Counted from the whole stretch's first letter, positions 1-63,962 are shown. The stretch is DNA of 63,962 nt, filler included, from 6 parts of 6 records of this genome joined end to end with filler, not necessarily neighbours in it, one strand, 5' to 3'. Numbers and translations: made by a program. The notes: a model not told the origin generated them from the sequence alone.

Positions 1-198
1 CGCGCGGCTGCCAAAGCTGACCTTGTCGTTATCATCCAGCACCACCGCTTCGATGCCTTGCTGGGCCAAATCAATGGCCGCGGCCAACCCCACAGGGCCC
101 GCCCCCACAATAACCACCCGGCGCCGCGCCACGGGCGTGCAGCCCTGATCGGGGCTGCGGGTGTAGGGGTAAAGCGGGGTTTCAAAAATCTTGTTCAT
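1..198 (-). CDS. FAD-dependent aromatic monooxygenase/oxidoreductase, N-terminal part (runs off window start)
   Basis: Hand translation from ATG at 198: MNKIFETPLYPY...VVIVGAGPVGLAAAIDLAQQG...DDNDKVSFGSRA. GxGxxG FAD motif; GGGAGG RBS upstream; follows hmgA-fahA-MBL on the same strand. Confidence 0.8.
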   Translation of the reverse strand, partial: MNKIFETPLYPYTRSPDQGCTPVARRRVVIVGAGPVGLAAAIDLAQQGIEAVVLDDNDKVSFGSRA

Positions 199-264
199 TT
201 CGTGCCTCCCATCACGCCAGCCGGGCGGGTGCCCGGCGGGCTGCTTTGTGGTGGATATGGGCGA

Positions 265-1215
265 TCAGCCCTGCAGAGCGTCCCACATTTCCAGATCGCG
301 TTGCGCAGTCCAAATGCGCGGCGTGTCCAGCCCGCGGGCCTCGTCATAGGCGCGGGCTACGTTGAAGGGCAGGCAATGCTCGTAAATCGCGTAATCGCTG
401 AACTTGGGGTCGCATTCGGCGCGGCAGGCATCCCAGGCCTCTTTCAGGCTGCCGCCACGGGCCGCAACGCGCGCCACGGGGCGGTAGGTAGACGAGACAA
501 AATCGCGGGTATTTTCGATGGCGGCATTCACCATCTCGCGGCCCACCAAAGCATCGCCACGACCCGGCGCAATGGCATCGACATCGAACCATTTGATCGC
601 ATCCAGCGTATCGCCCCAATCGCTGAAATGACCATCGCCACAATAGCAGGCCGAGTGATATTCGACGATATCGCCGGTAAACATGACATTCTGATCTGGC
701 ACATGCACCACCGCATCGCCGGCCGTGTGGGCGCGCCCCAGATGCATGATATCGACCCGGCGCTGCCCCAGGTAGATGGTTGTGCGGTCGCTAAAGGTGG
801 TGGTGGGATAGGTCAGGCCCGGAATGCTTTCATGCCCCTCAAAGAGCCGCGGGAAACGCTGAAATTCGCTGTCCCAGTCTTCTTGGCCGCGTTCCACCAC
901 CATGGCGCGCGCGGCATCAGACATAATGATTTCGCGCGCGCCATAGGCGCTGGCGCCCAGAACCCGCACCGCGTGATAATGGGTCAGCACCAAATGGCTG
1001 ATCGGTTTATCGGTGACTTCGCGCACCTTTTCGATGACCTTATGGGCCAGGCGCGGGGTGGCTTGGGCCTCGACGATCATCACGCTGTCGTCGCCAATGA
1101 TCACACCAGAGTTTGGATCGCCCTCGGCGGTGAAGGCCCAAAGCCCCTCGCCCACCTCGGTGAAGCTGATGTTTTTCTCGCTAAGATCGCCTTGGGATGC
1201 AAAGGCTTTGGCCAT
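265..1215 (-). CDS. MBL-fold metallo-hydrolase (homogentisate cluster-associated)
   Basis: THYHAVR variant of HxHxDH, plus HTAGD, FTGD and PGRG motifs; AAGGA RBS. Confidence 0.85.
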   Translation of the reverse strand: MAKAFASQGDLSEKNISFTEVGEGLWAFTAEGDPNSGVIIGDDSVMIVEAQATPRLAHKVIEKVREVTDKPISHLVLTHYHAVRVLGASAYGAREIIMSDAARAMVVERGQEDWDSEFQRFPRLFEGHESIPGLTYPTTTFSDRTTIYLGQRRVDIMHLGRAHTAGDAVVHVPDQNVMFTGDIVEYHSACYCGDGHFSDWGDTLDAIKWFDVDAIAPGRGDALVGREMVNAAIENTRDFVSSTYRPVARVAARGGSLKEAWDACRAECDPKFSDYAIYEHCLPFNVARAYDEARGLDTPRIWTAQRDLEMWDALQG

Positions 1216-1256
1216 GGTTTTCTTCCTTTAAGTGCTGCGCCTATGGCCGATGGTGG

Positions 1257-1290
1257 GCCTCCGGCGGGAGTATTTTGCGCAAGATGAAGG
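1257..1290. repeat. Possible Rhodobacteraceae dispersed intergenic repeat
   Basis: Reverse complement CCTTCATCTTGCGCAAAATACTCCCGCCGGAGGC resembles, from memory, a small repeat often found after stop codons in roseobacter genomes; only one copy in the window. Confidence 0.3.
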
Positions 1291-1291
1291 C

Positions 1292-2548
1292 TTAGCGCGC
1301 GTAAGGGTTTTCTAGGGCGGGCAAGATTTCGCCGTGGCAGGTGCCAAAGCCTATTGTATAGCCGTCACCACGGGCGGCGCCGCTGAGGGTGAGGCGGTCG
1401 CCATCTTCCAAAAAGCTGCGCGTTGCGCCGCAATCGAGGGTCAGGGGCTCTTTGCCACCCCAGCTGAGTTCAAGCAGGCTGCCGCGCTGGTGGCGTTCGG
1501 GGCCAGATATGGTGCCAGACCCCAGCAAATCGCCCGGCGTCATCGGGCAGCCGCTGGTGGTGTGGTGGGCCAGTTGCTGGGCTGCGGAATAATACATCTC
1601 GCGGTAATTGGTGCGCGCGATGGTGGTGGCGGGCTGGCCTGCGGGTGCCAGTGCGACGCTGAGATCGATATCATAGAGCATGGGGCCTGTATCGCGCAGA
1701 TGCGGCAAGAGCGGCACCTCACGCGGGGGGGGCGCGCAGCGGAACGGGGCCAGCGCCGCGGCGGTTACGATCCATGGGCTGATCGAGGTGGCCGTGGCCT
1801 TGGCCTGAAACGGGCCCAGGGGCTGGTATTCCCAGGCCTGGATATCGCGCGCAGACCAATCATTGAGCAGCACATAGCCAAAGATCATGGCGTCGGCCTC
1901 GTCTACGGTGACGGGGCCATCGCTGGGCTGGCCCACGATGGCACCCATTTCCAGCTCGAGATCGAAACGCGCGCAAGGGGCAAAGCGGGGGGCTGCATCG
2001 TTTGGGCCCTTAAGCTGGCCCCAGGGGCGGCGCACCGGCGTGCCCGACACCACCACCGACGAGGCGCGCCCGTTATAGCCGATGGGAATATGCAGCCAGT
2101 TTGGCGGCAAGGCATTTTCGGGGCCACGAAACATGGTGCCCACGTTTTGGGCATGGTGGCGGCCTGCGTAAAAATCGGTATATTCGGCAACCAAGAGGGG
2201 CATGTGCATTTGTGCATCGGCCTGCGCCACCAACAGCGGTTCCAGATCGGCCTGGGCCGTGCTGCCTGCGGCCAGCATGGCCTGCAATTGTGCGCGCAAA
2301 TCGGCCCATAGGCTGGGGCCTTCTTCCATTACCTCGTTCCAGAAGGGCACATCGAACACTGGCCCGCTGCCCAAGGCCAGCACCCCCGCCTCTTCGGCGG
2401 CGCGCATGTCTAAAATCATATCGCCAATGGCCACACCGCAGCGCGGATCGTCATCGCCCAGCGAAAAGACGCCATAGGGCAGATTGTTCAGCGGAAAGGG
2501 GTGATCGGGCGCATTGGCGCTGGCAACCCAGCTGTGCATTAGGGACAT
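1292..2548 (-). CDS. fahA: Fumarylacetoacetase
   Basis: NNLPYGVFS, YTDFY, PIGYNGRASS, NDWSARDIQAWEYQPLGPF and GDLLGSGTISG motifs; adjacent to hmgA. Confidence 0.96.
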   Translation of the reverse strand: MSLMHSWVASANAPDHPFPLNNLPYGVFSLGDDDPRCGVAIGDMILDMRAAEEAGVLALGSGPVFDVPFWNEVMEEGPSLWADLRAQLQAMLAAGSTAQADLEPLLVAQADAQMHMPLLVAEYTDFYAGRHHAQNVGTMFRGPENALPPNWLHIPIGYNGRASSVVVSGTPVRRPWGQLKGPNDAAPRFAPCARFDLELEMGAIVGQPSDGPVTVDEADAMIFGYVLLNDWSARDIQAWEYQPLGPFQAKATATSISPWIVTAAALAPFRCAPPPREVPLLPHLRDTGPMLYDIDLSVALAPAGQPATTIARTNYREMYYSAAQQLAHHTTSGCPMTPGDLLGSGTISGPERHQRGSLLELSWGGKEPLTLDCGATRSFLEDGDRLTLSGAARGDGYTIGFGTCHGEILPALENPYAR

Positions 2549-2602
2549 TCGCGTTTCCTTTGGTCTGTCATCCCCGGCGCGGAAGGGGCGCCGGGGGCGT
2601 GA

Positions 2603-3958
2603 TTATTTCTTGCCCGGCGTGCCGTCGAACTTTTTCTCAAGATCTGACCAGCAGTCGATGTAGTCATCTTGCAAGGGCGCCTCGTTCGCGGCGAAATCTG
2701 TCAGGTGCTGGGGAAAGCGTGTCTCGAACATGAAAGACATGGTGTTATCCAGCTTTTCTGCCTTTAGATCGGCGTTCGAGGCCCCCTCGAAGGCGTTTTT
2801 ATCGGGGCCGTGGGGCAGCATCATATTGTGCAGGCTCATGCCGCCGGGCACAAAGCCCTTGGGCTTGGCATCATATTGGCCGTAAATATTGCCCATCAAT
2901 TCCGACATGATATTTTTATGATACCATGGCGGGCGAAAGGTGTTTTCGGCCACCATCCAGCGTTCGCGAAACAGCACGAAATCGATATTTGCGGTGCCCG
3001 GCACGCCCGAGGGCGCGGTGAGCACGGTGAAAATCGATGGATCGGGGTGGTCGAACAAAATGGCGCCGACCGGGCAGTAATTGCGCAGGTCGTATTTATA
3101 GGGCGCGTAATTGCCATGCCATGCCACCACATCAAGCGGGCTTTGGCCAATGCTTGTTTGGTGGAACTGCCCGCACCATTTTACTGTGAGGGTCGAGGGG
3201 GTTTCGCGATCTTCAAAGGCGGCAACGGGGGCCTTGAAATCGCGCGGGTTGGCCAGGCAGTTTGCGCCAATCGGCCCGCGGCCGGGCAGTTCGAATTTTT
3301 GGCCGTAGTTTTCGCATACAAACCCACGGCATGGGCCCTCTAGCACCTCGACGCGGTAGACCAGGCCACGGGGGATGATGGCGATCTCTTTTGGCGCCAC
3401 ATCGATAATGCCCAGTTCCGTGGCAAAGCGCAGATGCCCTTCTTGGGGCACGACCAGCAATTCGCTGTCGGCGGAAAAGAAATACGCGTCCACCATGGAT
3501 TGGGTCACCAGATAGACATGGGCCGCCATGCCCACCTGCGTGTTGACATCGCCTGCGGTGGTCATGGTGCGCATGCCGGTCAGCCATGTCAGCGCAGCGC
3601 CGGTATGGGCCACAGGATCCCAGCGGTATTGGCCCAGGCTGATCACATCCGGGTTCACATTGGGGGCCGATTTCCAATAGGGCAGATCGATTTTCTGGTA
3701 GCGCGCCGAATGTTTCACCGAGGGCCTGATGCGATAGGTCCATGTGCGCTCGGGCGGGTTGGCGGTGAAAGCGGTGCCGGAAAGCTGCTCGCCATAGAGG
3801 CCATAATTGCATTTTTGCGGGCTGTTCATGCCCTGTGGCAAGGCGCCTGGCAGGGCCTCGGTTTCGAAATCATTGGCCCAGCCTGGCATATAGCCCGGCG
3901 TTGTGCCAACGGGCGTTGGCGCTTGGCGAAGCGGTTGGGCGTTGCTGTGCTGATTCAT
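2603..3958 (-). CDS. hmgA: Homogentisate 1,2-dioxygenase
   Basis: NSPQ...[43 protein letters not shown] and HGPD motifs; start set at ATG 3958 with GGAGG RBS. Confidence 0.97.
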
Positions 3959-3990
3959 AACGCATCCTCCAGTGGTTGGCATCGGCGTAA

Positions 3991-4008
3991 TGGTTGATTT
4001 TGTAACTA
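3991..4008. promoter_or_regulatory. Putative MarR-type operator in the hmgA/marR divergent promoter
   Basis: Imperfect AT-rich palindrome TGGTTGA-TTTT-GTAACTA within the 70-bp divergent gap. Confidence 0.55.
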
Positions 4009-4028
4009 ACAACAGCTAGAGCACGCCT

Positions 4029-4469
4029 ATGCAAAAAAAAGACACGTTTGATCTGCATCTATTCCTGCCCTATCTGCTAAATCAGGCCGCCGAAGCCAGC
4101 AGCCTGAAATTTCAGCGTGCCTATAAAGACCGCTACGGCATTTTGCGCACCGAATGGCGGGTGCTGTTTCACCTAGGTATCTATGGCCGCATGAATGCCA
4201 AGGAAATTGGCCTGCGTGCGCGCATCCACAAAACCAAGATCAGCCGCGCGGTGCAAAAGCTGGAACAGCGGCGGTTTTTAACCCGCGACACAGATACCAC
4301 CGATCGCCGCCTGGAATGGCTGGCGCTAACACCACAAGGGCGCGCGGCCTATGATGATTTGCGCGCTTTGGCCCAAAGATACGATAGCGAATTATCTGCA
4401 ACCCTTGGCCCGGGCGAGGCCACAGCGCTGCGCCAAGCGCTGCAAAAATTAGCGGATATGGCCGGGTAA
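4029..4469 (+). CDS. MarR-family transcriptional regulator (likely repressor of the hmg operon)
   Basis: EWRVL...KTKISRAVQKLE...DRR...LTPQG winged-helix pattern; divergent from hmgA. Confidence 0.9.
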   Translation: MQKKDTFDLHLFLPYLLNQAAEASSLKFQRAYKDRYGILRTEWRVLFHLGIYGRMNAKEIGLRARIHKTKISRAVQKLEQRRFLTRDTDTTDRRLEWLALTPQGRAAYDDLRALAQRYDSELSATLGPGEATALRQALQKLADMAG

Positions 4470-4506
4470 TTCTTTACATCTTTGGTGCTTAGGCTCAGAT
4501 GGACGC

Positions 4507-5370
4507 ATGACTGATCAGCTTAAAGGTTTGCTTATCACCACCGCCGGGGCGTTGCTTATCGTTCCCGACTCGCTGTTTGTGCGCCTGATCGATGCCGATG
4601 CCCTAACCATTGCCTTTTGGCGTGCGTTGCTGGTGGGTGGGCTGATCACCTTGGGCGTGCTGGTGCTGCAAGGCGCGCGCCCGTTTCGGGCCTTGATGGA
4701 AACGGGCATTTACGGCCTGCTTTACGTGGTGATCATGGGCGTTTCGACCAATCTGTTCATCATCGCGGTCGATCTGACCAGCGTGGCCAATGTGGTGTTT
4801 ATCATCGCAGCGATGCCGGTTTTTGCATCTATCTATAGCCGTATGTTCCTGGCCGAGCCCATAAGCCGGCGTATGGTGGTAACAATGGCGGCCGTCTTCG
4901 TGGGGCTGGGCATTATCGCCTATGGGTCGGGCAACAATGAAAACACCAGTTATTTGGGCGATTTCGTGGCCCTGATGGTGGCGGCCCTGTTCGCGGCAGC
5001 GCTAACTGTGGCACGCAAGGTGCGCAATGTTTCCATGGTGCCTGGCGTGGGGCTGGCCTATCTGCTGAGCGCGGCTGTTTTGCTGGCCATGACCGACCCC
5101 TTTGCCGTGGCGCCCGACAAATGGCATTTTGTGCCGATGCACAGCGGAATTATCGTGCTTAGCGCCGTCTGCCTGGCCTTGGGGCCACGCTATATTACCT
5201 CGGCCGAGGTGGCGCTGTTGATCTTGCTGGAATCGGTCTTGGCGCCTCTTTTGGTGTGGGCGGTGGTGGGCGAACACCCCGGCCATTACGCGCTGGGCGG
5301 GGGGGCTGTGGTGGTTGGCGCCCTGGCGGTTTCAAACACACTGGCCCTGATGCGGCGCAAACGCGCCTGA
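4507..5370 (+). CDS. DMT/EamA-family transporter
   Basis: 287 aa with about 10 hydrophobic segments; two-repeat EamA pattern (FLAEP, LLESVLAPLLVW). Confidence 0.85.
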   Translation: MTDQLKGLLITTAGALLIVPDSLFVRLIDADALTIAFWRALLVGGLITLGVLVLQGARPFRALMETGIYGLLYVVIMGVSTNLFIIAVDLTSVANVVFIIAAMPVFASIYSRMFLAEPISRRMVVTMAAVFVGLGIIAYGSGNNENTSYLGDFVALMVAALFAAALTVARKVRNVSMVPGVGLAYLLSAAVLLAMTDPFAVAPDKWHFVPMHSGIIVLSAVCLALGPRYITSAEVALLILLESVLAPLLVWAVVGEHPGHYALGGGAVVVGALAVSNTLALMRRKRA

Positions 5371-5384
5371 CCGGGGCGCAGGGC

Positions 5385-6278
5385 CTAGGCCGCTTTGGCC
5401 TGGCGTTCACGCCACAGGGTGAAAAGCCCTGCCATCACGATAATCACCGTGCCAATGGCCACATTGGTGCGGATCACCTCGCCAAAGGCAAACACCCCAA
5501 GGATCGAGGCAAAGACCAGTTGCAGATAGGCAAAGGGCTGCACGGCGCTGGCCTCGGCCACCTCGTAGCATTTGATCAACAACCAATGCCCCAGCGCGCC
5601 GGTCAGGCACAACAGCCCCATCCACAGCCAATCGCCCGGCAGCATGGGCTGCCAAAACCAGATGCCCACCGCCGTCATAGCCACCACACCCACGGTGCCT
5701 GTCCAGAAAAACGAGGTGGCGGCACTATCGCGCCGGGCCACATAGCGCGTGAGCAACCCGTAAAGGGCAAACATCAGGGCCGAGATCAACGGGATGATGG
5801 CGGCGGGTTGGAATACGCCAAAGCCCGGCTCTAGAATAATGATCACCCCCACAAAGCCCACACCAATAGCCGCCCAGCGCCGCCAGCCCACAGCCTCGCC
5901 CAATACCGGGCCCGACAGCGCAGCTATCAACAGCGGGTAGCAGGCAAAAACCGCATGGCTTTCCACCAGGCCCAAAATGGTGAAACCCCAGATCGCGATG
6001 CAGATTTCAGCCACCAGCAAAAGCGCCCGAAAACTTTGCACCAAGGGCTGGCTGGTGGCCGCCGCGGCCCGTAACCCACCGGCCTTGCGCGCGGCCACGG
6101 TCATGACAAACAGCGCAAAAAACCAATAGCGGATCATCACCACCATCAGCACGTTATATTCCGAGGCCAAATGCCGGCTGATGCCATCTTGCAGCGCAAA
6201 CACCAAGGTGGTGGCCACCATCAACAGAATTCCCAGCCGCGAATTTGACGCCTGCTGCACATAGGGGGTTTGCGCCAT
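5385..6278 (-). CDS. DMT/EamA-family transporter
   Basis: LGEAVGWRRWAAIGVGFVGV and AEASAVQPFAYLQL motifs typical of alphaproteobacterial DMTs. Confidence 0.88.
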   Translation of the reverse strand: MAQTPYVQQASNSRLGILLMVATTLVFALQDGISRHLASEYNVLMVVMIRYWFFALFVMTVAARKAGGLRAAAATSQPLVQSFRALLLVAEICIAIWGFTILGLVESHAVFACYPLLIAALSGPVLGEAVGWRRWAAIGVGFVGVIIILEPGFGVFQPAAIIPLISALMFALYGLLTRYVARRDSAATSFFWTGTVGVVAMTAVGIWFWQPMLPGDWLWMGLLCLTGALGHWLLIKCYEVAEASAVQPFAYLQLVFASILGVFAFGEVIRTNVAIGTVIIVMAGLFTLWRERQAKAA

Positions 6279-6287
6279 GATTTGCTT

Positions 6288-6971
6288 TTAGCCTTTTTTT
6301 GCCACGCTCATGTGGCGTTTTCGCCCGTATCCGGGCATGCGCGCTACCGTGAAACCGACATCTGCCAGCCCACGCCGGACAAAACCTGCCGCGGTATAGG
6401 TGGCCAAGCTGCCCCCCGGGGCGGTATGCGCATGCACAGCCGCCAGCAAGGGCAGCTCCCATAGTTCGGGGTTTTTTGCCGGTGAAAACCCATCCAAAAA
6501 CCACGCATCGGCCTGCCCCGCCCATTGCGGCAGGGTTTGGCGTGCATCGCCCAAAATCAGGGAAAAATGCAGATCAGGCAGATCTACCTGCGTGGGTGTT
6601 TCGGCCAGTGCGGCCAGAACCGGTTGCGCCAGATCTTGCAGCTCGGGAAAGGCGGCAAGGGCGCGCGCCATATCGGTCAGCGCCATTGGAAAGGCCTCGA
6701 AACTGGTGAAATAAAGCCGCCCCCCCTGCCCCGATTGGCGCCACAACTGCCACGTGGCCAGCAGGTTTAACCCGGTGCCAAAGCCCAGCTCGGCCACGTG
6801 AAAGCCCGGGCGAAACCGCCCCGGCAACCCGTTGCCCGCCAAAAACGTGTGCCGCGTTTCTGCCAAACCGTTCTCAAGGCTGAAATACGGGTCGTCAAAA
6901 CGCTGCGAAACGGGCACTTGCGCCTCGCGCCATATCAGCTGGGCGGTCAGCTGGGCTGTCTGGTCTTGCAT
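6288..6971 (-). CDS. mnmD: tRNA mnm5s2U34 methyltransferase (MnmC N-terminal domain, MnmD)
   Basis: FDDPYFS, ELGFGTGLN, AWFLDGFSPAKNPELW, ATYTAAGFVRRGL and GYGRKR motifs. Confidence 0.92.
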   Translation of the reverse strand: MQDQTAQLTAQLIWREAQVPVSQRFDDPYFSLENGLAETRHTFLAGNGLPGRFRPGFHVAELGFGTGLNLLATWQLWRQSGQGGRLYFTSFEAFPMALTDMARALAAFPELQDLAQPVLAALAETPTQVDLPDLHFSLILGDARQTLPQWAGQADAWFLDGFSPAKNPELWELPLLAAVHAHTAPGGSLATYTAAGFVRRGLADVGFTVARMPGYGRKRHMSVAKKG

Positions 6972-7018
6972 GGAACTATCCCCTAGAGATGGGGGCACAA
7001 TGACCCGGGGGAAAAACG

Positions 7019-8056
7019 ATGGCAATGGCTGAGATCACAGTGCGCGGGGCCGGTATTTTTGGCCTGTCCATCGCATGGGAATGCCTGCGCCGGGGGGCGC
7101 GTGTGCAGGTGATCGACCCGCACGGGCCAGGCGCCGGGGCCAGCGGTGGGCTGGTGGGCGCCCTGGCCCCCCATGTGCCCGAAAACTGGAACGCCAAGAA
7201 AGCCTTTCAGTTAGACAGCCTGCTGATGGCGGGCCAGTTTTGGGCCAGGGTGGCACAGGCCGGTGGCCAAGATCCGGGCTATGGGCGCACGGGGCGGTAT
7301 CAGCCCATTGCAGATGACGCGGCGCTGGCCCTGGCGCAGGCGCGCGCCACAGGGGCGCAATCGCTGTGGCAAGGCCAGGCCGATTGGCAGATTGTGGCGC
7401 AAAAAACCGCAGGCCCGCTTGCGCCTGAAAGCCCCACTGGCCTGCTGATCTATGACACACTTACCGCGCGGCTGCACCCGCAGGCGGCCTGCCGCGCCTT
7501 GGTGGCAGCCATCACCGCCCGCGGCGGGCAGATCATGGCCCAGGGCCCAGATCGCGGGCTGGTGGTGCATGCCACCGGCGTGGGCGGGCTGCGCGAGATC
7601 AGCGCCGAATGCGGCAAAAACTTTGGCGATGGCGTGAAAGGGCAGGCCGCGCTTTTGGGTATGGCGCAGCCCTTGGCGCCGCAGGTGTTTGCCAATGGCG
7701 TTCATATCGTGCCCCATGCCGATGGCACCACCGCCATCGGCTCGACCAGCGAGCGGGTCTTTGACAGCCCCGACAGCACCGATGCGCAGCTAGACGCGGT
7801 GATTGCCGCGGCCTGCCACGCCCTGCCGGCACTGCGCGGCGCGCCGGTATTGGCCCGTTGGGCCGGGCTGCGCCCCCGCGCCCGCAGCCGCGCCCCGGTG
7901 TTGGGTGCACATCCCACCAAAGAGGGGCAGTTTATTGCCAATGGCGGGTTTAAAATTGGCTTTGGCATGGCGCCGAAAGTGGCACAAACCATGGCGCTGC
8001 TGCTGCTTGAGGGGCAAGACACCATTCCCGATGGGTTTCGTGCCAGCGCCCTATAA
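7019..8056 (+). CDS. FAD-dependent oxidoreductase (DAO family; MnmC C-terminal-like)
   Basis: GAGIFG dinucleotide motif, GASGG, VKGQ, WAGLRPR and GGFKIGFG; head-to-head with mnmD. Confidence 0.8.
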   Translation: MAMAEITVRGAGIFGLSIAWECLRRGARVQVIDPHGPGAGASGGLVGALAPHVPENWNAKKAFQLDSLLMAGQFWARVAQAGGQDPGYGRTGRYQPIADDAALALAQARATGAQSLWQGQADWQIVAQKTAGPLAPESPTGLLIYDTLTARLHPQAACRALVAAITARGGQIMAQGPDRGLVVHATGVGGLREISAECGKNFGDGVKGQAALLGMAQPLAPQVFANGVHIVPHADGTTAIGSTSERVFDSPDSTDAQLDAVIAAACHALPALRGAPVLARWAGLRPRARSRAPVLGAHPTKEGQFIANGGFKIGFGMAPKVAQTMALLLLEGQDTIPDGFRASAL

Positions 8057-9010
8057 CAGCCAAAACAGCGCCACGCTAAGCGTCAGCGCCGATATCAAGG
8101 TGGCCATCACCACCGACAGCGCCGCCAGCCCCTCGCAGCCGCATTCCTGCGCAAACAGCGGATAGACGCTGAACATCGGCATCGCCGCTGATAGCACCAG
8201 CGCCGTGGCCATCATGCCCTGTGGCACAGGCAGGCCAAAGCCCGGCAGCACAATCAGCAGCGCCACCGCCAAGGCCGGGTGCAACAGCAGCTTGGCCAAG
8301 CTGATCTGCAGCGCCGCACCCCGATCGGCCTGCAGCGGATAGCCCGCAATCGCCACCCCGATGGAAATCAGCGCAACGGGCGCGGCGCTGGCGGCCAGCA
8401 GATCTAACACCCTGAAAACAGGGGCAGGCAGCGGCAGTTGCAAGGCCGACAGCGCCAAGCCAACCAACAACCCAATCACCAGGGGGCGGCGCAGCAGCGA
8501 CAGCAGGCTATGGCCCGCCATCCGCAGCACACCCGCGGCCCGCGCATCGGGCTGCGCATCGGACCGCGCCAGCTGGATCAGCACCAAAGCCAGTGGAATT
8601 TGCACCAAGTTTTCAACCAGAAAATTCAGCGCCAAAATCATGCCTGCCGCATCGGGAAACACCATCAGCATCACCGGAAACCCAACAAAGCCCGAGTTGG
8701 CGCAAGATGCCCCCATCGCCGCGGTGGCCGCGCGCGCACGCCCCTGCCCCTGCGCCAAAAAGGCGCCATAGGCCAGCGCCATACTGCCCAAGCCCGCCAA
8801 CAAGAACACCAGCAAATAGCCCGGCTGCACCACATCCGCCAAATCGCGCCGCGCAATCGCCCCGCACAGCAGCGCCGGCAAGGCAAAATTCATCACCAGC
8901 CCCGATAAAACGCGCTGATCCCCGGGGCGAAAAACGCCCGCGCGCAGCCCCAGCCAGCCCAAGCCAATCAGCGTAAATATCGGGGCGATTATGCCGATCA
9001 GCGCGGCCAT
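8051..9010 (-). CDS. AEC-family (auxin efflux carrier/malate permease) transporter
   Basis: FALPALL, NSGFVGFP, KLLLHP and LSAAMP motifs; about 10 TM segments. Confidence 0.85.
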   Translation of the reverse strand: MAALIGIIAPIFTLIGLGWLGLRAGVFRPGDQRVLSGLVMNFALPALLCGAIARRDLADVVQPGYLLVFLLAGLGSMALAYGAFLAQGQGRARAATAAMGASCANSGFVGFPVMLMVFPDAAGMILALNFLVENLVQIPLALVLIQLARSDAQPDARAAGVLRMAGHSLLSLLRRPLVIGLLVGLALSALQLPLPAPVFRVLDLLAASAAPVALISIGVAIAGYPLQADRGAALQISLAKLLLHPALAVALLIVLPGFGLPVPQGMMATALVLSAAMPMFSVYPLFAQECGCEGLAALSVVMATLISALTLSVALFWLL

Positions 9011-9670
9011 CTACAGCCCCCAATCCTGCGGCAGCGGCTGGCCCAATTCTGCCGCCAAAGCGTGCAGATATTGGCGCATCACCGCCAGCCGCGCCCGGGC
9101 CATGCGGCGCCCGGCATCGGTCAGCATGCTCTCGCCCAGGCGCAACAGTTTGGCGGGCCAGTGATCTATGGCAAAGGCGCCATCATCCAGGGGCCGCGAT
9201 TGGGCAAAGGGATCGGCGGCATCATAAAGCGGGCGGGCCAGCGCCCCCGACACCAGGAAAGTGCGCGCAATGCCGATGGCGCCCAGCGCATCCAGCCGAT
9301 CGGCATCTTGCAAAATACGCGCCTCGGGGGTTTGGGGGGCGATACCCGCAGAAAAGCTGTGCGCCTCGATCGCGTGGCAGGCCAGATCTACGCTGGCGGC
9401 GGCCAGCCCCAGACGGGCCATCACCGGCCTGGCCGCTTGCGCCGACAGGCACGAGGCCTGGGCGCGGTTGGGCGCATCTTTGGGCAGGTTCACCAGATCG
9501 TGCAGATAGGCCGCAGCACAAAGGGCTGCGTGATCGATGCCATCAAAGCTGGCCGCAATCGCCTGGGCATTGGCCCAAACCCGGTCAAGATGGGCGATAT
9601 CATGCGCGCTATCGGCCGCCATCTGTGCCTGCGCCTCAGCGCGCAGCTGGGCCTGCAGGCCGTGGCTCAT
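9011..9670 (-). CDS. HD-domain phosphohydrolase (YedJ-like)
   Basis: [24 protein letters not shown] and [14 protein letters not shown]; start overlaps the aroC stop (ATGA). Confidence 0.88.
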
Positions 9671-10770
9671 CCAATATGGCCGCGATTGGCGCCAATTTGG
9701 CCGCGGTGCAGCAAGATATGATCGAGCAAAACGCAGGCCATCATCGCCTCGCCCACCGGCACGGCGCGGATCCCAACACAAGGGTCGTGCCGCCCCTTGG
9801 TGATAATCTCGGCCGCATCGCCCCCTTTGGTGATGGTTTGGCGCGGTCGCAAAATCGACGAGGTGGGTTTCACAGCAAAGCGCACCACCACATCTTGGCC
9901 GGTGGTGATACCGCCCAAAATACCGCCCGCATGGTTGCTGGAATAAACCGGCTGGCCATCATTGCCCATAAAGATTTCATCGGCATTTTCTTCGCCGGTC
10001 AGGGTGGCGGCATTCATGCCCTCGCCAATTTCAACGCCCTTGACGGCGTTGATCGACATCATCGCCGCGGCCAGATCGGTATCCATTTTGCCATAGATCG
10101 GCGCCCCCAGCCCGGCGGGCACGCCGCGCGCCACCACCTCGATCACGCCGCCCACCGAATTGCCGCTTTTGCGCAGCGCATCCAAATATTCGGCCCAGTG
10201 CTGTGCGGCCTGGGCATCGGGGCACCAAAATGGGTTTTGCCCAATTTCTGCAGCATCAAAGCGGGCGCGCGAAATGGCATGCGGGCCGATCTGCGTCATA
10301 TAGCCGGTAATCTGCAGCCCCGGCACCAATTGCGCCAAGGCCGCGCGCGCCAGCCCGCCCGCCGCCACACGCGCGGCTGTTTCGCGCGCAGACGAGCGGC
10401 CACCACCGCGATAATCGCGGATGCCGTATTTTTGCCAATAGGTAATATCGGCGTGGCCCGGGCGGAATTTTTCGGCAATATCGCCATAATCTTTTGATCG
10501 CTGATCGGTGTTTTCGATCATCAGCTGCACAGGCGTGCCCGTGGTTTGCCCCTCGAATACACCCGATAAAATCTTTACCGCATCCGGCTCGCGGCGCTGG
10601 GTGGTGTAGCGCGATTGCCCGGGCTTGCGCTGATCCAGCCAATGCTGCAGTGCGGCCTCGTCAATGGGCACGCCGGGCGGGCAGCCATCTACCGTTGCGC
10701 CCAACGCAGGCCCATGGCTTTCGCCCCAAGTGGTGACGCGGAATAGATGCCCAAAGCTGTTAAGCGACAT
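9667..10770 (-). CDS. aroC: Chorismate synthase
   Basis: MSLNSFG...[32 protein letters not shown] and GRHDPC; true start at 10770 (the listed 757-aa ORF is over-extended). Confidence 0.97.
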
Positions 10771-10890
10771 AGCTGCCCCCTGATATTGCCGCTTGGGGTT
10801 ACCCGATTGCGGCGGCGCGTGCAATCGCAGCCTGCTTGCCAAGGGCAGGCACCCATGCCAGTTTTCCCCCATCCAAAAAAGGATGATGCT

Positions 10891-11910
10891 ATGCGCCCCA
10901 CCCAAACCACGCCGCACAGAGCAGCCAGCGTGCCCCCCACTGCAGCCACCCAGCTGCCGCAACTGGGTGGCGCACGCAACCCCGGCACCGCGCTTGATAT
11001 GGCGTGGGTGCGCAGCGCGCAGGCCAATACCTCGGCGATCGAGCGGCGGGTGGCCAGCCTGCCGGGGCGGCGCAGCGTAAAGGGTGCCTATCAGGCCGCC
11101 TGGCTGGCGCGTGCGGTGTCTTGCATCGATCTGACAACGCTCTCGGGCGATGATACCGCCGATCGCGTGGCGCGCCTGTGTGCCAAAGCCCGCCAGCCCG
11201 TGCGCGCCGATATTTTGGCGCAGCTGGGCCTGCCGGGGCTGCAGGTGGGGGCGGTATGCGTTTATCACGAAATGGTGGCGCCTGCGGTGCGCGCGCTGGC
11301 GGGCAGCGGCATTCCGGTGGCGGCTGTATCCACGGGCTTTCCTGCCGGCCTGTCGCCCCTGCCCCTGCGCATCGCTGAAATCGAGGCCAGCGTGCAGGCG
11401 GGCGCCCAAGAGATCGACATCGTGATTTCGCGCCGCCATGTCTTGGGCGGCGATTGGGGTGCGCTTTATCAGGAAATGCGCAGCTTTCGCGCAGCCTGTG
11501 GCGGGGCGCATGTAAAGGCCATTTTGGCCACCGGCGAATTGGGCAGCCTGCGCAACGTGGCGCGGGCCAGTTTGGTATGTATGATGGCGGGGGCCGATTT
11601 CATCAAAACCTCGACAGGCAAAGAAAGCGTGAACGCCACATTGCCCGTAAGCCTGGTGATGCTGCGCGCCATCCGCGACTATTATCAGCGCACCGGCCAT
11701 AAGGTGGGCTACAAGCCCGCCGGCGGCATCGCAAAGGCCAAAGACGCGCTGAGCTATCTGGCGCTGGTGCACGACGAGCTGGGCACAGGCTGGCTGCACC
11801 CAGATCTGTTGCGCTTTGGCGCCTCTAGCTTGCTGGGCGATATCGAGCAGCAATTGGAACATCACGTAAGCGGCGCCTATTCGGCCCCCTGGCACCACCC
11901 CATGGGCTAG
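10891..11910 (+). CDS. deoC: Deoxyribose-phosphate aldolase
   Basis: [42 protein letters not shown] and RFGASSLL. Confidence 0.95.
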
Positions 11911-11943
11911 GCCCAGCCCTGAAAGGCAAAGCAAAGGCATATC

Positions 11944-14310
11944 ATGCGCATCTCAGAGATTTTCGAAACCATGGCCCTGGGCCCCGCCCCCGAAAGCGCA
12001 GCCGAGGCACAGGCCTGGCTGCAGCGCCACAGCGCGGGCTTTGGCCATTTTATCAACGGGCGTTTCACCCCGGCCCAGCCCGCCTTTGACAGCACAAACC
12101 CCGCAACCGGGGCCACGCTGGCACGGCTCAGCCACGCAGGCCAGCCCGAGATTGATGCCGCAGTGGCCGCCGCCGGGCGCGCACAAAGGCGCTGGGCGGC
12201 GCTGGGGGGGCATGGGCGCGCGCGCTATCTTTATGCTTTGGCGCGATTGGTGCAAAAACACGCGCGCCTTTTTGCGGTGCTCGAGGCGCTGGATAACGGC
12301 AAGCCGCTGCGCGAAACCCGCGATATCGATATTCCGCTGGTGCATCGTCATTTCTATCACCACGCAGGCCATGCCCAATTGCTGGACGCGCATTTCCCCG
12401 GCCAAGGCCCCTTGGGGGTATGTGCACAGATTATCCCGTGGAATTTTCCGCTGTTGATGCTGGCCTGGAAACTGGCGCCCGCCTTGGCTGCGGGCAATTG
12501 CGTTGTGCTGAAACCGGCCGAGCAAACACCGCTGACCGCCTTGTTATTTGCCCAGATCTGCCACGAGGCGGGCCTGCCCCGCGGTGTGGTGAATATCATC
12601 ACAGGCGATGGGGAAACCGGCGCCGCGCTGGCCGCCCACCCGGGCGTGCAAAAAGTGGCCTTTACCGGATCCACCGATGTGGGCCGCGCCATCCGCCGGG
12701 CCACCGCCGGGCAGGGCAAGGCGCTGACGCTAGAGCTGGGGGGAAAATCGGCCTATATCGTTTGCGAAGATGCCGATATCGACAGCGCCGTCGAGGGGCT
12801 GGTGGATGCGATCTGGATGAACCAAGGCCAGGTCTGCTGCGCAGGCGCGCGGCTGTTGGTGCAAGAAGGTATTGCAGAGCCCTTTTTGGCCCGGCTGCGC
12901 GCGCGCATGGCCAAGCTGCGCCTGGGCGACCCGCTGGATAAATGCATCGATATCGGGGCAATTGTCAGCGCCCAGCAGGCCCAGCGCATCGCGCAGATGC
13001 TGGCAACCGCCCCCGAGGGCAGTGTCTATCAGCCGGCCCAGCCCTCCCTGCCCGAGGGCGGGCATTTCGTGCCGCCCACGCTGGTGTGCAACCTGCCACA
13101 GGCCCACCCCCTGATGCAGGAAGAAATCTTTGGCCCGGTGCTGGTGGCCTGCAGCTTTCGCACCCATGCCGAGGCGATAGAGCTGGCCAACAACACCCGC
13201 TATGGGCTGGCCGCCACGATCTGGAGCGAAAATATCAACCTGGCCCTGGGGCTGGCGCCGCAGTTGGTGGCCGGCGTTGTCTGGATCAATTGCACCAATA
13301 TGTTCGATGCCGCAGCCCCGTTTGGCGGGCTGCGCGACAGCGGTTTTGGCCGTGAAGGCGGCCCCGAAGGCATGGCCGCCTATCTGGCCCCCTTGGCCAA
13401 GGGCCGGCCGGCAAAACCTGTGCCGGCCTTCGGCCCAAGGCAGGGCGCAGCGCCGGCCAGCGCGGGCCTGCCTGCGATTGATCAGACCCAAAAACTATAT
13501 ATCGGGGGCAAACAGGCCCGGCCCGACAGCGGGTATAGCCAGCCTGTTTACGGCGCCAAGGGGCAGCTGTTGGGCCATGCGCCCCAGGCCAACCGCAAAG
13601 ATCTGCGCAACGCGGTGCAGGCGGCGCAGGCGGCCCGGGGCTGGGCCAGCAGCAGCGGGCATGCGCGCGCACAGGTGCTGTATTATCTGGCAGAAAACCT
13701 GCAATCGCGCGCCGATGCGCTGGCCCATGCCTTGAATGACATGACCGGGCGCCGCGATGGCATGGCCGAGGTGGACACCAGCCTAGAGCGGCTATTCACC
13801 TATGCGGCCTGGGCCGATAAATACGATGGGCGTGTGGCCAATGTGCCCTTGCGCGGGCTGGCGCTGGCGCTGCGTGGGCCGGTGGGCGTGATCGGCGCGC
13901 TATGCCCTGATGATCTGCCCTTGCTGGGGCTGATATCGGTTTTGGGCCCCGCTTTGGCGATGGGAAACCGCGCTGTTGTGGTGGCCTCGCAGCCCTTTCC
14001 ACTGGTGGCAGGGCCAGTTTACCAGCTGCTGGAAACATCCGATATCCCGCCAGGCGTTGCCAATATCCTGACCGGCCAGCATGCCGAGCTGGCCCCGCAT
14101 ATGGCCCGCCACGCCGGCATTGATGCGGTCTGGGGGTTTAGCAACACCAACCTGTCGGCCGATATCGAAGCCGCCAGCGCCGATACGCTGAAACGCACAT
14201 GGGTGAATAATGGCCACAACCCCGATTGGTTTGGCCCCGCAGGCGCGGGGCGCGCGTTTTTAGACGCGGCAACCGAGGTGAAAACGGTTTGGGTGCCCTA
14301 TGGCGAATAG
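11944..14310 (+). CDS. Aldehyde dehydrogenase, ALDH16-type (full ALDH plus second degenerate Rossmann domain)
   Basis: [19 protein letters not shown], catalytic GQVCCAG and EEIFGP, followed by a second KLYIGGKQ domain of about 290 aa lacking the catalytic residues. Confidence 0.9.
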
Positions 14311-14346
14311 GGCAGCCAGCGTTTTATTGGGCGTTCATTCGGGCGT

Positions 14347-15654
14347 TTAATTGCCCGCCAACCCCTGTGGCTGGCCCACGACGACAAATGTCAGCAGCGC
14401 AGGATCCATCAGGCGCCGCGCCACGCGGGCCACATCGGCCTGGGTGACGGCCTCGATACGGGCGTTGCGGGTGTTGACATAATCGCGATCAAAGCCTTGC
14501 AGCTGCATGCCCACGATGATCTTGGCAATCGGGCCATTGCCATCAAAGCGCAGCGGATAGGCGCCGGTAAGGTAGGTGATCGCGTCTTGCAATTCTTCGG
14601 CGCTGACCCCGTTTTCAGCAGCCTCGGCCCATTGCTGGCGGATCACATCAACCGCCTCGGCCACCCGATCGTTGGCCGACGACACCGACCCCTGCCAAAG
14701 ATCGGCATAATCTTTGTCGCCCAGATAGGTGTAGATGCCATAGGTCAGGCCACGCTTTTCGCGCACCTCGCTCATCAAGCGGCTTTCAAAACCGCCACCG
14801 CCCAGAATGTGGTTTAACACGAAAGCGGGAAAGAAATCGGGGTCATCCAACCCCAGCCCCGGCTGGCCAAACAAGACCACCGATTGCGGCGTGGGAAAAT
14901 CAACCACATGCACCCCGCCATCAAATGCCAAATCGGCAGGCCCGGGCAAGGTGGCCTGCCCTGTGGGCAGATCGCCCAAAAGCTGGTCAAGCAACAGCCC
15001 CAGTTCTTCGGCGGTGATATCGCCCGCGGCGCCCACAAACACACGGTTGCGCACCAACAGATTGCGATGCGCCTGCTGCAGATCAGCCCGCGACAGCGCC
15101 GCCACGCTGTCCACCGTGCCATCTACCGGCTGGCCATAGGGGTGGGTGGCGAATATGCGCGTATCAAAGGCGCGCCCTGCGATGGCGCGCGGGTCTTTCA
15201 GATCTGAACGCAGGTTCGACAGCATTTGCGCGCGCACCCGTTCGATCGCGTCATCATCAAACCGTGGCTGCACCAGCGATTGGCGCAGCAAATCTACCGC
15301 CGCATCGCGGTTTTCGCTAAGAAAGCGCGCAGACACGCTGATTGTGTCATCTGAGGCCCCATAGCTAAACGAGGTGGCCAGCCCCTCGGCTGCGCGGGCA
15401 AAGCCACGGGCATCCATATCGCCTGCCCCCTCTTCCAACAGCGCGGCCATCAGGCTGGCCACACCTTTCTTGCCCTCAGGATCCAGCACCGCGCCGCCGC
15501 GAAACCGCAGCTCGAGCGCGGTAAAGGGAATAGAATGATCCTCGACCAGCCACGCGGTGATACCGCCGGGCGATGTGACTTGCTTAATCTCGACGCCCGC
15601 GCGCGCAGGCAGGGCTGCAACCACCAAAATCAGCGCAAAAACAAAGCGAATCAT
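14347..15654 (-). CDS. M16 (pitrilysin-family) peptidase, non-catalytic subunit
   Basis: Signal peptide; SRLMSEVREKRGLTY motif; lacks HxxEH; coupled to the upstream subunit. Confidence 0.88.
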   Translation of the reverse strand: MIRFVFALILVVAALPARAGVEIKQVTSPGGITAWLVEDHSIPFTALELRFRGGAVLDPEGKKGVASLMAALLEEGAGDMDARGFARAAEGLATSFSYGASDDTISVSARFLSENRDAAVDLLRQSLVQPRFDDDAIERVRAQMLSNLRSDLKDPRAIAGRAFDTRIFATHPYGQPVDGTVDSVAALSRADLQQAHRNLLVRNRVFVGAAGDITAEELGLLLDQLLGDLPTGQATLPGPADLAFDGGVHVVDFPTPQSVVLFGQPGLGLDDPDFFPAFVLNHILGGGGFESRLMSEVREKRGLTYGIYTYLGDKDYADLWQGSVSSANDRVAEAVDVIRQQWAEAAENGVSAEELQDAITYLTGAYPLRFDGNGPIAKIIVGMQLQGFDRDYVNTRNARIEAVTQADVARVARRLMDPALLTFVVVGQPQGLAGN

Positions 15655-16982
15655 TGCGTTGCCTCCTCGGACATCAACCAACCAGTCACCGATTGCCGCC
15701 GATCCAGCACCGCCCGGGCGGCCGCCATCACATCATTGGCCGTCACCGCCTGCAGCACCTGGGGCCAGTCTTGCACATCGGCAATGGTTAGGCCCTGCGT
15801 CAGCGCCCGGCCATAGCGGTTTGCCAGCCGTTCCACATTGTCGCGGTCATAAATCTCGGCTGCCTTTACCTGCATTTTGATCCGCGCCAGCTGCGCCTCG
15901 TCCACACCGGTTTTCACAAAATCTGCCAAAACCGCATCCATCGCGTCTTCGGCCTGCTGCAAAGACACGCCCGGTGCGGGCACAACGACCAGATCAAAAC
16001 TGGTCTTGTCCAGCGCACCGCCACCGTAAAACGCCCCCGTATACACGGCGGTTTGGCTGTCAAATTGCAGCTTTTCCGCCATCACACTGGTGGTGCCACC
16101 GCCCAAAATCTCGGCCAGAATCGTCAGCGCTGCTGCGGTTTCTTGGGCGCCACTGTCGCGCTCGGGCGCCAGATACGACCGCGAGACATAGGGCTGGGCC
16201 ACGCGGGCATCGCGAAACACCAAGCGCCGCTCGGCTGTTTGGGGCGGCTCTTGTGGGCGTATGCGCGGCGGCAAATCGGGGTTCGCTGGCAGCGGGCCGT
16301 AATATTGCTGCGCCAGGTCGCGCACCTCTTGGGGGCGCACATCGCCTGCCACAATCAAAATGGCGTTGTTGGGGGCATAGTAGCGGTCGTAAAAGGCGCG
16401 TGCCTTCGGCTGATCCAGCGCCACCATTTCGTGGCGCCAGCCAATCACCGGCACGCCATAGCGGTGGTTTAGAAACAGCGCCGCGTTCTTTTGTTCCCGA
16501 AACAGCGACGAGGGGTCATTTTCCACCCGCTGGTTGCGTTCTTCGATGATCACATCGCGTTCGGTGGCCACGTCTGTTTCAGACAGACGCAGGTTGACCA
16601 TGCGATCGGCCTCCATCTTCATCATCAAGGGCAGGCGATCGGCGGCGATGCGCTGATAGTAGGCGGTGTAATCATAGCTGGTAAAGGCATTATCCGAGCC
16701 GCCATTGCGCGCAACCGTGGCCGATAATTCGCCCGGCGCCATGTTTTCCGTGCCTTTAAACAAGAGATGTTCCAAAAAATGCGCCACGCCCGAGGCGCCC
16801 GGCGGCTCGTCGGCGGAGCCGGCCCGATACCACACCATATGCACAACCACCGGCGCGCGGTGATCTTCGATCACCACCACATCCATACCGTTATCCAAAG
16901 TAAAGCTGCTTACCTGCGCGCCCGCGCGCAGCGGCAAGGCGATCAATAAAAGCGAAAAAACAGGTGCAAGATAGCGTAACAT
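15651..16982 (-). CDS. M16 peptidase, catalytic subunit
   Basis: GVAHFLEHLLFKGT inverted zinc motif, NAFTSYDYTAY, signal peptide. Confidence 0.92.
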   Translation of the reverse strand: MLRYLAPVFSLLLIALPLRAGAQVSSFTLDNGMDVVVIEDHRAPVVVHMVWYRAGSADEPPGASGVAHFLEHLLFKGTENMAPGELSATVARNGGSDNAFTSYDYTAYYQRIAADRLPLMMKMEADRMVNLRLSETDVATERDVIIEERNQRVENDPSSLFREQKNAALFLNHRYGVPVIGWRHEMVALDQPKARAFYDRYYAPNNAILIVAGDVRPQEVRDLAQQYYGPLPANPDLPPRIRPQEPPQTAERRLVFRDARVAQPYVSRSYLAPERDSGAQETAAALTILAEILGGGTTSVMAEKLQFDSQTAVYTGAFYGGGALDKTSFDLVVVPAPGVSLQQAEDAMDAVLADFVKTGVDEAQLARIKMQVKAAEIYDRDNVERLANRYGRALTQGLTIADVQDWPQVLQAVTANDVMAAARAVLDRRQSVTGWLMSEEATQ

Positions 16983-17081
16983 ATAAGCCCCAAAACCGTT
17001 TGGCATGGGCTATAGATACGGCAAATTCCCCCAGCGGCAAGGCGCCTGACGGGGATGTGAGCGCAGCGCGCGCTTTTGGCC

Positions 17082-17609
17082 CTAGTCGGTTTGGCCCGCG
17101 GGCGGCACCGAGGGGGTAGGCACGCCTTGGCGGCGGAACGCCTGATTGGCGGCCTCGGCATCCAGCGTCTGGCCGCTGTAGACCTCGTTATATTTGTTCT
17201 TGATGAAGATACGCAGCTTTTGGAACCGGCCCATGCGGCGGCGCAAATCTTCGTCCTCAGAGGCCAGGGTTTGGCGGATGGCTGCATCTTGGCCATTGCG
17301 CGCAGCGGTTTGCACCAAGGCGCGATCAGCGGGCGGCACCGATTGCGCGGCCATTGCACCGGGGCGGCCGCCTAGTTGTGCCACGGCATCGGCCAATGGG
17401 TTTTGATCGGTCAGGTTGGTGCCACCCGGTGTGGGGGTGGGCAGGGCAGTGAAATCTTTGGGCTGTTCCAGCGGCTTGCCGGGCACCACCAGAAATTCAT
17501 CTGGCCCATTGTTCATGCTGGACAGGTTGCGCAGCTGCGGCGCCTCGCGCGGGCCTGTGCAGGCGCCCAGCGCCAAAACTGCAACCATCGCCAAGGCAGG
17601 GTATTTCAT
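17082..17609 (-). CDS. DUF3035-like lipoprotein
   Basis: Lipobox LGAC, GPDEFLVVP.KPL motif; usual alphaproteobacterial position between lspA and the M16 pair. Confidence 0.75.
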   Translation of the reverse strand: MKYPALAMVAVLALGACTGPREAPQLRNLSSMNNGPDEFLVVPGKPLEQPKDFTALPTPTPGGTNLTDQNPLADAVAQLGGRPGAMAAQSVPPADRALVQTAARNGQDAAIRQTLASEDEDLRRRMGRFQKLRIFIKNKYNEVYSGQTLDAEAANQAFRRQGVPTPSVPPAGQTD

Positions 17610-17668
17610 GTGATCTGTCCCGCTTCTGTCATGAACGGCCCAAGCAATAGACCATTGCGCGCCCCGCG

Positions 17669-18151
17669 TCACGAGGCGTTTTTTGCACCCGGCGCCTCGC
17701 CGCCAAACAGCGCCAGCCCAAATGCACCAGCAAAAATGGTAATATCGGCCACGTTAAAGGCATAAGGGTTGGCGATGCCGCAGCACGACATATTCAAAAA
17801 ATCCGCCACCGCACCATAAATCAGCCGGTCGATCACATTGCCCAGCGCCCCTCCTAAAAGCAGGCCCGCCGCCACATGCCCGGGCCAGCCCATGGGCGTG
17901 CGGCGCAGCCACCACAGAACGCCTGCCATCACCACCAGCGCCACCGCAATCAACACCCAGCGCGCCAGATCCGCCTGCCCGGAAAACAGGCCGAAATTGA
18001 TGCCATCATTCCACGCCATGCGCAGGTTTAAAAACGGCGGCCACACGTCAATGGCCAAGACATTGCGCAGGTCCAGCACATGCACCACAAAGTATTTGCT
18101 GAATTGATCCAGCAAAAACGTGATCGCAGCCACCCACCAAACCAAACGCAT
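17669..18151 (-). CDS. lspA: Lipoprotein signal peptidase II
   Basis: DQFSK, WNDGINFG, GGALGNVIDR, GAVADF and AFNVAD. Confidence 0.95.
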   Translation of the reverse strand: MRLVWWVAAITFLLDQFSKYFVVHVLDLRNVLAIDVWPPFLNLRMAWNDGINFGLFSGQADLARWVLIAVALVVMAGVLWWLRRTPMGWPGHVAAGLLLGGALGNVIDRLIYGAVADFLNMSCCGIANPYAFNVADITIFAGAFGLALFGGEAPGAKNAS

Positions 18152-18197
18152 GCCTGACATCCTTTTGCAAACGGGCGCGCGCCCGGCGACCGCCGCC

Positions 18198-19605
18198 TTA
18201 GTGGCGGAAATGGCGCATTCCGGTAAAGACCATGGCCAGCCCTGCCGCGTCGGCGGCGGCGATCACCTCGTCATCGCGCATCGAGCCGCCGGGCTGGATC
18301 ACGCAGCTGGCGCCCGCCGCTGCCGCCTCGAGCAAGCCATCGGGAAAGGGGAAAAACGCATCCGACGCCACAGCCGAGCCAACCGCCGGGCTGGTGCCCA
18401 AGCCCAGCTCGGCCGCCATGCGCGCCGCCTTGAGCGCGGCGATATTGGCGCTGTCAACGCGGCTCATCTGGCCGGCACCAACGCCCACGGTGGCCCCGTC
18501 TTTTACATAGACGATGGCATTGGATTTCACATGTTTGGCCACTTTCCACGCAAACAGCAGGTCATGCATCTGCGCCTCGGTCGGGGCTTTTTTGGTGACA
18601 ACGCGCAGGTCTTGCAGGCCTAGGGTGCCGTTGTCTTTGTTTTGAAACAGATACCCGCCTGCAACCTGGCGGATGGTCATGCCACCCGCCGCGGCATTGG
18701 GCAGCGCATCGGTGGTCAGCAACCGCAGGTTTTTCTTGGCGGCAAAGATCTGGCGGGCCGCGTCGCTGGCGCCGGGCGCGATAACCACCTCGGTAAAGAT
18801 CTGGGTGATTTCCTGCGCGGTTTCCTCGTCTAGCGGCTGGTTCAGCGCCACTATCCCCCCAAAGGCCGAGGTGCGATCGCAATCAAACGCCGCGCGATAG
18901 GCCTGCAGCAGGCTGGTGCCGCGCGCCACGCCACAGGGGTTGGCATGTTTGATGATGGCGCAGGCCGGGCCATCGGCCGGGTCAAACTCGGCCACCAGTT
19001 CAAATGCGGCATCGGTATCGTTGATGTTGTTATAAGACAGCTCTTTGCCCTGATGCTGCCGGGCCGTGGCCACGCCGGCACGCGCGCTGCCATCGACATA
19101 GAACGCAGCCTGTTGATGGGGGTTTTCCCCATAGCGCAGGGTTTGCGCCAGCTGGCCTGCCACCACCCGGCGGCGCGGTGCAACCTCGCCAATGGCATCG
19201 GCCATCCAGCTGCTGACGGCGGCATCATAGGCGCCGGTGCGCGCATAGGCGATCTGGGCCAAACGCTGACGAAAGCCAAAGCTGGTTTGGCCATCGTGCT
19301 GTGCCATCTCGTCGAGCAGGGGTTGATAATCTTCGACATCAACCACCACGTTCACGAACGCATGGTTTTTGGCAGCCGCGCGGATCATCGCCGGGCCACC
19401 GATATCGATATTCTCGATCATCTCATCATAAGCCGCGCCCCGCGCCAGCGCCGCCTCGAACGGGTAGAGATTGACAACCAACAGATCAATCGCGCCGATG
19501 CCGTGCTGCTCCATCGCCTGTTGATGGGCCGCATCATCGCGCAGCGCCAGCAAGCCGCCGTGCACATTGGGGTGCAGGGTTTTCACCCGGCCATCCATCA
19601 TTTCA
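18198..19605 (-). CDS. purH: Bifunctional AICAR transformylase/IMP cyclohydrolase (5' end cut by contig break)
   Basis: [37 protein letters not shown] and TGMRHFRH end. Confidence 0.97.
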
Positions 19606-19705
19606 NNNNNNNNNNNNNNNNNNNNNNNNNNNNNNNNNNNNNNNNNNNNTTAATTAATTAANNNNNNNNNNNNNNNNNNNNNNNNNNNNNNNNNNNNNNN
19701 NNNNN
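19606..19705. other. Artificial contig linker
   Basis: 44 N + TTAATTAATTAA (stops in all six frames) + 44 N. Confidence 0.99.
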
Positions 19706-21845
19706 CGTCGCCGTCCTTGCCGTAGGGTTTGCCGCCGGGACGGTCGCCGGTCTTGCGGAACGGCCGGTCGCCGTCCTCGCGCTTGGCGAAGGGCTTGCCG
19801 TCACGCTTGCCCGCCGGACGGTCGCCATCCTTGCGGAAGGGCTTGTCGCCGTCCTTGCGGAACGGTTTGTCGCCATCTTTGCGGAACGGTTTGTCGCCGT
19901 CCTTCCGGAACGGTTTGTCACCATCCTTGCGGAAGGGGCGGTCGCCGTCTTCGCGTTTGGCGTAGGGCTTCCTGGCCGGCCTGTCGCCGCTGTCCTCGCG
20001 GCGGGGGGCGGGGCGGTCGGGGCGGCCCGAGGGGCGGCTGTCGTCGGCGCCGGACCAGACCGGCTTCGTGGCGGCCCCCTCCGGCGTACCGGCGGCATCC
20101 TCGCGCGGCTCGCGCGGCTCGCGGTGCGGGCGGGCGGGGCGGTCCTCGCGGGGCGCACGCTCGGGGCGGGGGCCCCGGTCAGGGCGCGGGCCGCGATCCG
20201 GACGCTGGCCACGGGGGCCGCCGTCGCGCGGACCGCGCGGACCGCTGTCGCGGGGCTTGCGCTGGGGCAGGTCGGGCGCCCCGTCGAGCAGGCGGGCGGA
20301 GACCTCGTCCTCCAGCGTGCCATCGGGGCCGAGGCTGGCCATGAAGCTGTCGACCACCGGCTCGGAGAGTTCCACGAAGGTCTCGCTGTCGGTCACGCGG
20401 ATCGCGCCGATGGCGTTCTTGTCGAGGTTGCCCGCGCGGCAGAGCAAGGGCAGCAGCCAGCGCGCCTCGGCGCGGTTGTCGCGGCCCACCGTCAGAGAGA
20501 TCCAGCGGCTGGGGCCGAAATCGCGCGGCTCCTTCTTGGGGCCGCGGTCGTCGGGGGCGCGCAGTTCCTCGGGCGCGGCGTGGTTCTGTTCGTGCAGGCG
20601 CAGGAAGGCGGTGGCCACGGCGGCGGGGCCGAAGGCTTCGAGCAGGCGCTCGCCAAGGGCGGCCTGTTCCTCGGTCGCGCCCTGGTTCCAGGCCGGATCG
20701 GCCATCAGCCGGGCCTCGTCGGCCTCGCGGATCGCGGCGGGCGAGGGGGCTTCGATCCAGTCGGCCCCGATCTTGGCCCATTTCAGCAGGCGCGTGGCCT
20801 TGCCCATGACCTTGGGCGTCACCATCAGGATTGAGATGCCCTTGCGGCCCGCGCGCCCCGTCCGGCCCGAGCGGTGCAGCAGGCTTTCGGTGTTCATCGG
20901 CAGGTCGGCGTGGATCACGAGGCTGAGGTTCGGCAGGTCGATGCCGCGCGCCGCCACATCGGTGGCGACGCAAACCCGCGCGCGCCCGTCGCGCATCGCC
21001 TGCAGCGCGTGGGTGCGTTCCGCCTGGCTGAGTTCGCCGGACAGGCTGACGGCGGCCAGGCCGCGGTTCGCCAGCCGCGCGGCAAGGTGGTTCACCTGCG
21101 CCCGGGTGTTGGCGAAGACGATGGCGTTGCCGTCATGGTGAAAGCGCAGGAGGTTGAAGATCGCCGGTTCGACGTCCTGCTGCGCCACGCGCATCGCCTG
21201 ATAGGTGATGTCGCTGTGCTGCTCGCGGGTGTCGATGGTGCTGATGCGCTGGGCGTCGCGCTGGAAGGTCTGGGCCAGCTTGAGGATGGTCGGCGGCACG
21301 GTGGCCGAGAACAGCAGCGTGCGGCGCGTCTCGGGCGCTTCGCCGAGGATGAACTCGAGGTCCTCGCGGAAGCCGAGGTCGAGCATCTCGTCCGCCTCGT
21401 CCAGCACCACGGCGCGCAGGCCCGAAAGGTCGAGCGCGCCGCGCTCGATGTGGTCACGCAGGCGGCCCGGGGTGCCGACGACGATATGCGCCCCGCGTTC
21501 CAGCGCGCGGCGCTCGGTGCGGGCGTCCATGCCGCCGATGCAGGAGGTCACCAACGCGCGGGTCTGGCCGTAGAGCCACATCAGCTCCTGCCGCACCTGA
21601 ACGGCGAGTTCGCGGGTGGGGGCGATGACCAGCGCCAGCGGCTCGGCGGCGGGGCCGAAGTGGTTGGCCTCTCCCAGCAGGGTCGGCGCGATGGCGAGGC
21701 CGAAGCCCACGGTCTTGCCCGATCCGGTCTGGGCCGAGACCAGCAGGTCGGCCTCTGCCAGTTCAGGGGCGATGACGGCCTCCTGCACGGGGGTGAGGGA
21801 GTCGTAGCCACGCTCGGACAGCGCTGCGGAAAGGGGAGGAAGCAT
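19706..21845 (-). CDS. deaD: DEAD-box RNA helicase with DbpA-type RNA-binding domain and charged repetitive tail (3' end cut)
   Basis: Q motif, AQTGSGKT, PTRELA, LDEADEML, FSAT, TDVAARGID, HRSGRTGRAG, and a C-terminal IGAIRV RNA-binding domain. Confidence 0.9.
19821..19940 (-). repeat. Five tandem 24-bp units encoding (K/R)PFRKDGD in the helicase tail
   Basis: Units start at 19821, 19845, 19869, 19893 and 19917; differences are mostly synonymous. Confidence 0.9.
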
Positions 21846-22105
21846 CGGGGAGGGGGTATCCAGAACAAGGGGCGGCAGGCCCGCGCAGGGCACGCGGGCG
21901 CAAGCCATGGCTCATACGCGAAGCGCGCGCCGGAGTATACAGGGAATTCGCGGCGGATTGCCACGGGTGGGCAGGCGGCGTCCCGCCCCGGGCTTTGGCG
22001 CCATGCCGCCGGGCGGGGCGGGTGCGCCATGGGGCGGGGCGGGTGCCGCGGGGGGAAAGCCCGTTCGAACGGGCTTTGGAAAGGCGCTTCGAAGCGCCTT
22101 TCGCC

Positions 22106-22957
22106 TCAGGCCTCCTCGGGGGCGTCCAGAAGGGACCGGCGCAGGGCCGCCTCGTCCAGCGGCAGGCCGGCGAAATGCGCCCATGCGTGGACGCCCTGAT
22201 GGAAGAACAGCTCGTAGCCCGAGATCACCGTCAGCCCGGCGCGGCTGGCATCCGCGAGAAAGGGCGTGTCGACCGGCGTGTAGACCGCGTCGAAGCACCA
22301 CGAGGCACCTTGCAGGGCCCGCGCGGCGATGGGGGTGCCGCCGTAGCCGACCATGCCCACGGGCGTGCAGTTGATCACGCCGTCCGCGCCCTCTGCCGCC
22401 TCTTCGGCGGTGGCTACCACCGGCGCCCGCAGGCCGGGGCTGGCGGCCTCGAGGTCCGCGGCCATGGTCCGGGCCTTGGCCGCGTCGCGGTCGACCAGCC
22501 GGATCTCGGACGCACCCAGCGCGGCCAGCGCGAAGGCCACCGCGCGGCCCACGCCTCCGGTGCCGATCAGGCAGACGGTGCCGGGGGCGGTCGCGCCGCG
22601 CACGCCCCGGTAGGCCGCCGCAAAGCCCGAATGGTCGGTGTTGAAGCCCTTGGGTCCGTCCGGCTCGAAGAGCACCGTGTTGACCGCCCCGATGGCGCGC
22701 ACCAGCGGATCGTCCACCGTCACCTTCTTCGCCGCGCGTTCCTTGTAGGGGTAGGTCACGTTGATGCCGCGATAGCCGCGCCCGGCGCAGGCGTCGAAGG
22801 CGGTGTCGAAGTCCTCGTTCATGTCCTTGGGGACCAGCCGGTCGTAGCGCACGCGCCGGCCGTTCTGCGCGCCGGCCAGACGGTGCAGCAGCGGCGCGCG
22901 CGAGCGGGCGATGTTGTCTCCGATCAGGCCGAGCAGGAGGTCGGGCGTGTCGGTCAT
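22106..22957 (-). CDS. Shikimate/quinate 5-dehydrogenase family protein
   Basis: GLIGDNIARSRAP, GINVTYPYK, IGAVNTV, NTD, GTGGVG, NCTPVGM and DAVYTP. Confidence 0.9.
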   Translation of the reverse strand: MTDTPDLLLGLIGDNIARSRAPLLHRLAGAQNGRRVRYDRLVPKDMNEDFDTAFDACAGRGYRGINVTYPYKERAAKKVTVDDPLVRAIGAVNTVLFEPDGPKGFNTDHSGFAAAYRGVRGATAPGTVCLIGTGGVGRAVAFALAALGASEIRLVDRDAAKARTMAADLEAASPGLRAPVVATAEEAAEGADGVINCTPVGMVGYGGTPIAARALQGASWCFDAVYTPVDTPFLADASRAGLTVISGYELFFHQGVHAWAHFAGLPLDEAALRRSLLDAPEEA

Positions 22958-23566
22958 CCTGTGGGTCCTTCCATGGGCCCGGAGATCCGGGTCTTGCCAC
23001 GGCGCCGCGGCGGCGCCCGGGATACGGTGAGGAGGGCGACCGTGCCCGGCAGCGCCAGCGGTCTGCCCGGGGAGGCCGTCGAAGACGCGGACCGGATTGT
23101 CGCGGCCCGCGCGGCGCCGGTCGTCGTCCGGCAGGCGCGAGGGGATTACCCCGAGGCGCCGCGTCGGGGTGTGCCCGGGTGCCCTGTTTGGGGCGGTTCG
23201 GCAGGCGCGGCGGAAGCGCCAAAGGCGGCGGCTCCGGGCGCGCCGGGACTGCGTGTGGTCATGATGTCCTCCCTCGTGGTGAGTCGGGCGGCGCCGACCG
23301 GCTGGGGCCAAGGTGACCTCTGCGGTTGGCAAGGTCAAACGACCCGCGCGCCGCCGATGAGGACCGCCCGCCCGTCGGCGCGCATCCGGGGGCATCCGGG
23401 GCGGGTTCCCGTCCGACGGGCACCCTCCTGCGGGGATAATCTGCGGCAAAGGCTTCCTTTTTCCGGGCTTTCGACGCAAAGTCCCCGCGTCAGGCCGCGT
23501 GCCGCCCCGGGCGCGCGCGGCGCGGTGAGGGGACAGGCGGGCCGGGGCCCGGAGGAGAGTGTTTGC

Positions 23567-24808
23567 ATGTCCGAAATGTGTCTGGCCGATCCCGGCCACG
23601 AGGGGGCCTGGCTGAACGACCCGGTCCATCGGGCCTACCTGCGCGAGGACGCCGAGCGGCAGTTGCGGTTCTTCGCCCTCAGCCTGCGCGGCGACGGCGG
23701 CTTCGACGTGCTGGCCCATGACACCTCTCCCTTGCCGCGCGAAGGGCAGGAGCTGCATACCACGACGCGGCTCGTGCATTCCTTCGCGCTGGCGAAGGCG
23801 GCCGGTTTCAACGGCGCGGACGATATCGTCGATGCCGGGATGCGCTACCTCTGGCACAGCCACCGCGACCCGATGCACGGCGGCTACCTGTGGTCCGTGG
23901 ACGAGGGCGGGGTGCGCGACGCGACCAAGCTGGCCTATGGCCACGTCTTCGTGCTGCTGGCCGCGTCGAGCGCGCGTCTGGTGGGTCACCCGATGGCGGG
24001 GCCGCTGATGGACGACATCCGCGAGGTGCTCTGGACGCGCTTCACCGCCGAAGGCTCGGCGCTTTTCCTCGAAGAGTTCACCCGCGACTGGCAGAGCTTC
24101 TCGACCTATCGCGGCATGAATGCGAACATGCACGGGACAGAGGCGCTGATGGCCGCCTTCGAGGCCACGGGCGACCGCATGTACCTCGACCGGGCCGGAG
24201 AGATCCTGACCTTCTTCACGACGACCATGGCCGGGGCGCATGGCGATCGCATCCCCGAACATTACACCGACGGTTGGCAGGTCGATCCCGACTATGCGGG
24301 CAACCCGATGTTCCGCCCGGCGGGCACGACGCCCGGCCACTCGCTGGAATTCGCGCGGCTTCTGGTTCAGCACTGGGACCTTGCCGGACGCCCCGAGACG
24401 GACGCGGTCGCCCGCGCGCGGGCGCTTGTCCTGCGGGCGCTCTCGGATGCATGGCGCGAGGATGGCGGGCTGGTCTACACGCTGGCCTCGGACGGCACGG
24501 TGGCGATCCCGGACCGCTACTGGTGGCCTGTCACCGAGGGCATCGGCGCCTTGGCCAGCCTGCTGAAGCTGGAACCGGACGCAAGGCTGGAAGCGTGGTA
24601 CCGGCGGCTCTGGAAGTTCTCGGACGCGGCGCTGATCGACCGCGACGAGGGCGGATGGTTCCCGGAGCTCGGAGAGGATGGCAGGCCGGTCTCGCGCCAG
24701 TTCCTCGGCAAGCCGGATATCTACCACGCGCTGCAGGCGGATCTTCTGCCCCTCGCGCCGGGGTTGTCGCGCAGCATCGAACAACTGGGCCACCACCCGC
24801 TGTTCTGA
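23567..24808 (+). CDS. AGE-family sugar epimerase/isomerase (YihS/mannose-isomerase-like)
   Basis: YGHVFVLLA, YRGMNANMH, PGHSLE, RYWWPVTE and KPDIYH motifs; GGAGGAG RBS. Confidence 0.88.
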   Translation: MSEMCLADPGHEGAWLNDPVHRAYLREDAERQLRFFALSLRGDGGFDVLAHDTSPLPREGQELHTTTRLVHSFALAKAAGFNGADDIVDAGMRYLWHSHRDPMHGGYLWSVDEGGVRDATKLAYGHVFVLLAASSARLVGHPMAGPLMDDIREVLWTRFTAEGSALFLEEFTRDWQSFSTYRGMNANMHGTEALMAAFEATGDRMYLDRAGEILTFFTTTMAGAHGDRIPEHYTDGWQVDPDYAGNPMFRPAGTTPGHSLEFARLLVQHWDLAGRPETDAVARARALVLRALSDAWREDGGLVYTLASDGTVAIPDRYWWPVTEGIGALASLLKLEPDARLEAWYRRLWKFSDAALIDRDEGGWFPELGEDGRPVSRQFLGKPDIYHALQADLLPLAPGLSRSIEQLGHHPLF

Positions 24809-25007
24809 GGAACGACGGGGGCGTACGGGACAGGCTGCCGGACCGCGACCGCCACTCCCCGGGGTGGCGGAGCCGGAGGTCCGGGCCGTTGCTGCCGGCG
24901 CAGGGCGCGCGCGCCGTTGGCCGGGACGTTTTCTCTGCCCTGTTCCGCCGAACCCTATAAGGCGCATGCGCGCGACAGCGTTCCGGCGCGGCAGAGCGTC
25001 GCCCGCG

Positions 25008-25919
25008 TCAGGGCGGCGTGGCGGGCAGCGTCAGGCCCGCCGCTTCGCGCACCGTGCCAGCGAACCGAACGAAGCTCTCCTGCAGGGGGCTTGCCTTTCT
25101 CCAGACCATGCCGACCCTGCGCCGGGGCCGGGGGGTGGCGAATTGCGCCACGTCCACCGCCGCCCGGTCGGTCTCGACCGGCACCGCCATCTCGGGGATC
25201 AGCGTCACGCCGATGCCCGCGCCCACCATCTGCACCAGCGTCGTCAGGGAAGAGCCGTCCAGACCGTCCCGGGGCACGCCCGGCGTGAGGTTGCAGAAGG
25301 ACAGAGCCTGATCGCGAAAGCAGTGGCCCTCTTCGAGCAGCAGCAGGCGCATCCGCGCCAGCGTTTCGCCATCCGGCACCGGCTTGCCCGCATCGGCCCG
25401 GGGGCGGACCAGCACGAAGTCCTCCTCGAAGAGCGGCACCTCCGTCAGCCCCGGCTCCGAGATCGGCAGCGCCACGATGGCCACGTCGATCCGGCGGTCC
25501 TGCACCTCGTCGATGAGGCGCGAGGTCAGCGTCTCGCGCACCTGAAGATCCAGCCCCGGAAGCCGCGCCGACAGATGGCCGATGATTCGCGGCAGCAGGT
25601 AGGGCGCGATGGTCGGAATGATTCCCAGCCGCAGGCGGCTGACCGGCGTCTCGCGCGTGGCGCGGGCAAAGTCCTGCAACTCCTCGACCGCGCTCAGGAT
25701 GCCCCGCACGCGCGACAGCAGGTCCTCGCCGAAGGGGGTCATGCGCACCTGCCGGGCGCCGCGCTCGAAGAGCGGCGCGCCGAGGTCGCGTTCCAGATCG
25801 CGGATCTGCACCGACAGCGCCGGCTGCGAGATCGAGCAGGCCGAGGCAGCGCGCCCGAAATGGCCGTGCCGGGCCACGGCCTCGAAATAGCGCAGCTGTT
25901 TCAGGGTGATGTTGGTCAT
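25008..25919 (-). CDS. oxyR: Hydrogen-peroxide-inducible activator OxyR (LysR family)
   Basis: LysR HTH; LLEEGHCFRDQALSFC with both redox cysteines; divergent from katG. Confidence 0.93.
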   Translation of the reverse strand: MTNITLKQLRYFEAVARHGHFGRAASACSISQPALSVQIRDLERDLGAPLFERGARQVRMTPFGEDLLSRVRGILSAVEELQDFARATRETPVSRLRLGIIPTIAPYLLPRIIGHLSARLPGLDLQVRETLTSRLIDEVQDRRIDVAIVALPISEPGLTEVPLFEEDFVLVRPRADAGKPVPDGETLARMRLLLLEEGHCFRDQALSFCNLTPGVPRDGLDGSSLTTLVQMVGAGIGVTLIPEMAVPVETDRAAVDVAQFATPRPRRRVGMVWRKASPLQESFVRFAGTVREAAGLTLPATPP

Positions 25920-25954
25920 AGGCTAAAATTATCGCGACCATCCGAAAATACAAC
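25918..25954. promoter_or_regulatory. OxyR-binding site overlapping the oxyR start codon
   Basis: ATAG-N7-TTAT-N7-ATCC-N7-CAAC versus consensus ATAG-N7-CTAT-N7-ATAG-N7-CTAT. Confidence 0.7.
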
Positions 25955-25980
25955 TTAAACATATCGGCGGCTCTTGTTAG

Positions 25981-26532
<552 letters not shown>

Positions 26533-26632
26533 NNNNNNNNNNNNNNNNNNNNNNNNNNNNNNNNNNNNNNNNNNNNTTAATTAATTAANNNNNNNNNNNN
26601 NNNNNNNNNNNNNNNNNNNNNNNNNNNNNNNN
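26533..26632. other. Artificial contig linker
   Basis: N-run + TTAATTAATTAA + N-run. Confidence 0.99.
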
Positions 26633-26760
26633 TGCCTCTTCCGGTTACTGCAATAATAAGTGCCTCATAACAGCTGGGTTGTCGCACCAAACGGATTGAA
26701 TCGGTGCGACAGGCTATCTGTGAAGAGATCCGATTTAGCCGGATCGGTTGATTGCTGGAT

Positions 26761-27408
26761 TCAGATTGCCAATTCGCCTGCTGCCTGCTTCGCGCGCGCT
26801 TTGGCCGTGGCCACGGACTCCTCGAAGCGTTTGTCTCCGAATTCCTGATATTCGATGGCGATGGTTTCCACCTTGCGTGCGTCGGCGCCGAGGTAGTGGG
26901 CGCTGGCGGCGATGGCCGGGTCCAAGCCGTTCAGGTGGGCGCGTTCGCCGCCAGGGGCAAAGCCAAACTCCCCGCGCGAGGACAGCACCACGAGCTTTTT
27001 GCCGGTCAGGATCGGTTCGATTGGCGTGTTGCCGCGCGACAGGTCAAAGCTGAAGGTGACACCGACACGCGCGATCAGATCAAACCACGCCTTGAGCGTT
27101 GCGGGCATAGAATAGTTATACATCGGCGCACACAGCGCGATGACATCTGCGGATTTAATCTCGTCAATCAGGGCGTCGGATTCTGCGATCGTCTCTTTCT
27201 GCGAGTCTGTCAGTTCAGCCGGGTCAGTAAAGGCGGCGGCGATCCAGGTTTCGTTGATGAAGGCGGGCGGGTTTAGGCCCACGTCGCGATGGATCACGGC
27301 GCCACCGCCCGAGACGGTCCAGCCTTCCTCAAAGATCTGCGCCAACTCGCGCGTGAGGGACCGGTTGGCCCGGGCGCTGGAATGGATGATAAGCAGGGAT
27401 TTGGGCAT
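26761..27408 (-). CDS. azoR: FMN-dependent NADH:quinone oxidoreductase/azoreductase
   Basis: HSSAR..SLTR, PMYNYSMPATLKAWFD, RVGVTF and SSRG flavodoxin-2 motifs. Confidence 0.88.
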   Translation of the reverse strand: MPKSLLIIHSSARANRSLTRELAQIFEEGWTVSGGGAVIHRDVGLNPPAFINETWIAAAFTDPAELTDSQKETIAESDALIDEIKSADVIALCAPMYNYSMPATLKAWFDLIARVGVTFSFDLSRGNTPIEPILTGKKLVVLSSRGEFGFAPGGERAHLNGLDPAIAASAHYLGADARKVETIAIEYQEFGDKRFEESVATAKARAKQAAGELAI

Positions 27409-27435
27409 GTTCAGGTGCTCCTGTAGGTGGGAATG

Positions 27436-27903
27436 TCAGACGTCAAAAGGCGTGTCATCCAGCCCGTTGGCGGCGAAGGTGGCGGTGATCGAGGGCACGA
27501 TGTCCCAGGCTTGGCCGGCGATGGCCCAGCCGTCGGGATTGCGCACCAGCAGGAAGGCGCTGATATCCTCGGTCACCTCGGATTGATTTTCATGCATCTC
27601 GCAACCTGCGAGTGCGACGGCGACGCCGCCAGCGATCCAGATTTGCAGCCCGCGCCCCTTTTCCTGAAACACCGGCAAGGCACCGCTGTCCCGCAGACCT
27701 GCCATACGGCCCGCAAATTGTTGCGAGGTCTGAGGTGTCGCGGGGCGCGTCGAGGCGTATAGCTGGGCCGCTGGCAGGTAGGCGGCAGTCAGCGCGGTGG
27801 TGTCCGGCGGGGTAACATCATCCCAGCAAAGCGCACGAAACTGGCGTGCGATCAGGCCTGCGATTTCGGCCCGGTCGGTCTCGATCGTAGGGGGTTCGGT
27901 CAT
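27436..27903 (-). CDS. NTF2/SnoaL-like (DUF4440-type) protein
   Basis: 155 aa; helix-then-strands pattern ending FLLVRNPDGWAIAGQAWD; coupled to the amidase (ATGA). Confidence 0.65.
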   Translation of the reverse strand: MTEPPTIETDRAEIAGLIARQFRALCWDDVTPPDTTALTAAYLPAAQLYASTRPATPQTSQQFAGRMAGLRDSGALPVFQEKGRGLQIWIAGGVAVALAGCEMHENQSEVTEDISAFLLVRNPDGWAIAGQAWDIVPSITATFAANGLDDTPFDV

Positions 27904-29189
27904 GCAAGAACCTCTGACGTCAGGGGAGAGAGAAGGGATTCAAGCTGTTGGGCCACTGAGAGCACGCGGTCGTCATCGCCTGATACGCCAGCCACAGTAA
28001 GCGAGTGACCCGGGCGCCTGCCGCAGGGCAAGGCGAGCGAGGGCATGTCGAGGTAGGCACCAAGCATGCTCAGCCGCAGGATACGGGTGTTCTCGGTCGC
28101 AAAGGCTTGTGGGTCATTTTGTACAACCTTTAGCGGTGGCGGGGGTGCCGGGAGCGTCGGGATAATAAGGAGGTCACCGTCCAACTGCCTCGCGATCTCA
28201 GTTTGCAGAGTTGCACGAGCAGCACGTATGCAAGCGGCCGCAGCAGGCGCGATGGTTTTTGATGTATTCAGACGCTGACGGATCACTGGGTCCATGCTGG
28301 GATCGTCGAGGTCGCAAAGACGAGAGAGGATGTCAGGTGCTTCGATGGCCACAAGAGTACCGCAAGTGTGGAACAGCTCGTTCAGGTCATCAAGGACCGG
28401 CAGCTCTCGAACTTCAATTCTATGCCCTGCACAGGCCAGTTCGCGTGCAGCGCGGGCGAACATCGCCCGCATCTCCGGATGCAGAGGTTCCAAGTGTTTG
28501 GGGTCAGGAACGATAAGCCGAGGCACTGGAATGTCTGAGAGCCGTGTTTTTTCGCCACGCAAAGCCATGTCCAGTTGCAGCAGGGATGCCATGTTGTGCG
28601 CCATCGGCCCTGGTGTATCGAGCGAAGGGGCCAGAGGAACGATACCTTTGCCGTTGTATCGCCCAAGTGTTGGTCGGAACCCGAAGATGCCCTGACAGGC
28701 GGCTGGCACGCGTGTGGATCCCGAAGTATCCGTGCCAACAGCCATGTCCGCGATCCCAAGTGACACTGCTGTGGCGCAGCCTGAGGAGGAACCTCCTGGC
28801 ACCAAATCCGGGTCCAGAGCATTGCGTGCCGTGCCGAAATGTGGGTTCAAACCTAGGCCGGAAAACGCGAATTCTGACATGTTGGCGTGCCCCATGGGCA
28901 GCCCGCCCGCATCCAACAACCGCCGCACCAACGGGGCGCAATCGGTCGCTGGCGCGGCGACCAAACAGCGTGATCCGGCGGTGGTGGGCAGGCCGCGTAT
29001 GTCGATGTTGCCCTTGATCGCCACCACGCGACCCTCAAGAAGGCCGGGGGTCTGACCATGCGCAGTGCGCGCATCAAAGCTGCGCGCTAGATCATACAGC
29101 TGCGCGTCGTTGCGGCGCAGGAAGACGTTGCGCGCCGAGGGATGATCAGCGCGCCCCAGAGCGCGCGCCAGATGCTGAACCGAAGACAT
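27900..29189 (-). CDS. Amidase-signature family enzyme
   Basis: AIKGNID (Lys), PGGSSSG and GTDTSGSTRVPA (Ser-cisSer-Lys triad). Confidence 0.88.
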   Translation of the reverse strand: MSSVQHLARALGRADHPSARNVFLRRNDAQLYDLARSFDARTAHGQTPGLLEGRVVAIKGNIDIRGLPTTAGSRCLVAAPATDCAPLVRRLLDAGGLPMGHANMSEFAFSGLGLNPHFGTARNALDPDLVPGGSSSGCATAVSLGIADMAVGTDTSGSTRVPAACQGIFGFRPTLGRYNGKGIVPLAPSLDTPGPMAHNMASLLQLDMALRGEKTRLSDIPVPRLIVPDPKHLEPLHPEMRAMFARAARELACAGHRIEVRELPVLDDLNELFHTCGTLVAIEAPDILSRLCDLDDPSMDPVIRQRLNTSKTIAPAAAACIRAARATLQTEIARQLDGDLLIIPTLPAPPPPLKVVQNDPQAFATENTRILRLSMLGAYLDMPSLALPCGRRPGHSLTVAGVSGDDDRVLSVAQQLESLLSPLTSEVLA

Positions 29190-30076
29190 CAGAACAGGAC
29201 AGGTTTGGTGTAATAAGGCAGCTCCTCCACCCGGACGGCGGCGGGGTCCTTGGCGGCCTCGGCCCGGACGTGGGCGGCGATTTCATGCATCGGGGCAAAC
29301 CAGACGTCGCCGCGTTCCAGCACGGTTTCCAACCACTTTTCGACCTGACGCCAGCGCGCCAGTCGCCCCGTAAGGAACGGGTGCCAGATAGCCAGCCAGA
29401 ACCCTCCGGCCTCATACTGAGCGTCGAATTCTTCCCAAAAGCCCTGCAGACCCTGAGTGGGTCCGGCGACGGGCATCATATAGCCAATTTCGTCGTAATG
29501 GGCAAAGGGGGGCCAGTCATCGGTGCCCCAATGCACTGGGAGCTCGACCAAAGAGCCCTGAGCTGTCTTCATCAGATAGGGGATGTCGTCTGCCATCAGC
29601 GAGCTTTCGTATTCGAAGCCATGTTCGATCATCAGGTCGATGACGGTCTGATTGACGTTGTAAACCGGCGCGCGATAGCCCTTGGGCGTGTTGCCGACAA
29701 CGCGCTTGTGAGCTTCGAGCGTGCGTTCGAACCATTCGCGCTGTTCGGTGGGGCCGTGGGCGGTGGGATCCTCGTGCAGATAGCCGTGATGGCCGATCTC
29801 ATGGCCGTCCTTCAGGATCATCTCCATCGTGTCTGGATATTGTTCGACCACCCAGCCGGGGACAAAGAACGACTGTTTCAGCCCAAATTTGCGATAGGTT
29901 TCGAGGATCCGGGGGATGGCGACGGTGGGGCCATAGCGACCCATTGAGATAGGGTAGAGCCGGTCATGCCCGTCCTTGGGGCGCGAGATGTGGATCAGGC
30001 TGTCGGCGTCGATGTCAAAGCTGATGGCGCAGGCGCACCGCGCTCCGTTCGGCCATTTGATCGGATTCCGGATCAT
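29189..30076 (-). CDS. Polysaccharide-deacetylase-fold hydrolase (PuuE allantoinase/PgdA-like)
   Basis: WPNGARCACAISFDID, SFFVPG, HEIGHHGYLHE, GYRAP and WHPFLTGR; start overlaps the amidohydrolase stop. Confidence 0.85.
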   Translation of the reverse strand: MIRNPIKWPNGARCACAISFDIDADSLIHISRPKDGHDRLYPISMGRYGPTVAIPRILETYRKFGLKQSFFVPGWVVEQYPDTMEMILKDGHEIGHHGYLHEDPTAHGPTEQREWFERTLEAHKRVVGNTPKGYRAPVYNVNQTVIDLMIEHGFEYESSLMADDIPYLMKTAQGSLVELPVHWGTDDWPPFAHYDEIGYMMPVAGPTQGLQGFWEEFDAQYEAGGFWLAIWHPFLTGRLARWRQVEKWLETVLERGDVWFAPMHEIAAHVRAEAAKDPAAVRVEELPYYTKPVLF

Positions 30077-31623
30077 GATGTTTCCTTTCCTGTCAGCAGG
30101 GGGCGGGCGCCGTAGCGCTGCACCGCGGGATGTGTGTCGGCGTGGTCGTGGTCCCAACGTGCGTACCAATCGATCAACCAGGGGCGCAGATCGGCCTGCA
30201 GCGCGCGGTGGGCTGGATCTGGGGGATTGGCGTCGAGAGCGGCGTGCAGATCTGCGGTCAGGGCGTCTGCGTCGATGCCGATCGGGGCGCCGTTGCGCAG
30301 CATGGGGCGTCCGCCGACCAGCACGTCGCGTACGTCGTCCGCCCTAGCGCGGCCAACGATCAGGTCGACCGGATCGGCGGCGGGGTCGGTCCAGGGTTTA
30401 AGCAGTCGGGACAGGTCCAGCACCACCGCATCGGCGAGGAAGCCGGGGTGCAACTGGCCTAGCTCATCGGCGCGGCCCAGCAGCTGTGCGCCTGCAATCG
30501 TTGCCATCTCTAGCACGTCCCGTGCGTCGAGCGAGGGGCCTGAGGCATGGGGGGCGCGGTTCAAGTTTAAGGCGAGGCGCATTTCGGCGAACATGTCCTC
30601 ATCGCCTGCCAGCGTCGTGCCATCCATGCCAAGTGCAGTGGTAATGCCAGCGGCACGCATCCACGCAGCGGGCGCCACGCCCGCGCGTAGACGAAGGTTT
30701 GAGCCGGGGTTGTGGCTGATCTGCGAGCCCGCCCGGCTGATCTGATCCATATCAGCATCGGTCGCCCAGACCGCGTGGGCCAGCGACAGTCGGTCGTTCA
30801 ACAGGCCGAGGCGTGTGAAATGGTGGATCACCGAATGGTCGCGGATGCGCGGGCTTTCGATGCTTTCATAGTGGCTCTCTAACGCGTGGGTCTGCACCCG
30901 CGTATCAAGCCGCTCTGCATGGCGCGCGATGTCGGTGAGCAGGTCGACGGGCGTCCATTGCGGGCCTGTGGGGCCAAACCAGACGTCGATCTGACCATCG
31001 TTTTCACCGATCAGTTCGCCCAGTAGATCCAGATAGTCGGCAGGCGTTAAACGCTGACGTGACGCTTCGGCTTTTTGCAGGCGTTCGCGCAGGGCGGGGG
31101 GCAGGGTGGCGAGGAAACCGGCCTCTTCCCCTGCGCCATGGACTATGCGGTTTTGCCAGCGCTCGCCAGGCGCCATCACGGCGCGCAGACCAGCTTGGCG
31201 GTAGGCTTGCGCCTTAGCCCGCAGACGGGTTTCGGCGCGAATGCGGTCGGGACCGGCGGCGCACATATCGACCACGGTCGTCACACCGCTTTTCAGCAGG
31301 CGCAGGGCTGCGTGGCTGGTGGAAAGCGCTGGCGACAGATCGACCAAGGCGGGGCCATTGAACATCCACGGTTCCAGGAAATCATCCGCGACGGCCTGAT
31401 TGACCAGCTCCACCCCGTAGCAATGGTGATGGGCGTTGATCAGGCCGGGGAGGATGGCGCTGTCACCTCCGCCAAGTTCGGTCACGCCGGGGTGGCGGGT
31501 GCGCATGTCGTGGGCAGGTCCGACCTCGACCACCCGGCCGCGACGCACCAGCAGCGCATGATCCATGCGGATGTCGCGGGCGGACAGCACCACCCAGCGA
31601 CCGGAGAGCAAAATGTCAGTCAT
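30073..31623 (-). CDS. Metal-dependent amidohydrolase (Atz/Trz/deaminase subfamily)
   Basis: PGLINAHHH, QTHALES, LAHAVW, HNPGSNLRL, LGMDG and ADAVVLD. Confidence 0.88.
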   Translation of the reverse strand: MTDILLSGRWVVLSARDIRMDHALLVRRGRVVEVGPAHDMRTRHPGVTELGGGDSAILPGLINAHHHCYGVELVNQAVADDFLEPWMFNGPALVDLSPALSTSHAALRLLKSGVTTVVDMCAAGPDRIRAETRLRAKAQAYRQAGLRAVMAPGERWQNRIVHGAGEEAGFLATLPPALRERLQKAEASRQRLTPADYLDLLGELIGENDGQIDVWFGPTGPQWTPVDLLTDIARHAERLDTRVQTHALESHYESIESPRIRDHSVIHHFTRLGLLNDRLSLAHAVWATDADMDQISRAGSQISHNPGSNLRLRAGVAPAAWMRAAGITTALGMDGTTLAGDEDMFAEMRLALNLNRAPHASGPSLDARDVLEMATIAGAQLLGRADELGQLHPGFLADAVVLDLSRLLKPWTDPAADPVDLIVGRARADDVRDVLVGGRPMLRNGAPIGIDADALTADLHAALDANPPDPAHRALQADLRPWLIDWYARWDHDHADTHPAVQRYGARPLLTGKETS

Positions 31624-31638
31624 GAGATGTCAGCTGGC

Positions 31639-32334
31639 TCAACCCCGGTCGACGCGGAACGTCAGCCCCGCGGGAGAGGTTCCCTCTCCGTTCACTGGCG
31701 TCACGTCCTGCGGGCAGGCAGACATCACGGCGATTACATTCATGTCGGCTCTGAACTCCAAATAATCGCCGGGTTTGGACACCGGAGGTTCAAAGCTGAG
31801 CGACCCGTCGGGCTGCACCGGCACGTTCATCCACAGATTGAAAGGCGCGGGAATGGCGGGTGCGCGCAACCCGATGGCGTTCAGCGCCTGACGCAGGTTG
31901 TCGGCGCAGTTTTCGTGATAGTGTTCGACGCCAAGCTGCTGATAGCGGGCGTGATCGCAATTGGCGATCACTGTATCATGAATTCCGGGCGAAGTGTCTG
32001 TTGTGATGGTCATCAGCGACCGGCGCAGGTTCGACGTCACCCCATCCCCAACTTTGGGAAAGATCGACAGGAGCGAGGTGTGAAGATGCTCCATCGAGCT
32101 GTATTCTTGGATGTTATCCACGTTGAAAATCCAGAAATCGCAGACTTGGTAACCGGCCGGGTTGGTGACGGTCAGAACCTCTCCTGCATGGACCCGCACT
32201 GCCATGCCGCAGCGGGCGGGGATGTCATAGGTGCGCCCCGGTTCTGGCGTCCCGTTTGGCGAAATAGCGATATCGAGGCTTTGGTTGGTGCCATCGGGCT
32301 GGCCTGGATCGAATGGGATTGCGGAATCAGTCAT
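31639..32334 (-). CDS. DUF1989 (urea carboxylase-associated family) protein
   Basis: GYQVCD, HDTVIANC, HENCADNL, PFNLWMN and SACPQD cysteine pattern. Confidence 0.85.
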   Translation of the reverse strand: MTDSAIPFDPGQPDGTNQSLDIAISPNGTPEPGRTYDIPARCGMAVRVHAGEVLTVTNPAGYQVCDFWIFNVDNIQEYSSMEHLHTSLLSIFPKVGDGVTSNLRRSLMTITTDTSPGIHDTVIANCDHARYQQLGVEHYHENCADNLRQALNAIGLRAPAIPAPFNLWMNVPVQPDGSLSFEPPVSKPGDYLEFRADMNVIAVMSACPQDVTPVNGEGTSPAGLTFRVDRG

Positions 32335-32402
32335 AGCGTGGACCTTTGTTCGGGGGCAGGGGTGTCACGTCCCAGAAGATACGAAAGCACTTGTTTCGAA
32401 AA

Positions 32403-32417
32403 CTGAGGAAAATTCAG
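32403..32417. promoter_or_regulatory. Putative operator, copy 1 (CTGA-N7-TCAG)
   Basis: CTGAGGAAAATTCAG about 70 bp upstream of the DUF1989 gene. Confidence 0.6.
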
Positions 32418-32532
32418 GCGAAGCGGTAGATATTCTAAGGTTTGATGTGGTCAGAACCCTGTGAAGTGCCTCGGCAGACACCCGGTTAGGCGGGTCCTGG
32501 CAATTTGAAGTTCACCTTATGCCGGGGTTGTT

Positions 32533-33318
32533 TCATCCCTGAACCGCGCCACGATCTGCGTTCAGTTTCTGCCCTGTGATGTTCGCCGCCAACGGAGAAG
32601 CCAGGTAAAGATAGCTGAGCGCAACGTCTTGAGCGTCCTGCACGCCGGAGAGCGATTGTTCGGCGCTGATTTCGTTGGCGATGACATCTTCTGACACGTC
32701 CCGGTCGCGGGCCATTTCCCGCAGCGTGTTCAGCGCCGGGCCGGTCATCACCCAGCCGGGGCAGACGGCGTTGACGCGGATGCCTTTGGGGCCCAGCTCC
32801 TTGGCCAGCACCCGCATGAAGCCGATATTTGCGTGTTTAGAGGCGACATAGGCACCCAGTTCCGGTTCCGCTGTGGTGCCCCAGATCGAGGCGGTGACGA
32901 TGATCCGCCCACCCGATCCCAGCAGCGGCACGGCGGCACGGGTGGTCAGATAGGTGCCCATCACGTTGATGTCGATCACCCGTGCAAAACGCTGGTGCGC
33001 TGCGTCGCTTTGATCGGTGATCGGGGTCACTGCCTCAAGCCCTGCGTTGGCGACAAAGATGTCGAGCGCGGGGAGTTGCGAGAAGACCTCGGCCACGCGG
33101 GTTGCATCGGTGATGTCGCATGTCCAACCAGTAACGTCCTGACCGGTTTCCTCCGCCAGCGTGGCGGCGGCGGTGTGGACGTCATCGCCCTGAGACAGAA
33201 TGTGCACGCAGGCCCCATGCTGGGCGAATGCGCGGGCAACACCGTAGCCGATGCCACGGCTGGCGCCTGTGACCATAACGGTCTGGTGGGTGAAATCGAG
33301 GCCGGGGATCTTGTTCAT
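32533..33318 (-). CDS. SDR-family oxidoreductase
   Basis: TGASRGIG, ANAG, YVASK and NAVCPG. Confidence 0.92.
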   Translation of the reverse strand: MNKIPGLDFTHQTVMVTGASRGIGYGVARAFAQHGACVHILSQGDDVHTAAATLAEETGQDVTGWTCDITDATRVAEVFSQLPALDIFVANAGLEAVTPITDQSDAAHQRFARVIDINVMGTYLTTRAAVPLLGSGGRIIVTASIWGTTAEPELGAYVASKHANIGFMRVLAKELGPKGIRVNAVCPGWVMTGPALNTLREMARDRDVSEDVIANEISAEQSLSGVQDAQDVALSYLYLASPLAANITGQKLNADRGAVQG

Positions 33319-33334
33319 ATCGGGGGCTCCTATG

Positions 33335-33369
33335 AAAAAAGACGGCGCGGGACGGGTCCACGCGCCGTT
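33335..33369 (-). terminator. Intrinsic terminator-like hairpin between the VOC and SDR genes
   Basis: Minus strand ACGGCGCG-T-GGAC-CC-GTCC-CGCGCCGT followed by CTTTTTT. Confidence 0.55.
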
Positions 33370-33390
33370 TCAGGGTCAGGGAGTGTAAAC

Positions 33391-33948
33391 TTAGCCCGCG
33401 TCTGCGGGGGGCGGGGCGGGATAACAGCTTTCCGGTTCGGGATAGTCCCAGTCATCGGGAAAGTGGTAGGTTTCAAAGGTGGTTCCGGTGGCGTCTTCGG
33501 TGTTGAAAAAGGCAAACGCATTGCGCCCCATCCACTTTCCGGACTGCACCATGCGAAAGCCGCGCGCCTCCAGGATGCCGATGCGTTCCTCCCACGGGAT
33601 GTTGTTGCAGTCATAGGCCACGTGGTGAAAACCTGTGCCGTTGCGATCCAGGAAATCCTGAAAGATCGACGGCCCCCAGAGCGGCTGCATCAGCTCCCAA
33701 ATCATGTTCCCGGATTTGGCGAAACAGACCTTGAGCGCGAATTCGCAGGGTTTGCCGTCATAGGTCTGATCGGTGACCGTTTCGGGCGAAAACGTGTAGA
33801 CCGCCCATGGACCAATCCCCAGCCGAGTCAGCCCCTGCATGGTTTTGACGTGATCATCGGTGACGATGCACAGTTCGACCACATCGCCCAACATGGTGTT
33901 GGACAAGGTTTCGTCGCTGAGCACGGATGGGAGGTTTGTCAGGTCCAT
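33391..33948 (-). CDS. VOC-family protein (methylmalonyl-CoA epimerase/glyoxalase-like)
   Basis: LGIGPW, WELMQPL.GPSIF..FL...G.GFHHVA, and final FE metal-ligand pattern. Confidence 0.82.
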   Translation of the reverse strand: MDLTNLPSVLSDETLSNTMLGDVVELCIVTDDHVKTMQGLTRLGIGPWAVYTFSPETVTDQTYDGKPCEFALKVCFAKSGNMIWELMQPLWGPSIFQDFLDRNGTGFHHVAYDCNNIPWEERIGILEARGFRMVQSGKWMGRNAFAFFNTEDATGTTFETYHFPDDWDYPEPESCYPAPPPADAG

Positions 33949-33959
33949 GAGCGCGCGCC

Positions 33960-34421
33960 TTATTTTTCAGCGCCGTCAACGCCGGCGATGGCCAAATGCG
34001 GCAGCGGCATCACGCCCAGCTGAAAGAACAGACCAAGCGTGTCTTCGTGATAGAGGTAGTCCGTGACCTTGCCGTTTTCGTCGAACTTGAACCATTCGGC
34101 ACCGTAAATGTCGACTTTGCGGCCCGTGCCGGGGATCCCGTAGAAATCGCCCTGATGGGTGCCGCGCAGGCGAAAGCGGGACATGACAGTGTCGCCATCC
34201 GCCACCAGGTCAATCGCGTCTTCGTGGATGTCAGGGAAGGCCTCGCGCCAGAAGGCCACCAGCTTTTTGAACCCGTCGCGGCCTGACGGCCAGCCATCCA
34301 AAAGAAGGCCATGGCTTACGTTTTCATCAAAGATTTCGTCAACGCGCTGCATATCGTTCTTGTTCCAGCAGGTGGCGTAGATGTCGGCGACGGTGGCCTT
34401 GTTGCGGTCCTGATCGGTCAT
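33960..34421 (-). CDS. SnoaL-like ester cyclase-family protein
   Basis: AFPD, LVADGDTV and GTHQGDFYGIPGTGRKV motifs; GGAG RBS. Confidence 0.85.
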   Translation of the reverse strand: MTDQDRNKATVADIYATCWNKNDMQRVDEIFDENVSHGLLLDGWPSGRDGFKKLVAFWREAFPDIHEDAIDLVADGDTVMSRFRLRGTHQGDFYGIPGTGRKVDIYGAEWFKFDENGKVTDYLYHEDTLGLFFQLGVMPLPHLAIAGVDGAEK

Positions 34422-34513
34422 GTCGGTCTCCAGTTTCGGGTTGGTCTGAGCTTTGACCTGAACCGTCGCAATCACGAGCCATTGTTGTCACCCGACGAAA
34501 CCTCATCTCAAGG

Positions 34514-34528
34514 CTGAGGAGATTTCAG
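34514..34528. promoter_or_regulatory. Putative operator, copy 2 (CTGA-N7-TCAG)
   Basis: CTGAGGAGATTTCAG in the divergent SnoaL/ABC-SBP region; flanking GCG shared with copy 1. Confidence 0.6.
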
Positions 34529-34752
34529 GCGCGAATCCGCACCCGCCTGTTTAGGAAAAGGGGCAACGCCACTGGGTGTCCCGTTGATCGGGTCCCCAGA
34601 TGGTGTCGATCTGGCCCACGCAAAGGGGGTCATTCACTCAACCAGGCGGACCGGCCCGAAACCTGTGTTTCGGGGGAGGGAGAGGCGCGTGCTATGCATG
34701 GCCGATCGTGCCCGCTCAAGAACCTGAAAAAGTTCCAAACGGGAGGAACCAC

Positions 34753-35967
34753 ATGGCTTTCACGACAACATTCAAGGCGCTCCGGACCGGGGTTGCGGCC
34801 TGCGCAATGACGGCGCTATGCAACATTGCGATGGCGGATAGTATTTCGCTGGGCGCGCCTATTCCGCTGACCGGCTACTTCGCCTCCGACGGTGAAACGA
34901 TGGAACAGGCGATAAACCTCGCCGTGGGCGAGATCAACGCCAAGGGCGGGTTGCTGGGCAGCGAGGTCGAGGTTGTTACCTTCGACATCGGTGACCTGAC
35001 CCCGGACAAACTTGCCGCTGCAGCTGCCAACCTGATTGAACGGCAGGGCGTCAGCGCTTTGATCAACGGCTATGGCGGCATGGGTCCCGATATCCCGGCC
35101 TTTTGTCCCTATGGTATTCCCTACATCCACAATGATGCCGTGGCTGGGGTCATCGACTTGGCCGAACGGATGCGTTGCAATGCGATCTTCAACGCCTCGG
35201 ATATTGACCTGAACTATGGCCGGGCCCAGTTCGACATGGTGGTGAATACCGATTATGCTTTTGAAAACAAACGACTGGCCATCGTTCATGGTGACTATGA
35301 GTGGGACATCAACAACGCCAAATCCATGGCAGAAGCGGCTGAAGCTGCTGGATGGGAAGTCGTTTATGTTCAGGAAGTGCCCTATGATACCGTGGAATGG
35401 ACCGGCATCCAAAGCCAGATCCGTGCTGCGGATCCCGCGCTGATTCATCTGGAGGCGCTGGAGCCTGCGGTCGCCACCACTTTCCTGTCGCAATACAAGG
35501 AAAACCCTGCCGGTTCAGCGTTGCTGAACGTGGGCTATATCGGCGCCACCACCGGGCTGGACGATGTGATTGCACAGGGAAACGCCGAAGGGCTGCTGTC
35601 GTTCACGCTGAACGCGCACCGTGACAATGAGGTCGGCAATGCTTTTGTTGAACGTTGGGAAGCAGCCTATGGGTTCGAACCCTCAGTCAGCCTGGCGGCA
35701 GCTGTTTATGATATGGTCTATATGTGGGCCGCAGCGGTTGAACAGGTCGGTGACGCCGACGATCACGCAGCCGTGGCTGATGCGATCCGAACAATGAAGT
35801 ATGAAGGCCTTGTGGGGACCTTTGACTTTAATGACCGAAACTTTGTCGACAACGGGTCGGATACCCAGCCTGCGCAACTGTTCCAAGTACAGAATGGTGA
35901 ACGGGTGCGTCTGGTGGTGGGCGACCAAAAGGTCGGCGACATCGTGACCCCAGCCTGGGTGCGCTAA
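34753..35967 (+). CDS. HAAT (branched-chain amino acid/amide-type) ABC substrate-binding protein
   Basis: Signal peptide; PLTG...INAKGGLLG, AAAVYD and EGLVGTFDF; GGGAGG RBS. Confidence 0.9.
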   Translation: MAFTTTFKALRTGVAACAMTALCNIAMADSISLGAPIPLTGYFASDGETMEQAINLAVGEINAKGGLLGSEVEVVTFDIGDLTPDKLAAAAANLIERQGVSALINGYGGMGPDIPAFCPYGIPYIHNDAVAGVIDLAERMRCNAIFNASDIDLNYGRAQFDMVVNTDYAFENKRLAIVHGDYEWDINNAKSMAEAAEAAGWEVVYVQEVPYDTVEWTGIQSQIRAADPALIHLEALEPAVATTFLSQYKENPAGSALLNVGYIGATTGLDDVIAQGNAEGLLSFTLNAHRDNEVGNAFVERWEAAYGFEPSVSLAAAVYDMVYMWAAAVEQVGDADDHAAVADAIRTMKYEGLVGTFDFNDRNFVDNGSDTQPAQLFQVQNGERVRLVVGDQKVGDIVTPAWVR

Positions 35968-36074
35968 CGCCCCTTCCGGACCGGTTGCGCCCCCCGGGCA
36001 CACCCCTCACGCCCCAGGACGTGGCCGGTCCTCTTTTCGCACATCCCTACAGATAGTATGAGGAGCGTCCACCA

Positions 36075-36803
36075 ATGACGCAAATGTCGCTGGAAAATGT
36101 CACCATGCAGTTCGGGCCTTTCCGGGCGCTGACGGACATGTCCTTTCACATCGACCGGGGAGAGATCCTAGGTGTCGCCGGGCCGAACGGGGCCGGGAAA
36201 TCGACGTTGATGAATGTTTGCACCGGGGGTCTGCGTGCCTCTTCCGGGCAGGTGATCTTCAACGGGCGCGATGTTACCCGGTTCAAACGGCATGCGCGCT
36301 GCGGGCTGGGGATAGCGCAGACGTTCCAGATCCCGACGCTGCTGTCGTCGCTGACGGTGGGGGAGAACCTGCTGGCGGGCCAGATTTTCGGGGCCGAGGC
36401 GCGGGGCGAGCCGACCGGGATCTCGATGGATGAGATCCTGTTTTTGACCCAGCTGGAAAACAGTCTGGAACTGGACGCCGCGCAGGCTGACCTGCTGACC
36501 CGCAAGCGGATCATGCTGGGCGCGGCTTTGGCGACGGGGCCTGAAATCATCTTTATGGACGAACCACTTGGCGGGCTGAACGCCCAAGAGATCGTGGAAT
36601 TCCTGCAGGTTATCCGACACGTGCGCGAAGAGCTGGGGATCACCATCGTCATGGTTGAACACAAAACCCGCGCGCTGGCTGAAATCGCCGACCGGGTGCT
36701 GATTATCAACTTTGGAGAGTTCGTGATGCTGGATACGCCGCAGGTAGTGCTGAACGACGACCATGTGGTCGAGATTTATCTGGGGAAGAAGCACGATGCT
36801 TGA
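36075..36803 (+). CDS. HAAT ABC ATP-binding subunit (LivG-like)
   Basis: GPNGAGKS, TFQ, MDEPLGG, VEH and IYLG. Confidence 0.92.
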   Translation: MTQMSLENVTMQFGPFRALTDMSFHIDRGEILGVAGPNGAGKSTLMNVCTGGLRASSGQVIFNGRDVTRFKRHARCGLGIAQTFQIPTLLSSLTVGENLLAGQIFGAEARGEPTGISMDEILFLTQLENSLELDAAQADLLTRKRIMLGAALATGPEIIFMDEPLGGLNAQEIVEFLQVIRHVREELGITIVMVEHKTRALAEIADRVLIINFGEFVMLDTPQVVLNDDHVVEIYLGKKHDA

Positions 36804-37470
36804 GGTCGAAGGGATCAACGCCTTTTACGGCGATTTTCACGTGCTGCATGACGCCTCTCTGTCTGTGAACAAGGGCGAGTTGGTCGCCGTCGTCGGCGCC
36901 AATGGCCATGGCAAGAGCACGCTGTTAAAGGCGATCTGCGGCCTGACCCCGGTGAAATCCGGCGCGATCCGGTTTGATGGCGGTGACATCGCGGACCTGA
37001 AAGCGCCGCAACTAGTAAGGCAGGGGCTGGTTTACGTTGCCGAAGATCGCCGCCTGTTCCCGGATATGACCGTGTTGGAAAATCTGCTGCTGGGTGCCTA
37101 TTTGCCTGCTGCGCGGGCAGCGGAGAAACACAACCTCGACCGGGTATTTTCGCTTTACCCGCGTTTGGCGGAACGCCGCAACCAGCTGTGCCGCTCGCTG
37201 TCAGGAGGCGAGGCGCAAATGGTCGCGCTGGGGCGTGGGCTGATGTCCGATCCGACGTTGCTGGCGATTGATGAACCTTCGCTGGGCCTCGCGCCGAACC
37301 TGACCGAAACCATGCTTCAGACCGTGTCCCAGCTGAACAAGGACGGCCTGACCGTGTTGATCGTCGAACAAAGCCTCGCGCTGATGAAAGGTATGATCGA
37401 CCGGGTTTATTCGATCGAAGAAGGCGTCTTAAGCGAAACCGACACTGACAACATGCAGGAGGTCCTATGA
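36796..37470 (+). CDS. HAAT ABC ATP-binding subunit (LivF-like)
   Basis: GANGHGKS, LSGGEAQM and DEPSLGLAP. Confidence 0.92.
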   Translation: MLEVEGINAFYGDFHVLHDASLSVNKGELVAVVGANGHGKSTLLKAICGLTPVKSGAIRFDGGDIADLKAPQLVRQGLVYVAEDRRLFPDMTVLENLLLGAYLPAARAAEKHNLDRVFSLYPRLAERRNQLCRSLSGGEAQMVALGRGLMSDPTLLAIDEPSLGLAPNLTETMLQTVSQLNKDGLTVLIVEQSLALMKGMIDRVYSIEEGVLSETDTDNMQEVL

Positions 37471-38339
37471 CCCAGATCCTGGAAATCCTAATCAGCGGCA
37501 TTACCCAGGGTGCCGTCTATTGCGTGGTCGCTGTAGGGCTGTCGCTGGTCTATGGCGCGTCACGCATTTTGAATTTTGCCCATGGCTCGCTTTATTCGTT
37601 GGGGGGCTTCCTGGCCTGGTATCTGGTCGCAGGTGGCCCGGACCTGCCGCTGTGGCTGGTGGTTCTGCTGGTGCTGCCGGTGCTGGCGCTGACCGGTATC
37701 GGGATCGAACGCGCCATCATTCGCCCCCTGCGCGGGTCTGAGAACTGGAAGATCAACACGATCATGGTCACGCTGGGCCTCGCATTCATCATCGAAAACG
37801 GGCTGCAACTGGTGTTCGGCCCCGGCACCCGCACGATCGACCCCTTTGTTGAGGGCACGTTGAGTGTCGGTGGCATCACCATCACCTGGTACAAACTGTC
37901 GATCTTTGTGATCGCGCTGGCCCTGGTGGGTGCGCTTGAATTCTTCTTGTCGTCGACTCGATACGGTCAGGCGGTGCGCGCGGTCAGTCAGGACATGCAG
38001 GGTGCCAATCAGGTGGGGATCAATGTCAATCAGATCTTTGGCCTGACATTCGCCCTGTCGGTGGTGCTGACCGGAATCGCGGGCATCCTGCTGGCGCCGG
38101 TGTTCTTGGTGTCACCGTTGGGGGGCTGGGCGCCCTTCCTCAAGGCCTTTGTCATCGTGGTTCTGGGCGGCCTGGGCAGCACCAAAGGCGCCTTTGTCGC
38201 GGCTTTCATCCTCGCCGTGCTCGAAGCGTTCGTCATTTTCTATATCGGCCCAAGCTGGGCCATGCCGGCCTGGCTGCTGATGCTGATAATCGTGCTGATG
38301 ATCCGTCCCAAGGGTCTGTTCGGTGTGTGGGAGAACTGA
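37467..38339 (+). CDS. HAAT ABC permease (LivH-like)
   Basis: ILNFAHG, GQAVRAVSQD, VVLGGLGS and RPKGLFG. Confidence 0.92.
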   Translation: MTQILEILISGITQGAVYCVVAVGLSLVYGASRILNFAHGSLYSLGGFLAWYLVAGGPDLPLWLVVLLVLPVLALTGIGIERAIIRPLRGSENWKINTIMVTLGLAFIIENGLQLVFGPGTRTIDPFVEGTLSVGGITITWYKLSIFVIALALVGALEFFLSSTRYGQAVRAVSQDMQGANQVGINVNQIFGLTFALSVVLTGIAGILLAPVFLVSPLGGWAPFLKAFVIVVLGGLGSTKGAFVAAFILAVLEAFVIFYIGPSWAMPAWLLMLIIVLMIRPKGLFGVWEN

Positions 38340-38340
38340 G

Positions 38341-39336
38341 ATGTCATTAGGCAAAACCAAATCCGCAACCCCGCTGATCGTGTCGGTCTTCACCGGCGCC
38401 GGGCTGAAACAGCAATCGCTGATCTATTGGCTGGTGATCGCCGCGCTGGCTCTTGCCGGCGGGCTGATCGGAGACAGCTATATCCGCCATATCTTTATCC
38501 TGGTGTTCATCTGGTGCGTGGTGATCGCCAGCTGGGATCTGATCCTGGGCTATGCCGGTATCTTTAACTACGCGCAGTTGGTGTTCTTTACCTTTGGCGC
38601 CTATGGATCAGCCATGCTTTCGATCTATGCCGGGTTGACGCCGCTGTTGGCCATTCTGGCGGCGGCTGGCATAGGCGCGGTGATCGGCGTGGTGATCGCA
38701 GTGCCGAGCCTTAGGCTCAAGGGCGAATATGTGGCGCTATTCACCTTTGCCGTGCATCTGGCGCTGCCGCCGCTGATCCAGCAGGGCAGGGCCATTGGTA
38801 TGGGTGGTAATACTGGCCTGCTGGGAATCCCATGGCTGAACCTGTTCGGCTATCAGGTGTCGCCGATCGACAAACTGACCTGGTATTGGGTGTCGCTGGC
38901 GATTGGGGCGATTTGTGTCTACCTGATCTACTTTGTGATCCTGCGGGGACGGATGGGGTTGGCGTTCATTGCGATGCGGGACGCAGACACATTCGCGCAG
39001 GCCATCGGGGTGAATGAATACCGCTACAAGCTGTTGGCCTTTGTCGTCTCTGCCGTGTTCACCGCCGTCGCGGGTGGGGTCTACGCCCATTACACCGGAG
39101 TGGTGACGCCCAGGGTGCTGGGGACCGAGTTCTTTCTGATGGCGATGGTGATGCTCGCCATTGGTGGGATGGGCCGGTTCCCCGGCGCGGTTCTGGGGGT
39201 GTTCATCGTGGTGATCGGGAACGAACTGTTGCGCAGTTTCGACGACTATCGCCTGCTGCTGCTGGGTATGGCCGTGGTGCTGACGGTGATCTTCCTGCCG
39301 CAGGGCGTGGCCGGGTTGTTCCGCAAGCGCGGCTGA
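38341..39336 (+). CDS. HAAT ABC permease (LivM-like)
   Basis: LILGYAG, LRLKGEY, AMRD, IGGMG and LPQGVAG. Confidence 0.92.
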   Translation: MSLGKTKSATPLIVSVFTGAGLKQQSLIYWLVIAALALAGGLIGDSYIRHIFILVFIWCVVIASWDLILGYAGIFNYAQLVFFTFGAYGSAMLSIYAGLTPLLAILAAAGIGAVIGVVIAVPSLRLKGEYVALFTFAVHLALPPLIQQGRAIGMGGNTGLLGIPWLNLFGYQVSPIDKLTWYWVSLAIGAICVYLIYFVILRGRMGLAFIAMRDADTFAQAIGVNEYRYKLLAFVVSAVFTAVAGGVYAHYTGVVTPRVLGTEFFLMAMVMLAIGGMGRFPGAVLGVFIVVIGNELLRSFDDYRLLLLGMAVVLTVIFLPQGVAGLFRKRG

Positions 39337-39380
39337 GTCTTCACCTGTTTGAAGTCAGACGGCTGATCCCTTGAGTGGGG

Positions 39381-39719
39381 TCAGCCGTAATTGCGTTCCA
39401 CCCAGCGGTCGAGCTGGGCCACCACCTCGCGCAGGGAATAGCCCTTGGGGGTCAGCCCGTATTCCACATGCGGTGGGAACTTTCGGTATTCGGTGCGTTC
39501 GACCAGGCCGAGCTCCTGCAGGTCGCCCAGAACGTCGCCCATTACTTTCTTCGAGATCCCCTCCATCCGGTTGCGCAGCTCGGTCGCACGCAGGGCGCCG
39601 TCGCCCAGCACATCCACCGTCAGCAGCGCCCATTTGTTCGAGATTCGCGACAGGAACAGGCGCGACGGGCAGGTTGCGGCAAAGACGTTGCCGATCTGGA
39701 ACTCTTCATGTCGGGTCAT
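39381..39719 (-). CDS. HxlR/DUF24-family winged-helix regulator
   Basis: FAATCPSR...ISNKW, GISKKV and PPHVEYGLT. Confidence 0.9.
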   Translation of the reverse strand: MTRHEEFQIGNVFAATCPSRLFLSRISNKWALLTVDVLGDGALRATELRNRMEGISKKVMGDVLGDLQELGLVERTEYRKFPPHVEYGLTPKGYSLREVVAQLDRWVERNYG

Positions 39720-39799
39720 GAGGCGGCCTTTCGCGTGGGCTGGGGGTCCGGGCCAGCTTAGCGGCAGGACGGGGGCAGGACCAAGGCCCCTCGCCGTTT

Positions 39800-39873
39800 C
39801 GTGAAGGGGGAGGAGACGCTCTTTATAACCCTATGTATCCACAGCTTTTTTTCAACGCTCCTCTCCCTTCACG
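39800..39873. repeat. 16-bp inverted repeat with 42-nt AT-rich spacer in the hxlR/amidase divergent region
   Basis: CGTGAAGGGGGAGGAG (39800-39815) pairs with CTCCTCTCCCTTCACG (39858-39873), one mismatch. Confidence 0.75.
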
Positions 39874-39879
39874 CATGGG

Positions 39880-39894
39880 CTGAGCTTTTCTCAG
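39880..39894. promoter_or_regulatory. Putative operator, copy 3 (CTGA-N7-TCAG)
   Basis: CTGAGCTTTTCTCAG about 90 bp upstream of the second amidase, immediately followed by a -35-like TTGCTG. Confidence 0.6.
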
Positions 39895-39984
39895 TTGCTG
39901 GAATCCGGTGGGCGGGGATCCTGTGAACAGAACTGAGCGCCCCGCCAGACCGGGCGCCGTAGACACAACAGGAAAGTATGCACC

Positions 39985-41457
39985 GTGACCGATCTAGCCC
40001 GGCTCAGCGCCACCGAAACCGCCCTTGCCATCCGCGAACACCGCGTCTCTGCGACCGAGGTGATGCAGGCTGCGATCAAGCGGATCGAGGCGGCGGATCC
40101 AAAGTTGAACGCCTTTGTGTTCACCGCTTTTGAGGAGGCGTTGAGAGAAGCGAAGAAGGCGGATGAGGCCGTGGCGCGTGGCGATGCGCTGGGGCCGCTG
40201 CACGGCGTGCCGACCGCGATGAAGGATCTGTTTGATTTCAAACCCGGCTGGCCCAGCACTCTCGGGGGCATCCCGCAGCTGAAGGACAACATCGCCGACA
40301 TGAAATGCGGTTTTGTCGAAAGCATGGAGTCCGCCGGTGCGATCTTTGTTGGCAAAACCAACAGCCCCGCAATGGGCTTTCGTGGCACCACCGACAACGC
40401 GGCCTTTGGTCCAACCGGCAATCCGTTTGACCCCACGCGCAATGCCGGTGGCTCGTCGGGCGGGTCGGCGGCGGCTGTGGCGTCGGGCATGTTGCCGGTA
40501 GCCGAAGGGACCGATGGCGGCGGTTCGATCCGCATCCCGGCGGCCTGGACCAACACCGTGGGGTTTCGCGCCTCGGCTGGCCGTACCCCGTTGCTGGTGC
40601 GGCCCAACGCGTTTGCCAATACGCTGCCCTATATTTTCGAGGGCACGATCACCCGCACTGTTGAGGATGCCATTGTCTCGCTGGGTGTACTGCAGGGCGC
40701 GCATCCGGGCGATCCGAACTGCCACGAAATGGTCAATGACTTCGCCGATGCGGGCCTGCGCGGAATCAAGGGGATGAAGATCGGCTTTAGCCCGAACCTC
40801 GATGTCTTCCCGGTCGAAGGCGAGGTATCCGAGGTCGTCGCCGATGCGGTGAAGGTCTTTGAACAGGCTGGTGCCGAGGTCGAAGAGATCAAGATCGGCC
40901 TGACTCGTGACCAGCGCGAATACAGCGATATCTGGTGCCGTCTGTTCGTGCCGATCATGCGCCATAGCTTTGATGCGATCAAAGCGGGCGGTCTGGACCT
41001 TCTGTCCGACGAGCATCGTCACGGGCTCGCCCCCGATCTGCTGGACTGGGTTGAGCGGGTCGGCCCGGGCTATAGCGCCGATGACCTTTACCGCGATCTG
41101 TCGGTGCGCTCCGAAGTGTTCGACGCCTATCAGGCGACCTTTGCAAAATACGATCTTATCGTGTCGCCCACAGTGACGGCGATGCCCGTCAAGAACACCA
41201 CCGACGGCAACACCAAAGGTCCGTCTGAGATCAACGGCATCGCCATCGACCCGCTGATCGGCTGGTGCCCGACCTTCCTGACCAACTTTACCGGTCACCC
41301 GTCGGTGTCCGTGCCTGCGGGTTTGGGAACGTCCGGCCTGCCGGTCGGTCTGCACATCGCCGGGCGTCGCCAGGCCGATGGTGACGTGCTGGCGGCGGCT
41401 TCCGCATTCGAACGCCTGCGCCCCTGGACGCAGCACTATGACCGGATCGCGCTCTAA
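39985..41457 (+). CDS. Amidase-signature family enzyme
   Basis: GPLHGVPTAMKD, GKTNSP, GGSSGGSAAAVA and GTDGGGSIRIPA; GTG start after AGGA. Confidence 0.92.
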   Translation: MTDLARLSATETALAIREHRVSATEVMQAAIKRIEAADPKLNAFVFTAFEEALREAKKADEAVARGDALGPLHGVPTAMKDLFDFKPGWPSTLGGIPQLKDNIADMKCGFVESMESAGAIFVGKTNSPAMGFRGTTDNAAFGPTGNPFDPTRNAGGSSGGSAAAVASGMLPVAEGTDGGGSIRIPAAWTNTVGFRASAGRTPLLVRPNAFANTLPYIFEGTITRTVEDAIVSLGVLQGAHPGDPNCHEMVNDFADAGLRGIKGMKIGFSPNLDVFPVEGEVSEVVADAVKVFEQAGAEVEEIKIGLTRDQREYSDIWCRLFVPIMRHSFDAIKAGGLDLLSDEHRHGLAPDLLDWVERVGPGYSADDLYRDLSVRSEVFDAYQATFAKYDLIVSPTVTAMPVKNTTDGNTKGPSEINGIAIDPLIGWCPTFLTNFTGHPSVSVPAGLGTSGLPVGLHIAGRRQADGDVLAAASAFERLRPWTQHYDRIAL

Positions 41458-41569
41458 ACTCCCTGCGTTTCCGGTCACCTCCGGACCCGGCCCTCTTGAT
41501 CTCTCCCGAATTCTCTCGGGGGCCGGGTTCCCTTTTGCCAATGAAATCAAAACTTCCAACAGGAGAAAC

Positions 41570-41959
41570 ATGATGAAAACCACCTTGAAGGCCCTCGCGC
41601 TGTCCGCAGCCATGGTTGTTGGCGCTGCCTCCGCCAGCTTTGCCGAAGAGCGCCCGATTACCGACGCCGTGATCGTCGAATATCTGGAGTTCAACCTGGT
41701 CGAAGGTTCCAACCCCGACGCATTCCTGCGCGAAACCCTGGCTATGGATGACGTGCTGGAAGGCTATGACGGGTTCGTCGCCCGCCACCTGGCGCGCAAC
41801 ACCGATGGCTCCTGGGTCGAGGTCGTCTATTGGACCTCACTGGAAACCGCCGAGGCCGCGCTGCCGCGCTTTGTCGAAGATCCGCGTACCAAAGGCTTCC
41901 TAGCGCTGGTCGATGGGGATTCGCTGTCGGTTAAATATTCCAACGTCTTTGAATTCTGA
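41570..41959 (+). CDS. Small secreted protein, dimeric alpha/beta-barrel (ABM-like) predicted
   Basis: AGGAG RBS; signal peptide ending ASFA; GFVARHL...WVEVVYWTSLETAEAA pattern. Confidence 0.65.
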   Translation: MMKTTLKALALSAAMVVGAASASFAEERPITDAVIVEYLEFNLVEGSNPDAFLRETLAMDDVLEGYDGFVARHLARNTDGSWVEVVYWTSLETAEAALPRFVEDPRTKGFLALVDGDSLSVKYSNVFEF

Positions 41960-41961
41960 TG

Positions 41962-42061
41962 NNNNNNNNNNNNNNNNNNNNNNNNNNNNNNNNNNNNNNN
42001 NNNNNTTAATTAATTAANNNNNNNNNNNNNNNNNNNNNNNNNNNNNNNNNNNNNNNNNNNN
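41962..42061. other. Artificial contig linker
   Basis: N-run + TTAATTAATTAA + N-run. Confidence 0.99.
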
Positions 42062-42964
42062 GCAGACGCAGGTTTGGCCGTTGTTGCGGAACTTGCACAT
42101 GATCGCGCCTTCTACGGCTGCGTCCAGATCGGCATCGTCAAACACGATAAAGGGCGCATTGCCGCCCAGCTCCATGCTGCATTTCATCACCTGATCGGCC
42201 GCCTGGCGCAGCAAGATGCGCCCCACCTCGGTGGATCCGGTAAAGGTCAGCTTGCGCACGGCGGGGTTTTCGCAAAACTCCTTGCCAATCTCGCTGGAAC
42301 GCGACGAGGTGACGATGCTAAACACACCCTTAGGGATGCCCGCGCGTTCGGCCAGAACGCCCATCACCAGCGCCGAAAGCGGCGTTTCGGCGGCGGGGCG
42401 GCCTACGAATGCGCAGCCCGCGGCCAGCGCCGGGCCTGCCTTGCGGGTGATCATGGCGTTGGGAAAGTTCCATGGCGTGATGCTGGCTGCCACGCCGATG
42501 GGCTGTTTGAGCACCATAATACGCTTGTCGCGCTGATGGCCTGGAATGGTTTCGCCATAGATGCGCTTGGCCTCTTCGGCAAAAAATTCGATGAACGAGG
42601 CACCATAGGCAATCTCACCCTTGGCCTCGGCCAGCGGTTTGCCCTGTTCGGCGGTCAAAATCGTGCCCAGATCGTCTTGGTTGGCCATCATCAGGTCAAA
42701 CCAGCGGCGCAGCACGGTGGCGCGCTCTTTGCCGGTCCATTGCGCCCATTCTTTTTGGGCGGCTTCTGCCTTGGCAATGGTATCGGCCACTTGGGCACGG
42801 CTGAGATCGGCGACATTGGCAATCACATCGCCCCGGGCTGGGTTGGTCACGGCAAAGGTGGCCCCACCTTCGCCTTGCACCCATTCGCCGGCGCAATAGG
42901 CCAATTCGGCCAACAGGCTTGGATCTTTCAGTCGCGATTTCAGATCTGTTATTTCGACGCTCAT
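42062..42964 (-). CDS. gabD: NAD(P)-dependent succinate-semialdehyde dehydrogenase (3' end cut)
   Basis: EQGKPLAEA, ITPWNFPNAMITRK, MELGGNAPF and KFRNNGQTCVC. Confidence 0.93.
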
Positions 42965-43074
42965 TGCACCCTCCTCGTGAATTTGGCTCTCGCAAAGGCA
43001 AACCATCCTCGGCTAGGCTTGTCCAGCGGTGCACGCAAAAAAGCCGCGCTCAACACCGAAAATGCAAAGGGGCT

Positions 43075-43872
43075 ATGATGCGTTTGGATGATGCCTATGC
43101 GAATGGGGCCTATATTGCCGGTGCTGACGCCTATCCCCCGCGTTGGGCGGCACAGGCGGCGGCGTTTCGCCAGCAGCGAGGCGCCGAGGGGCGAGCGCAG
43201 CTAGATATCGCCTATGGCCCCAGCGCCAGGCAGGTGTTTGACATGTTTTTGCCCCAGCAAGCCGCGCCGCAGGGGCTGTTTGTGTTTGTGCATGGCGGCT
43301 ATTGGCTGCGCTTTGACAAATCGTTTTGGTCGCATCTGGCCCATGGAATGCTGGCGCGCGGCTGGGCTGTGGCGATGCCGTCGTATGATCTGTGCCCCGA
43401 TGTCAGCATTGCCCAGATCACCCAGCAGATCGCGCGCATGCTGGGGCATGTGGCGGGGCAGGTGGCGGGGCCCATTCGGCTGGCGGGCCATTCTGCCGGC
43501 GGGCATCTGGTGGCACGTATGGCGGTGCCGGGGGTGCTGGCGCCGCAGGTTGCGGGGCGTTTGGCGCATGTGATGCCAATCTCGCCCGTGGCCGATCTGC
43601 GCCCGCTGCTGGAAACCTCGATGAATGCGCAGTTTCGCCTGACGCCCGAAACCGCGGCGGCCGAAAGCCCGGTGTTGATGCACCCTGCAGCGGGGCTGGC
43701 CTGCACCGTTTGGGTTGGTGCAGACGAGCGCCCGGCGTTTTTGGATCAGGCGCGCTGGTTGGCCGATGCCTGGGCCGCGCCCTGCCATGTTGCGCCCGAA
43801 AAGCACCATTTCGATGTGATCGACGCGCTGGCAGATCCCGACAGCGCGCTGATTGCGCAGCTTTTGGCCTAG
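43075..43872 (+). CDS. Alpha/beta hydrolase (kynurenine formamidase/arylformamidase-like)
   Basis: FVHGGYW oxyanion loop, GHSAG nucleophile elbow and HHFDV. Confidence 0.85.
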   Translation: MMRLDDAYANGAYIAGADAYPPRWAAQAAAFRQQRGAEGRAQLDIAYGPSARQVFDMFLPQQAAPQGLFVFVHGGYWLRFDKSFWSHLAHGMLARGWAVAMPSYDLCPDVSIAQITQQIARMLGHVAGQVAGPIRLAGHSAGGHLVARMAVPGVLAPQVAGRLAHVMPISPVADLRPLLETSMNAQFRLTPETAAAESPVLMHPAAGLACTVWVGADERPAFLDQARWLADAWAAPCHVAPEKHHFDVIDALADPDSALIAQLLA

Positions 43873-44876
43873 CCTTCGCGCGTGCCATAGCGCGCGGCCC
43901 AGCAGGGCTGGCTGTCATCCGCCGCGGGGCTGGCGGCATAGATCGCGCGGGCAATGGCGCGGGCCATACAGGTGGCTGCCGCGTGGCCCAGGGTTAAAAC
44001 ATCGGCCAGGCCGTTTTGCAGGGGCTGTGCGGCGGTAGACAGGGCAAAGACCAGATCACCATCCATCGGCGTATGGGCCGGCACCAATGCGCGGGCCAGC
44101 CCATCTTGGGCGGCAGTGGCCAGCCGGGTGCAGCCGGCCTTATCTAGCATGGCATCGGTGGCCACGATGCCGATGGTGGTATTGGCATGCGCGGCCAGTT
44201 TTGTGTGGGGCACATGGGTATTGGGATAGTCTGCCGCCACCCCATGCCCGCCAAATTCGGCCCCCAGTTCAAAGGGTGCCGCCCAAAAATGCGGGCCATC
44301 GCCCACCACGGCCGAACCCAAAGCATTGACAACCACCAAGGCGCCCACCCGGTGCCCCGATGGCAACACCACCGAGGCCGATCCAAGCCCGCCTTTGAAA
44401 TTGGCAGTGGTGGCACCGGTGCCGGCGCCAAAACTGCCGATGTCAAAATGCGCCCCGGCATTTGCCAGCGCTGCCGCCCCCAGCGCGGGGTATGGGTTGT
44501 CGGCCCAGTCTTTGCGCCCGCCGTTGATCAGATCGAAAACAATCGCGGCAGGCACAATTGGCACGCGCTGCGCCCCCACGGCAAAGCCGCGCCCGGCGGC
44601 GCGCAGCGCATTGGCCACGCCCGAGGCTGCATCCAGCCCCAGGGCTGAGCCGCCCGACAGCACCAGCGCATCTACCTCGGCCACGGTTTTATCTGGCGCC
44701 AGCAGCTCGGTTTCGCGGCTGCCCGGTGCGCCGCCCATCACATGCACCCCCGCCACAAAGGGGCGATCGGCGGTTAAAACCGTGACACCGGTCTTGATGG
44801 CGGCATCTTGGGCGTTGCCCACCTTTAGGCCGGCGATATCGGTGATCAGGTTCAATGGGCCGGGGGTGGCTGTCAT
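43869..44876 (-). CDS. P1 family peptidase (DmpA-like Ntn hydrolase)
   Basis: GGAPGSRE, SGGSALGL, GAGTGA, NTTIG autocleavage site and HTPMDGD. Confidence 0.88.
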   Translation of the reverse strand: MTATPGPLNLITDIAGLKVGNAQDAAIKTGVTVLTADRPFVAGVHVMGGAPGSRETELLAPDKTVAEVDALVLSGGSALGLDAASGVANALRAAGRGFAVGAQRVPIVPAAIVFDLINGGRKDWADNPYPALGAAALANAGAHFDIGSFGAGTGATTANFKGGLGSASVVLPSGHRVGALVVVNALGSAVVGDGPHFWAAPFELGAEFGGHGVAADYPNTHVPHTKLAAHANTTIGIVATDAMLDKAGCTRLATAAQDGLARALVPAHTPMDGDLVFALSTAAQPLQNGLADVLTLGHAAATCMARAIARAIYAASPAADDSQPCWAARYGTREG

Positions 44877-45030
44877 GGGGCGCTCCTTTTTGGGCTATGA
44901 TGGCACAAGTGCCGCGCAGGGCAAGCCGCGTTGATTTGCCGCCAAAGCATTGTGGTCAATCCTGCGATGATTATCTAGAACAGCAGGGCCGGCCTGCCTG
45001 AGGCCTGGCCGATAGCGAAGGAGCCATGTG

Positions 45031-45675
45031 ATGGGTTGGGTTAAATGGGGGCTGCGGGCGTTTTTGCTGCTGCTGGTTGCAGGGTTTTTGCACTACACCT
45101 TGCCGCAGCACGACATTGTGCGCATCGTCAACACCTATGAAGAGCGTCAAGAGCTGGGCGATTGGACGCGGATTTTCTGGACAACCCCAGATAGCCAGCC
45201 CGCCACCCAAACCAGCCGCGATGTGCAGTTCATTCAGGCGATCACCCCAGACGGGAACGCCATGGTTTATCGCAACGAAGACACGGGCTGGCACTGGCCC
45301 CCGTATTTCAAATTCGACACAGCCACGCTTTATACCGAGGCAAACGATGCCATCTCGACCAAGGCCGCGCCCGAATGGGTGGCGGTTACGCATTATGGGT
45401 GGCGCAATGAATACCTGTCGATTTTCCCAAATGCCGTGGCCATCCGGCCTGTGGCCGGGCCAGATGTGCGCATTATCCCTTGGGTCAGCGGGCTGATCTT
45501 ATTGGTGCTTTTTGCGGTATTCTGGGCCATTCGGGTGCGCTGGCTGCGCTTTCGTGCGGCGCGGATCGACCCGGTGTTGGACGATATCGAAGAAGGCTTC
45601 GATGCGGCGGCCGATAGCCTGGCCGAGGGGCGCGGGCGGCTGCGCCGTTGGTGGGGGCGCAACCGCGGGAAATAG
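45031..45675 (+). CDS. DUF1523-like membrane protein
   Basis: HYTLP, VYRNEDTGW.WPPYFKF and HYGWR...SIFPNA; N- and C-terminal TM helices. Confidence 0.78.
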   Translation: MGWVKWGLRAFLLLLVAGFLHYTLPQHDIVRIVNTYEERQELGDWTRIFWTTPDSQPATQTSRDVQFIQAITPDGNAMVYRNEDTGWHWPPYFKFDTATLYTEANDAISTKAAPEWVAVTHYGWRNEYLSIFPNAVAIRPVAGPDVRIIPWVSGLILLVLFAVFWAIRVRWLRFRAARIDPVLDDIEEGFDAAADSLAEGRGRLRRWWGRNRGK

Positions 45676-45706
45676 GCGCGGGAAATAGGCGCGGGAAATA
45701 GGCGCG
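45664..45706 (+). repeat. 13-bp tandem repeat (CGCGGGAAATAGG x3.3)
   Basis: Perfect copies at 45664, 45677 and 45690, spanning the DUF1523 stop codon. Confidence 0.92.
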
Positions 45707-45709
45707 CGC

Positions 45710-46579
45710 CTACCGCTTGCCGTAATACAGGCCCACAACATGCTCGGCTTGGGCAAAAAACAACCAGCGCGAGGCGAAAATGCCCAGCACATGGGTCAGC
45801 ACTGCCAGCAGCCCCAACCAATGGTTAAAGGGCAGCACCAGCAGCACCATGGGCAGGCCAAAGCCCAAAATCAGCGCCAAAACCCGCAGCCGGGCTGCGT
45901 GTTTGCGCCCGACGATATGCACCATTTCGCGCAGCAGGTAGTTTGTGCCGGTATGGGGCGGCTCAAAGGCGCGCACGGCCCCGCCCCGCAGCCCCGTGGC
46001 GCTGGCCATGGTTGTGCCTGACCGCGCCAAGGCGCCATCGCCCTGCATCCACACCACCAATTGCACCCCCGCAGCCAGCGCCAAGAGCGGCAGCGCCAGG
46101 CCCACCTGGCCCGCCAGCAGCGCGCCGCCTGCCAAGGACAGGCTTAGAAAATGCAGCGGGGTCAGGGGGCCATGCCAGCGCGGAATGGCGGCCAAACTGG
46201 CATAGATCATCGAGGTGCTATACACAGTGCCCAATGCCAGGGCCGCCCCCAGCCAGCCCAAGGGCTGCCAGAGCTGGCCCCAAAACACCCGGCCTGCAGC
46301 AAAAATGCCCACCACCAGCAGCGTCAGCACAGCCAGCCATGCCTCGCGGCTCAGCCAGCTGCTGCGCCATTGGCTAAAGGCCCGCAAGGCCCGTTCGGGG
46401 TGGCCCAGATGAAAGGCCGAAGCCATCAGCCCGCCGCAGGCCAGCGCATAGGCAATCACATAAAACACCAGCGCCACCCAGCCGGTCGAGCCGGGCAGGC
46501 CCAGCCCCAAAAATGCCATCAAGCCAAAGCCCAGGCCCGAAAGCGTGGTGAAAACGATAATCGAGGGTGCGGGATGCAT
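45710..46579 (-). CDS. soeC: Sulfite dehydrogenase membrane anchor (DmsC/NrfD-like)
   Basis: MHPAPSIIVFTT, HLGHPERA.RAFSQWRSSWLSRE and RWLFFAQAEHVVGLYYG. Confidence 0.88.
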   Translation of the reverse strand: MHPAPSIIVFTTLSGLGFGLMAFLGLGLPGSTGWVALVFYVIAYALACGGLMASAFHLGHPERALRAFSQWRSSWLSREAWLAVLTLLVVGIFAAGRVFWGQLWQPLGWLGAALALGTVYSTSMIYASLAAIPRWHGPLTPLHFLSLSLAGGALLAGQVGLALPLLALAAGVQLVVWMQGDGALARSGTTMASATGLRGGAVRAFEPPHTGTNYLLREMVHIVGRKHAARLRVLALILGFGLPMVLLVLPFNHWLGLLAVLTHVLGIFASRWLFFAQAEHVVGLYYGKR

Positions 46580-46582
46580 GGC

Positions 46583-47347
46583 TTACTCCTTGGCGCCGGG
46601 CAGGGCGGATAGCGCGCGATCAAGCCAGCCCAAAAAGCCCTGGCTGGTGTCGGTGACAGGCGCCAGGAACGGGGCCAGAATATCGGTTTCTTGCAATTGG
46701 TCTTTGGGGCGCGGCGGCAGATATTTGTTCACCGGCTGCGTGCCCATCTCGGGCATCAGATCAAAGCCGCCGCGCTGGGCCACCAGCTGGCTGACGGCGC
46801 TTTCACTGTCGCCCAGATCGCCAAAATGGCGCGCACCCGCCGGGCAGGTGCGCACGCAAGCGGGCACCCTGTCTTCCTCGGGCAGGTTTTCGTTGTAAAT
46901 GCGGTCTACGCACAGGGTGCATTTTTTCATCACCTTTTCGCGCGGGTCTAATTCGCGCGCGCCATAGGGGCAGGCCCAAGCGCATAGCCCGCAGCCGATA
47001 CAGGCGCTTTCATTCACCAGCACAATGCCGTCTTCCACCCGCTTGTAGCTGGCGCCAGTGGGGCAGACGGTGACACAAGGGGCATTGTCGCAATGCAGGC
47101 AGGATTTTGGAAAATGCACCAAGCTGGGCGGGGCATCATCTGCGGGTGTCACCTCGAAGCTGTGCACCCGGTTCAAGAAACTGCCCACCGGGTTGGCGCC
47201 ATAGGCATCTTCATCGGCCAAGGGCGCGCCATAGTTTTCGGTGTTCCAGCCTTTGCAGGAAATCACGCAGGCATGGCAGCCCACGCAAGTATCCAGATCG
47301 ATGACAAGGCCCAATTTGCGGGTTGTGGTGGTGGGCAGCTGGGTCAT
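46583..47347 (-). CDS. soeB: Sulfite dehydrogenase 4Fe-4S subunit
   Basis: LVIDLDTCVGCHAC, CLHC...CP, CIGCGLC...CPY and KCTLC...CP. Confidence 0.9.
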   Translation of the reverse strand: MTQLPTTTTRKLGLVIDLDTCVGCHACVISCKGWNTENYGAPLADEDAYGANPVGSFLNRVHSFEVTPADDAPPSLVHFPKSCLHCDNAPCVTVCPTGASYKRVEDGIVLVNESACIGCGLCAWACPYGARELDPREKVMKKCTLCVDRIYNENLPEEDRVPACVRTCPAGARHFGDLGDSESAVSQLVAQRGGFDLMPEMGTQPVNKYLPPRPKDQLQETDILAPFLAPVTDTSQGFLGWLDRALSALPGAKE

Positions 47348-47408
47348 GTGCGGCACCTTTGCGAAGCGGCTTTTTTCGGGGGGAAAGGGCGGCGGCTTGG
47401 GGGGTGGG

Positions 47409-50219
47409 TCATTGGCCCACCTTCCATGCCAAATCACGCGGGCCCTGCGGCACCGGCGCCCCTTGGGTGGGGTGCGCGGGCAGGCTGTGGGCGGGCGGCG
47501 TGGTTTTTTCGATCTGCACGCGCAAATCAAACCAGGCGGCCTGGCCTGTGACCGGGTCGGAATTGGCCCAGCGCAGGCCATCGCCTTTGGGGGGCAACAA
47601 TTCGTGGATCAGGTGGTTTAGCAAAAAGCCCTGCGTGGCTTCGGGGGCTTTTTCATCCAATGCCCATGCGCCCCGGCGTTTGCCAATGGCGTTCCATGTC
47701 CAGATCGTATTGGGGTTCAGCGCGCCCATATGGGCCACGGGCACGGTAATTTCGCCATGGGGCGAGGTGACACGCGCCCAATCGCCCGCGCCAAAGCCGT
47801 GGCTTTGCCACAGGTTGGTGGGCAGATAGAGCGGGTTCATCCCGTGGATCTGGCGCAGCCAGGCATTTTGGCTGCCCCAGCTGTGATACATCGCCATCGG
47901 GCGCTGGGTGAGCGCGTGGATGGGGAAGGCATCGGTATCGACCTGCGCATCGGTAAAGGGGGGATACCAGATGGGCAGCGGATCCAGCGTTTCGCCGATG
48001 CGCTGGCGCAGGTGATCGGGCGGTTGATGCGGCCCGTGCCCTTCGGCTGCGCGTTGGAATTTGCGCAGCGGCTCGACATAAAGCTGAAACAGATAGGGCT
48101 GGGGGCTGTCGTAAAAGCCCATGCCCACGGCCCAGTTTTGGTAATCGGCATTCCAGGGTTTGAAATAGCTGGCCTCGGCTGGCACATGGGCCAGCCAAAA
48201 GCCGCCATTGTCGATGTAGTTTTGCAGCTGATCCGGGTTTGGCGCGCCGCGCCCATCGCCGCCTGCGCGCCAGCCGGCCAAGGGGCCGATGCCGGGCTTG
48301 CGCTGGTGATTGACGATGTAATCGGCGTAATCGCGATAGGCGGGGCTGCCATCGGGGGCCACCATGCCCGGCAGGCCCAGGCGGTGCCCCAGATCCAGCA
48401 ACACCGATTGAAAGCCGCGCACATCGCGATCGGGCGCGACCACGGGCCAGCGAATGGCATCGGCGGCGGCGTCTGCCTCGCAAATCGGGCGGTCGAGCAG
48501 GCTGATGCAATCGTGGCGTTCCAGATAGGTGGTATCGGGCAAAATCAGGTCTGCATAGGCCACCATTTCCGATGAATAGGCATCGGAATAGATGATGCGC
48601 GGGATCACATAATCGCCGTTTTCGTCGGTGTCGGTCAGCATGTGCATCACGCCACCGCTGTTCATCGACGAGTTCCACGACATATTGGCCATATACATAA
48701 ACAGCGTGTCGATTTTATAAGGATCGCCCGCGTGCGCGTTGGAAATGACCATATGCATCAGCCCATGGGCCGACATTGGGTTTTCCCAGGTATAGGCTTT
48801 GTCGATCCGTGCGGGGCTGCCATCGGGGCGCAGGCACAGGTCTTCGGGGCCTTGCACATAGCCCAGATGCGGGCCATCCAGCGGCGCCCCGGGGGTAACG
48901 CCGCAATGCGGTTTTGGGTGGGCTGTGGCGGGCTTTGGATAGGGCGGTTTAAAGCGGAACCCGCCCGGCGTTTCCACCGTGCCCAGCAAGATTTGCAGCA
49001 TATGCAGCGCGCGTGCGGTCTGAAACCCGTTGGAATGGGCCGAGATACCGCGCATGGCGTGAAAACTGACGGGGCGCCCCACCATTTTGGCATGGGTTTC
49101 CCCGCGGAAATCGGTCCATTGCTGATCCAGGGTGATCGCCTCGTCAAAGGCCACGCGGGCGATTTCGGCGGCCAATGCGCGGATGCGGCTGGCAGAGATG
49201 CCGGTTTTCTCGGCCACGGCCTCGGGGGCGTAGCTGTCATCGAGATAGCGCTCGGCCATCAGGTGGAACACGGGCCGATAGGTGATGCCATCTTGCTGGT
49301 GGCTTGCAGCCAGATCGGGGCGCAGGCCCTTTTGGGTAAAGGGGGCAGGCTGGCCGGTGGTGCGATCGATCACCATTTCGCGGCCCTCGCCATCGCGCAG
49401 CAGCATGCCATAATCGGCGTGTCCAGCGGTGCAATTCACCAGCACCGGCGCGTTGGTCCAGCGGGCTAAATAATCTAGATCCACACGGCCTGCTTTCAGC
49501 AGCAGATGCACCAGCGACAAAATCAACAGCCCATCGGTGCCCGGCGTGATACCATACCAATCATCGGCCACCGCGTTATAGCCGGTGCGAATGGGGTTCA
49601 CCCCCACCACCCGCGCACCGCGCGCCTTTAGCTTGCCAATGCCCATTTTGATGGGGTTGCTGTCGTGGTCTTCGGCCACGCCGAAAATCACGAACAATTT
49701 GCTGTGGTCCCAATCGGGCTGGCCAAATTCCCAAAAGGCACCGCCCATGGTGTAAATGCCCGCAGCCGCCATATTGACCGAACAAAACCCGCCATGTGCG
49801 GCAAAATTCGGGGTGCCAAACTGCTGCGCCCACCAGCCGGTGAACGATTGCGACTGGTCACGCCCGGTGAAAAACGCCAGCTTTTCCGGGGCGGTTTCGC
49901 GCAGCGGCGCCAGCCAAGATGTGGCGATCTGCAGCGCCTCGTCCCAGCTGATTTCTTCGAATTGGCCCGCGCCCCTTGGGCCCACCCGCTTTAGCGGTGC
50001 GCGTAGCCGCGAGGGGGCATTGACCTGCATAATACCGGCCGAGCCCTTGGCGCATAAAACACCCTTGTTCACGGGGTGGTCGCGGTTGCCCTCGATATAG
50101 GCAATTTTGCCCGCTTTCATATGCACGTTAATTCCACAGCGGCAGGCACACATATAGCAGGTGGTTTTGCGCACCTCGTCGGAAACCTTGGGCGAGGTAT
50201 CTATCTTTGGCTGGTTCAT
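47409..50219 (-). CDS. soeA: Cytoplasmic molybdopterin sulfite dehydrogenase catalytic subunit
   Basis: TTCYMCACRCG, AHGGFCSVNM and MRGISAHSNGF; no Tat signal; clustered with xsc/pta. Confidence 0.9.
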   Translation of the reverse strand: MNQPKIDTSPKVSDEVRKTTCYMCACRCGINVHMKAGKIAYIEGNRDHPVNKGVLCAKGSAGIMQVNAPSRLRAPLKRVGPRGAGQFEEISWDEALQIATSWLAPLRETAPEKLAFFTGRDQSQSFTGWWAQQFGTPNFAAHGGFCSVNMAAAGIYTMGGAFWEFGQPDWDHSKLFVIFGVAEDHDSNPIKMGIGKLKARGARVVGVNPIRTGYNAVADDWYGITPGTDGLLILSLVHLLLKAGRVDLDYLARWTNAPVLVNCTAGHADYGMLLRDGEGREMVIDRTTGQPAPFTQKGLRPDLAASHQQDGITYRPVFHLMAERYLDDSYAPEAVAEKTGISASRIRALAAEIARVAFDEAITLDQQWTDFRGETHAKMVGRPVSFHAMRGISAHSNGFQTARALHMLQILLGTVETPGGFRFKPPYPKPATAHPKPHCGVTPGAPLDGPHLGYVQGPEDLCLRPDGSPARIDKAYTWENPMSAHGLMHMVISNAHAGDPYKIDTLFMYMANMSWNSSMNSGGVMHMLTDTDENGDYVIPRIIYSDAYSSEMVAYADLILPDTTYLERHDCISLLDRPICEADAAADAIRWPVVAPDRDVRGFQSVLLDLGHRLGLPGMVAPDGSPAYRDYADYIVNHQRKPGIGPLAGWRAGGDGRGAPNPDQLQNYIDNGGFWLAHVPAEASYFKPWNADYQNWAVGMGFYDSPQPYLFQLYVEPLRKFQRAAEGHGPHQPPDHLRQRIGETLDPLPIWYPPFTDAQVDTDAFPIHALTQRPMAMYHSWGSQNAWLRQIHGMNPLYLPTNLWQSHGFGAGDWARVTSPHGEITVPVAHMGALNPNTIWTWNAIGKRRGAWALDEKAPEATQGFLLNHLIHELLPPKGDGLRWANSDPVTGQAAWFDLRVQIEKTTPPAHSLPAHPTQGAPVPQGPRDLAWKVGQ

Positions 50220-50282
50220 CCTGTCTCTCCCTGGCGGCATGGTGGCCGCTCTTGTGCTGTGGGGCAAGCGGTGGTGGGTAAA

Positions 50283-51416
50283 TTAGCGCGCCTGCAGCGG
50301 AACCCAAGGGCGCGCATCGGGGCCGTTGTAGGCGGTCAGCGGGCGCAGCAAGATATTTGACTGCTGCTGTTCCATGCATTGCACCACCCAGCCTGGCATG
50401 CGCCCGATGGCAAAGATGGGCACGTAAAGATCCATGGGAATGCCATGCAGCTGGTAGATCACGCCGGAATAGAAATCGACATTCACGTTCAGCCCATGGC
50501 GGGCATAGGGCTGCATGGCCTCGACCACGGCTTGCAGAATTTCATACCATTCCGGCGCGCCCATTTCCTGGCCCAAGCGGCGCACACCTTCGCGCATGTG
50601 GCGCGCGCGCGGGTCTTCGGCGCGATACACCCGGTGGCCAAACCCTGTGACAGGTTCGCGCGCGGCGCGCTTGGCCTTGACATAGGCGGCGGCATTGCCC
50701 GGCGTGCCGATTTCATGCACCATTTTCATCACATCTTCGGCCGCGCCGCCATGGGCGGGGCCGGCCAGCGTAGACAGGGCTGTAACGATGGCGCCATGCA
50801 GGTTGGTTTGCGTGCCAACCGTAACCCGCGCGGCAAAGCTAGAGGCGTTTGATCCATGTTCGGCATGCAAAATGAAATCAACATCAGCCAGCCGCGCCGC
50901 ATCTTCGCTGGGCTTTTCGCCTTTCAGCATCCACAGCCAATTGGCGGCATGGCTTAACGCGGGGTCTGCGGCCACGGGCGTGCGGTTGTTGCGCATGGCC
51001 TCGTGGGCGGCAATGATCATCGGCACCTGGCTGGTCAGGCGGATGCCGTTGCGCACAAACCCCTCGGCGGTGGCGGTTTGGCTGTCGGGTTCCAGCGCTG
51101 CCAGCGCAGACACGGCGGTGCGTAGCACATCCATCGGGTGGCCCGCTTGGCAGGCGCGAATGATATCGTAGATCTGATCTGGCAGCTGACGGGCCGCTTT
51201 CAGGGCTGCGTCAAATTCCTGCAGCTGGGCAGGGGTGGGCAATTCGCCATGGATCAGCAGGTAAGACACCTCTTCAAAGCTGGCATGGGCGGCCAGATCG
51301 TGGATGGAATAGCCCCGGTAGCTAAGCTCGCCTTTCGCGCCATCAATCAGGCTTACGCTGGATCGGTCGAAATACACGCCTATCAGGCCACGGTTGATCT
51401 TGACGTCGTCGGTCAT
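50283..51416 (-). CDS. Citrate synthase/2-methylcitrate synthase (short type)
   Basis: LSYRGY, HPMD, HAEHGSNASSF, GPAHGGA, GFGHRVY and NVDFYSG. Confidence 0.92.
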   Translation of the reverse strand: MTDDVKINRGLIGVYFDRSSVSLIDGAKGELSYRGYSIHDLAAHASFEEVSYLLIHGELPTPAQLQEFDAALKAARQLPDQIYDIIRACQAGHPMDVLRTAVSALAALEPDSQTATAEGFVRNGIRLTSQVPMIIAAHEAMRNNRTPVAADPALSHAANWLWMLKGEKPSEDAARLADVDFILHAEHGSNASSFAARVTVGTQTNLHGAIVTALSTLAGPAHGGAAEDVMKMVHEIGTPGNAAAYVKAKRAAREPVTGFGHRVYRAEDPRARHMREGVRRLGQEMGAPEWYEILQAVVEAMQPYARHGLNVNVDFYSGVIYQLHGIPMDLYVPIFAIGRMPGWVVQCMEQQQSNILLRPLTAYNGPDARPWVPLQAR

Positions 51417-51449
51417 AGCTGGCTCCTTTCACTGCATACGGAGGCATAC

Positions 51450-52310
51450 ATGTTGGCATTGCAAAATTTTTTTGACGCGGCACGGGCCAACCCCGCCCGC
51501 GTTGTTTTTCCCGAAGCAGACGAGCCGCGCGTGGCCCAGGCCATGGCCGAATTGGCCAAGCAAGGGCTGTGCCAGCCCCTGCGCCTGCCCGAGGCGCCCA
51601 GCGCGGCCCATGTGGCGGCCCTGGTTGCGGCGCGCGGCCTGAAAGAGGGGGTTGCCGCACGCATGTTGGCGCGCCCCTTGTATTTAGCTGCGGCAATGGT
51701 GGCGGCGGGCGAGGCCGATGCCATGGTGGCAGGCGCTGATGCGCCGACAAAAAAGGTGATCGAGGCGGCCTCGATCGCCATTGGCCTGGCCGCAGATGTA
51801 ACCACCCCCAGCTCGTTTTTCCTGATGGTCTTTCCCGATGGGCGGCAGATGATTTTCGCCGATTGCGCCCTGAATGTGGATCCAACCGCCGCCGAGCTGG
51901 CCGATATCGCGCGGGCCTCTGCGGCCACGGGGCAGGCCCTGCTGGGGCGGGCCGATGTGGCCTTGCTGTCGTATTCCACAGGCAGCAGCGGGGCTGGCAG
52001 CAGCGTGGAAAAGCTGCGCGCGGCCGCCCAGGCCACAGGCTTTGCCGGGCCCATACAGGCCGATGCCGCGCTGAATGCGCGGGTCGCGGCCAAAAAGGGG
52101 TTGGGCGATGGGCAAGCCAATGTGTTGGTCTTTCCTAACCTGGATGCAGGCAATATTTCATACAAATTGGCCCAAGAACTGGCAGGGGCACAGGCGCTGG
52201 GCCCGATTTTGCAGGGCTTTCGCCGCCCGGTATGCGACCTAAGCCGCGGCGCCACTGCGGCCGATATCGTGGCCGCAACCGTGGTGACACTGGCCCTGGC
52301 GCGGCGCTAG
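51450..52310 (+). CDS. pta: Phosphate acetyltransferase (short PTA-I type)
   Basis: VVFPE, SSFFLM, FADCA, LSYSTGSS, FPNLDAGNISYKL and GPILQG...DLSRG; GGAGG RBS. Confidence 0.92.
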   Translation: MLALQNFFDAARANPARVVFPEADEPRVAQAMAELAKQGLCQPLRLPEAPSAAHVAALVAARGLKEGVAARMLARPLYLAAAMVAAGEADAMVAGADAPTKKVIEAASIAIGLAADVTTPSSFFLMVFPDGRQMIFADCALNVDPTAAELADIARASAATGQALLGRADVALLSYSTGSSGAGSSVEKLRAAAQATGFAGPIQADAALNARVAAKKGLGDGQANVLVFPNLDAGNISYKLAQELAGAQALGPILQGFRRPVCDLSRGATAADIVAATVVTLALARR

Positions 52311-52339
52311 GGGCCGGGCTGCAACTGCGGCCCAGCCCC
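52310..52339. other. GC-rich stem-loop between convergent pta and xsc stops
   Basis: GGGGCCGGGCTGCA-AC-TGCGGCCCAGCCCC (12/14 complementary); no U-tract on either strand. Confidence 0.55.
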
Positions 52340-52346
52340 CCGCGGT

Positions 52347-52671
52347 TTAGGCCGATTGCGGGCGCATATCGGCGCGGTTGATACCGGCAACAGCCACGGG
52401 CTTTTTCATTGCGTCGCGGCGGAACGGCTCGCCCAGCTCTTGGTTGATCAGCGCCTCGATCAGCGTGGTTTTGCCGTTTTCCATCTGATCTTTGATGGCC
52501 TGGTTCAGCGCGTCTTTCAGCCCATCCATGGTGCGGGCCACAACGCCTTGCAGGCCACAGGCCTGTGCAATGCCGGCATAAGATACTTGCGTGTCCAGCT
52601 CGGTGCCCACAAAATTGTCGTCATACCACAGGGTCGAGTTGCGCTTTTCCGCGCCCCATTGATAGTTGCGG
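52347..52671 (-). CDS. xsc: Sulfoacetaldehyde acetyltransferase, C-terminal part
   Basis: RNYQWGAEKRNSTLWYDDNFVGTEL...NQELGEPFRRDAMKKP characteristic Xsc C-terminus. Confidence 0.92.
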
Positions 52672-52771
52672 NNNNNNNNNNNNNNNNNNNNNNNNNNNNN
52701 NNNNNNNNNNNNNNNTTAATTAATTAANNNNNNNNNNNNNNNNNNNNNNNNNNNNNNNNNNNNNNNNNNNN
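52672..52771. other. Artificial contig linker
   Basis: N-run + TTAATTAATTAA + N-run. Confidence 0.99.
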
Positions 52772-53407
52772 CAGCGGGTGGCCATCGGGCGCGCCATCGT
52801 GCGCGGGCCGGAGGTGTTCCTGTTCGACGAGCCACTGTCGAACCTTGACGCGGAACTGCGCGTGGAAATGCGGGTCGAGATTGCCCGGCTGCACAACGAG
52901 ATCGGCGCGACGATGATCTATGTGACCCATGATCAGGTCGAGGCGATGACGCTGGCTGACAAGATCGTGGTACTGCGCGGCGGCGTGATCGAGCAGGCAG
53001 GCAAGCCTCTTGATCTTTACAATGACCCCGACAACCAGTTCGTGGCAGGCTTTATCGGCAGCCCGGCGATGAACTTTTTCTCTGGCCGCGTGGCGGGCGG
53101 CAAGGTGCGCGTGCCGGGGCTCGGCGTGATGGAACTGAACGCGCCAGGGGCGGCCAGCGACGGGCCTGTCACTGTCGGGGTGCGCCCGCAGATGCTGCGG
53201 CTGGCGGACGGGGATACACACACCGTTGACCTGTCAGAGCAACTGGGCGGCGTGGCCTATCATTACCTTGTTGCAGGCGACGGCACCCGGATCACGGTCG
53301 AGGCCCATGACCAGAGCGCACCCAAGCCCGGCAGCAAGGTGGGTTTGAGCGTGGCCGGGAATGCGGCGCTGTTCTTTGATGCACAAGATGGCAAGCGGTT
53401 GCGATAG
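52772..53407 (+). CDS. Sugar ABC transporter ATP-binding protein (MalK/UgpC-like), C-terminal part
   Basis: QRVAIGRA, FDEPLSNLDAELR, YVTHDQVEAMTLAD and FIGSPAMN. Confidence 0.93.
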   Translation, partial: QRVAIGRAIVRGPEVFLFDEPLSNLDAELRVEMRVEIARLHNEIGATMIYVTHDQVEAMTLADKIVVLRGGVIEQAGKPLDLYNDPDNQFVAGFIGSPAMNFFSGRVAGGKVRVPGLGVMELNAPGAASDGPVTVGVRPQMLRLADGDTHTVDLSEQLGGVAYHYLVAGDGTRITVEAHDQSAPKPGSKVGLSVAGNAALFFDAQDGKRLR

Positions 53408-53449
53408 GGAGGCTCTGCGCCGGCAGCCGTCCTGCGCGAAACGGATGCG

Positions 53450-53488
53450 AGGATAGGAACGCCACCCGTCGGGTGGCGATCCTTTCCT
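53450..53488. terminator. Long hairpin between convergent genes
   Basis: AGGATAGGAACGCCACCC-GTC-GGGTGGCGATCCTTTCCT, 16/18 complementary. Confidence 0.55.
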
Positions 53489-53495
53489 GTCGCGG

Positions 53496-54323
53496 TCAGT
53501 CTTCGTCGGGGATGTTCAGCAGCGATTTGGCCCCCTGCCCCAGCCCGATGCTGGCAAAGGGGCCGCCGTGGCACATCTGGCCCGGATCGGTCGGATCATG
53601 GGGGCCGGTCTCTGCCAGGATCCGGTCCGCGAATTGTTCAGCATTGTCCTTGGGGCGGTAGCCCAGAAACGCCGCCTTGCTGTTGTCCACCGGGCTGCGG
53701 TCATTGTTGGACACACCGTAGATGATCGAGAAACCCGCGACCGGCGTATCTATTGCCCGCGTCACAAGCTGCACCATGTCATCGTCAGACAACCAGCTGC
53801 CAAGGGCCCGCGCATTGCCCACTGGCGCGCAGGACAGGATGCGCAGGCACACGGCCTCCAGCCCGCGTTTTTCCCAATACATGCGCCCCAGATCCTCGGC
53901 GAAACACTTGGCAAGGCCATAGAACCCGTCGGGCCGGTGGGGCACGTCGATGCCGATGCACTCGGTCTTGGGGTACATCCCCACGGCATGGATCGACGAG
54001 GCATAAACCACCCGGCTAAGCCCATGCTGATACGCTGCTTCCCAGATGTTATAGGCGCCGATGAAATTGGGGCCGAGCAGCTCTTCGAACGGAGCTTCGT
54101 CCACGATCGCCCCGAAATGGACAACCATGTCGGCCCCGTCCAGCAGCGCCATGATCGCGTCTTTGTCGGCCAGATCAGCGCGGATATAGGTCTCGTTCGG
54201 GTGCAGGTCCGTCAGGCTGTCGGCAATGTCGGAGGTCACAAGCTCCTCACACATTTTCGACAGTGGCCCGCGCAGGATGGTGCCAAGCCGCCCGGCGGCT
54301 CCGGTCAGGACGAGTTTCTTCAT
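53496..54323 (-). CDS. NAD-dependent epimerase/dehydrogenase (uronate dehydrogenase-like)
   Basis: TGAAGRLG, YASSIHAVG, RPDGFYGLAK, WLS..D and LGYRPKDNAE. Confidence 0.82.
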   Translation of the reverse strand: MKKLVLTGAAGRLGTILRGPLSKMCEELVTSDIADSLTDLHPNETYIRADLADKDAIMALLDGADMVVHFGAIVDEAPFEELLGPNFIGAYNIWEAAYQHGLSRVVYASSIHAVGMYPKTECIGIDVPHRPDGFYGLAKCFAEDLGRMYWEKRGLEAVCLRILSCAPVGNARALGSWLSDDDMVQLVTRAIDTPVAGFSIIYGVSNNDRSPVDNSKAAFLGYRPKDNAEQFADRILAETGPHDPTDPGQMCHGGPFASIGLGQGAKSLLNIPDED

Positions 54324-54340
54324 GGGGGTCTCCTGCATTG

Positions 54341-55543
54341 TCAGATCACGGCGCGTTCAACGATGGCCTCGCCGCGCGCCACGCGGTCAAAGCTGAAAGG
54401 CGTCAGATCGAGGCTGCGGTAGGCGCCATGGGTGATCCATTCAGCCAGTCCCCGGCCCATGGCAGGGGATTGTTGCAGCCCGTGGCCGGAAAAGCCGTTC
54501 ATGAACAGGAAATTTTCCACCTCGGGATGCGGGCCGAGAACGGCGTTCTGGTCGAGCGTGTTATAGGCATAATGCCCAGTCCATTCGGTCACGATGCGGA
54601 TGGCTTCGAACTGCGGAATACGGGTCGCAAGGATCGGCCAGACGTGGTTTTCCCACAGCCCGTGATCCATGTGGAAATCGGACGGGTCGGCGGCCGGGTC
54701 CGGGTCGCCCTTGCTGCCTGCCAGATAGGTGGTGGGCCCATCCTGCCGGACATGCACGCCAGAGGGGTCGATCGTCAGCGGCAATTCCCGGTCGAGCGGC
54801 GTTTCAGCGGTGAAGATCCACGTATAGCGCTTGCGGGGTTCTACCGGCAGATGCAGCCCTGCCATCTCTGCCACTCGGGACGCGCGGGGACCGGCGGCGT
54901 TCACCACCTGACCGCAGGCGATGGTCTGGCCGCTGGCCAGCGTCACGCTTTCGACACGGCCCCCGGCGCGGGTCATGGAAACCGCCTCGCCCTGCACGTA
55001 TTCGATGCCACGCGCCTGCGCCTTGCGGCGGAACCATTCGAACAGCGTCCCGCCATCCCAATAGCCTTCGTCCTTCGTGTTGATGCTGCCCATAACGATC
55101 CCGTCGAGATCGTAGAACGGATAGTCGGCGGCGATCTGTTCCGGCGTCAGCAGGCGGGTTTCAGCGCCTGCCGCCAGTTGCACCTTCTGGTTGGCGCGCA
55201 GGACATCGGCAAAGGCGTCTGTGTCGGCCAAATAAAGGTAGCCGTAGTTTTGGATATCGAGATTGGGAACACGTTCGTCCCCGCCCATGTTCGCGCGCAG
55301 GTTCTTGATGAAAGCCGCCGTGAACTGGGAAATCTGAACGTTCAGTTCGGTGGAAAACTGCTGACGGATGCAGGAGTTTGTATGCGCGGTGGAACACCAA
55401 AGATAGCTCGGGTCGCGCTCGATCACCAGAACCGAGCCGGTGAACCCGGCATTCTCAGCCAGCCACCATGCCAGCGACGACCCCATGATCGCGCCGCCGA
55501 TGATGACGACGTCGTAGGACGATTTTTCCGGTACGTTCTTCAT
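54341..55543 (-). CDS. FAD-dependent oxidoreductase (DAO/sarcosine oxidase beta-like)
   Basis: IIGGAIMGSS, IRQQFS, VNAAG and NGFSGHGLQQSPA. Confidence 0.88.
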   Translation of the reverse strand: MKNVPEKSSYDVVIIGGAIMGSSLAWWLAENAGFTGSVLVIERDPSYLWCSTAHTNSCIRQQFSTELNVQISQFTAAFIKNLRANMGGDERVPNLDIQNYGYLYLADTDAFADVLRANQKVQLAAGAETRLLTPEQIAADYPFYDLDGIVMGSINTKDEGYWDGGTLFEWFRRKAQARGIEYVQGEAVSMTRAGGRVESVTLASGQTIACGQVVNAAGPRASRVAEMAGLHLPVEPRKRYTWIFTAETPLDRELPLTIDPSGVHVRQDGPTTYLAGSKGDPDPAADPSDFHMDHGLWENHVWPILATRIPQFEAIRIVTEWTGHYAYNTLDQNAVLGPHPEVENFLFMNGFSGHGLQQSPAMGRGLAEWITHGAYRSLDLTPFSFDRVARGEAIVERAVI

Positions 55544-55550
55544 GATCCCC

Positions 55551-56252
55551 TCAGACAGACCGGGTCAGGCCGCCATCCACGCGGATGTTCTGCCCGGTGA
55601 TGTATCCTGCGGCGTCCGAAGCCAGAAACGCAATGGTTTCGCCGATCTCGTTTCGCGACGAGCCATAGCGGCCCATCGGAATTTGCGACCTGAATTTCTC
55701 CTTCTCGGGCAGGCTGTCGATGAAGCCGGGCAGCACGTTGTTCATCCGCACGCCCTTGGCGGCATATTCATCGGCAAAGAGCTTGGTGAAGGATGCAAGC
55801 CCGGCGCGGAACACGGCCGAGGTCGGAAAGACCGGCGAGGGCTCAAACGTGGCGAAGGTCGAGATGTTCACGATCGCGCCGCCGCCCTGTGCCGCCATGA
55901 TCGGCGCGACAAGGCGCGAAGGGCGGACCGCAGACAGGAAATAGACCTGCATGCCTTCGATCCAGTCCTCATCCGATAGCTCCAGCACGGGCGCGCGCGG
56001 GCCATGGCCAGCGGAATTGACCAGCGCGTCAATGCGACCCCACCGGGTCATGGCGGCATCGACCAGCTGTTGCAGATCATCCGTTGATCGGTTCGAACCG
56101 GTCACGCCGATCCCGCCAAGTTCCTGCGCCAGGGCCTCTCCCTTGCCGGAGGAGGACAGAATGCCAACTTCGAACCCCTGCGCGTGCAAGGCTCGGGCCG
56201 CGTCGGCCCCCATGCCGGATCCACCGGCGCTGATCAGGGCAACCTTGGTCAT
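55551..56252 (-). CDS. SDR-family oxidoreductase (atypical active site)
   Basis: AGGSGMG, NSAG and NNVLPG; SAVFR in place of YxxxK. Confidence 0.85.
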   Translation of the reverse strand: MTKVALISAGGSGMGADAARALHAQGFEVGILSSSGKGEALAQELGGIGVTGSNRSTDDLQQLVDAAMTRWGRIDALVNSAGHGPRAPVLELSDEDWIEGMQVYFLSAVRPSRLVAPIMAAQGGGAIVNISTFATFEPSPVFPTSAVFRAGLASFTKLFADEYAAKGVRMNNVLPGFIDSLPEKEKFRSQIPMGRYGSSRNEIGETIAFLASDAAGYITGQNIRVDGGLTRSV

Positions 56253-57958
56253 TGGATATCCTTTCCCAATCGGCTGATTTCAAGAACCGCCGCAATGTCA
56301 TCCGGGCCAAGCCCGTAGTCCCGCGCCGCAGCTTCGGCGGTGATGTAGCCCAAGGCAAGATCGCGGCGCACGGCTGCCGGGTCACGACCCGTCGGGTCGC
56401 CATAGCCCGCGCCTCCGGGGAAGCCCATTTGCACGACGCGGCCATGGGGGACGAACTGTTTGCCCTTGCCCTTCATCGGCGTGCCGTCATCTTGCGCAAT
56501 GATCGTGGGGCCGCCGGTTGCGCCGCCACGCCTGCCACGGGCGGGGTGATCGACGCGGTCGAACATGGCGGAAAAGTCCAGCTCGTGCCCCTCACGCGCG
56601 CCAACATCCATCCATTGGCCAAGCCCACCGCGATACTTGCCCGCGCCGCCGCTGTCGGGGCGCAATTCCTTACGCCAGATGATGGCGGGGCCGACCTGTT
56701 CGGTTGCCTCAACCGGCATGGTCATGACACCCGAAGGGAAGGCGGTGGCGCTCATCCCGTCCAAAGTAGGCCGCGCGCCGGAGCCGCCGGAGTTGAAGAT
56801 CAGCACCTCTGACCGGCGGGCCCCTTTTGGCGCGAGGGCATCTGTTCGGGGGCGCAGGCTGAGCTGGAAGTTGCACAGACACCCCGCGCCTTCGGCAGGC
56901 ACCGTGTCGGGCAACAGCTTGTCCAGCGCATCATAGACCGTGTCGGGCACCATGTGGCCAATGACGTGGCGCAGGGCCACGGGGGCGGGATGCCGGGCGT
57001 TCACGATGCTGTCTTCCGGCGCGGTAATCTCGAAGGGGGCGAGGCTTGCCGCATTGTTCGGGATCTCGGGCGCGATGGCGCATTTCAGGGCGTAGCAGGC
57101 ATAGGCCTTGGTGTAGACCAGCGGCACGTTGATGCCCTTTTTATCGACGCCACTTGTACCCGCCCAATCGCAGAGAATGCGGTCCTTCTCGATCGACAGG
57201 CTGACGCAAAGGTCAATCGGTTTGGAGTAGCCGTCGATCCGCATATGGCCCTGTGCCGTGCCAGGGGTCAGCGCGTTGATGCGGGCAAGCGTGGCTTCGC
57301 GCGAATTGGTCAGGATGAAATCAGAAATGCCAGAGAGATCGGCAAGGGAGAATTCCGTCATCATGTCGATCAGCCGCCTATGGCCGATCTCGTTACAGGT
57401 GGCCAGCGCATAGAGGTCACCCACCAGCTGAACGGGTTCGCGTACATTGCCCCGGATCATTGCCAGAAGCGTCCGGTCCACCGCGCCCTTGTCGGCAAAA
57501 CGCATGATCGGGATATACAGGCCCTCTTCGTAGACCGAATTGCCATCGGCCCCGAAGCCGCGTCCGCCGATATCGGTGACATGGGCGGTGCAGGCGAAAA
57601 AGCCGATCAGGCGGCCTTGGTGGAACGAGGGCGTCACCACGGTGATGTCATGCAGGTGACCTGTGCCTTCCCATGGGTCATTGGTGATGTAGACGTCGCC
57701 CTCGGCCATGGTATCGCGCCCGATGCGGCGGATGAAATGGCCCACGGCGTCGGCCATGGCGTTGACGTGACCGGGGGTGCCGGTGACCGCCTGCGCCAGC
57801 ATCTGGCCCTTGTCGTTATAGACCCCGGCAGACAGGTCGCCCGCCTCTCGGACAGAGGTGGAGAATGCCGTGCGCACCAGCGCCTGCGCCTGTTCCTCGA
57901 CGACGGAAATCAACCGCGTCCACATGACCTGATAGGCGACTTGAGACAGCTCAGTCAT
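56249..57958 (-). CDS. Hydantoinase B/5-oxoprolinase subunit B
   Basis: RTAFS..VREAGDLS, NDPW.GTGHLHD, HVTDIGG, DSGGAGKYRGG and PGGAGYG. Confidence 0.92.
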   Translation of the reverse strand: MTELSQVAYQVMWTRLISVVEEQAQALVRTAFSTSVREAGDLSAGVYNDKGQMLAQAVTGTPGHVNAMADAVGHFIRRIGRDTMAEGDVYITNDPWEGTGHLHDITVVTPSFHQGRLIGFFACTAHVTDIGGRGFGADGNSVYEEGLYIPIMRFADKGAVDRTLLAMIRGNVREPVQLVGDLYALATCNEIGHRRLIDMMTEFSLADLSGISDFILTNSREATLARINALTPGTAQGHMRIDGYSKPIDLCVSLSIEKDRILCDWAGTSGVDKKGINVPLVYTKAYACYALKCAIAPEIPNNAASLAPFEITAPEDSIVNARHPAPVALRHVIGHMVPDTVYDALDKLLPDTVPAEGAGCLCNFQLSLRPRTDALAPKGARRSEVLIFNSGGSGARPTLDGMSATAFPSGVMTMPVEATEQVGPAIIWRKELRPDSGGAGKYRGGLGQWMDVGAREGHELDFSAMFDRVDHPARGRRGGATGGPTIIAQDDGTPMKGKGKQFVPHGRVVQMGFPGGAGYGDPTGRDPAAVRRDLALGYITAEAAARDYGLGPDDIAAVLEISRLGKDIQ

Positions 57959-58758
57959 GGCGGGGCTCCTTTGTGCGGATGTCGATACAACCATCGGGCT
58001 GCGCCGTGGCGCGGCGGCTGGAGGGCAGGACGATGGTGGTTTCATCCTCGGTGATGACAGCGGGGCCTTCGATGGTTGCGCCGGTCGGTAGATCGGCGCG
58101 CGGGTGGATCGCGGCGGTTGCGCGTTTGGCCAGCGCCGGATCAAAGAGGCTGCGCGTGCCCTGCCGGGCGGGGGCGCTGGCTGCGCCTGCGGGTCCAATG
58201 GGATCAACCGGCGGCGTGGGGGTGTAGGCATTCACCGACCAGACGGTGATCTCGGCCTCCATCCCGTCGACGGAGCGCCCGAAGAGGCGGGAATAGTCCT
58301 GTTCGAACCGTTTCAGGAACGCGGTCGCATCGGGGGTTTCCGCGTCCTCGGGCGTCAATGGCACGGGGATTTCCCAGCCCTGACCGGCGTAACGCATGTA
58401 GACCTTGTAGTCGGTAAGGATCTGCGCATCGGCATCGCAGGAACGGACGAAGCTGCGCGCTTCTTCCTCCATGTCCCGGAACAGGGCAGACACGCGGGCC
58501 GGGTCAAAGGCGCTGATCTTGGTGAAGACGGACCGGTTCGCCTCGAAGCTGAAGGGTGCGCGCAGGAAGCCGATGGCCGATCCAACGCCCGCGCCCACGG
58601 GGACCAGACAGCGGTCGATACCCAGTTTCTCGCACAGCCGTGCAGCGTGAAGGGGGGCCGCGCCGCCAAAGGCGATCATGGTGTAGGTGGACAGGTCTTC
58701 GCCGTTTTCCACCGCATGAACGCGGGCAGCGTTGGCCATGTTTTCGTCAACCACTTCG
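57951..58758 (-). CDS. Hydantoinase A/5-oxoprolinase subunit A, C-terminal part
   Basis: IAFGGAAPLHA, MRYAGQGWEI and EGPAVI.E..TT. Confidence 0.9.
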
Positions 58759-58858
58759 NNNNNNNNNNNNNNNNNNNNNNNNNNNNNNNNNNNNNNNNNN
58801 NNTTAATTAATTAANNNNNNNNNNNNNNNNNNNNNNNNNNNNNNNNNNNNNNNNNNNN
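58759..58858. other. Artificial contig linker
   Basis: N-run + TTAATTAATTAA + N-run. Confidence 0.99.
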
Positions 58859-59733
58859 CCGAGCCAACCCAAAGCGGCGACCAACGCGTTGTTGAACTGG
58901 CCGTTAAGTACCTGGAACTGTACGGCGACACCATCACCGAGCCGGCCACCCAGGCACGTCTGTATAACGAACGCCGAAACCTGTTGGCGCGTTATCCGGA
59001 TTCCGGTGACGAGCTTTTCCAGTCTGCCATCACCACGGCCTTTCCAGAACTGGCCGACAGCATTTTCGCGTTATTGGCCAAGCTGGACCTGTACAACCGA
59101 TGGCTCGACAATCACGAGCTTCGTTTACAGGGGTTGCCGGACATGGAACGCTACGCCGAGCTCTGGCAGCAACGCGAAGCGATTTTCGGCCCCCTGGCAA
59201 GCCAGATCTGGGCCGAGGAGCAGAACCCGGTGGAAGCCAAATCGGACCAGTTCCAGCAGACTCTGGCGCGGCTGGACCAGGCCAACCAGATGCCACTGAC
59301 CGAACTGGCTCACCAGCTACAGACCACCGCAGACGAACTCTATGGTGCCGATCTGGCCCGGCAACTGGCGGGTTCCGGTGCGACCGGCCACGCCCTGTTC
59401 TCCATGGACAGCGTTCAACAGCAACTCGCCAGCCTGCCTGCAGACAAACGCCAGCAAGCCATCAACGCTCTGCGCCGCCAGATAGGCTACTCCGAAGAGG
59501 CCGTTCGCCAGTTGGCCGAGGAAGACCAGCGCCGGGAGGAAAAATGGCAGAAAGGCAAAGCTTATATGGCCGAAAGACGCGCCCTGGAGAACCGCCTGAA
59601 CGGCGATCAACTGGAGGCCGCGTTAACGGATCTTCGCCAGGAGCATTTCGGGTTTTCTGCCCCGACCATCGAGCGGGAGGAAGAAGAGGGATTTTTCCGG
59701 TTTGAACGTGAACGTCGCTACGGCTTGAATTAG
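58859..59733 (+). CDS. Helical hypothetical protein, possibly lipase-chaperone (Lif)-like; 5' end cut
   Basis: Frame is open from the contig edge; Q/E/R-rich helices with a C-terminal R(E/Q)xxF(G) pattern reminiscent of lipase foldases. Confidence 0.5.
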
Positions 59734-59832
59734 CAAGCTAATATCCATCCTCATAATCGCTTATAGCCGTTAGAGCACCCAACCTTGACAATGGCGGGCT
59801 TTCTCTTCCCTGATTGGATCAAGGAGATCAGA

Positions 59833-61026
59833 TTGAGCGCCGCCAACCACAATTCCGAGTCCGGCCTTCCGACCTGGCTGATCGTCTTTGCGCTGGCGAT
59901 GGGCGGCTTTGGTATTGGCACCGGCGAATTCGCCATCATGGGGTTGATGCCCAATGTCGCTCAGGATCTCGGCGTTTCTGAGCCGCAGGTAGGCCACCTT
60001 ATCTCCACCTATGCGCTGGGCGTGGTGGTCGGTGCGCCCATTCTGGCCATTCTCGGCGCGCAACTGTTCCGGCGGCAGCTGCTCATTCTACTGATGTCCT
60101 TCTACGCGCTGGGCAACCTGGCCAGTGCCCTGGCCAGCAATTACGAATCCCTGCTGGTTTTCCGGTTTATCGCCGGACTGCCCCATGGCGCCTACTTCGG
60201 TGTTGCTGCGCTGGTGGCAGCCTCGCTGGTGCCAGTACACAAGCGGGCCAAGGCGGTGAGCCAGATCATGATGGGGCTGACCCTTGCGCTGCTGATCGGC
60301 AACCCCCTGGCCACGGTGATGGGGCAATCCATGGACTGGCGCTATGCCTTTGGTTTTGTTGGCCTGGTGTCGTTAATCACCGTAGTGCTGGTCACCCTGT
60401 TCCTGACAAAAAATCCACAGGAACAAAGGCATAGCCCGTTAAGCGAAGTCCGCGCCTTTAACAAACCACAAATCTGGTTTGCACTGGCCATTGGCGCTAT
60501 CGGCTTCGCAGGCATGTTCGCGGTGTTCAGTTACCTTGCCCCGACACTGCTGGAAGTCACTCGAGTGGATGCGGTCTGGATTCCCGTGGCCCTGGTGGTA
60601 TTCGGGTTGGGCGGTTTTGTGGGCAACCTGCTTGGTGGCTGGTTGTTTGACCGGCTGCAATTCCGGGCCGTTGGCGTGATCCTGGTATTCAGCGCCATGA
60701 TTCTGAGCGTCTTTCCGTCTGCCACAGGCTCATTGCCCGTCTTGCTCGTGGTCTGTTTCCTGACCGCATTGATGGTGGCCCTGGGCCCGGCGCTGCAAAC
60801 CCACCTGATGGACGTGGCAACCGGCGCCCAGACTCTGGCCGCCGCCTCCCATCACGCCGCATTCAATCTTGCCAATGCCCTGGGCCCATGGCTGGGCGGG
60901 CTGGCCATTACCGCTGGTTTCGGCTGGCAGTCCACTGGCTACGTAGGAGCTGCAACCGCCGTAGCCGGGCTGATGATTTTCCTGGTTGCCTGGCGCCGGC
61001 CTGAGCCGGTGCCTGAGGCCAGATAG
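59833..61026 (+). CDS. MFS transporter (DHA1, AraJ/YdhP-like)
   Basis: GFGIGTGEFAIMGL, ISTYALG, RFIAGLPHGAYFG and AFNLANALG; TTG start after AAGGAG. Confidence 0.9.
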   Translation: MSAANHNSESGLPTWLIVFALAMGGFGIGTGEFAIMGLMPNVAQDLGVSEPQVGHLISTYALGVVVGAPILAILGAQLFRRQLLILLMSFYALGNLASALASNYESLLVFRFIAGLPHGAYFGVAALVAASLVPVHKRAKAVSQIMMGLTLALLIGNPLATVMGQSMDWRYAFGFVGLVSLITVVLVTLFLTKNPQEQRHSPLSEVRAFNKPQIWFALAIGAIGFAGMFAVFSYLAPTLLEVTRVDAVWIPVALVVFGLGGFVGNLLGGWLFDRLQFRAVGVILVFSAMILSVFPSATGSLPVLLVVCFLTALMVALGPALQTHLMDVATGAQTLAAASHHAAFNLANALGPWLGGLAITAGFGWQSTGYVGAATAVAGLMIFLVAWRRPEPVPEAR

Positions 61027-61131
61027 GCGCTCATTTCTCACGCTACAGTCATTATCATTCACTCCGCTAAGCCAGTAGAATAGCGTGCTTTGAACGCTAC
61101 CTGTGCGGAAACCGGAGTGAAACCCCAGCCA

Positions 61132-61818
61132 ATGCCCTCGCAACCTCTCGCAAATACTGGTCCCAGAGCCAGGCTATTGCGCCAACTGGATGATTCAGCG
61201 ACAACGCTGGATGGCAGCCAGTTGCCCTGCTTTGCAGAGCGACTGAGCCGGCTGTTCGGCCTGGGCGACACCATGACCCTGGATGCGGCCATTGGTTATC
61301 GGGCGAAACAGCCAGGCACGCCTCAGGGCGCCGTGGTAGACCGGTTAACCGAGGAGCTGGCGACGATACGCAGGGCACTGGTTCAGCGTATTCGCGGGTT
61401 TGGCTCAGATCTGGAGTTTGATGGTGAACCCGAGCTTGAAGCCGCTCTCAATGCCTGGCTCGCACTCCAACGCAAAGTGGCGGCCAACAGCCGTCAGTTG
61501 CGGGACAAGGTTCGAAAATCGATGAAAGATCAGGGCCCGAAACTGGCCCACCTGGCCGAATTGGACGCCGTGTTTGATCAAACGATGGCCGGGTATACCG
61601 CACAGTGTTTTTCCCATATTCCCAAGGTACTTGAACAACGATTCGAGCACCGATCGACCACCCCGGAGCAAAGCCCTACCCCGGCCACAACGGCCGACTG
61701 GTTCCACCGTTACTGCGAGGAAGCGCAGTCTTTGTTACTCGCTGAACTGGATGTTCGGCTGGAACCGGTTCTGGGTTTGCTGGAGGCTTGCCACAAAGAG
61801 GTTAACAACACCCCATGA
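61132..61818 (+). CDS. zorF: DUF3348-like protein, Zorya type III ZorF-like
   Basis: FAERLS..FG..D...L, LA.LDAV and LLAELDVRLEPV.GLLEA motifs; ATGA-coupled to the ZorA-like gene; start uncertain (61090-61132). Confidence 0.72.
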   Translation: MPSQPLANTGPRARLLRQLDDSATTLDGSQLPCFAERLSRLFGLGDTMTLDAAIGYRAKQPGTPQGAVVDRLTEELATIRRALVQRIRGFGSDLEFDGEPELEAALNAWLALQRKVAANSRQLRDKVRKSMKDQGPKLAHLAELDAVFDQTMAGYTAQCFSHIPKVLEQRFEHRSTTPEQSPTPATTADWFHRYCEEAQSLLLAELDVRLEPVLGLLEACHKEVNNTP

Positions 61819-63887
61819 GTAAACTGTTCTTTACCCTGGCGTTTGCCATCGGCCTGGCCGTGGTAGCCTGGATTGGTGCCGGATTTGTCGGTTCCGACCT
61901 GCTGGCGCTGGCGTTTACCGGGCTGATTGGCGCCGTTTACTGTCTCGGCTTTGGCGAACTGGTGAATTTCCGCCGACAGACCCGCGAACTGAACGCACAG
62001 GTTCATCAGCTACCTGAAAGCCAGGAGCAGGTTAACCACTGGCTTGGCACACTGCCCGCCCCGATGCAGTTCCCGGTGCAACGGCGAATCGAGGGCCATG
62101 CCGCCGCATTACCCGGCCCGCAACTGACACCCTACCTGACCGGCCTGCTGGTGATGCTGGGCCTGCTGGGCACCTTTGCGGGCATGATTGTGACCCTTGG
62201 CGGCGCCGCCTCGGCCCTGGATAACAGCACCGAACTGAGCGCTATTCGCAGCGCACTGGCCGCTCCGATTGCCGGTTTGAGTCTCGCCTTCGGCACCTCC
62301 ATTGCCGGCGTGGCCGCCTCCGCCATGCTGGGGCTGGCCTCCACCCTGAGCCGCCGGGACCGGTTGCAGGCGTCCCGCGCCCTGGATAGTGCGCTGCGAG
62401 ACAAGCTGCATCATCTATCTACAGATCATCAACGCCACCAGGCGTTTCAGGCACTGGAAAGCCAGGCCAAAGCCCTGCCCGAAATGGCCTCGGCCATGGA
62501 ACGCATGACGGCGCGCATGGAGCAACTTGGCCAGCAACTGGAACAGTCCCTGACTCACAACCAGCAGGAATTCCACAGCACGGTCGGCCGCCACTATCAG
62601 ACCCTGGCCGACTCCGTAGCCAACTCCCTGACAACGGCATTGGACAACACTGCAAAGCAGGCGTCAGAGCGGATTGAGCCCATAGTTGTCCAGGCCCTGG
62701 AGCAACTTCAGAAGGATGCTCACGGCCTGCAACAAAGCTGGGCAGATAATGCCCGTGAACAACTCACGGAATTGATCTCCGGGTTTCAGGCAGTTACCAC
62801 GGAGGCGGGCGAACGCTGGCAGCAGAATCTGATTGCACAACAGGCCCAGAACCAGGAGACGGTGGCGACCCTCTCAGAGCAGAACGAACAAAGTCAAAGC
62901 CAGTTGCAGGAACAACTCCACACCTGGCTTGGCGCCATCAACGACCAGCACCAAACCTGGCTCAAGGAACAACAGCAACAACTGGTACAGAGCTGTGAAC
63001 GCCTGAACAATGCCGGAGCTGAGATGTCGCAACACTGGCAGGCCGGTCTGGCCCGACAGCAGGCTCAAAGTGACGACATGCTGGCAGCATTCAATGAGGT
63101 GCTGACTCAATACCAAAGCCATTTCCAGACCAGCAGCACCGGGTTGATTGAGCAGCAACAGGCCGGGCTGGCGGAACTGATCAGCACCGTTGGTGCTCAG
63201 CTCGATCAACTCCGGGAACAGGAAAGCGAACGAGCCCGGACTGCAAACGAGCGAATGGAACAACTGGAAGCCACAGCAGCACGCCACCTGAGTGAGCTGG
63301 GCACTGCACTGGAAGCACCCATGGCCCGCCTGATTGAGACGGCCTCGGAAACACCGAAGGCCGCCGCCGAGGTGATCCGACAGCTGCAGTCGGAAATCGC
63401 CCGCAACAGCGAGCGGGAAAACGAGCTGCTGGAGGAACGCCAGCGACTGGTCCAGGAACTGGACACTCTGCTGGAGAACCAGCGCAGCACCGCTGACGGT
63501 CAGCGGGAGGCGGTGGATACCCTGATCCGCGGCGCCGGCGAAACCCTGACCGGCATCAGCGAGCGCTTCAACACCTTGATCCAGGAACAGACCCAGCAAC
63601 TGGGCAAACTGGGCGACGACATTACCGGCAGCAGTCAGGAAGTGGGCGCCCTGAGCGATGCCTTCGCGCAGGCCATTGAGCTGTTCAGCCAGTCCAACCA
63701 GCAGGTCATCGGCAGCCTGGCGGATATCCAGAAAGCGCTGGATAAGGCCGGCAATCGGCACGATGAGCAACTGGCCTACTACGTCGCCCAGGCCCGCGAG
63801 GTGATTGATCTCAGCGTCAGTGCCCAGAAAGATGTGATTGATGCCGCTGCGGCGCTTCTCCGGGCAGAATCCAGCGAGGCCGGGTGA
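61815..63887 (+). CDS. zorA: ZorA-like (DUF802-type) MotA/TolQ-family membrane protein with long helical tail
   Basis: N-terminal TMs; LVMLGLLGTFAG and GLSLAFGTSIAG channel helices; about 490-aa Q/E/L-rich heptad tail. Confidence 0.8.
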   Translation: MSKLFFTLAFAIGLAVVAWIGAGFVGSDLLALAFTGLIGAVYCLGFGELVNFRRQTRELNAQVHQLPESQEQVNHWLGTLPAPMQFPVQRRIEGHAAALPGPQLTPYLTGLLVMLGLLGTFAGMIVTLGGAASALDNSTELSAIRSALAAPIAGLSLAFGTSIAGVAASAMLGLASTLSRRDRLQASRALDSALRDKLHHLSTDHQRHQAFQALESQAKALPEMASAMERMTARMEQLGQQLEQSLTHNQQEFHSTVGRHYQTLADSVANSLTTALDNTAKQASERIEPIVVQALEQLQKDAHGLQQSWADNAREQLTELISGFQAVTTEAGERWQQNLIAQQAQNQETVATLSEQNEQSQSQLQEQLHTWLGAINDQHQTWLKEQQQQLVQSCERLNNAGAEMSQHWQAGLARQQAQSDDMLAAFNEVLTQYQSHFQTSSTGLIEQQQAGLAELISTVGAQLDQLREQESERARTANERMEQLEATAARHLSELGTALEAPMARLIETASETPKAAAEVIRQLQSEIARNSERENELLEERQRLVQELDTLLENQRSTADGQREAVDTLIRGAGETLTGISERFNTLIQEQTQQLGKLGDDITGSSQEVGALSDAFAQAIELFSQSNQQVIGSLADIQKALDKAGNRHDEQLAYYVAQAREVIDLSVSAQKDVIDAAAALLRAESSEAG

Positions 63888-63962
63888 TGGAACAGCTGGA
63901 AGGCGGCGAACAGCAATCGGCACCGGTCTGGGCCATATTCTCGGACCTGATGGCGGCGCTGG
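63887..63962 (+). CDS. zorB: ZorB/MotB-like protein, N-terminus (runs off window end)
   Basis: TGATG overlap with zorA; MEQLEGGEQQSAPVWAIFSDLMAAL contains the MotB W..FSDLM helix with the conserved Asp. Confidence 0.75.
   Translation, partial: MEQLEGGEQQSAPVWAIFSDLMAAL

Follow-up and report, generated by a model that had tools for sequence, protein, structure and literature searches.

We consider it probable that the genes described here form a conserved, modular nitrogen-scavenging or catabolic locus of marine Rhodobacteraceae, shared with Roseibium and some Gammaproteobacteria, and encoding a pathway that we infer from gene content and homology. The cluster would most likely import a small nitrogen-rich ring compound, either nucleobase-like or a cyclic guanidine or ureide, and strip its nitrogen by serial hydrolysis.

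The window, i.e. the whole stretch of 63,962 nt that was analysed, consists of six contigs joined via artificial N/TTAATTAATTAA linkers, and the locus comes from one small contig of a marine roseobacter, the third of the six, which holds the whole gene set between two N44-TTAATTAATTAA-N44 linkers (Table 1). Because these linkers are artificial, the remaining window is not the genomic neighbourhood of this contig, whose GC content is 0.607, as against 0.713 for the contig to its left. For the same reason, the boundaries that the first-pass annotation gave to a catabolic island (26761-41959) are assembly ends, and the contig, which stops 2 nt past the g17 stop codon, does not give the true limits of the locus. 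The contig carries seventeen genes, not 16, whose proteins were compared with Pfam and with NCBIfam models judged against their curated cut-offs, structural models being added for g02 and g17.

Table 1. Features of the contig, in positions of the window.
Feature	Position	Strand	Evidence or remark
Linker, left	26533-26632		artificial
Contig 3 of six	26633..41961		15,329 nt; holds whole gene set
g01 flavodoxin-like NAD(P)H oxidoreductase, core	26761..27408	-	PF02525 (Flavodoxin_2) 116 bits
g02 NTF2-fold protein	27436..27903	-	no match to any Pfam family; predicted structure
g03 amidase-signature enzyme A, core	27900..29189	-	PF01425 (Amidase) 221 bits
g04 PuuE/HpPgdA-like CE4-fold hydrolase, core	29189..30076	-	PF01522 (Polysacc_deac_1) 66.6 bits
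g05 cog0402-type amidohydrolase, probable deaminase, core	30073..31623	-	PF01979 (Amidohydro_1) 147 bits
g06 DUF1989 protein, anchor, core	31639..32334	-	PF09347 168.7 bits
g07 SDR (short-chain dehydrogenase), triad	32533..33318	-	PF13561/PF00106
g08 VOC/glyoxalase-fold protein, triad	33391..33948	-	PF13669 (Glyoxalase_4) 47 bits
g09 SnoaL-like protein, triad	33960..34475	-	PF07366 102 bits
g10-g14 importer	34753..39336	+	HAAT family
g10 Peripla_BP_6 binding protein of HAAT importer	34753-35967	+	PF13458
g11-g14 two ABC ATPases and two BPD_transp_2 permeases	36075-39336	+	2x PF00005, 2x PF02653
g15 HxlR-family regulator	39381..39719	-	PF01638 73.8 bits (cut-off 20.8)
g16 amidase-signature enzyme B, accessory	39985..41457	+	PF01425 305 bits
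g17 129-aa protein with N-terminal hydrophobic leader, accessory	41570..41959	+	leader from translation; no Pfam match
Linker, right	41962-42061		artificial

The families named at first sight were all recovered in place, with the qualifications given below, including the four C-N hydrolases (two Amidase, one Amidohydro_1 and one Polysacc_deac_1 by Pfam), the DUF1989, SDR, VOC and HxlR proteins and the complete HAAT importer. The label AzoR held for g01 only at the level of the flavodoxin-like family; the best of the NCBIfam azoreductase models gave it 48 bits, where 188 are required. The nine genes from g09 (whose true start may be an ATG near 34421) to g01 all run in one direction at spacings of -4 to 198 nt, and the proposed translational overlaps can be read directly on the sequence as ATGA between g05 and g04 (amidohydrolase/deacetylase), TGATG between g04 and g03 (deacetylase/amidase) and ATGA between g03 and g02 (amidase/NTF2). 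The importer genes diverge from g09 and follow the full HAAT layout of a binding protein, two ATPases and two permeases in a row; their products are LivF/LivG/UrtB-E-like, with scores under the NCBIfam cut-offs. A second divergent pair is formed by g15 and g16.

The two SnoaL/NTF2-like proteins that had been proposed were recognised by different means: g09 by Pfam, and g02 by the fold of its AF2 model (pLDDT 92.5), for which Foldseek returned NTF2/SnoaL/LinA-type folds (E 2e-7 and weaker) and whose Atlas look-alikes are NTF2/SnoaL_3 clusters; AtzH was absent from the matches listed. As for g17, first described as a secreted ABM-like protein, the hydrophobic leader stands, and the resemblance to the ABM family is tentative: there was no Pfam match even at E 10, and the model (pLDDT 61, with a beta-alpha-beta-beta-alpha-beta order) gave no fold match at E<=0.001, its best rows being weak (E 0.012-0.08) and including several ABM proteins. 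Since polyketide tailoring typically employs SnoaL, ABM-like, SDR and VOC proteins, the 102-bit SnoaL-family match and these weak rows could be read as traces of a small biosynthetic or tailoring cluster. We regard this as extremely improbable, considering that Pfam revealed no synthase, ligase or exporter on the contig, which has instead a complete binding-protein-dependent importer and four hydrolases, and that relatives carry the core together with LysR/GcvA-like regulators and with importers.

Conservation was studied in 55 related loci, every one of which was found with the DUF1989 protein as anchor, and therefore all co-occurrence counts given here are conditional on DUF1989. The pair of DUF1989 and PuuE/HpPgdA-like genes (g06 and g04) is present in 38/55 loci, and a five-gene core (g06, g05, g04, g03 and g01) is complete in 25/55; taken singly, g01 and g03 each occur in 26, g05 in 27 and g04 in 38 of the 55. 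The core adjoins an importer and a regulator in every case. The carriers, all marine isolates and MAGs, belong to Rhodobacteraceae, with the addition of Roseibium (L020) and an Oceanospirillaceae MAG (L053). That the gene set would be conserved together in other genomes, a prediction on which the first-pass annotation had staked its proposal, was borne out by five loci, from Pelagimonas, Pseudophaeobacter, two Leisingera and an Aliisedimentitalea plasmid, where between 15 and 17 of the 17 genes have homologues, for the most part arranged as here; two of them (L001 and L008) lack only g17, and one (L007) lacks only the HxlR gene. Genes 1-14 are shared by three Ruegeria loci, and genes 1-9 by one further Ruegeria locus and Roseibium. 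Some relatives have an extra gene in the 198-nt gap between g07 and g06, and in the loci of class C g06 lies outside the transcription unit of g04. Remoter homologues of g04 (30-60% identity) were found in nine more genome stretches, where DUF1989 does not adjoin them. A guanidino theme, in keeping with the pathway proposed below, is seen around close homologues: in L023 a DDAH/ADI-like gene adjoins DUF1989, and in L071 two SDRs and a g04 paralogue of 60% identity are accompanied by an arginase-family gene.

Outside the core, conservation falls off: the HAAT importer is found in 8/55 loci, g02 in 10/55, and HxlR, amidase B and g17 in 4/55, 5/55 and 3/55, respectively. One island-wide unit, as originally proposed, is not compatible with these last three counts, and the three genes concerned are probably accessory to the core. 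The same counts raise the question of whether the contig might be a mosaic of independent modules (core operon, SnoaL-VOC-SDR triad, HAAT importer, and HxlR with amidase B and g17) that have no common substrate, a reading to which the changing importer family, the g07/g06 gap with its occasional extra gene and the loss of the triad from 14/25 core loci would lend themselves. It appears unlikely, however, because the triad, where present (11/55 loci, a count that also holds for each of its three genes), is accompanied by the pair g04+g06 in all 11 cases, and this association survives three arrangements in three lineages (L001-L009, L020 and L053). When 401 genomes of the family, taken as an unbiased sample, were searched without the anchor for close homologues of the SnoaL protein g09, two carried one, in both cases within 3 kb of a g06 homologue. 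The co-directional run from g09 to g01 also speaks against a mosaic. Judged from gene content, the conserved unit is the five-gene core plus an optional SnoaL-VOC-SDR module, which an ADP-ribosylglycohydrolase joins in some relatives.

The core enzymes have invariant catalytic residues. Both amidase-signature proteins, g03 and g16, are above the PF01425 gathering score (27 bits), and the family motif GGSS(S/G)G is present in the g16 translation as GGSSGG. In g03, K59, S134 and S158 are invariant across seven homologues, and we take them to be the Lys/cis-Ser/Ser triad of the amidase signature family. Its nearest solved relatives are 2dc0, the allophanate hydrolases 4gyr, 4cp8 and 4iss, and AtzE (6c62). 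The NCBIfam models nevertheless rejected g03 both as AtzE (1-carboxybiuret hydrolase; 155.9 bits against 461 and 150.3 against 425.75) and as AtzF/allophanate hydrolase (182.6 against 511 and 207.8 against 487); its 429 aa align to positions 24-446 of the 600-position allophanate hydrolase model, and the C-terminal domain is missing. In g05, H65, H67, H246, E249, H283 and D334 are invariant across nine homologues of 41-84% identity. This HxH, His, HxxE, His, Asp set comprises the metal and proton-shuttle residues of cog0402-type deaminases, which g05 thus has in full. The solved relatives of g05 are MTA/SAH, 8-oxoguanine and triazine hydrolases, AtzA and TrzN included, and no NCBIfam equivalog-level model was reached, the best being TRZ/ATZ family hydrolase, with 193 of the 540 bits required.

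The best conserved core gene is g04 (median identity 76%), with D23, D25, H92, H97 and H101 invariant across 11 homologues. Its earlier description as PuuE/PgdA-like is upheld by structural matches to HpPgdA (3qbu, 2e-32) and PuuE (3cl6, 1e-12), the closest relative being 3rxz (5e-61), but as PuuE allantoinase proper it was rejected (TIGR03212, 67.5 bits against 424.6). The protein is cytoplasmic, and by analogy it likely hydrolyses a cyclic amide or a small amide. The DUF1989 protein g06 is related to 3oru/3siy (5e-71) and more remotely to TMAO demethylase (9q59, 2.5e-14). The cysteines in its ANCDH, HENCADN and SACPQD motifs align with cysteines of Tdm and 3oru, and are identified here as putative zinc ligands via residue numbers listed in PMC12560246. 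Assignment of g06 to CgdAB was rejected for both subunits (NCBIfam, 108.1 against 284.7 for the CgdB type and 67.9 against 205.95 for the CgdA type), as was assignment to Tdm (83.6 bits against 1100). Each specific family test, for AtzE, AtzF, PuuE, CgdAB and Tdm, thus ended under its curated cut-off, and the cluster is not described in the literature that was searched, in agreement with the early impression that no described pathway fits.

Further indications about the ligand come from sister loci, in which importers and deaminases are exchanged around the same enzymes as in a natural experiment. A Bmp/PnrA-type ABC importer is found in 16 loci, with a binding protein (that of class B) matching Bmp structures that include the atrazine/purine-type AtzT 6pi5 and 3s99; a PotD-like ABC importer is found in L009 and in class C loci, and an NCS1 nucleobase/allantoin-type permease, with allantoin permease as its best specific model, in L038. 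In eight loci a CDA/TadA-like deaminase replaces g05 next to g04, beside an APRT-like phosphoribosyltransferase. These swaps favour a nucleobase-like or cyclic guanidine/ureide substrate, and they lend indirect support to the nitrogen-rich ring compound first suggested. The order of reactions and the ring nature of the substrate stay inferential: a cyclic guanidine or ureide fits equally well as a classical heterocycle. As four unrelated importer families are involved, different loci could act on different compounds.

The matches to allantoin-related proteins also suggest a variant purine/allantoin route, or one from creatinine to N-methylhydantoin, in which a deaminase would produce a hydantoin-type ring for PuuE-like opening and decarbamoylation by an amidase. 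The place of g04 within the PuuE/HpPgdA branch and the permease of L038 agree with it, and three successive C-N hydrolases suit the chemistry of the established pathway. However, the PuuE model fails, Pfam found no uricase, HIU hydrolase, OHCU decarboxylase, allantoicase, creatininase or sarcosine oxidase on the contig, and DUF1989, the reductase and the triad would be left unaccounted for, so that we hold such a route to be very unlikely.

Similar considerations apply to a marine version of the Atz/Trz clusters for s-triazines of the melamine/ammeline/cyanuric acid type. The top model and the relatives of g05, the relation of g03 to AtzE and allophanate hydrolase, the AtzT match of the class B binding protein, and an amidase with an NTF2-fold protein behind it, in the order of AtzE and AtzH, would all be expected from it. 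Nevertheless, Pfam detected no ring opener of the cyanuric acid hydrolase/barbiturase family (AtzD/TrzD) among the 17 proteins, the g05, AtzE and allophanate hydrolase scores are far under their cut-offs (193 against 540, 150-156 against 426-461 and 183 against 511), the carriers are marine isolates and MAGs, and Atz has no counterpart of the DUF1989 or CE4 enzymes. An s-triazine substrate is, in our opinion, highly improbable.

Under the preferred reading, serial hydrolysis of an imported nitrogen-rich ring compound, the HAAT system g10-g14 would take up a small amino-substituted N-heterocycle or a nucleobase-like cyclic guanidine/ureide, whose exocyclic amino or imino group would be removed hydrolytically by g05. 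The resulting cyclic amide would be opened by g04, as PuuE does with allantoin, and a guanidino- or ureido-carboxylate-type intermediate would be hydrolysed by g06 in analogy to the action of CgdAB on carboxyguanidine; g03 would then free ammonia from a terminal amide or N-carboxy-amide. Our guess, by analogy with AtzE/AtzH, is that the translationally coupled g02 handles an unstable product of g03. It may also be guessed that g01 keeps a redox-active (quinonoid or imine) form of the ring reduced, and that the triad, with the ADP-ribosylglycohydrolase in some loci, is an optional module for the carbon or ribosyl part of an elaborated substrate. HxlR, amidase B and g17 would be a local add-on.

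A more specific version of this scheme, which we consider quite doubtful, is that the core, with g06 as a single-subunit DUF1989 enzyme, g03 with its NTF2 partner and g01 as a quinone-reductase-like flavoprotein, is dedicated to nitrogen recovery from a cyclic guanidine, the most interesting candidates being deep guanine/guanosine oxidation products such as (dehydro)guanidinohydantoin. Ring opening would lead directly to a carboxyguanidine- or allophanate-like intermediate with no need of the ATP-dependent carboxylase of the known guanidine pathway. Ribosylated forms would fall to the nucleoside-type importers and the ADP-ribosylglycohydrolase that sister loci carry. A 2025 review proposes an action of allantoinase-like enzymes on such products, for which it names no genes (PMC12623156). 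A search of the locus for riboswitches and other ligand-specific elements gave none.

Stand-alone DUF1989 proteins of the 3ORU type and PuuE/HpPgdA-like hydrolases of the 3RXZ type have crystal structures and no known reaction. The locus links the two families with each other and with a deaminase, an amidase and an importer, and does so in marine bacteria that are in culture and open to genetics. Pseudophaeobacter sp. EL27 and Leisingera sp. ANG1 are among the cultured carriers. Once found, the substrate would give functions to both families and would extend the marine dissolved-organic-nitrogen cycle by a hydrolytic route of nitrogen mineralisation; it might also reveal recycling of cyclic guanidines or damaged nucleobases.

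Among known systems, Pseudomonas sp. ADP mineralises cyanuric acid through the operon atzDGEHF, preceded upstream in the pathway by the cog0402 hydrolases AtzA/B/C and served by the binding protein AtzT; structures from this system (6c62, 4v1x and 6pi5) are among our matches. The proposed logic runs parallel: a cog0402 amidohydrolase acts first, a ring-opening hydrolase second and an amidase-signature enzyme third, this last with an NTF2-fold protein behind it, and ammonia and CO2 are the end products. Sister loci employ a Bmp-family binding protein, as AtzT is. In contrast to Atz, the ring opener here is CE4/PuuE-like instead of AtzD, AtzG and a full-length allophanate hydrolase are missing, and a DUF1989 enzyme, a flavodoxin-like reductase and the SnoaL-VOC-SDR module are added.

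The guanidine carboxylase pathway, as outlined in PMC12508155 and PMC12623156, consists of guanidine carboxylase, CgdAB (two DUF1989 subunits) and allophanate hydrolase. The present locus resembles it in that an operon for nitrogen scavenging, equipped with an ABC importer, pairs a DUF1989 enzyme and an allophanate-hydrolase-like amidase. It differs in that our locus has a single DUF1989 gene, under the CgdA/CgdB cut-offs, an amidase devoid of the allophanate hydrolase C-terminal domain, and neither an ATP-dependent carboxylase on the contig nor a detectable guanidine riboswitch. With Tdm, in which DUF1989 is joined to GCV_T, g06 shares the DUF1989 domain and the three putative zinc cysteines (PMC12560246), but has neither the GCV_T domain nor a formaldehyde-handling partner.

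The closest known systems to g04 are PuuE and HpPgdA (HP0310), beside which the imidase BpIH may be counted. PMC3084791 argues that enzymes of the HpPgdA branch of CE4 lack a signal peptide, that their pocket is small and closed, and that their ligand is probably a small molecule; g04 falls in the same CE4/NodB fold branch, likewise with no signal peptide and with a predicted small closed active site. By a wide margin, however, the nearest relative of g04 is not PuuE (1e-12) but 3rxz (5e-61), an uncharacterised protein of Mycobacterium smegmatis, and g04 retains the Asp/His residues of metal-dependent CE4 enzymes that are reported to be missing in PuuE. Finally, the pterin/lumazine cluster I of Cupriavidus sp. 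LA-1 (PMC12391406) depends on a molybdenum lumazine dehydrogenase, an Amidohydro_2 isomerase and a prFMN (UbiD-type) decarboxylase. A cluster of this type was rejected, as Pfam detected neither the molybdenum dehydrogenase nor the Amidohydro_2 isomerase pair nor the UbiD-type decarboxylase on our contig; what is shared is the initial action of a cog0402 deaminase on an amino-heterocycle, followed by hydrolytic ring chemistry. The cluster is, in conclusion, an uncharacterised variant of the hydrolytic pathways of N-heterocycle mineralisation.

The catabolic locus of contig 3 carries 17 genes between positions 26761 and 41959, assigned by ORF calling, Pfam and NCBIfam and numbered g01 to g17 in order of position (see Table). 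Nine of them, g09 to g01, are co-directional on the minus strand. The overlapping stop and start codons from which the first-pass annotation had read translational coupling were confirmed on the DNA, as ATGA at g05/g04, TGATG at g04/g03 and ATGA at g03/g02. Structure prediction followed by fold search gave an NTF2 fold for g02 (pLDDT 92.5); the model of g17 had a pLDDT of 61 and no significant fold match, and the 'ABM-like' label proposed for this protein is therefore still unproven. An Rfam search at gathering thresholds in the window and four related loci revealed no riboswitch, two tRNAs being the sole matches. A consensus promoter and terminator scan of contig 3 returned a number of sites not above that in shuffled sequence, and the same applies overall to sites such as the terminator-like hairpin with a T run found in the gap between the VOC and SDR genes (33345-33363, minus strand).

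Table. Genes of the contig 3 locus, artificial linkers of the window and ADP-ribosylglycohydrolase-family genes of related loci. The last column gives the number of related loci with a tblastn match.
Feature	Position	Strand	Assignment	Loci (of 55)
g09		minus	SnoaL (Pfam)	at least 11
g08		minus	VOC (Pfam)	at least 11
g07		minus	SDR (Pfam)	at least 11
g06		minus	DUF1989 (Pfam)	
g05		minus	Amidohydro_1 (Pfam)	at least 27
g04		minus	Polysacc_deac_1 (Pfam)	at least 38
g03		minus	Amidase (Pfam)	at least 26
g02		minus	no Pfam match	at least 10
g01		minus	Flavodoxin_2 (Pfam)	at least 26
g10-g14		plus	complete HAAT-type ABC importer, divergent from g09-g01	at least 8
g15		minus	HxlR regulator, beyond the importer	at least 4
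g16			second amidase, after g15	at least 5
g17			129 aa, hydrophobic leader, after g16	at least 3
Linker	19606-19705		44 N, TTAATTAATTAA, 44 N	
Linker	26533-26632		44 N, TTAATTAATTAA, 44 N	
Linker	41962-42061		44 N, TTAATTAATTAA, 44 N	
Linker	52672-52771		44 N, TTAATTAATTAA, 44 N	
Linker	58759-58858		44 N, TTAATTAATTAA, 44 N	
ADP-ribosylglycohydrolase-family gene	L001:8506-9405		beside SDR	
ADP-ribosylglycohydrolase-family gene	L003:947-1894		beside SDR	
ADP-ribosylglycohydrolase-family gene	L056 (NZ_CP123585.1 89197-90108)		beside SDR	

A repeat search showed that identical 100-nt blocks (44 N, TTAATTAATTAA, 44 N) exactly bound the locus at both ends, and a scan of the window found five such artificial linkers, which split it into six contigs. 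Genes on separate contigs are therefore not neighbours, and their source organisms may differ. The terminal repeats might have been taken for att sites or IS ends of an island, a reading that was rejected because they are these linkers; an insertion breaking the border katG and aldehyde dehydrogenase genes was likewise rejected, since both are truncated by contig ends and are artefacts of these ends. The borders of the island in the window are contig ends, and the natural extent of the locus may differ; its genomic context was drawn from related loci in other genomes.

Contig GC ranges from 0.600 to 0.713, with 0.607 for contig 3 (26633-41961) as compared with 0.713 for the contig to its left (contig 2, 19706-26532, GC3 up to 0.90). 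The latter encodes a DEAD-box helicase, a long ORF with a terminal GlcNAc 2-epimerase domain and a LysR protein, and its end truncates a catalase-peroxidase after the first ~180 residues. The LysR gene (25008-25919) was rejected as regulator of the locus because it lies on another contig and its product is only 27% identical to the LysR of the related loci. On contig 5 (56249-58231 and neighbouring genes), a DAO-family oxidase and an SDR accompany a Hydantoinase_B/oxoprolinase gene, possibly as another cyclic-amide catabolic fragment; the group has no link to the locus. Part of the window is contained in 19 marine metagenome DNA runs, two of which contain at least half of it; there was no RNA run among the matches listed.

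Fifty-five related loci, one genome per species and mostly from Rhodobacteraceae, were retrieved with the DUF1989 protein g06, and all 17 proteins were compared with them by tblastn (a match required 40% identity or more across no less than half of the query). Every locus was anchored on g06, so the counts apply only where DUF1989 is present; they are also lower bounds, as 9 loci cover less than 15 kb. Gene calls in the related loci came from a simple ORF picker, which missed some genes that tblastn recovered. The supposition that the gene set is kept together elsewhere held for a five-gene core (g01, g03, g04, g05 and g06), present in at least 25 of the 55 loci, but not for g15, g16 and g17, which recur in few of them. 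The triad g07-g09 was found in at least 11 loci, with g04 and g06 present in every case. Among the carriers are cultured strains, namely Pseudophaeobacter sp. EL27, Leisingera sp. ANG1 and ANG-M1, Ruegeria atlantica and Aliisedimentitalea scapharcae KCTC 42119.

Sampling 401 genomes of the same family without an anchor gave two with a close g09 homologue, in both at most 3 kb from the g06 homologue, and five with a g06 homologue at 60% identity or more. Across the phylum, 12 of 401 sampled genomes had a g04 homologue at E <= 1e-40. Such low frequencies indicate that the locus is a rare accessory trait. None of the nine genome stretches of the phylum sample with distant g04 homologues had DUF1989 adjoining, and they provided no clue to the substrate; stretch L070, a duplicate of locus L031, is outside these nine.

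The related loci are modular. Class A combines the triad, the core and g02. Its importer is of the HAAT type in the window and in L001-L008 and a Bmp/PnrA-type ABC importer in Roseibium (L020); in L009 the sole importer is a PotD-like ABC system, and a PotD-like binding protein also occurs in L003. In an Oceanospirillaceae MAG (L053), a LysR gene and the triad adjoin DUF1989, the CE4 enzyme (the g04 type) and the amidase. Class B (15 loci) joins a Bmp/PnrA-type ABC importer and a GcvA-like LysR to the five-gene core, and Bmp-type binding proteins occur in 16 of the 55 loci. In class C (8 loci), one operon comprises the CE4 enzyme together with a CDA/TadA-like deaminase and a PotD-like ABC system; beside it are DUF1989, an APRT-like phosphoribosyltransferase and a weak BtpA-like gene. 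Importer and deaminase are thus swapped around the same enzymes. In L038, an NCS1 nucleobase/allantoin-type permease accompanies DUF1989 and the amidohydrolase. In RefSeq, the genes of a plasmid copy of the locus bear nothing but generic names.

Some loci carry further genes. An ADP-ribosylglycohydrolase gene, absent from contig 3, adjoins the SDR in L001 and L003 (Pfam) and L008 (record annotation), and ORFs of the same size, judged by size alone, are found in L004 and L005; its occurrence in relatives is a hint that the substrate may occur in ribosylated form. In class B loci, the core operon ends with a second redox enzyme, a class I pyridine-nucleotide disulphide oxidoreductase, after the flavodoxin-like reductase; it was identified in L027 (11486-12832), and ORFs of the same size, again by size alone, occur in L029, L031, L047, L051 and L070. 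Directly past the g17 homologue, Pseudophaeobacter (L081:1321-4885) and an Aliisedimentitalea plasmid (L056:1-1252) carry a Peripla_BP_4 sugar-type ABC system at the point where contig 3 stops, and this system may belong to the full locus.

As for the individual proteins, g06 matched the structural-genomics DUF1989 protein 3oru/3siy (5e-71), and three of its cysteines align with counterparts in TMAO demethylase that, from this alignment and the available part of the enzyme's description (PMC12560246), are taken to be that enzyme's zinc ligands. The CE4 enzyme g04 matched the uncharacterised mycobacterial 3rxz (5e-61), HpPgdA (2e-32) and PuuE (1e-12), and its residues D23, D25, H92, H97 and H101 are invariant among 11 homologues; a small-molecule substrate for this CE4 branch is argued for in the accessible part of the HpPgdA paper (PMC3084791). 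The relatives of g05 with solved structures comprise MTA/SAH deaminases, 8-oxoguanine deaminase and triazine hydrolases, and its residue set HxH, H, HxxE, H, D is invariant. For g03, the closest relatives are 2dc0, allophanate hydrolases and AtzE. Among the importers, the binding protein of class B, exemplified by L026:4214-5242, matches Bmp-family structures, AtzT and 3s99 among them, and the HAAT binding protein at 34753-35967 has a single good match, the unliganded structural-genomics entry 3h5l.

The gene families, the intact catalytic residues, the coupling, the co-conservation and the swaps of importer and deaminase are established from the sequences. The most likely pathway, drawn by analogy, would start with import of the substrate and its deamination by g05, after which g04 would open a cyclic amide. 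A guanidino- or ureido-carboxylate-type intermediate would be hydrolysed by g06, and g03 would then hydrolyse an amide to give a product on which g02 may act, with g01 presumably providing redox maintenance. The triad, together with the glycohydrolase where present, could handle a carbon or ribosyl appendage.

Indirect evidence that the substrate is a nucleobase-like ring or a cyclic guanidine/ureide comes from the nucleoside/base-type importers and the alternative nucleobase-type deaminase around the same enzymes, and from the guanidino-group enzymes adjoining close homologues in L023 and L071. In L023 (9065-10684), the DUF1989 homologue adjoins a DDAH/arginine-deiminase-like gene; in L049 (6558-10660) and similarly in L052, it adjoins a 2OG oxygenase, a GFA formaldehyde-activating protein and a GMC oxidoreductase. 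The stand-alone DUF1989 homologues of L023 and L049 are 56-66% identical to g06. In L071 (9605-16443), a 60%-identical CE4 paralogue is found with a TetR gene, an NMT1-type ABC importer, two SDRs and an arginase-family ureohydrolase, and no DUF1989, an arrangement suggestive of a sister system acting on a guanidino compound. An allantoinase-like breakdown of oxidised guanine has been predicted in a 2025 review, whose available part names no genes (PMC12623156); it appears quite improbable that the locus encodes this route.

A literature search, with supplements outside its scope, found no published description of the contig 3 gene set. Nor did it find anything on DUF1989 proteins of the g06 type, anything pertinent on urea carboxylase-associated family proteins, alone or joined with a polysaccharide deacetylase, anything on GlnR or nitrogen limitation with the smegmatis polysaccharide deacetylase, or anything relevant on ADP-ribosylglycohydrolase/nucleoside catabolism with an amidohydrolase in Roseobacter. 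In addition, the contig 3 proteins missed every equivalog model by a wide margin at the NCBIfam cut-offs. The first-pass annotation, which recognised no described pathway in the gene set, is borne out on both counts.

Two other systems were weighed. The pterin/lumazine cluster of 2025 was rejected because the hallmark enzymes, as given in the available part of its description (PMC12391406), are absent from contig 3. The MgdH/MgdL methylguanidine system was also considered; the accessible part of its published description contains no deacetylase-fold enzyme. The contig 3 locus works similarly to the lower Atz pathway and to the guanidine carboxylase pathway, yet is a member of neither: AtzD of the former is missing from contig 3 (Pfam), as are the carboxylase and second DUF1989 subunit (Pfam) and the riboswitch (Rfam) of the latter. 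The locus, which includes two enzyme families without an assigned reaction, is classed as a variant of the hydrolytic clusters for N-heterocycle/ureide mineralisation.
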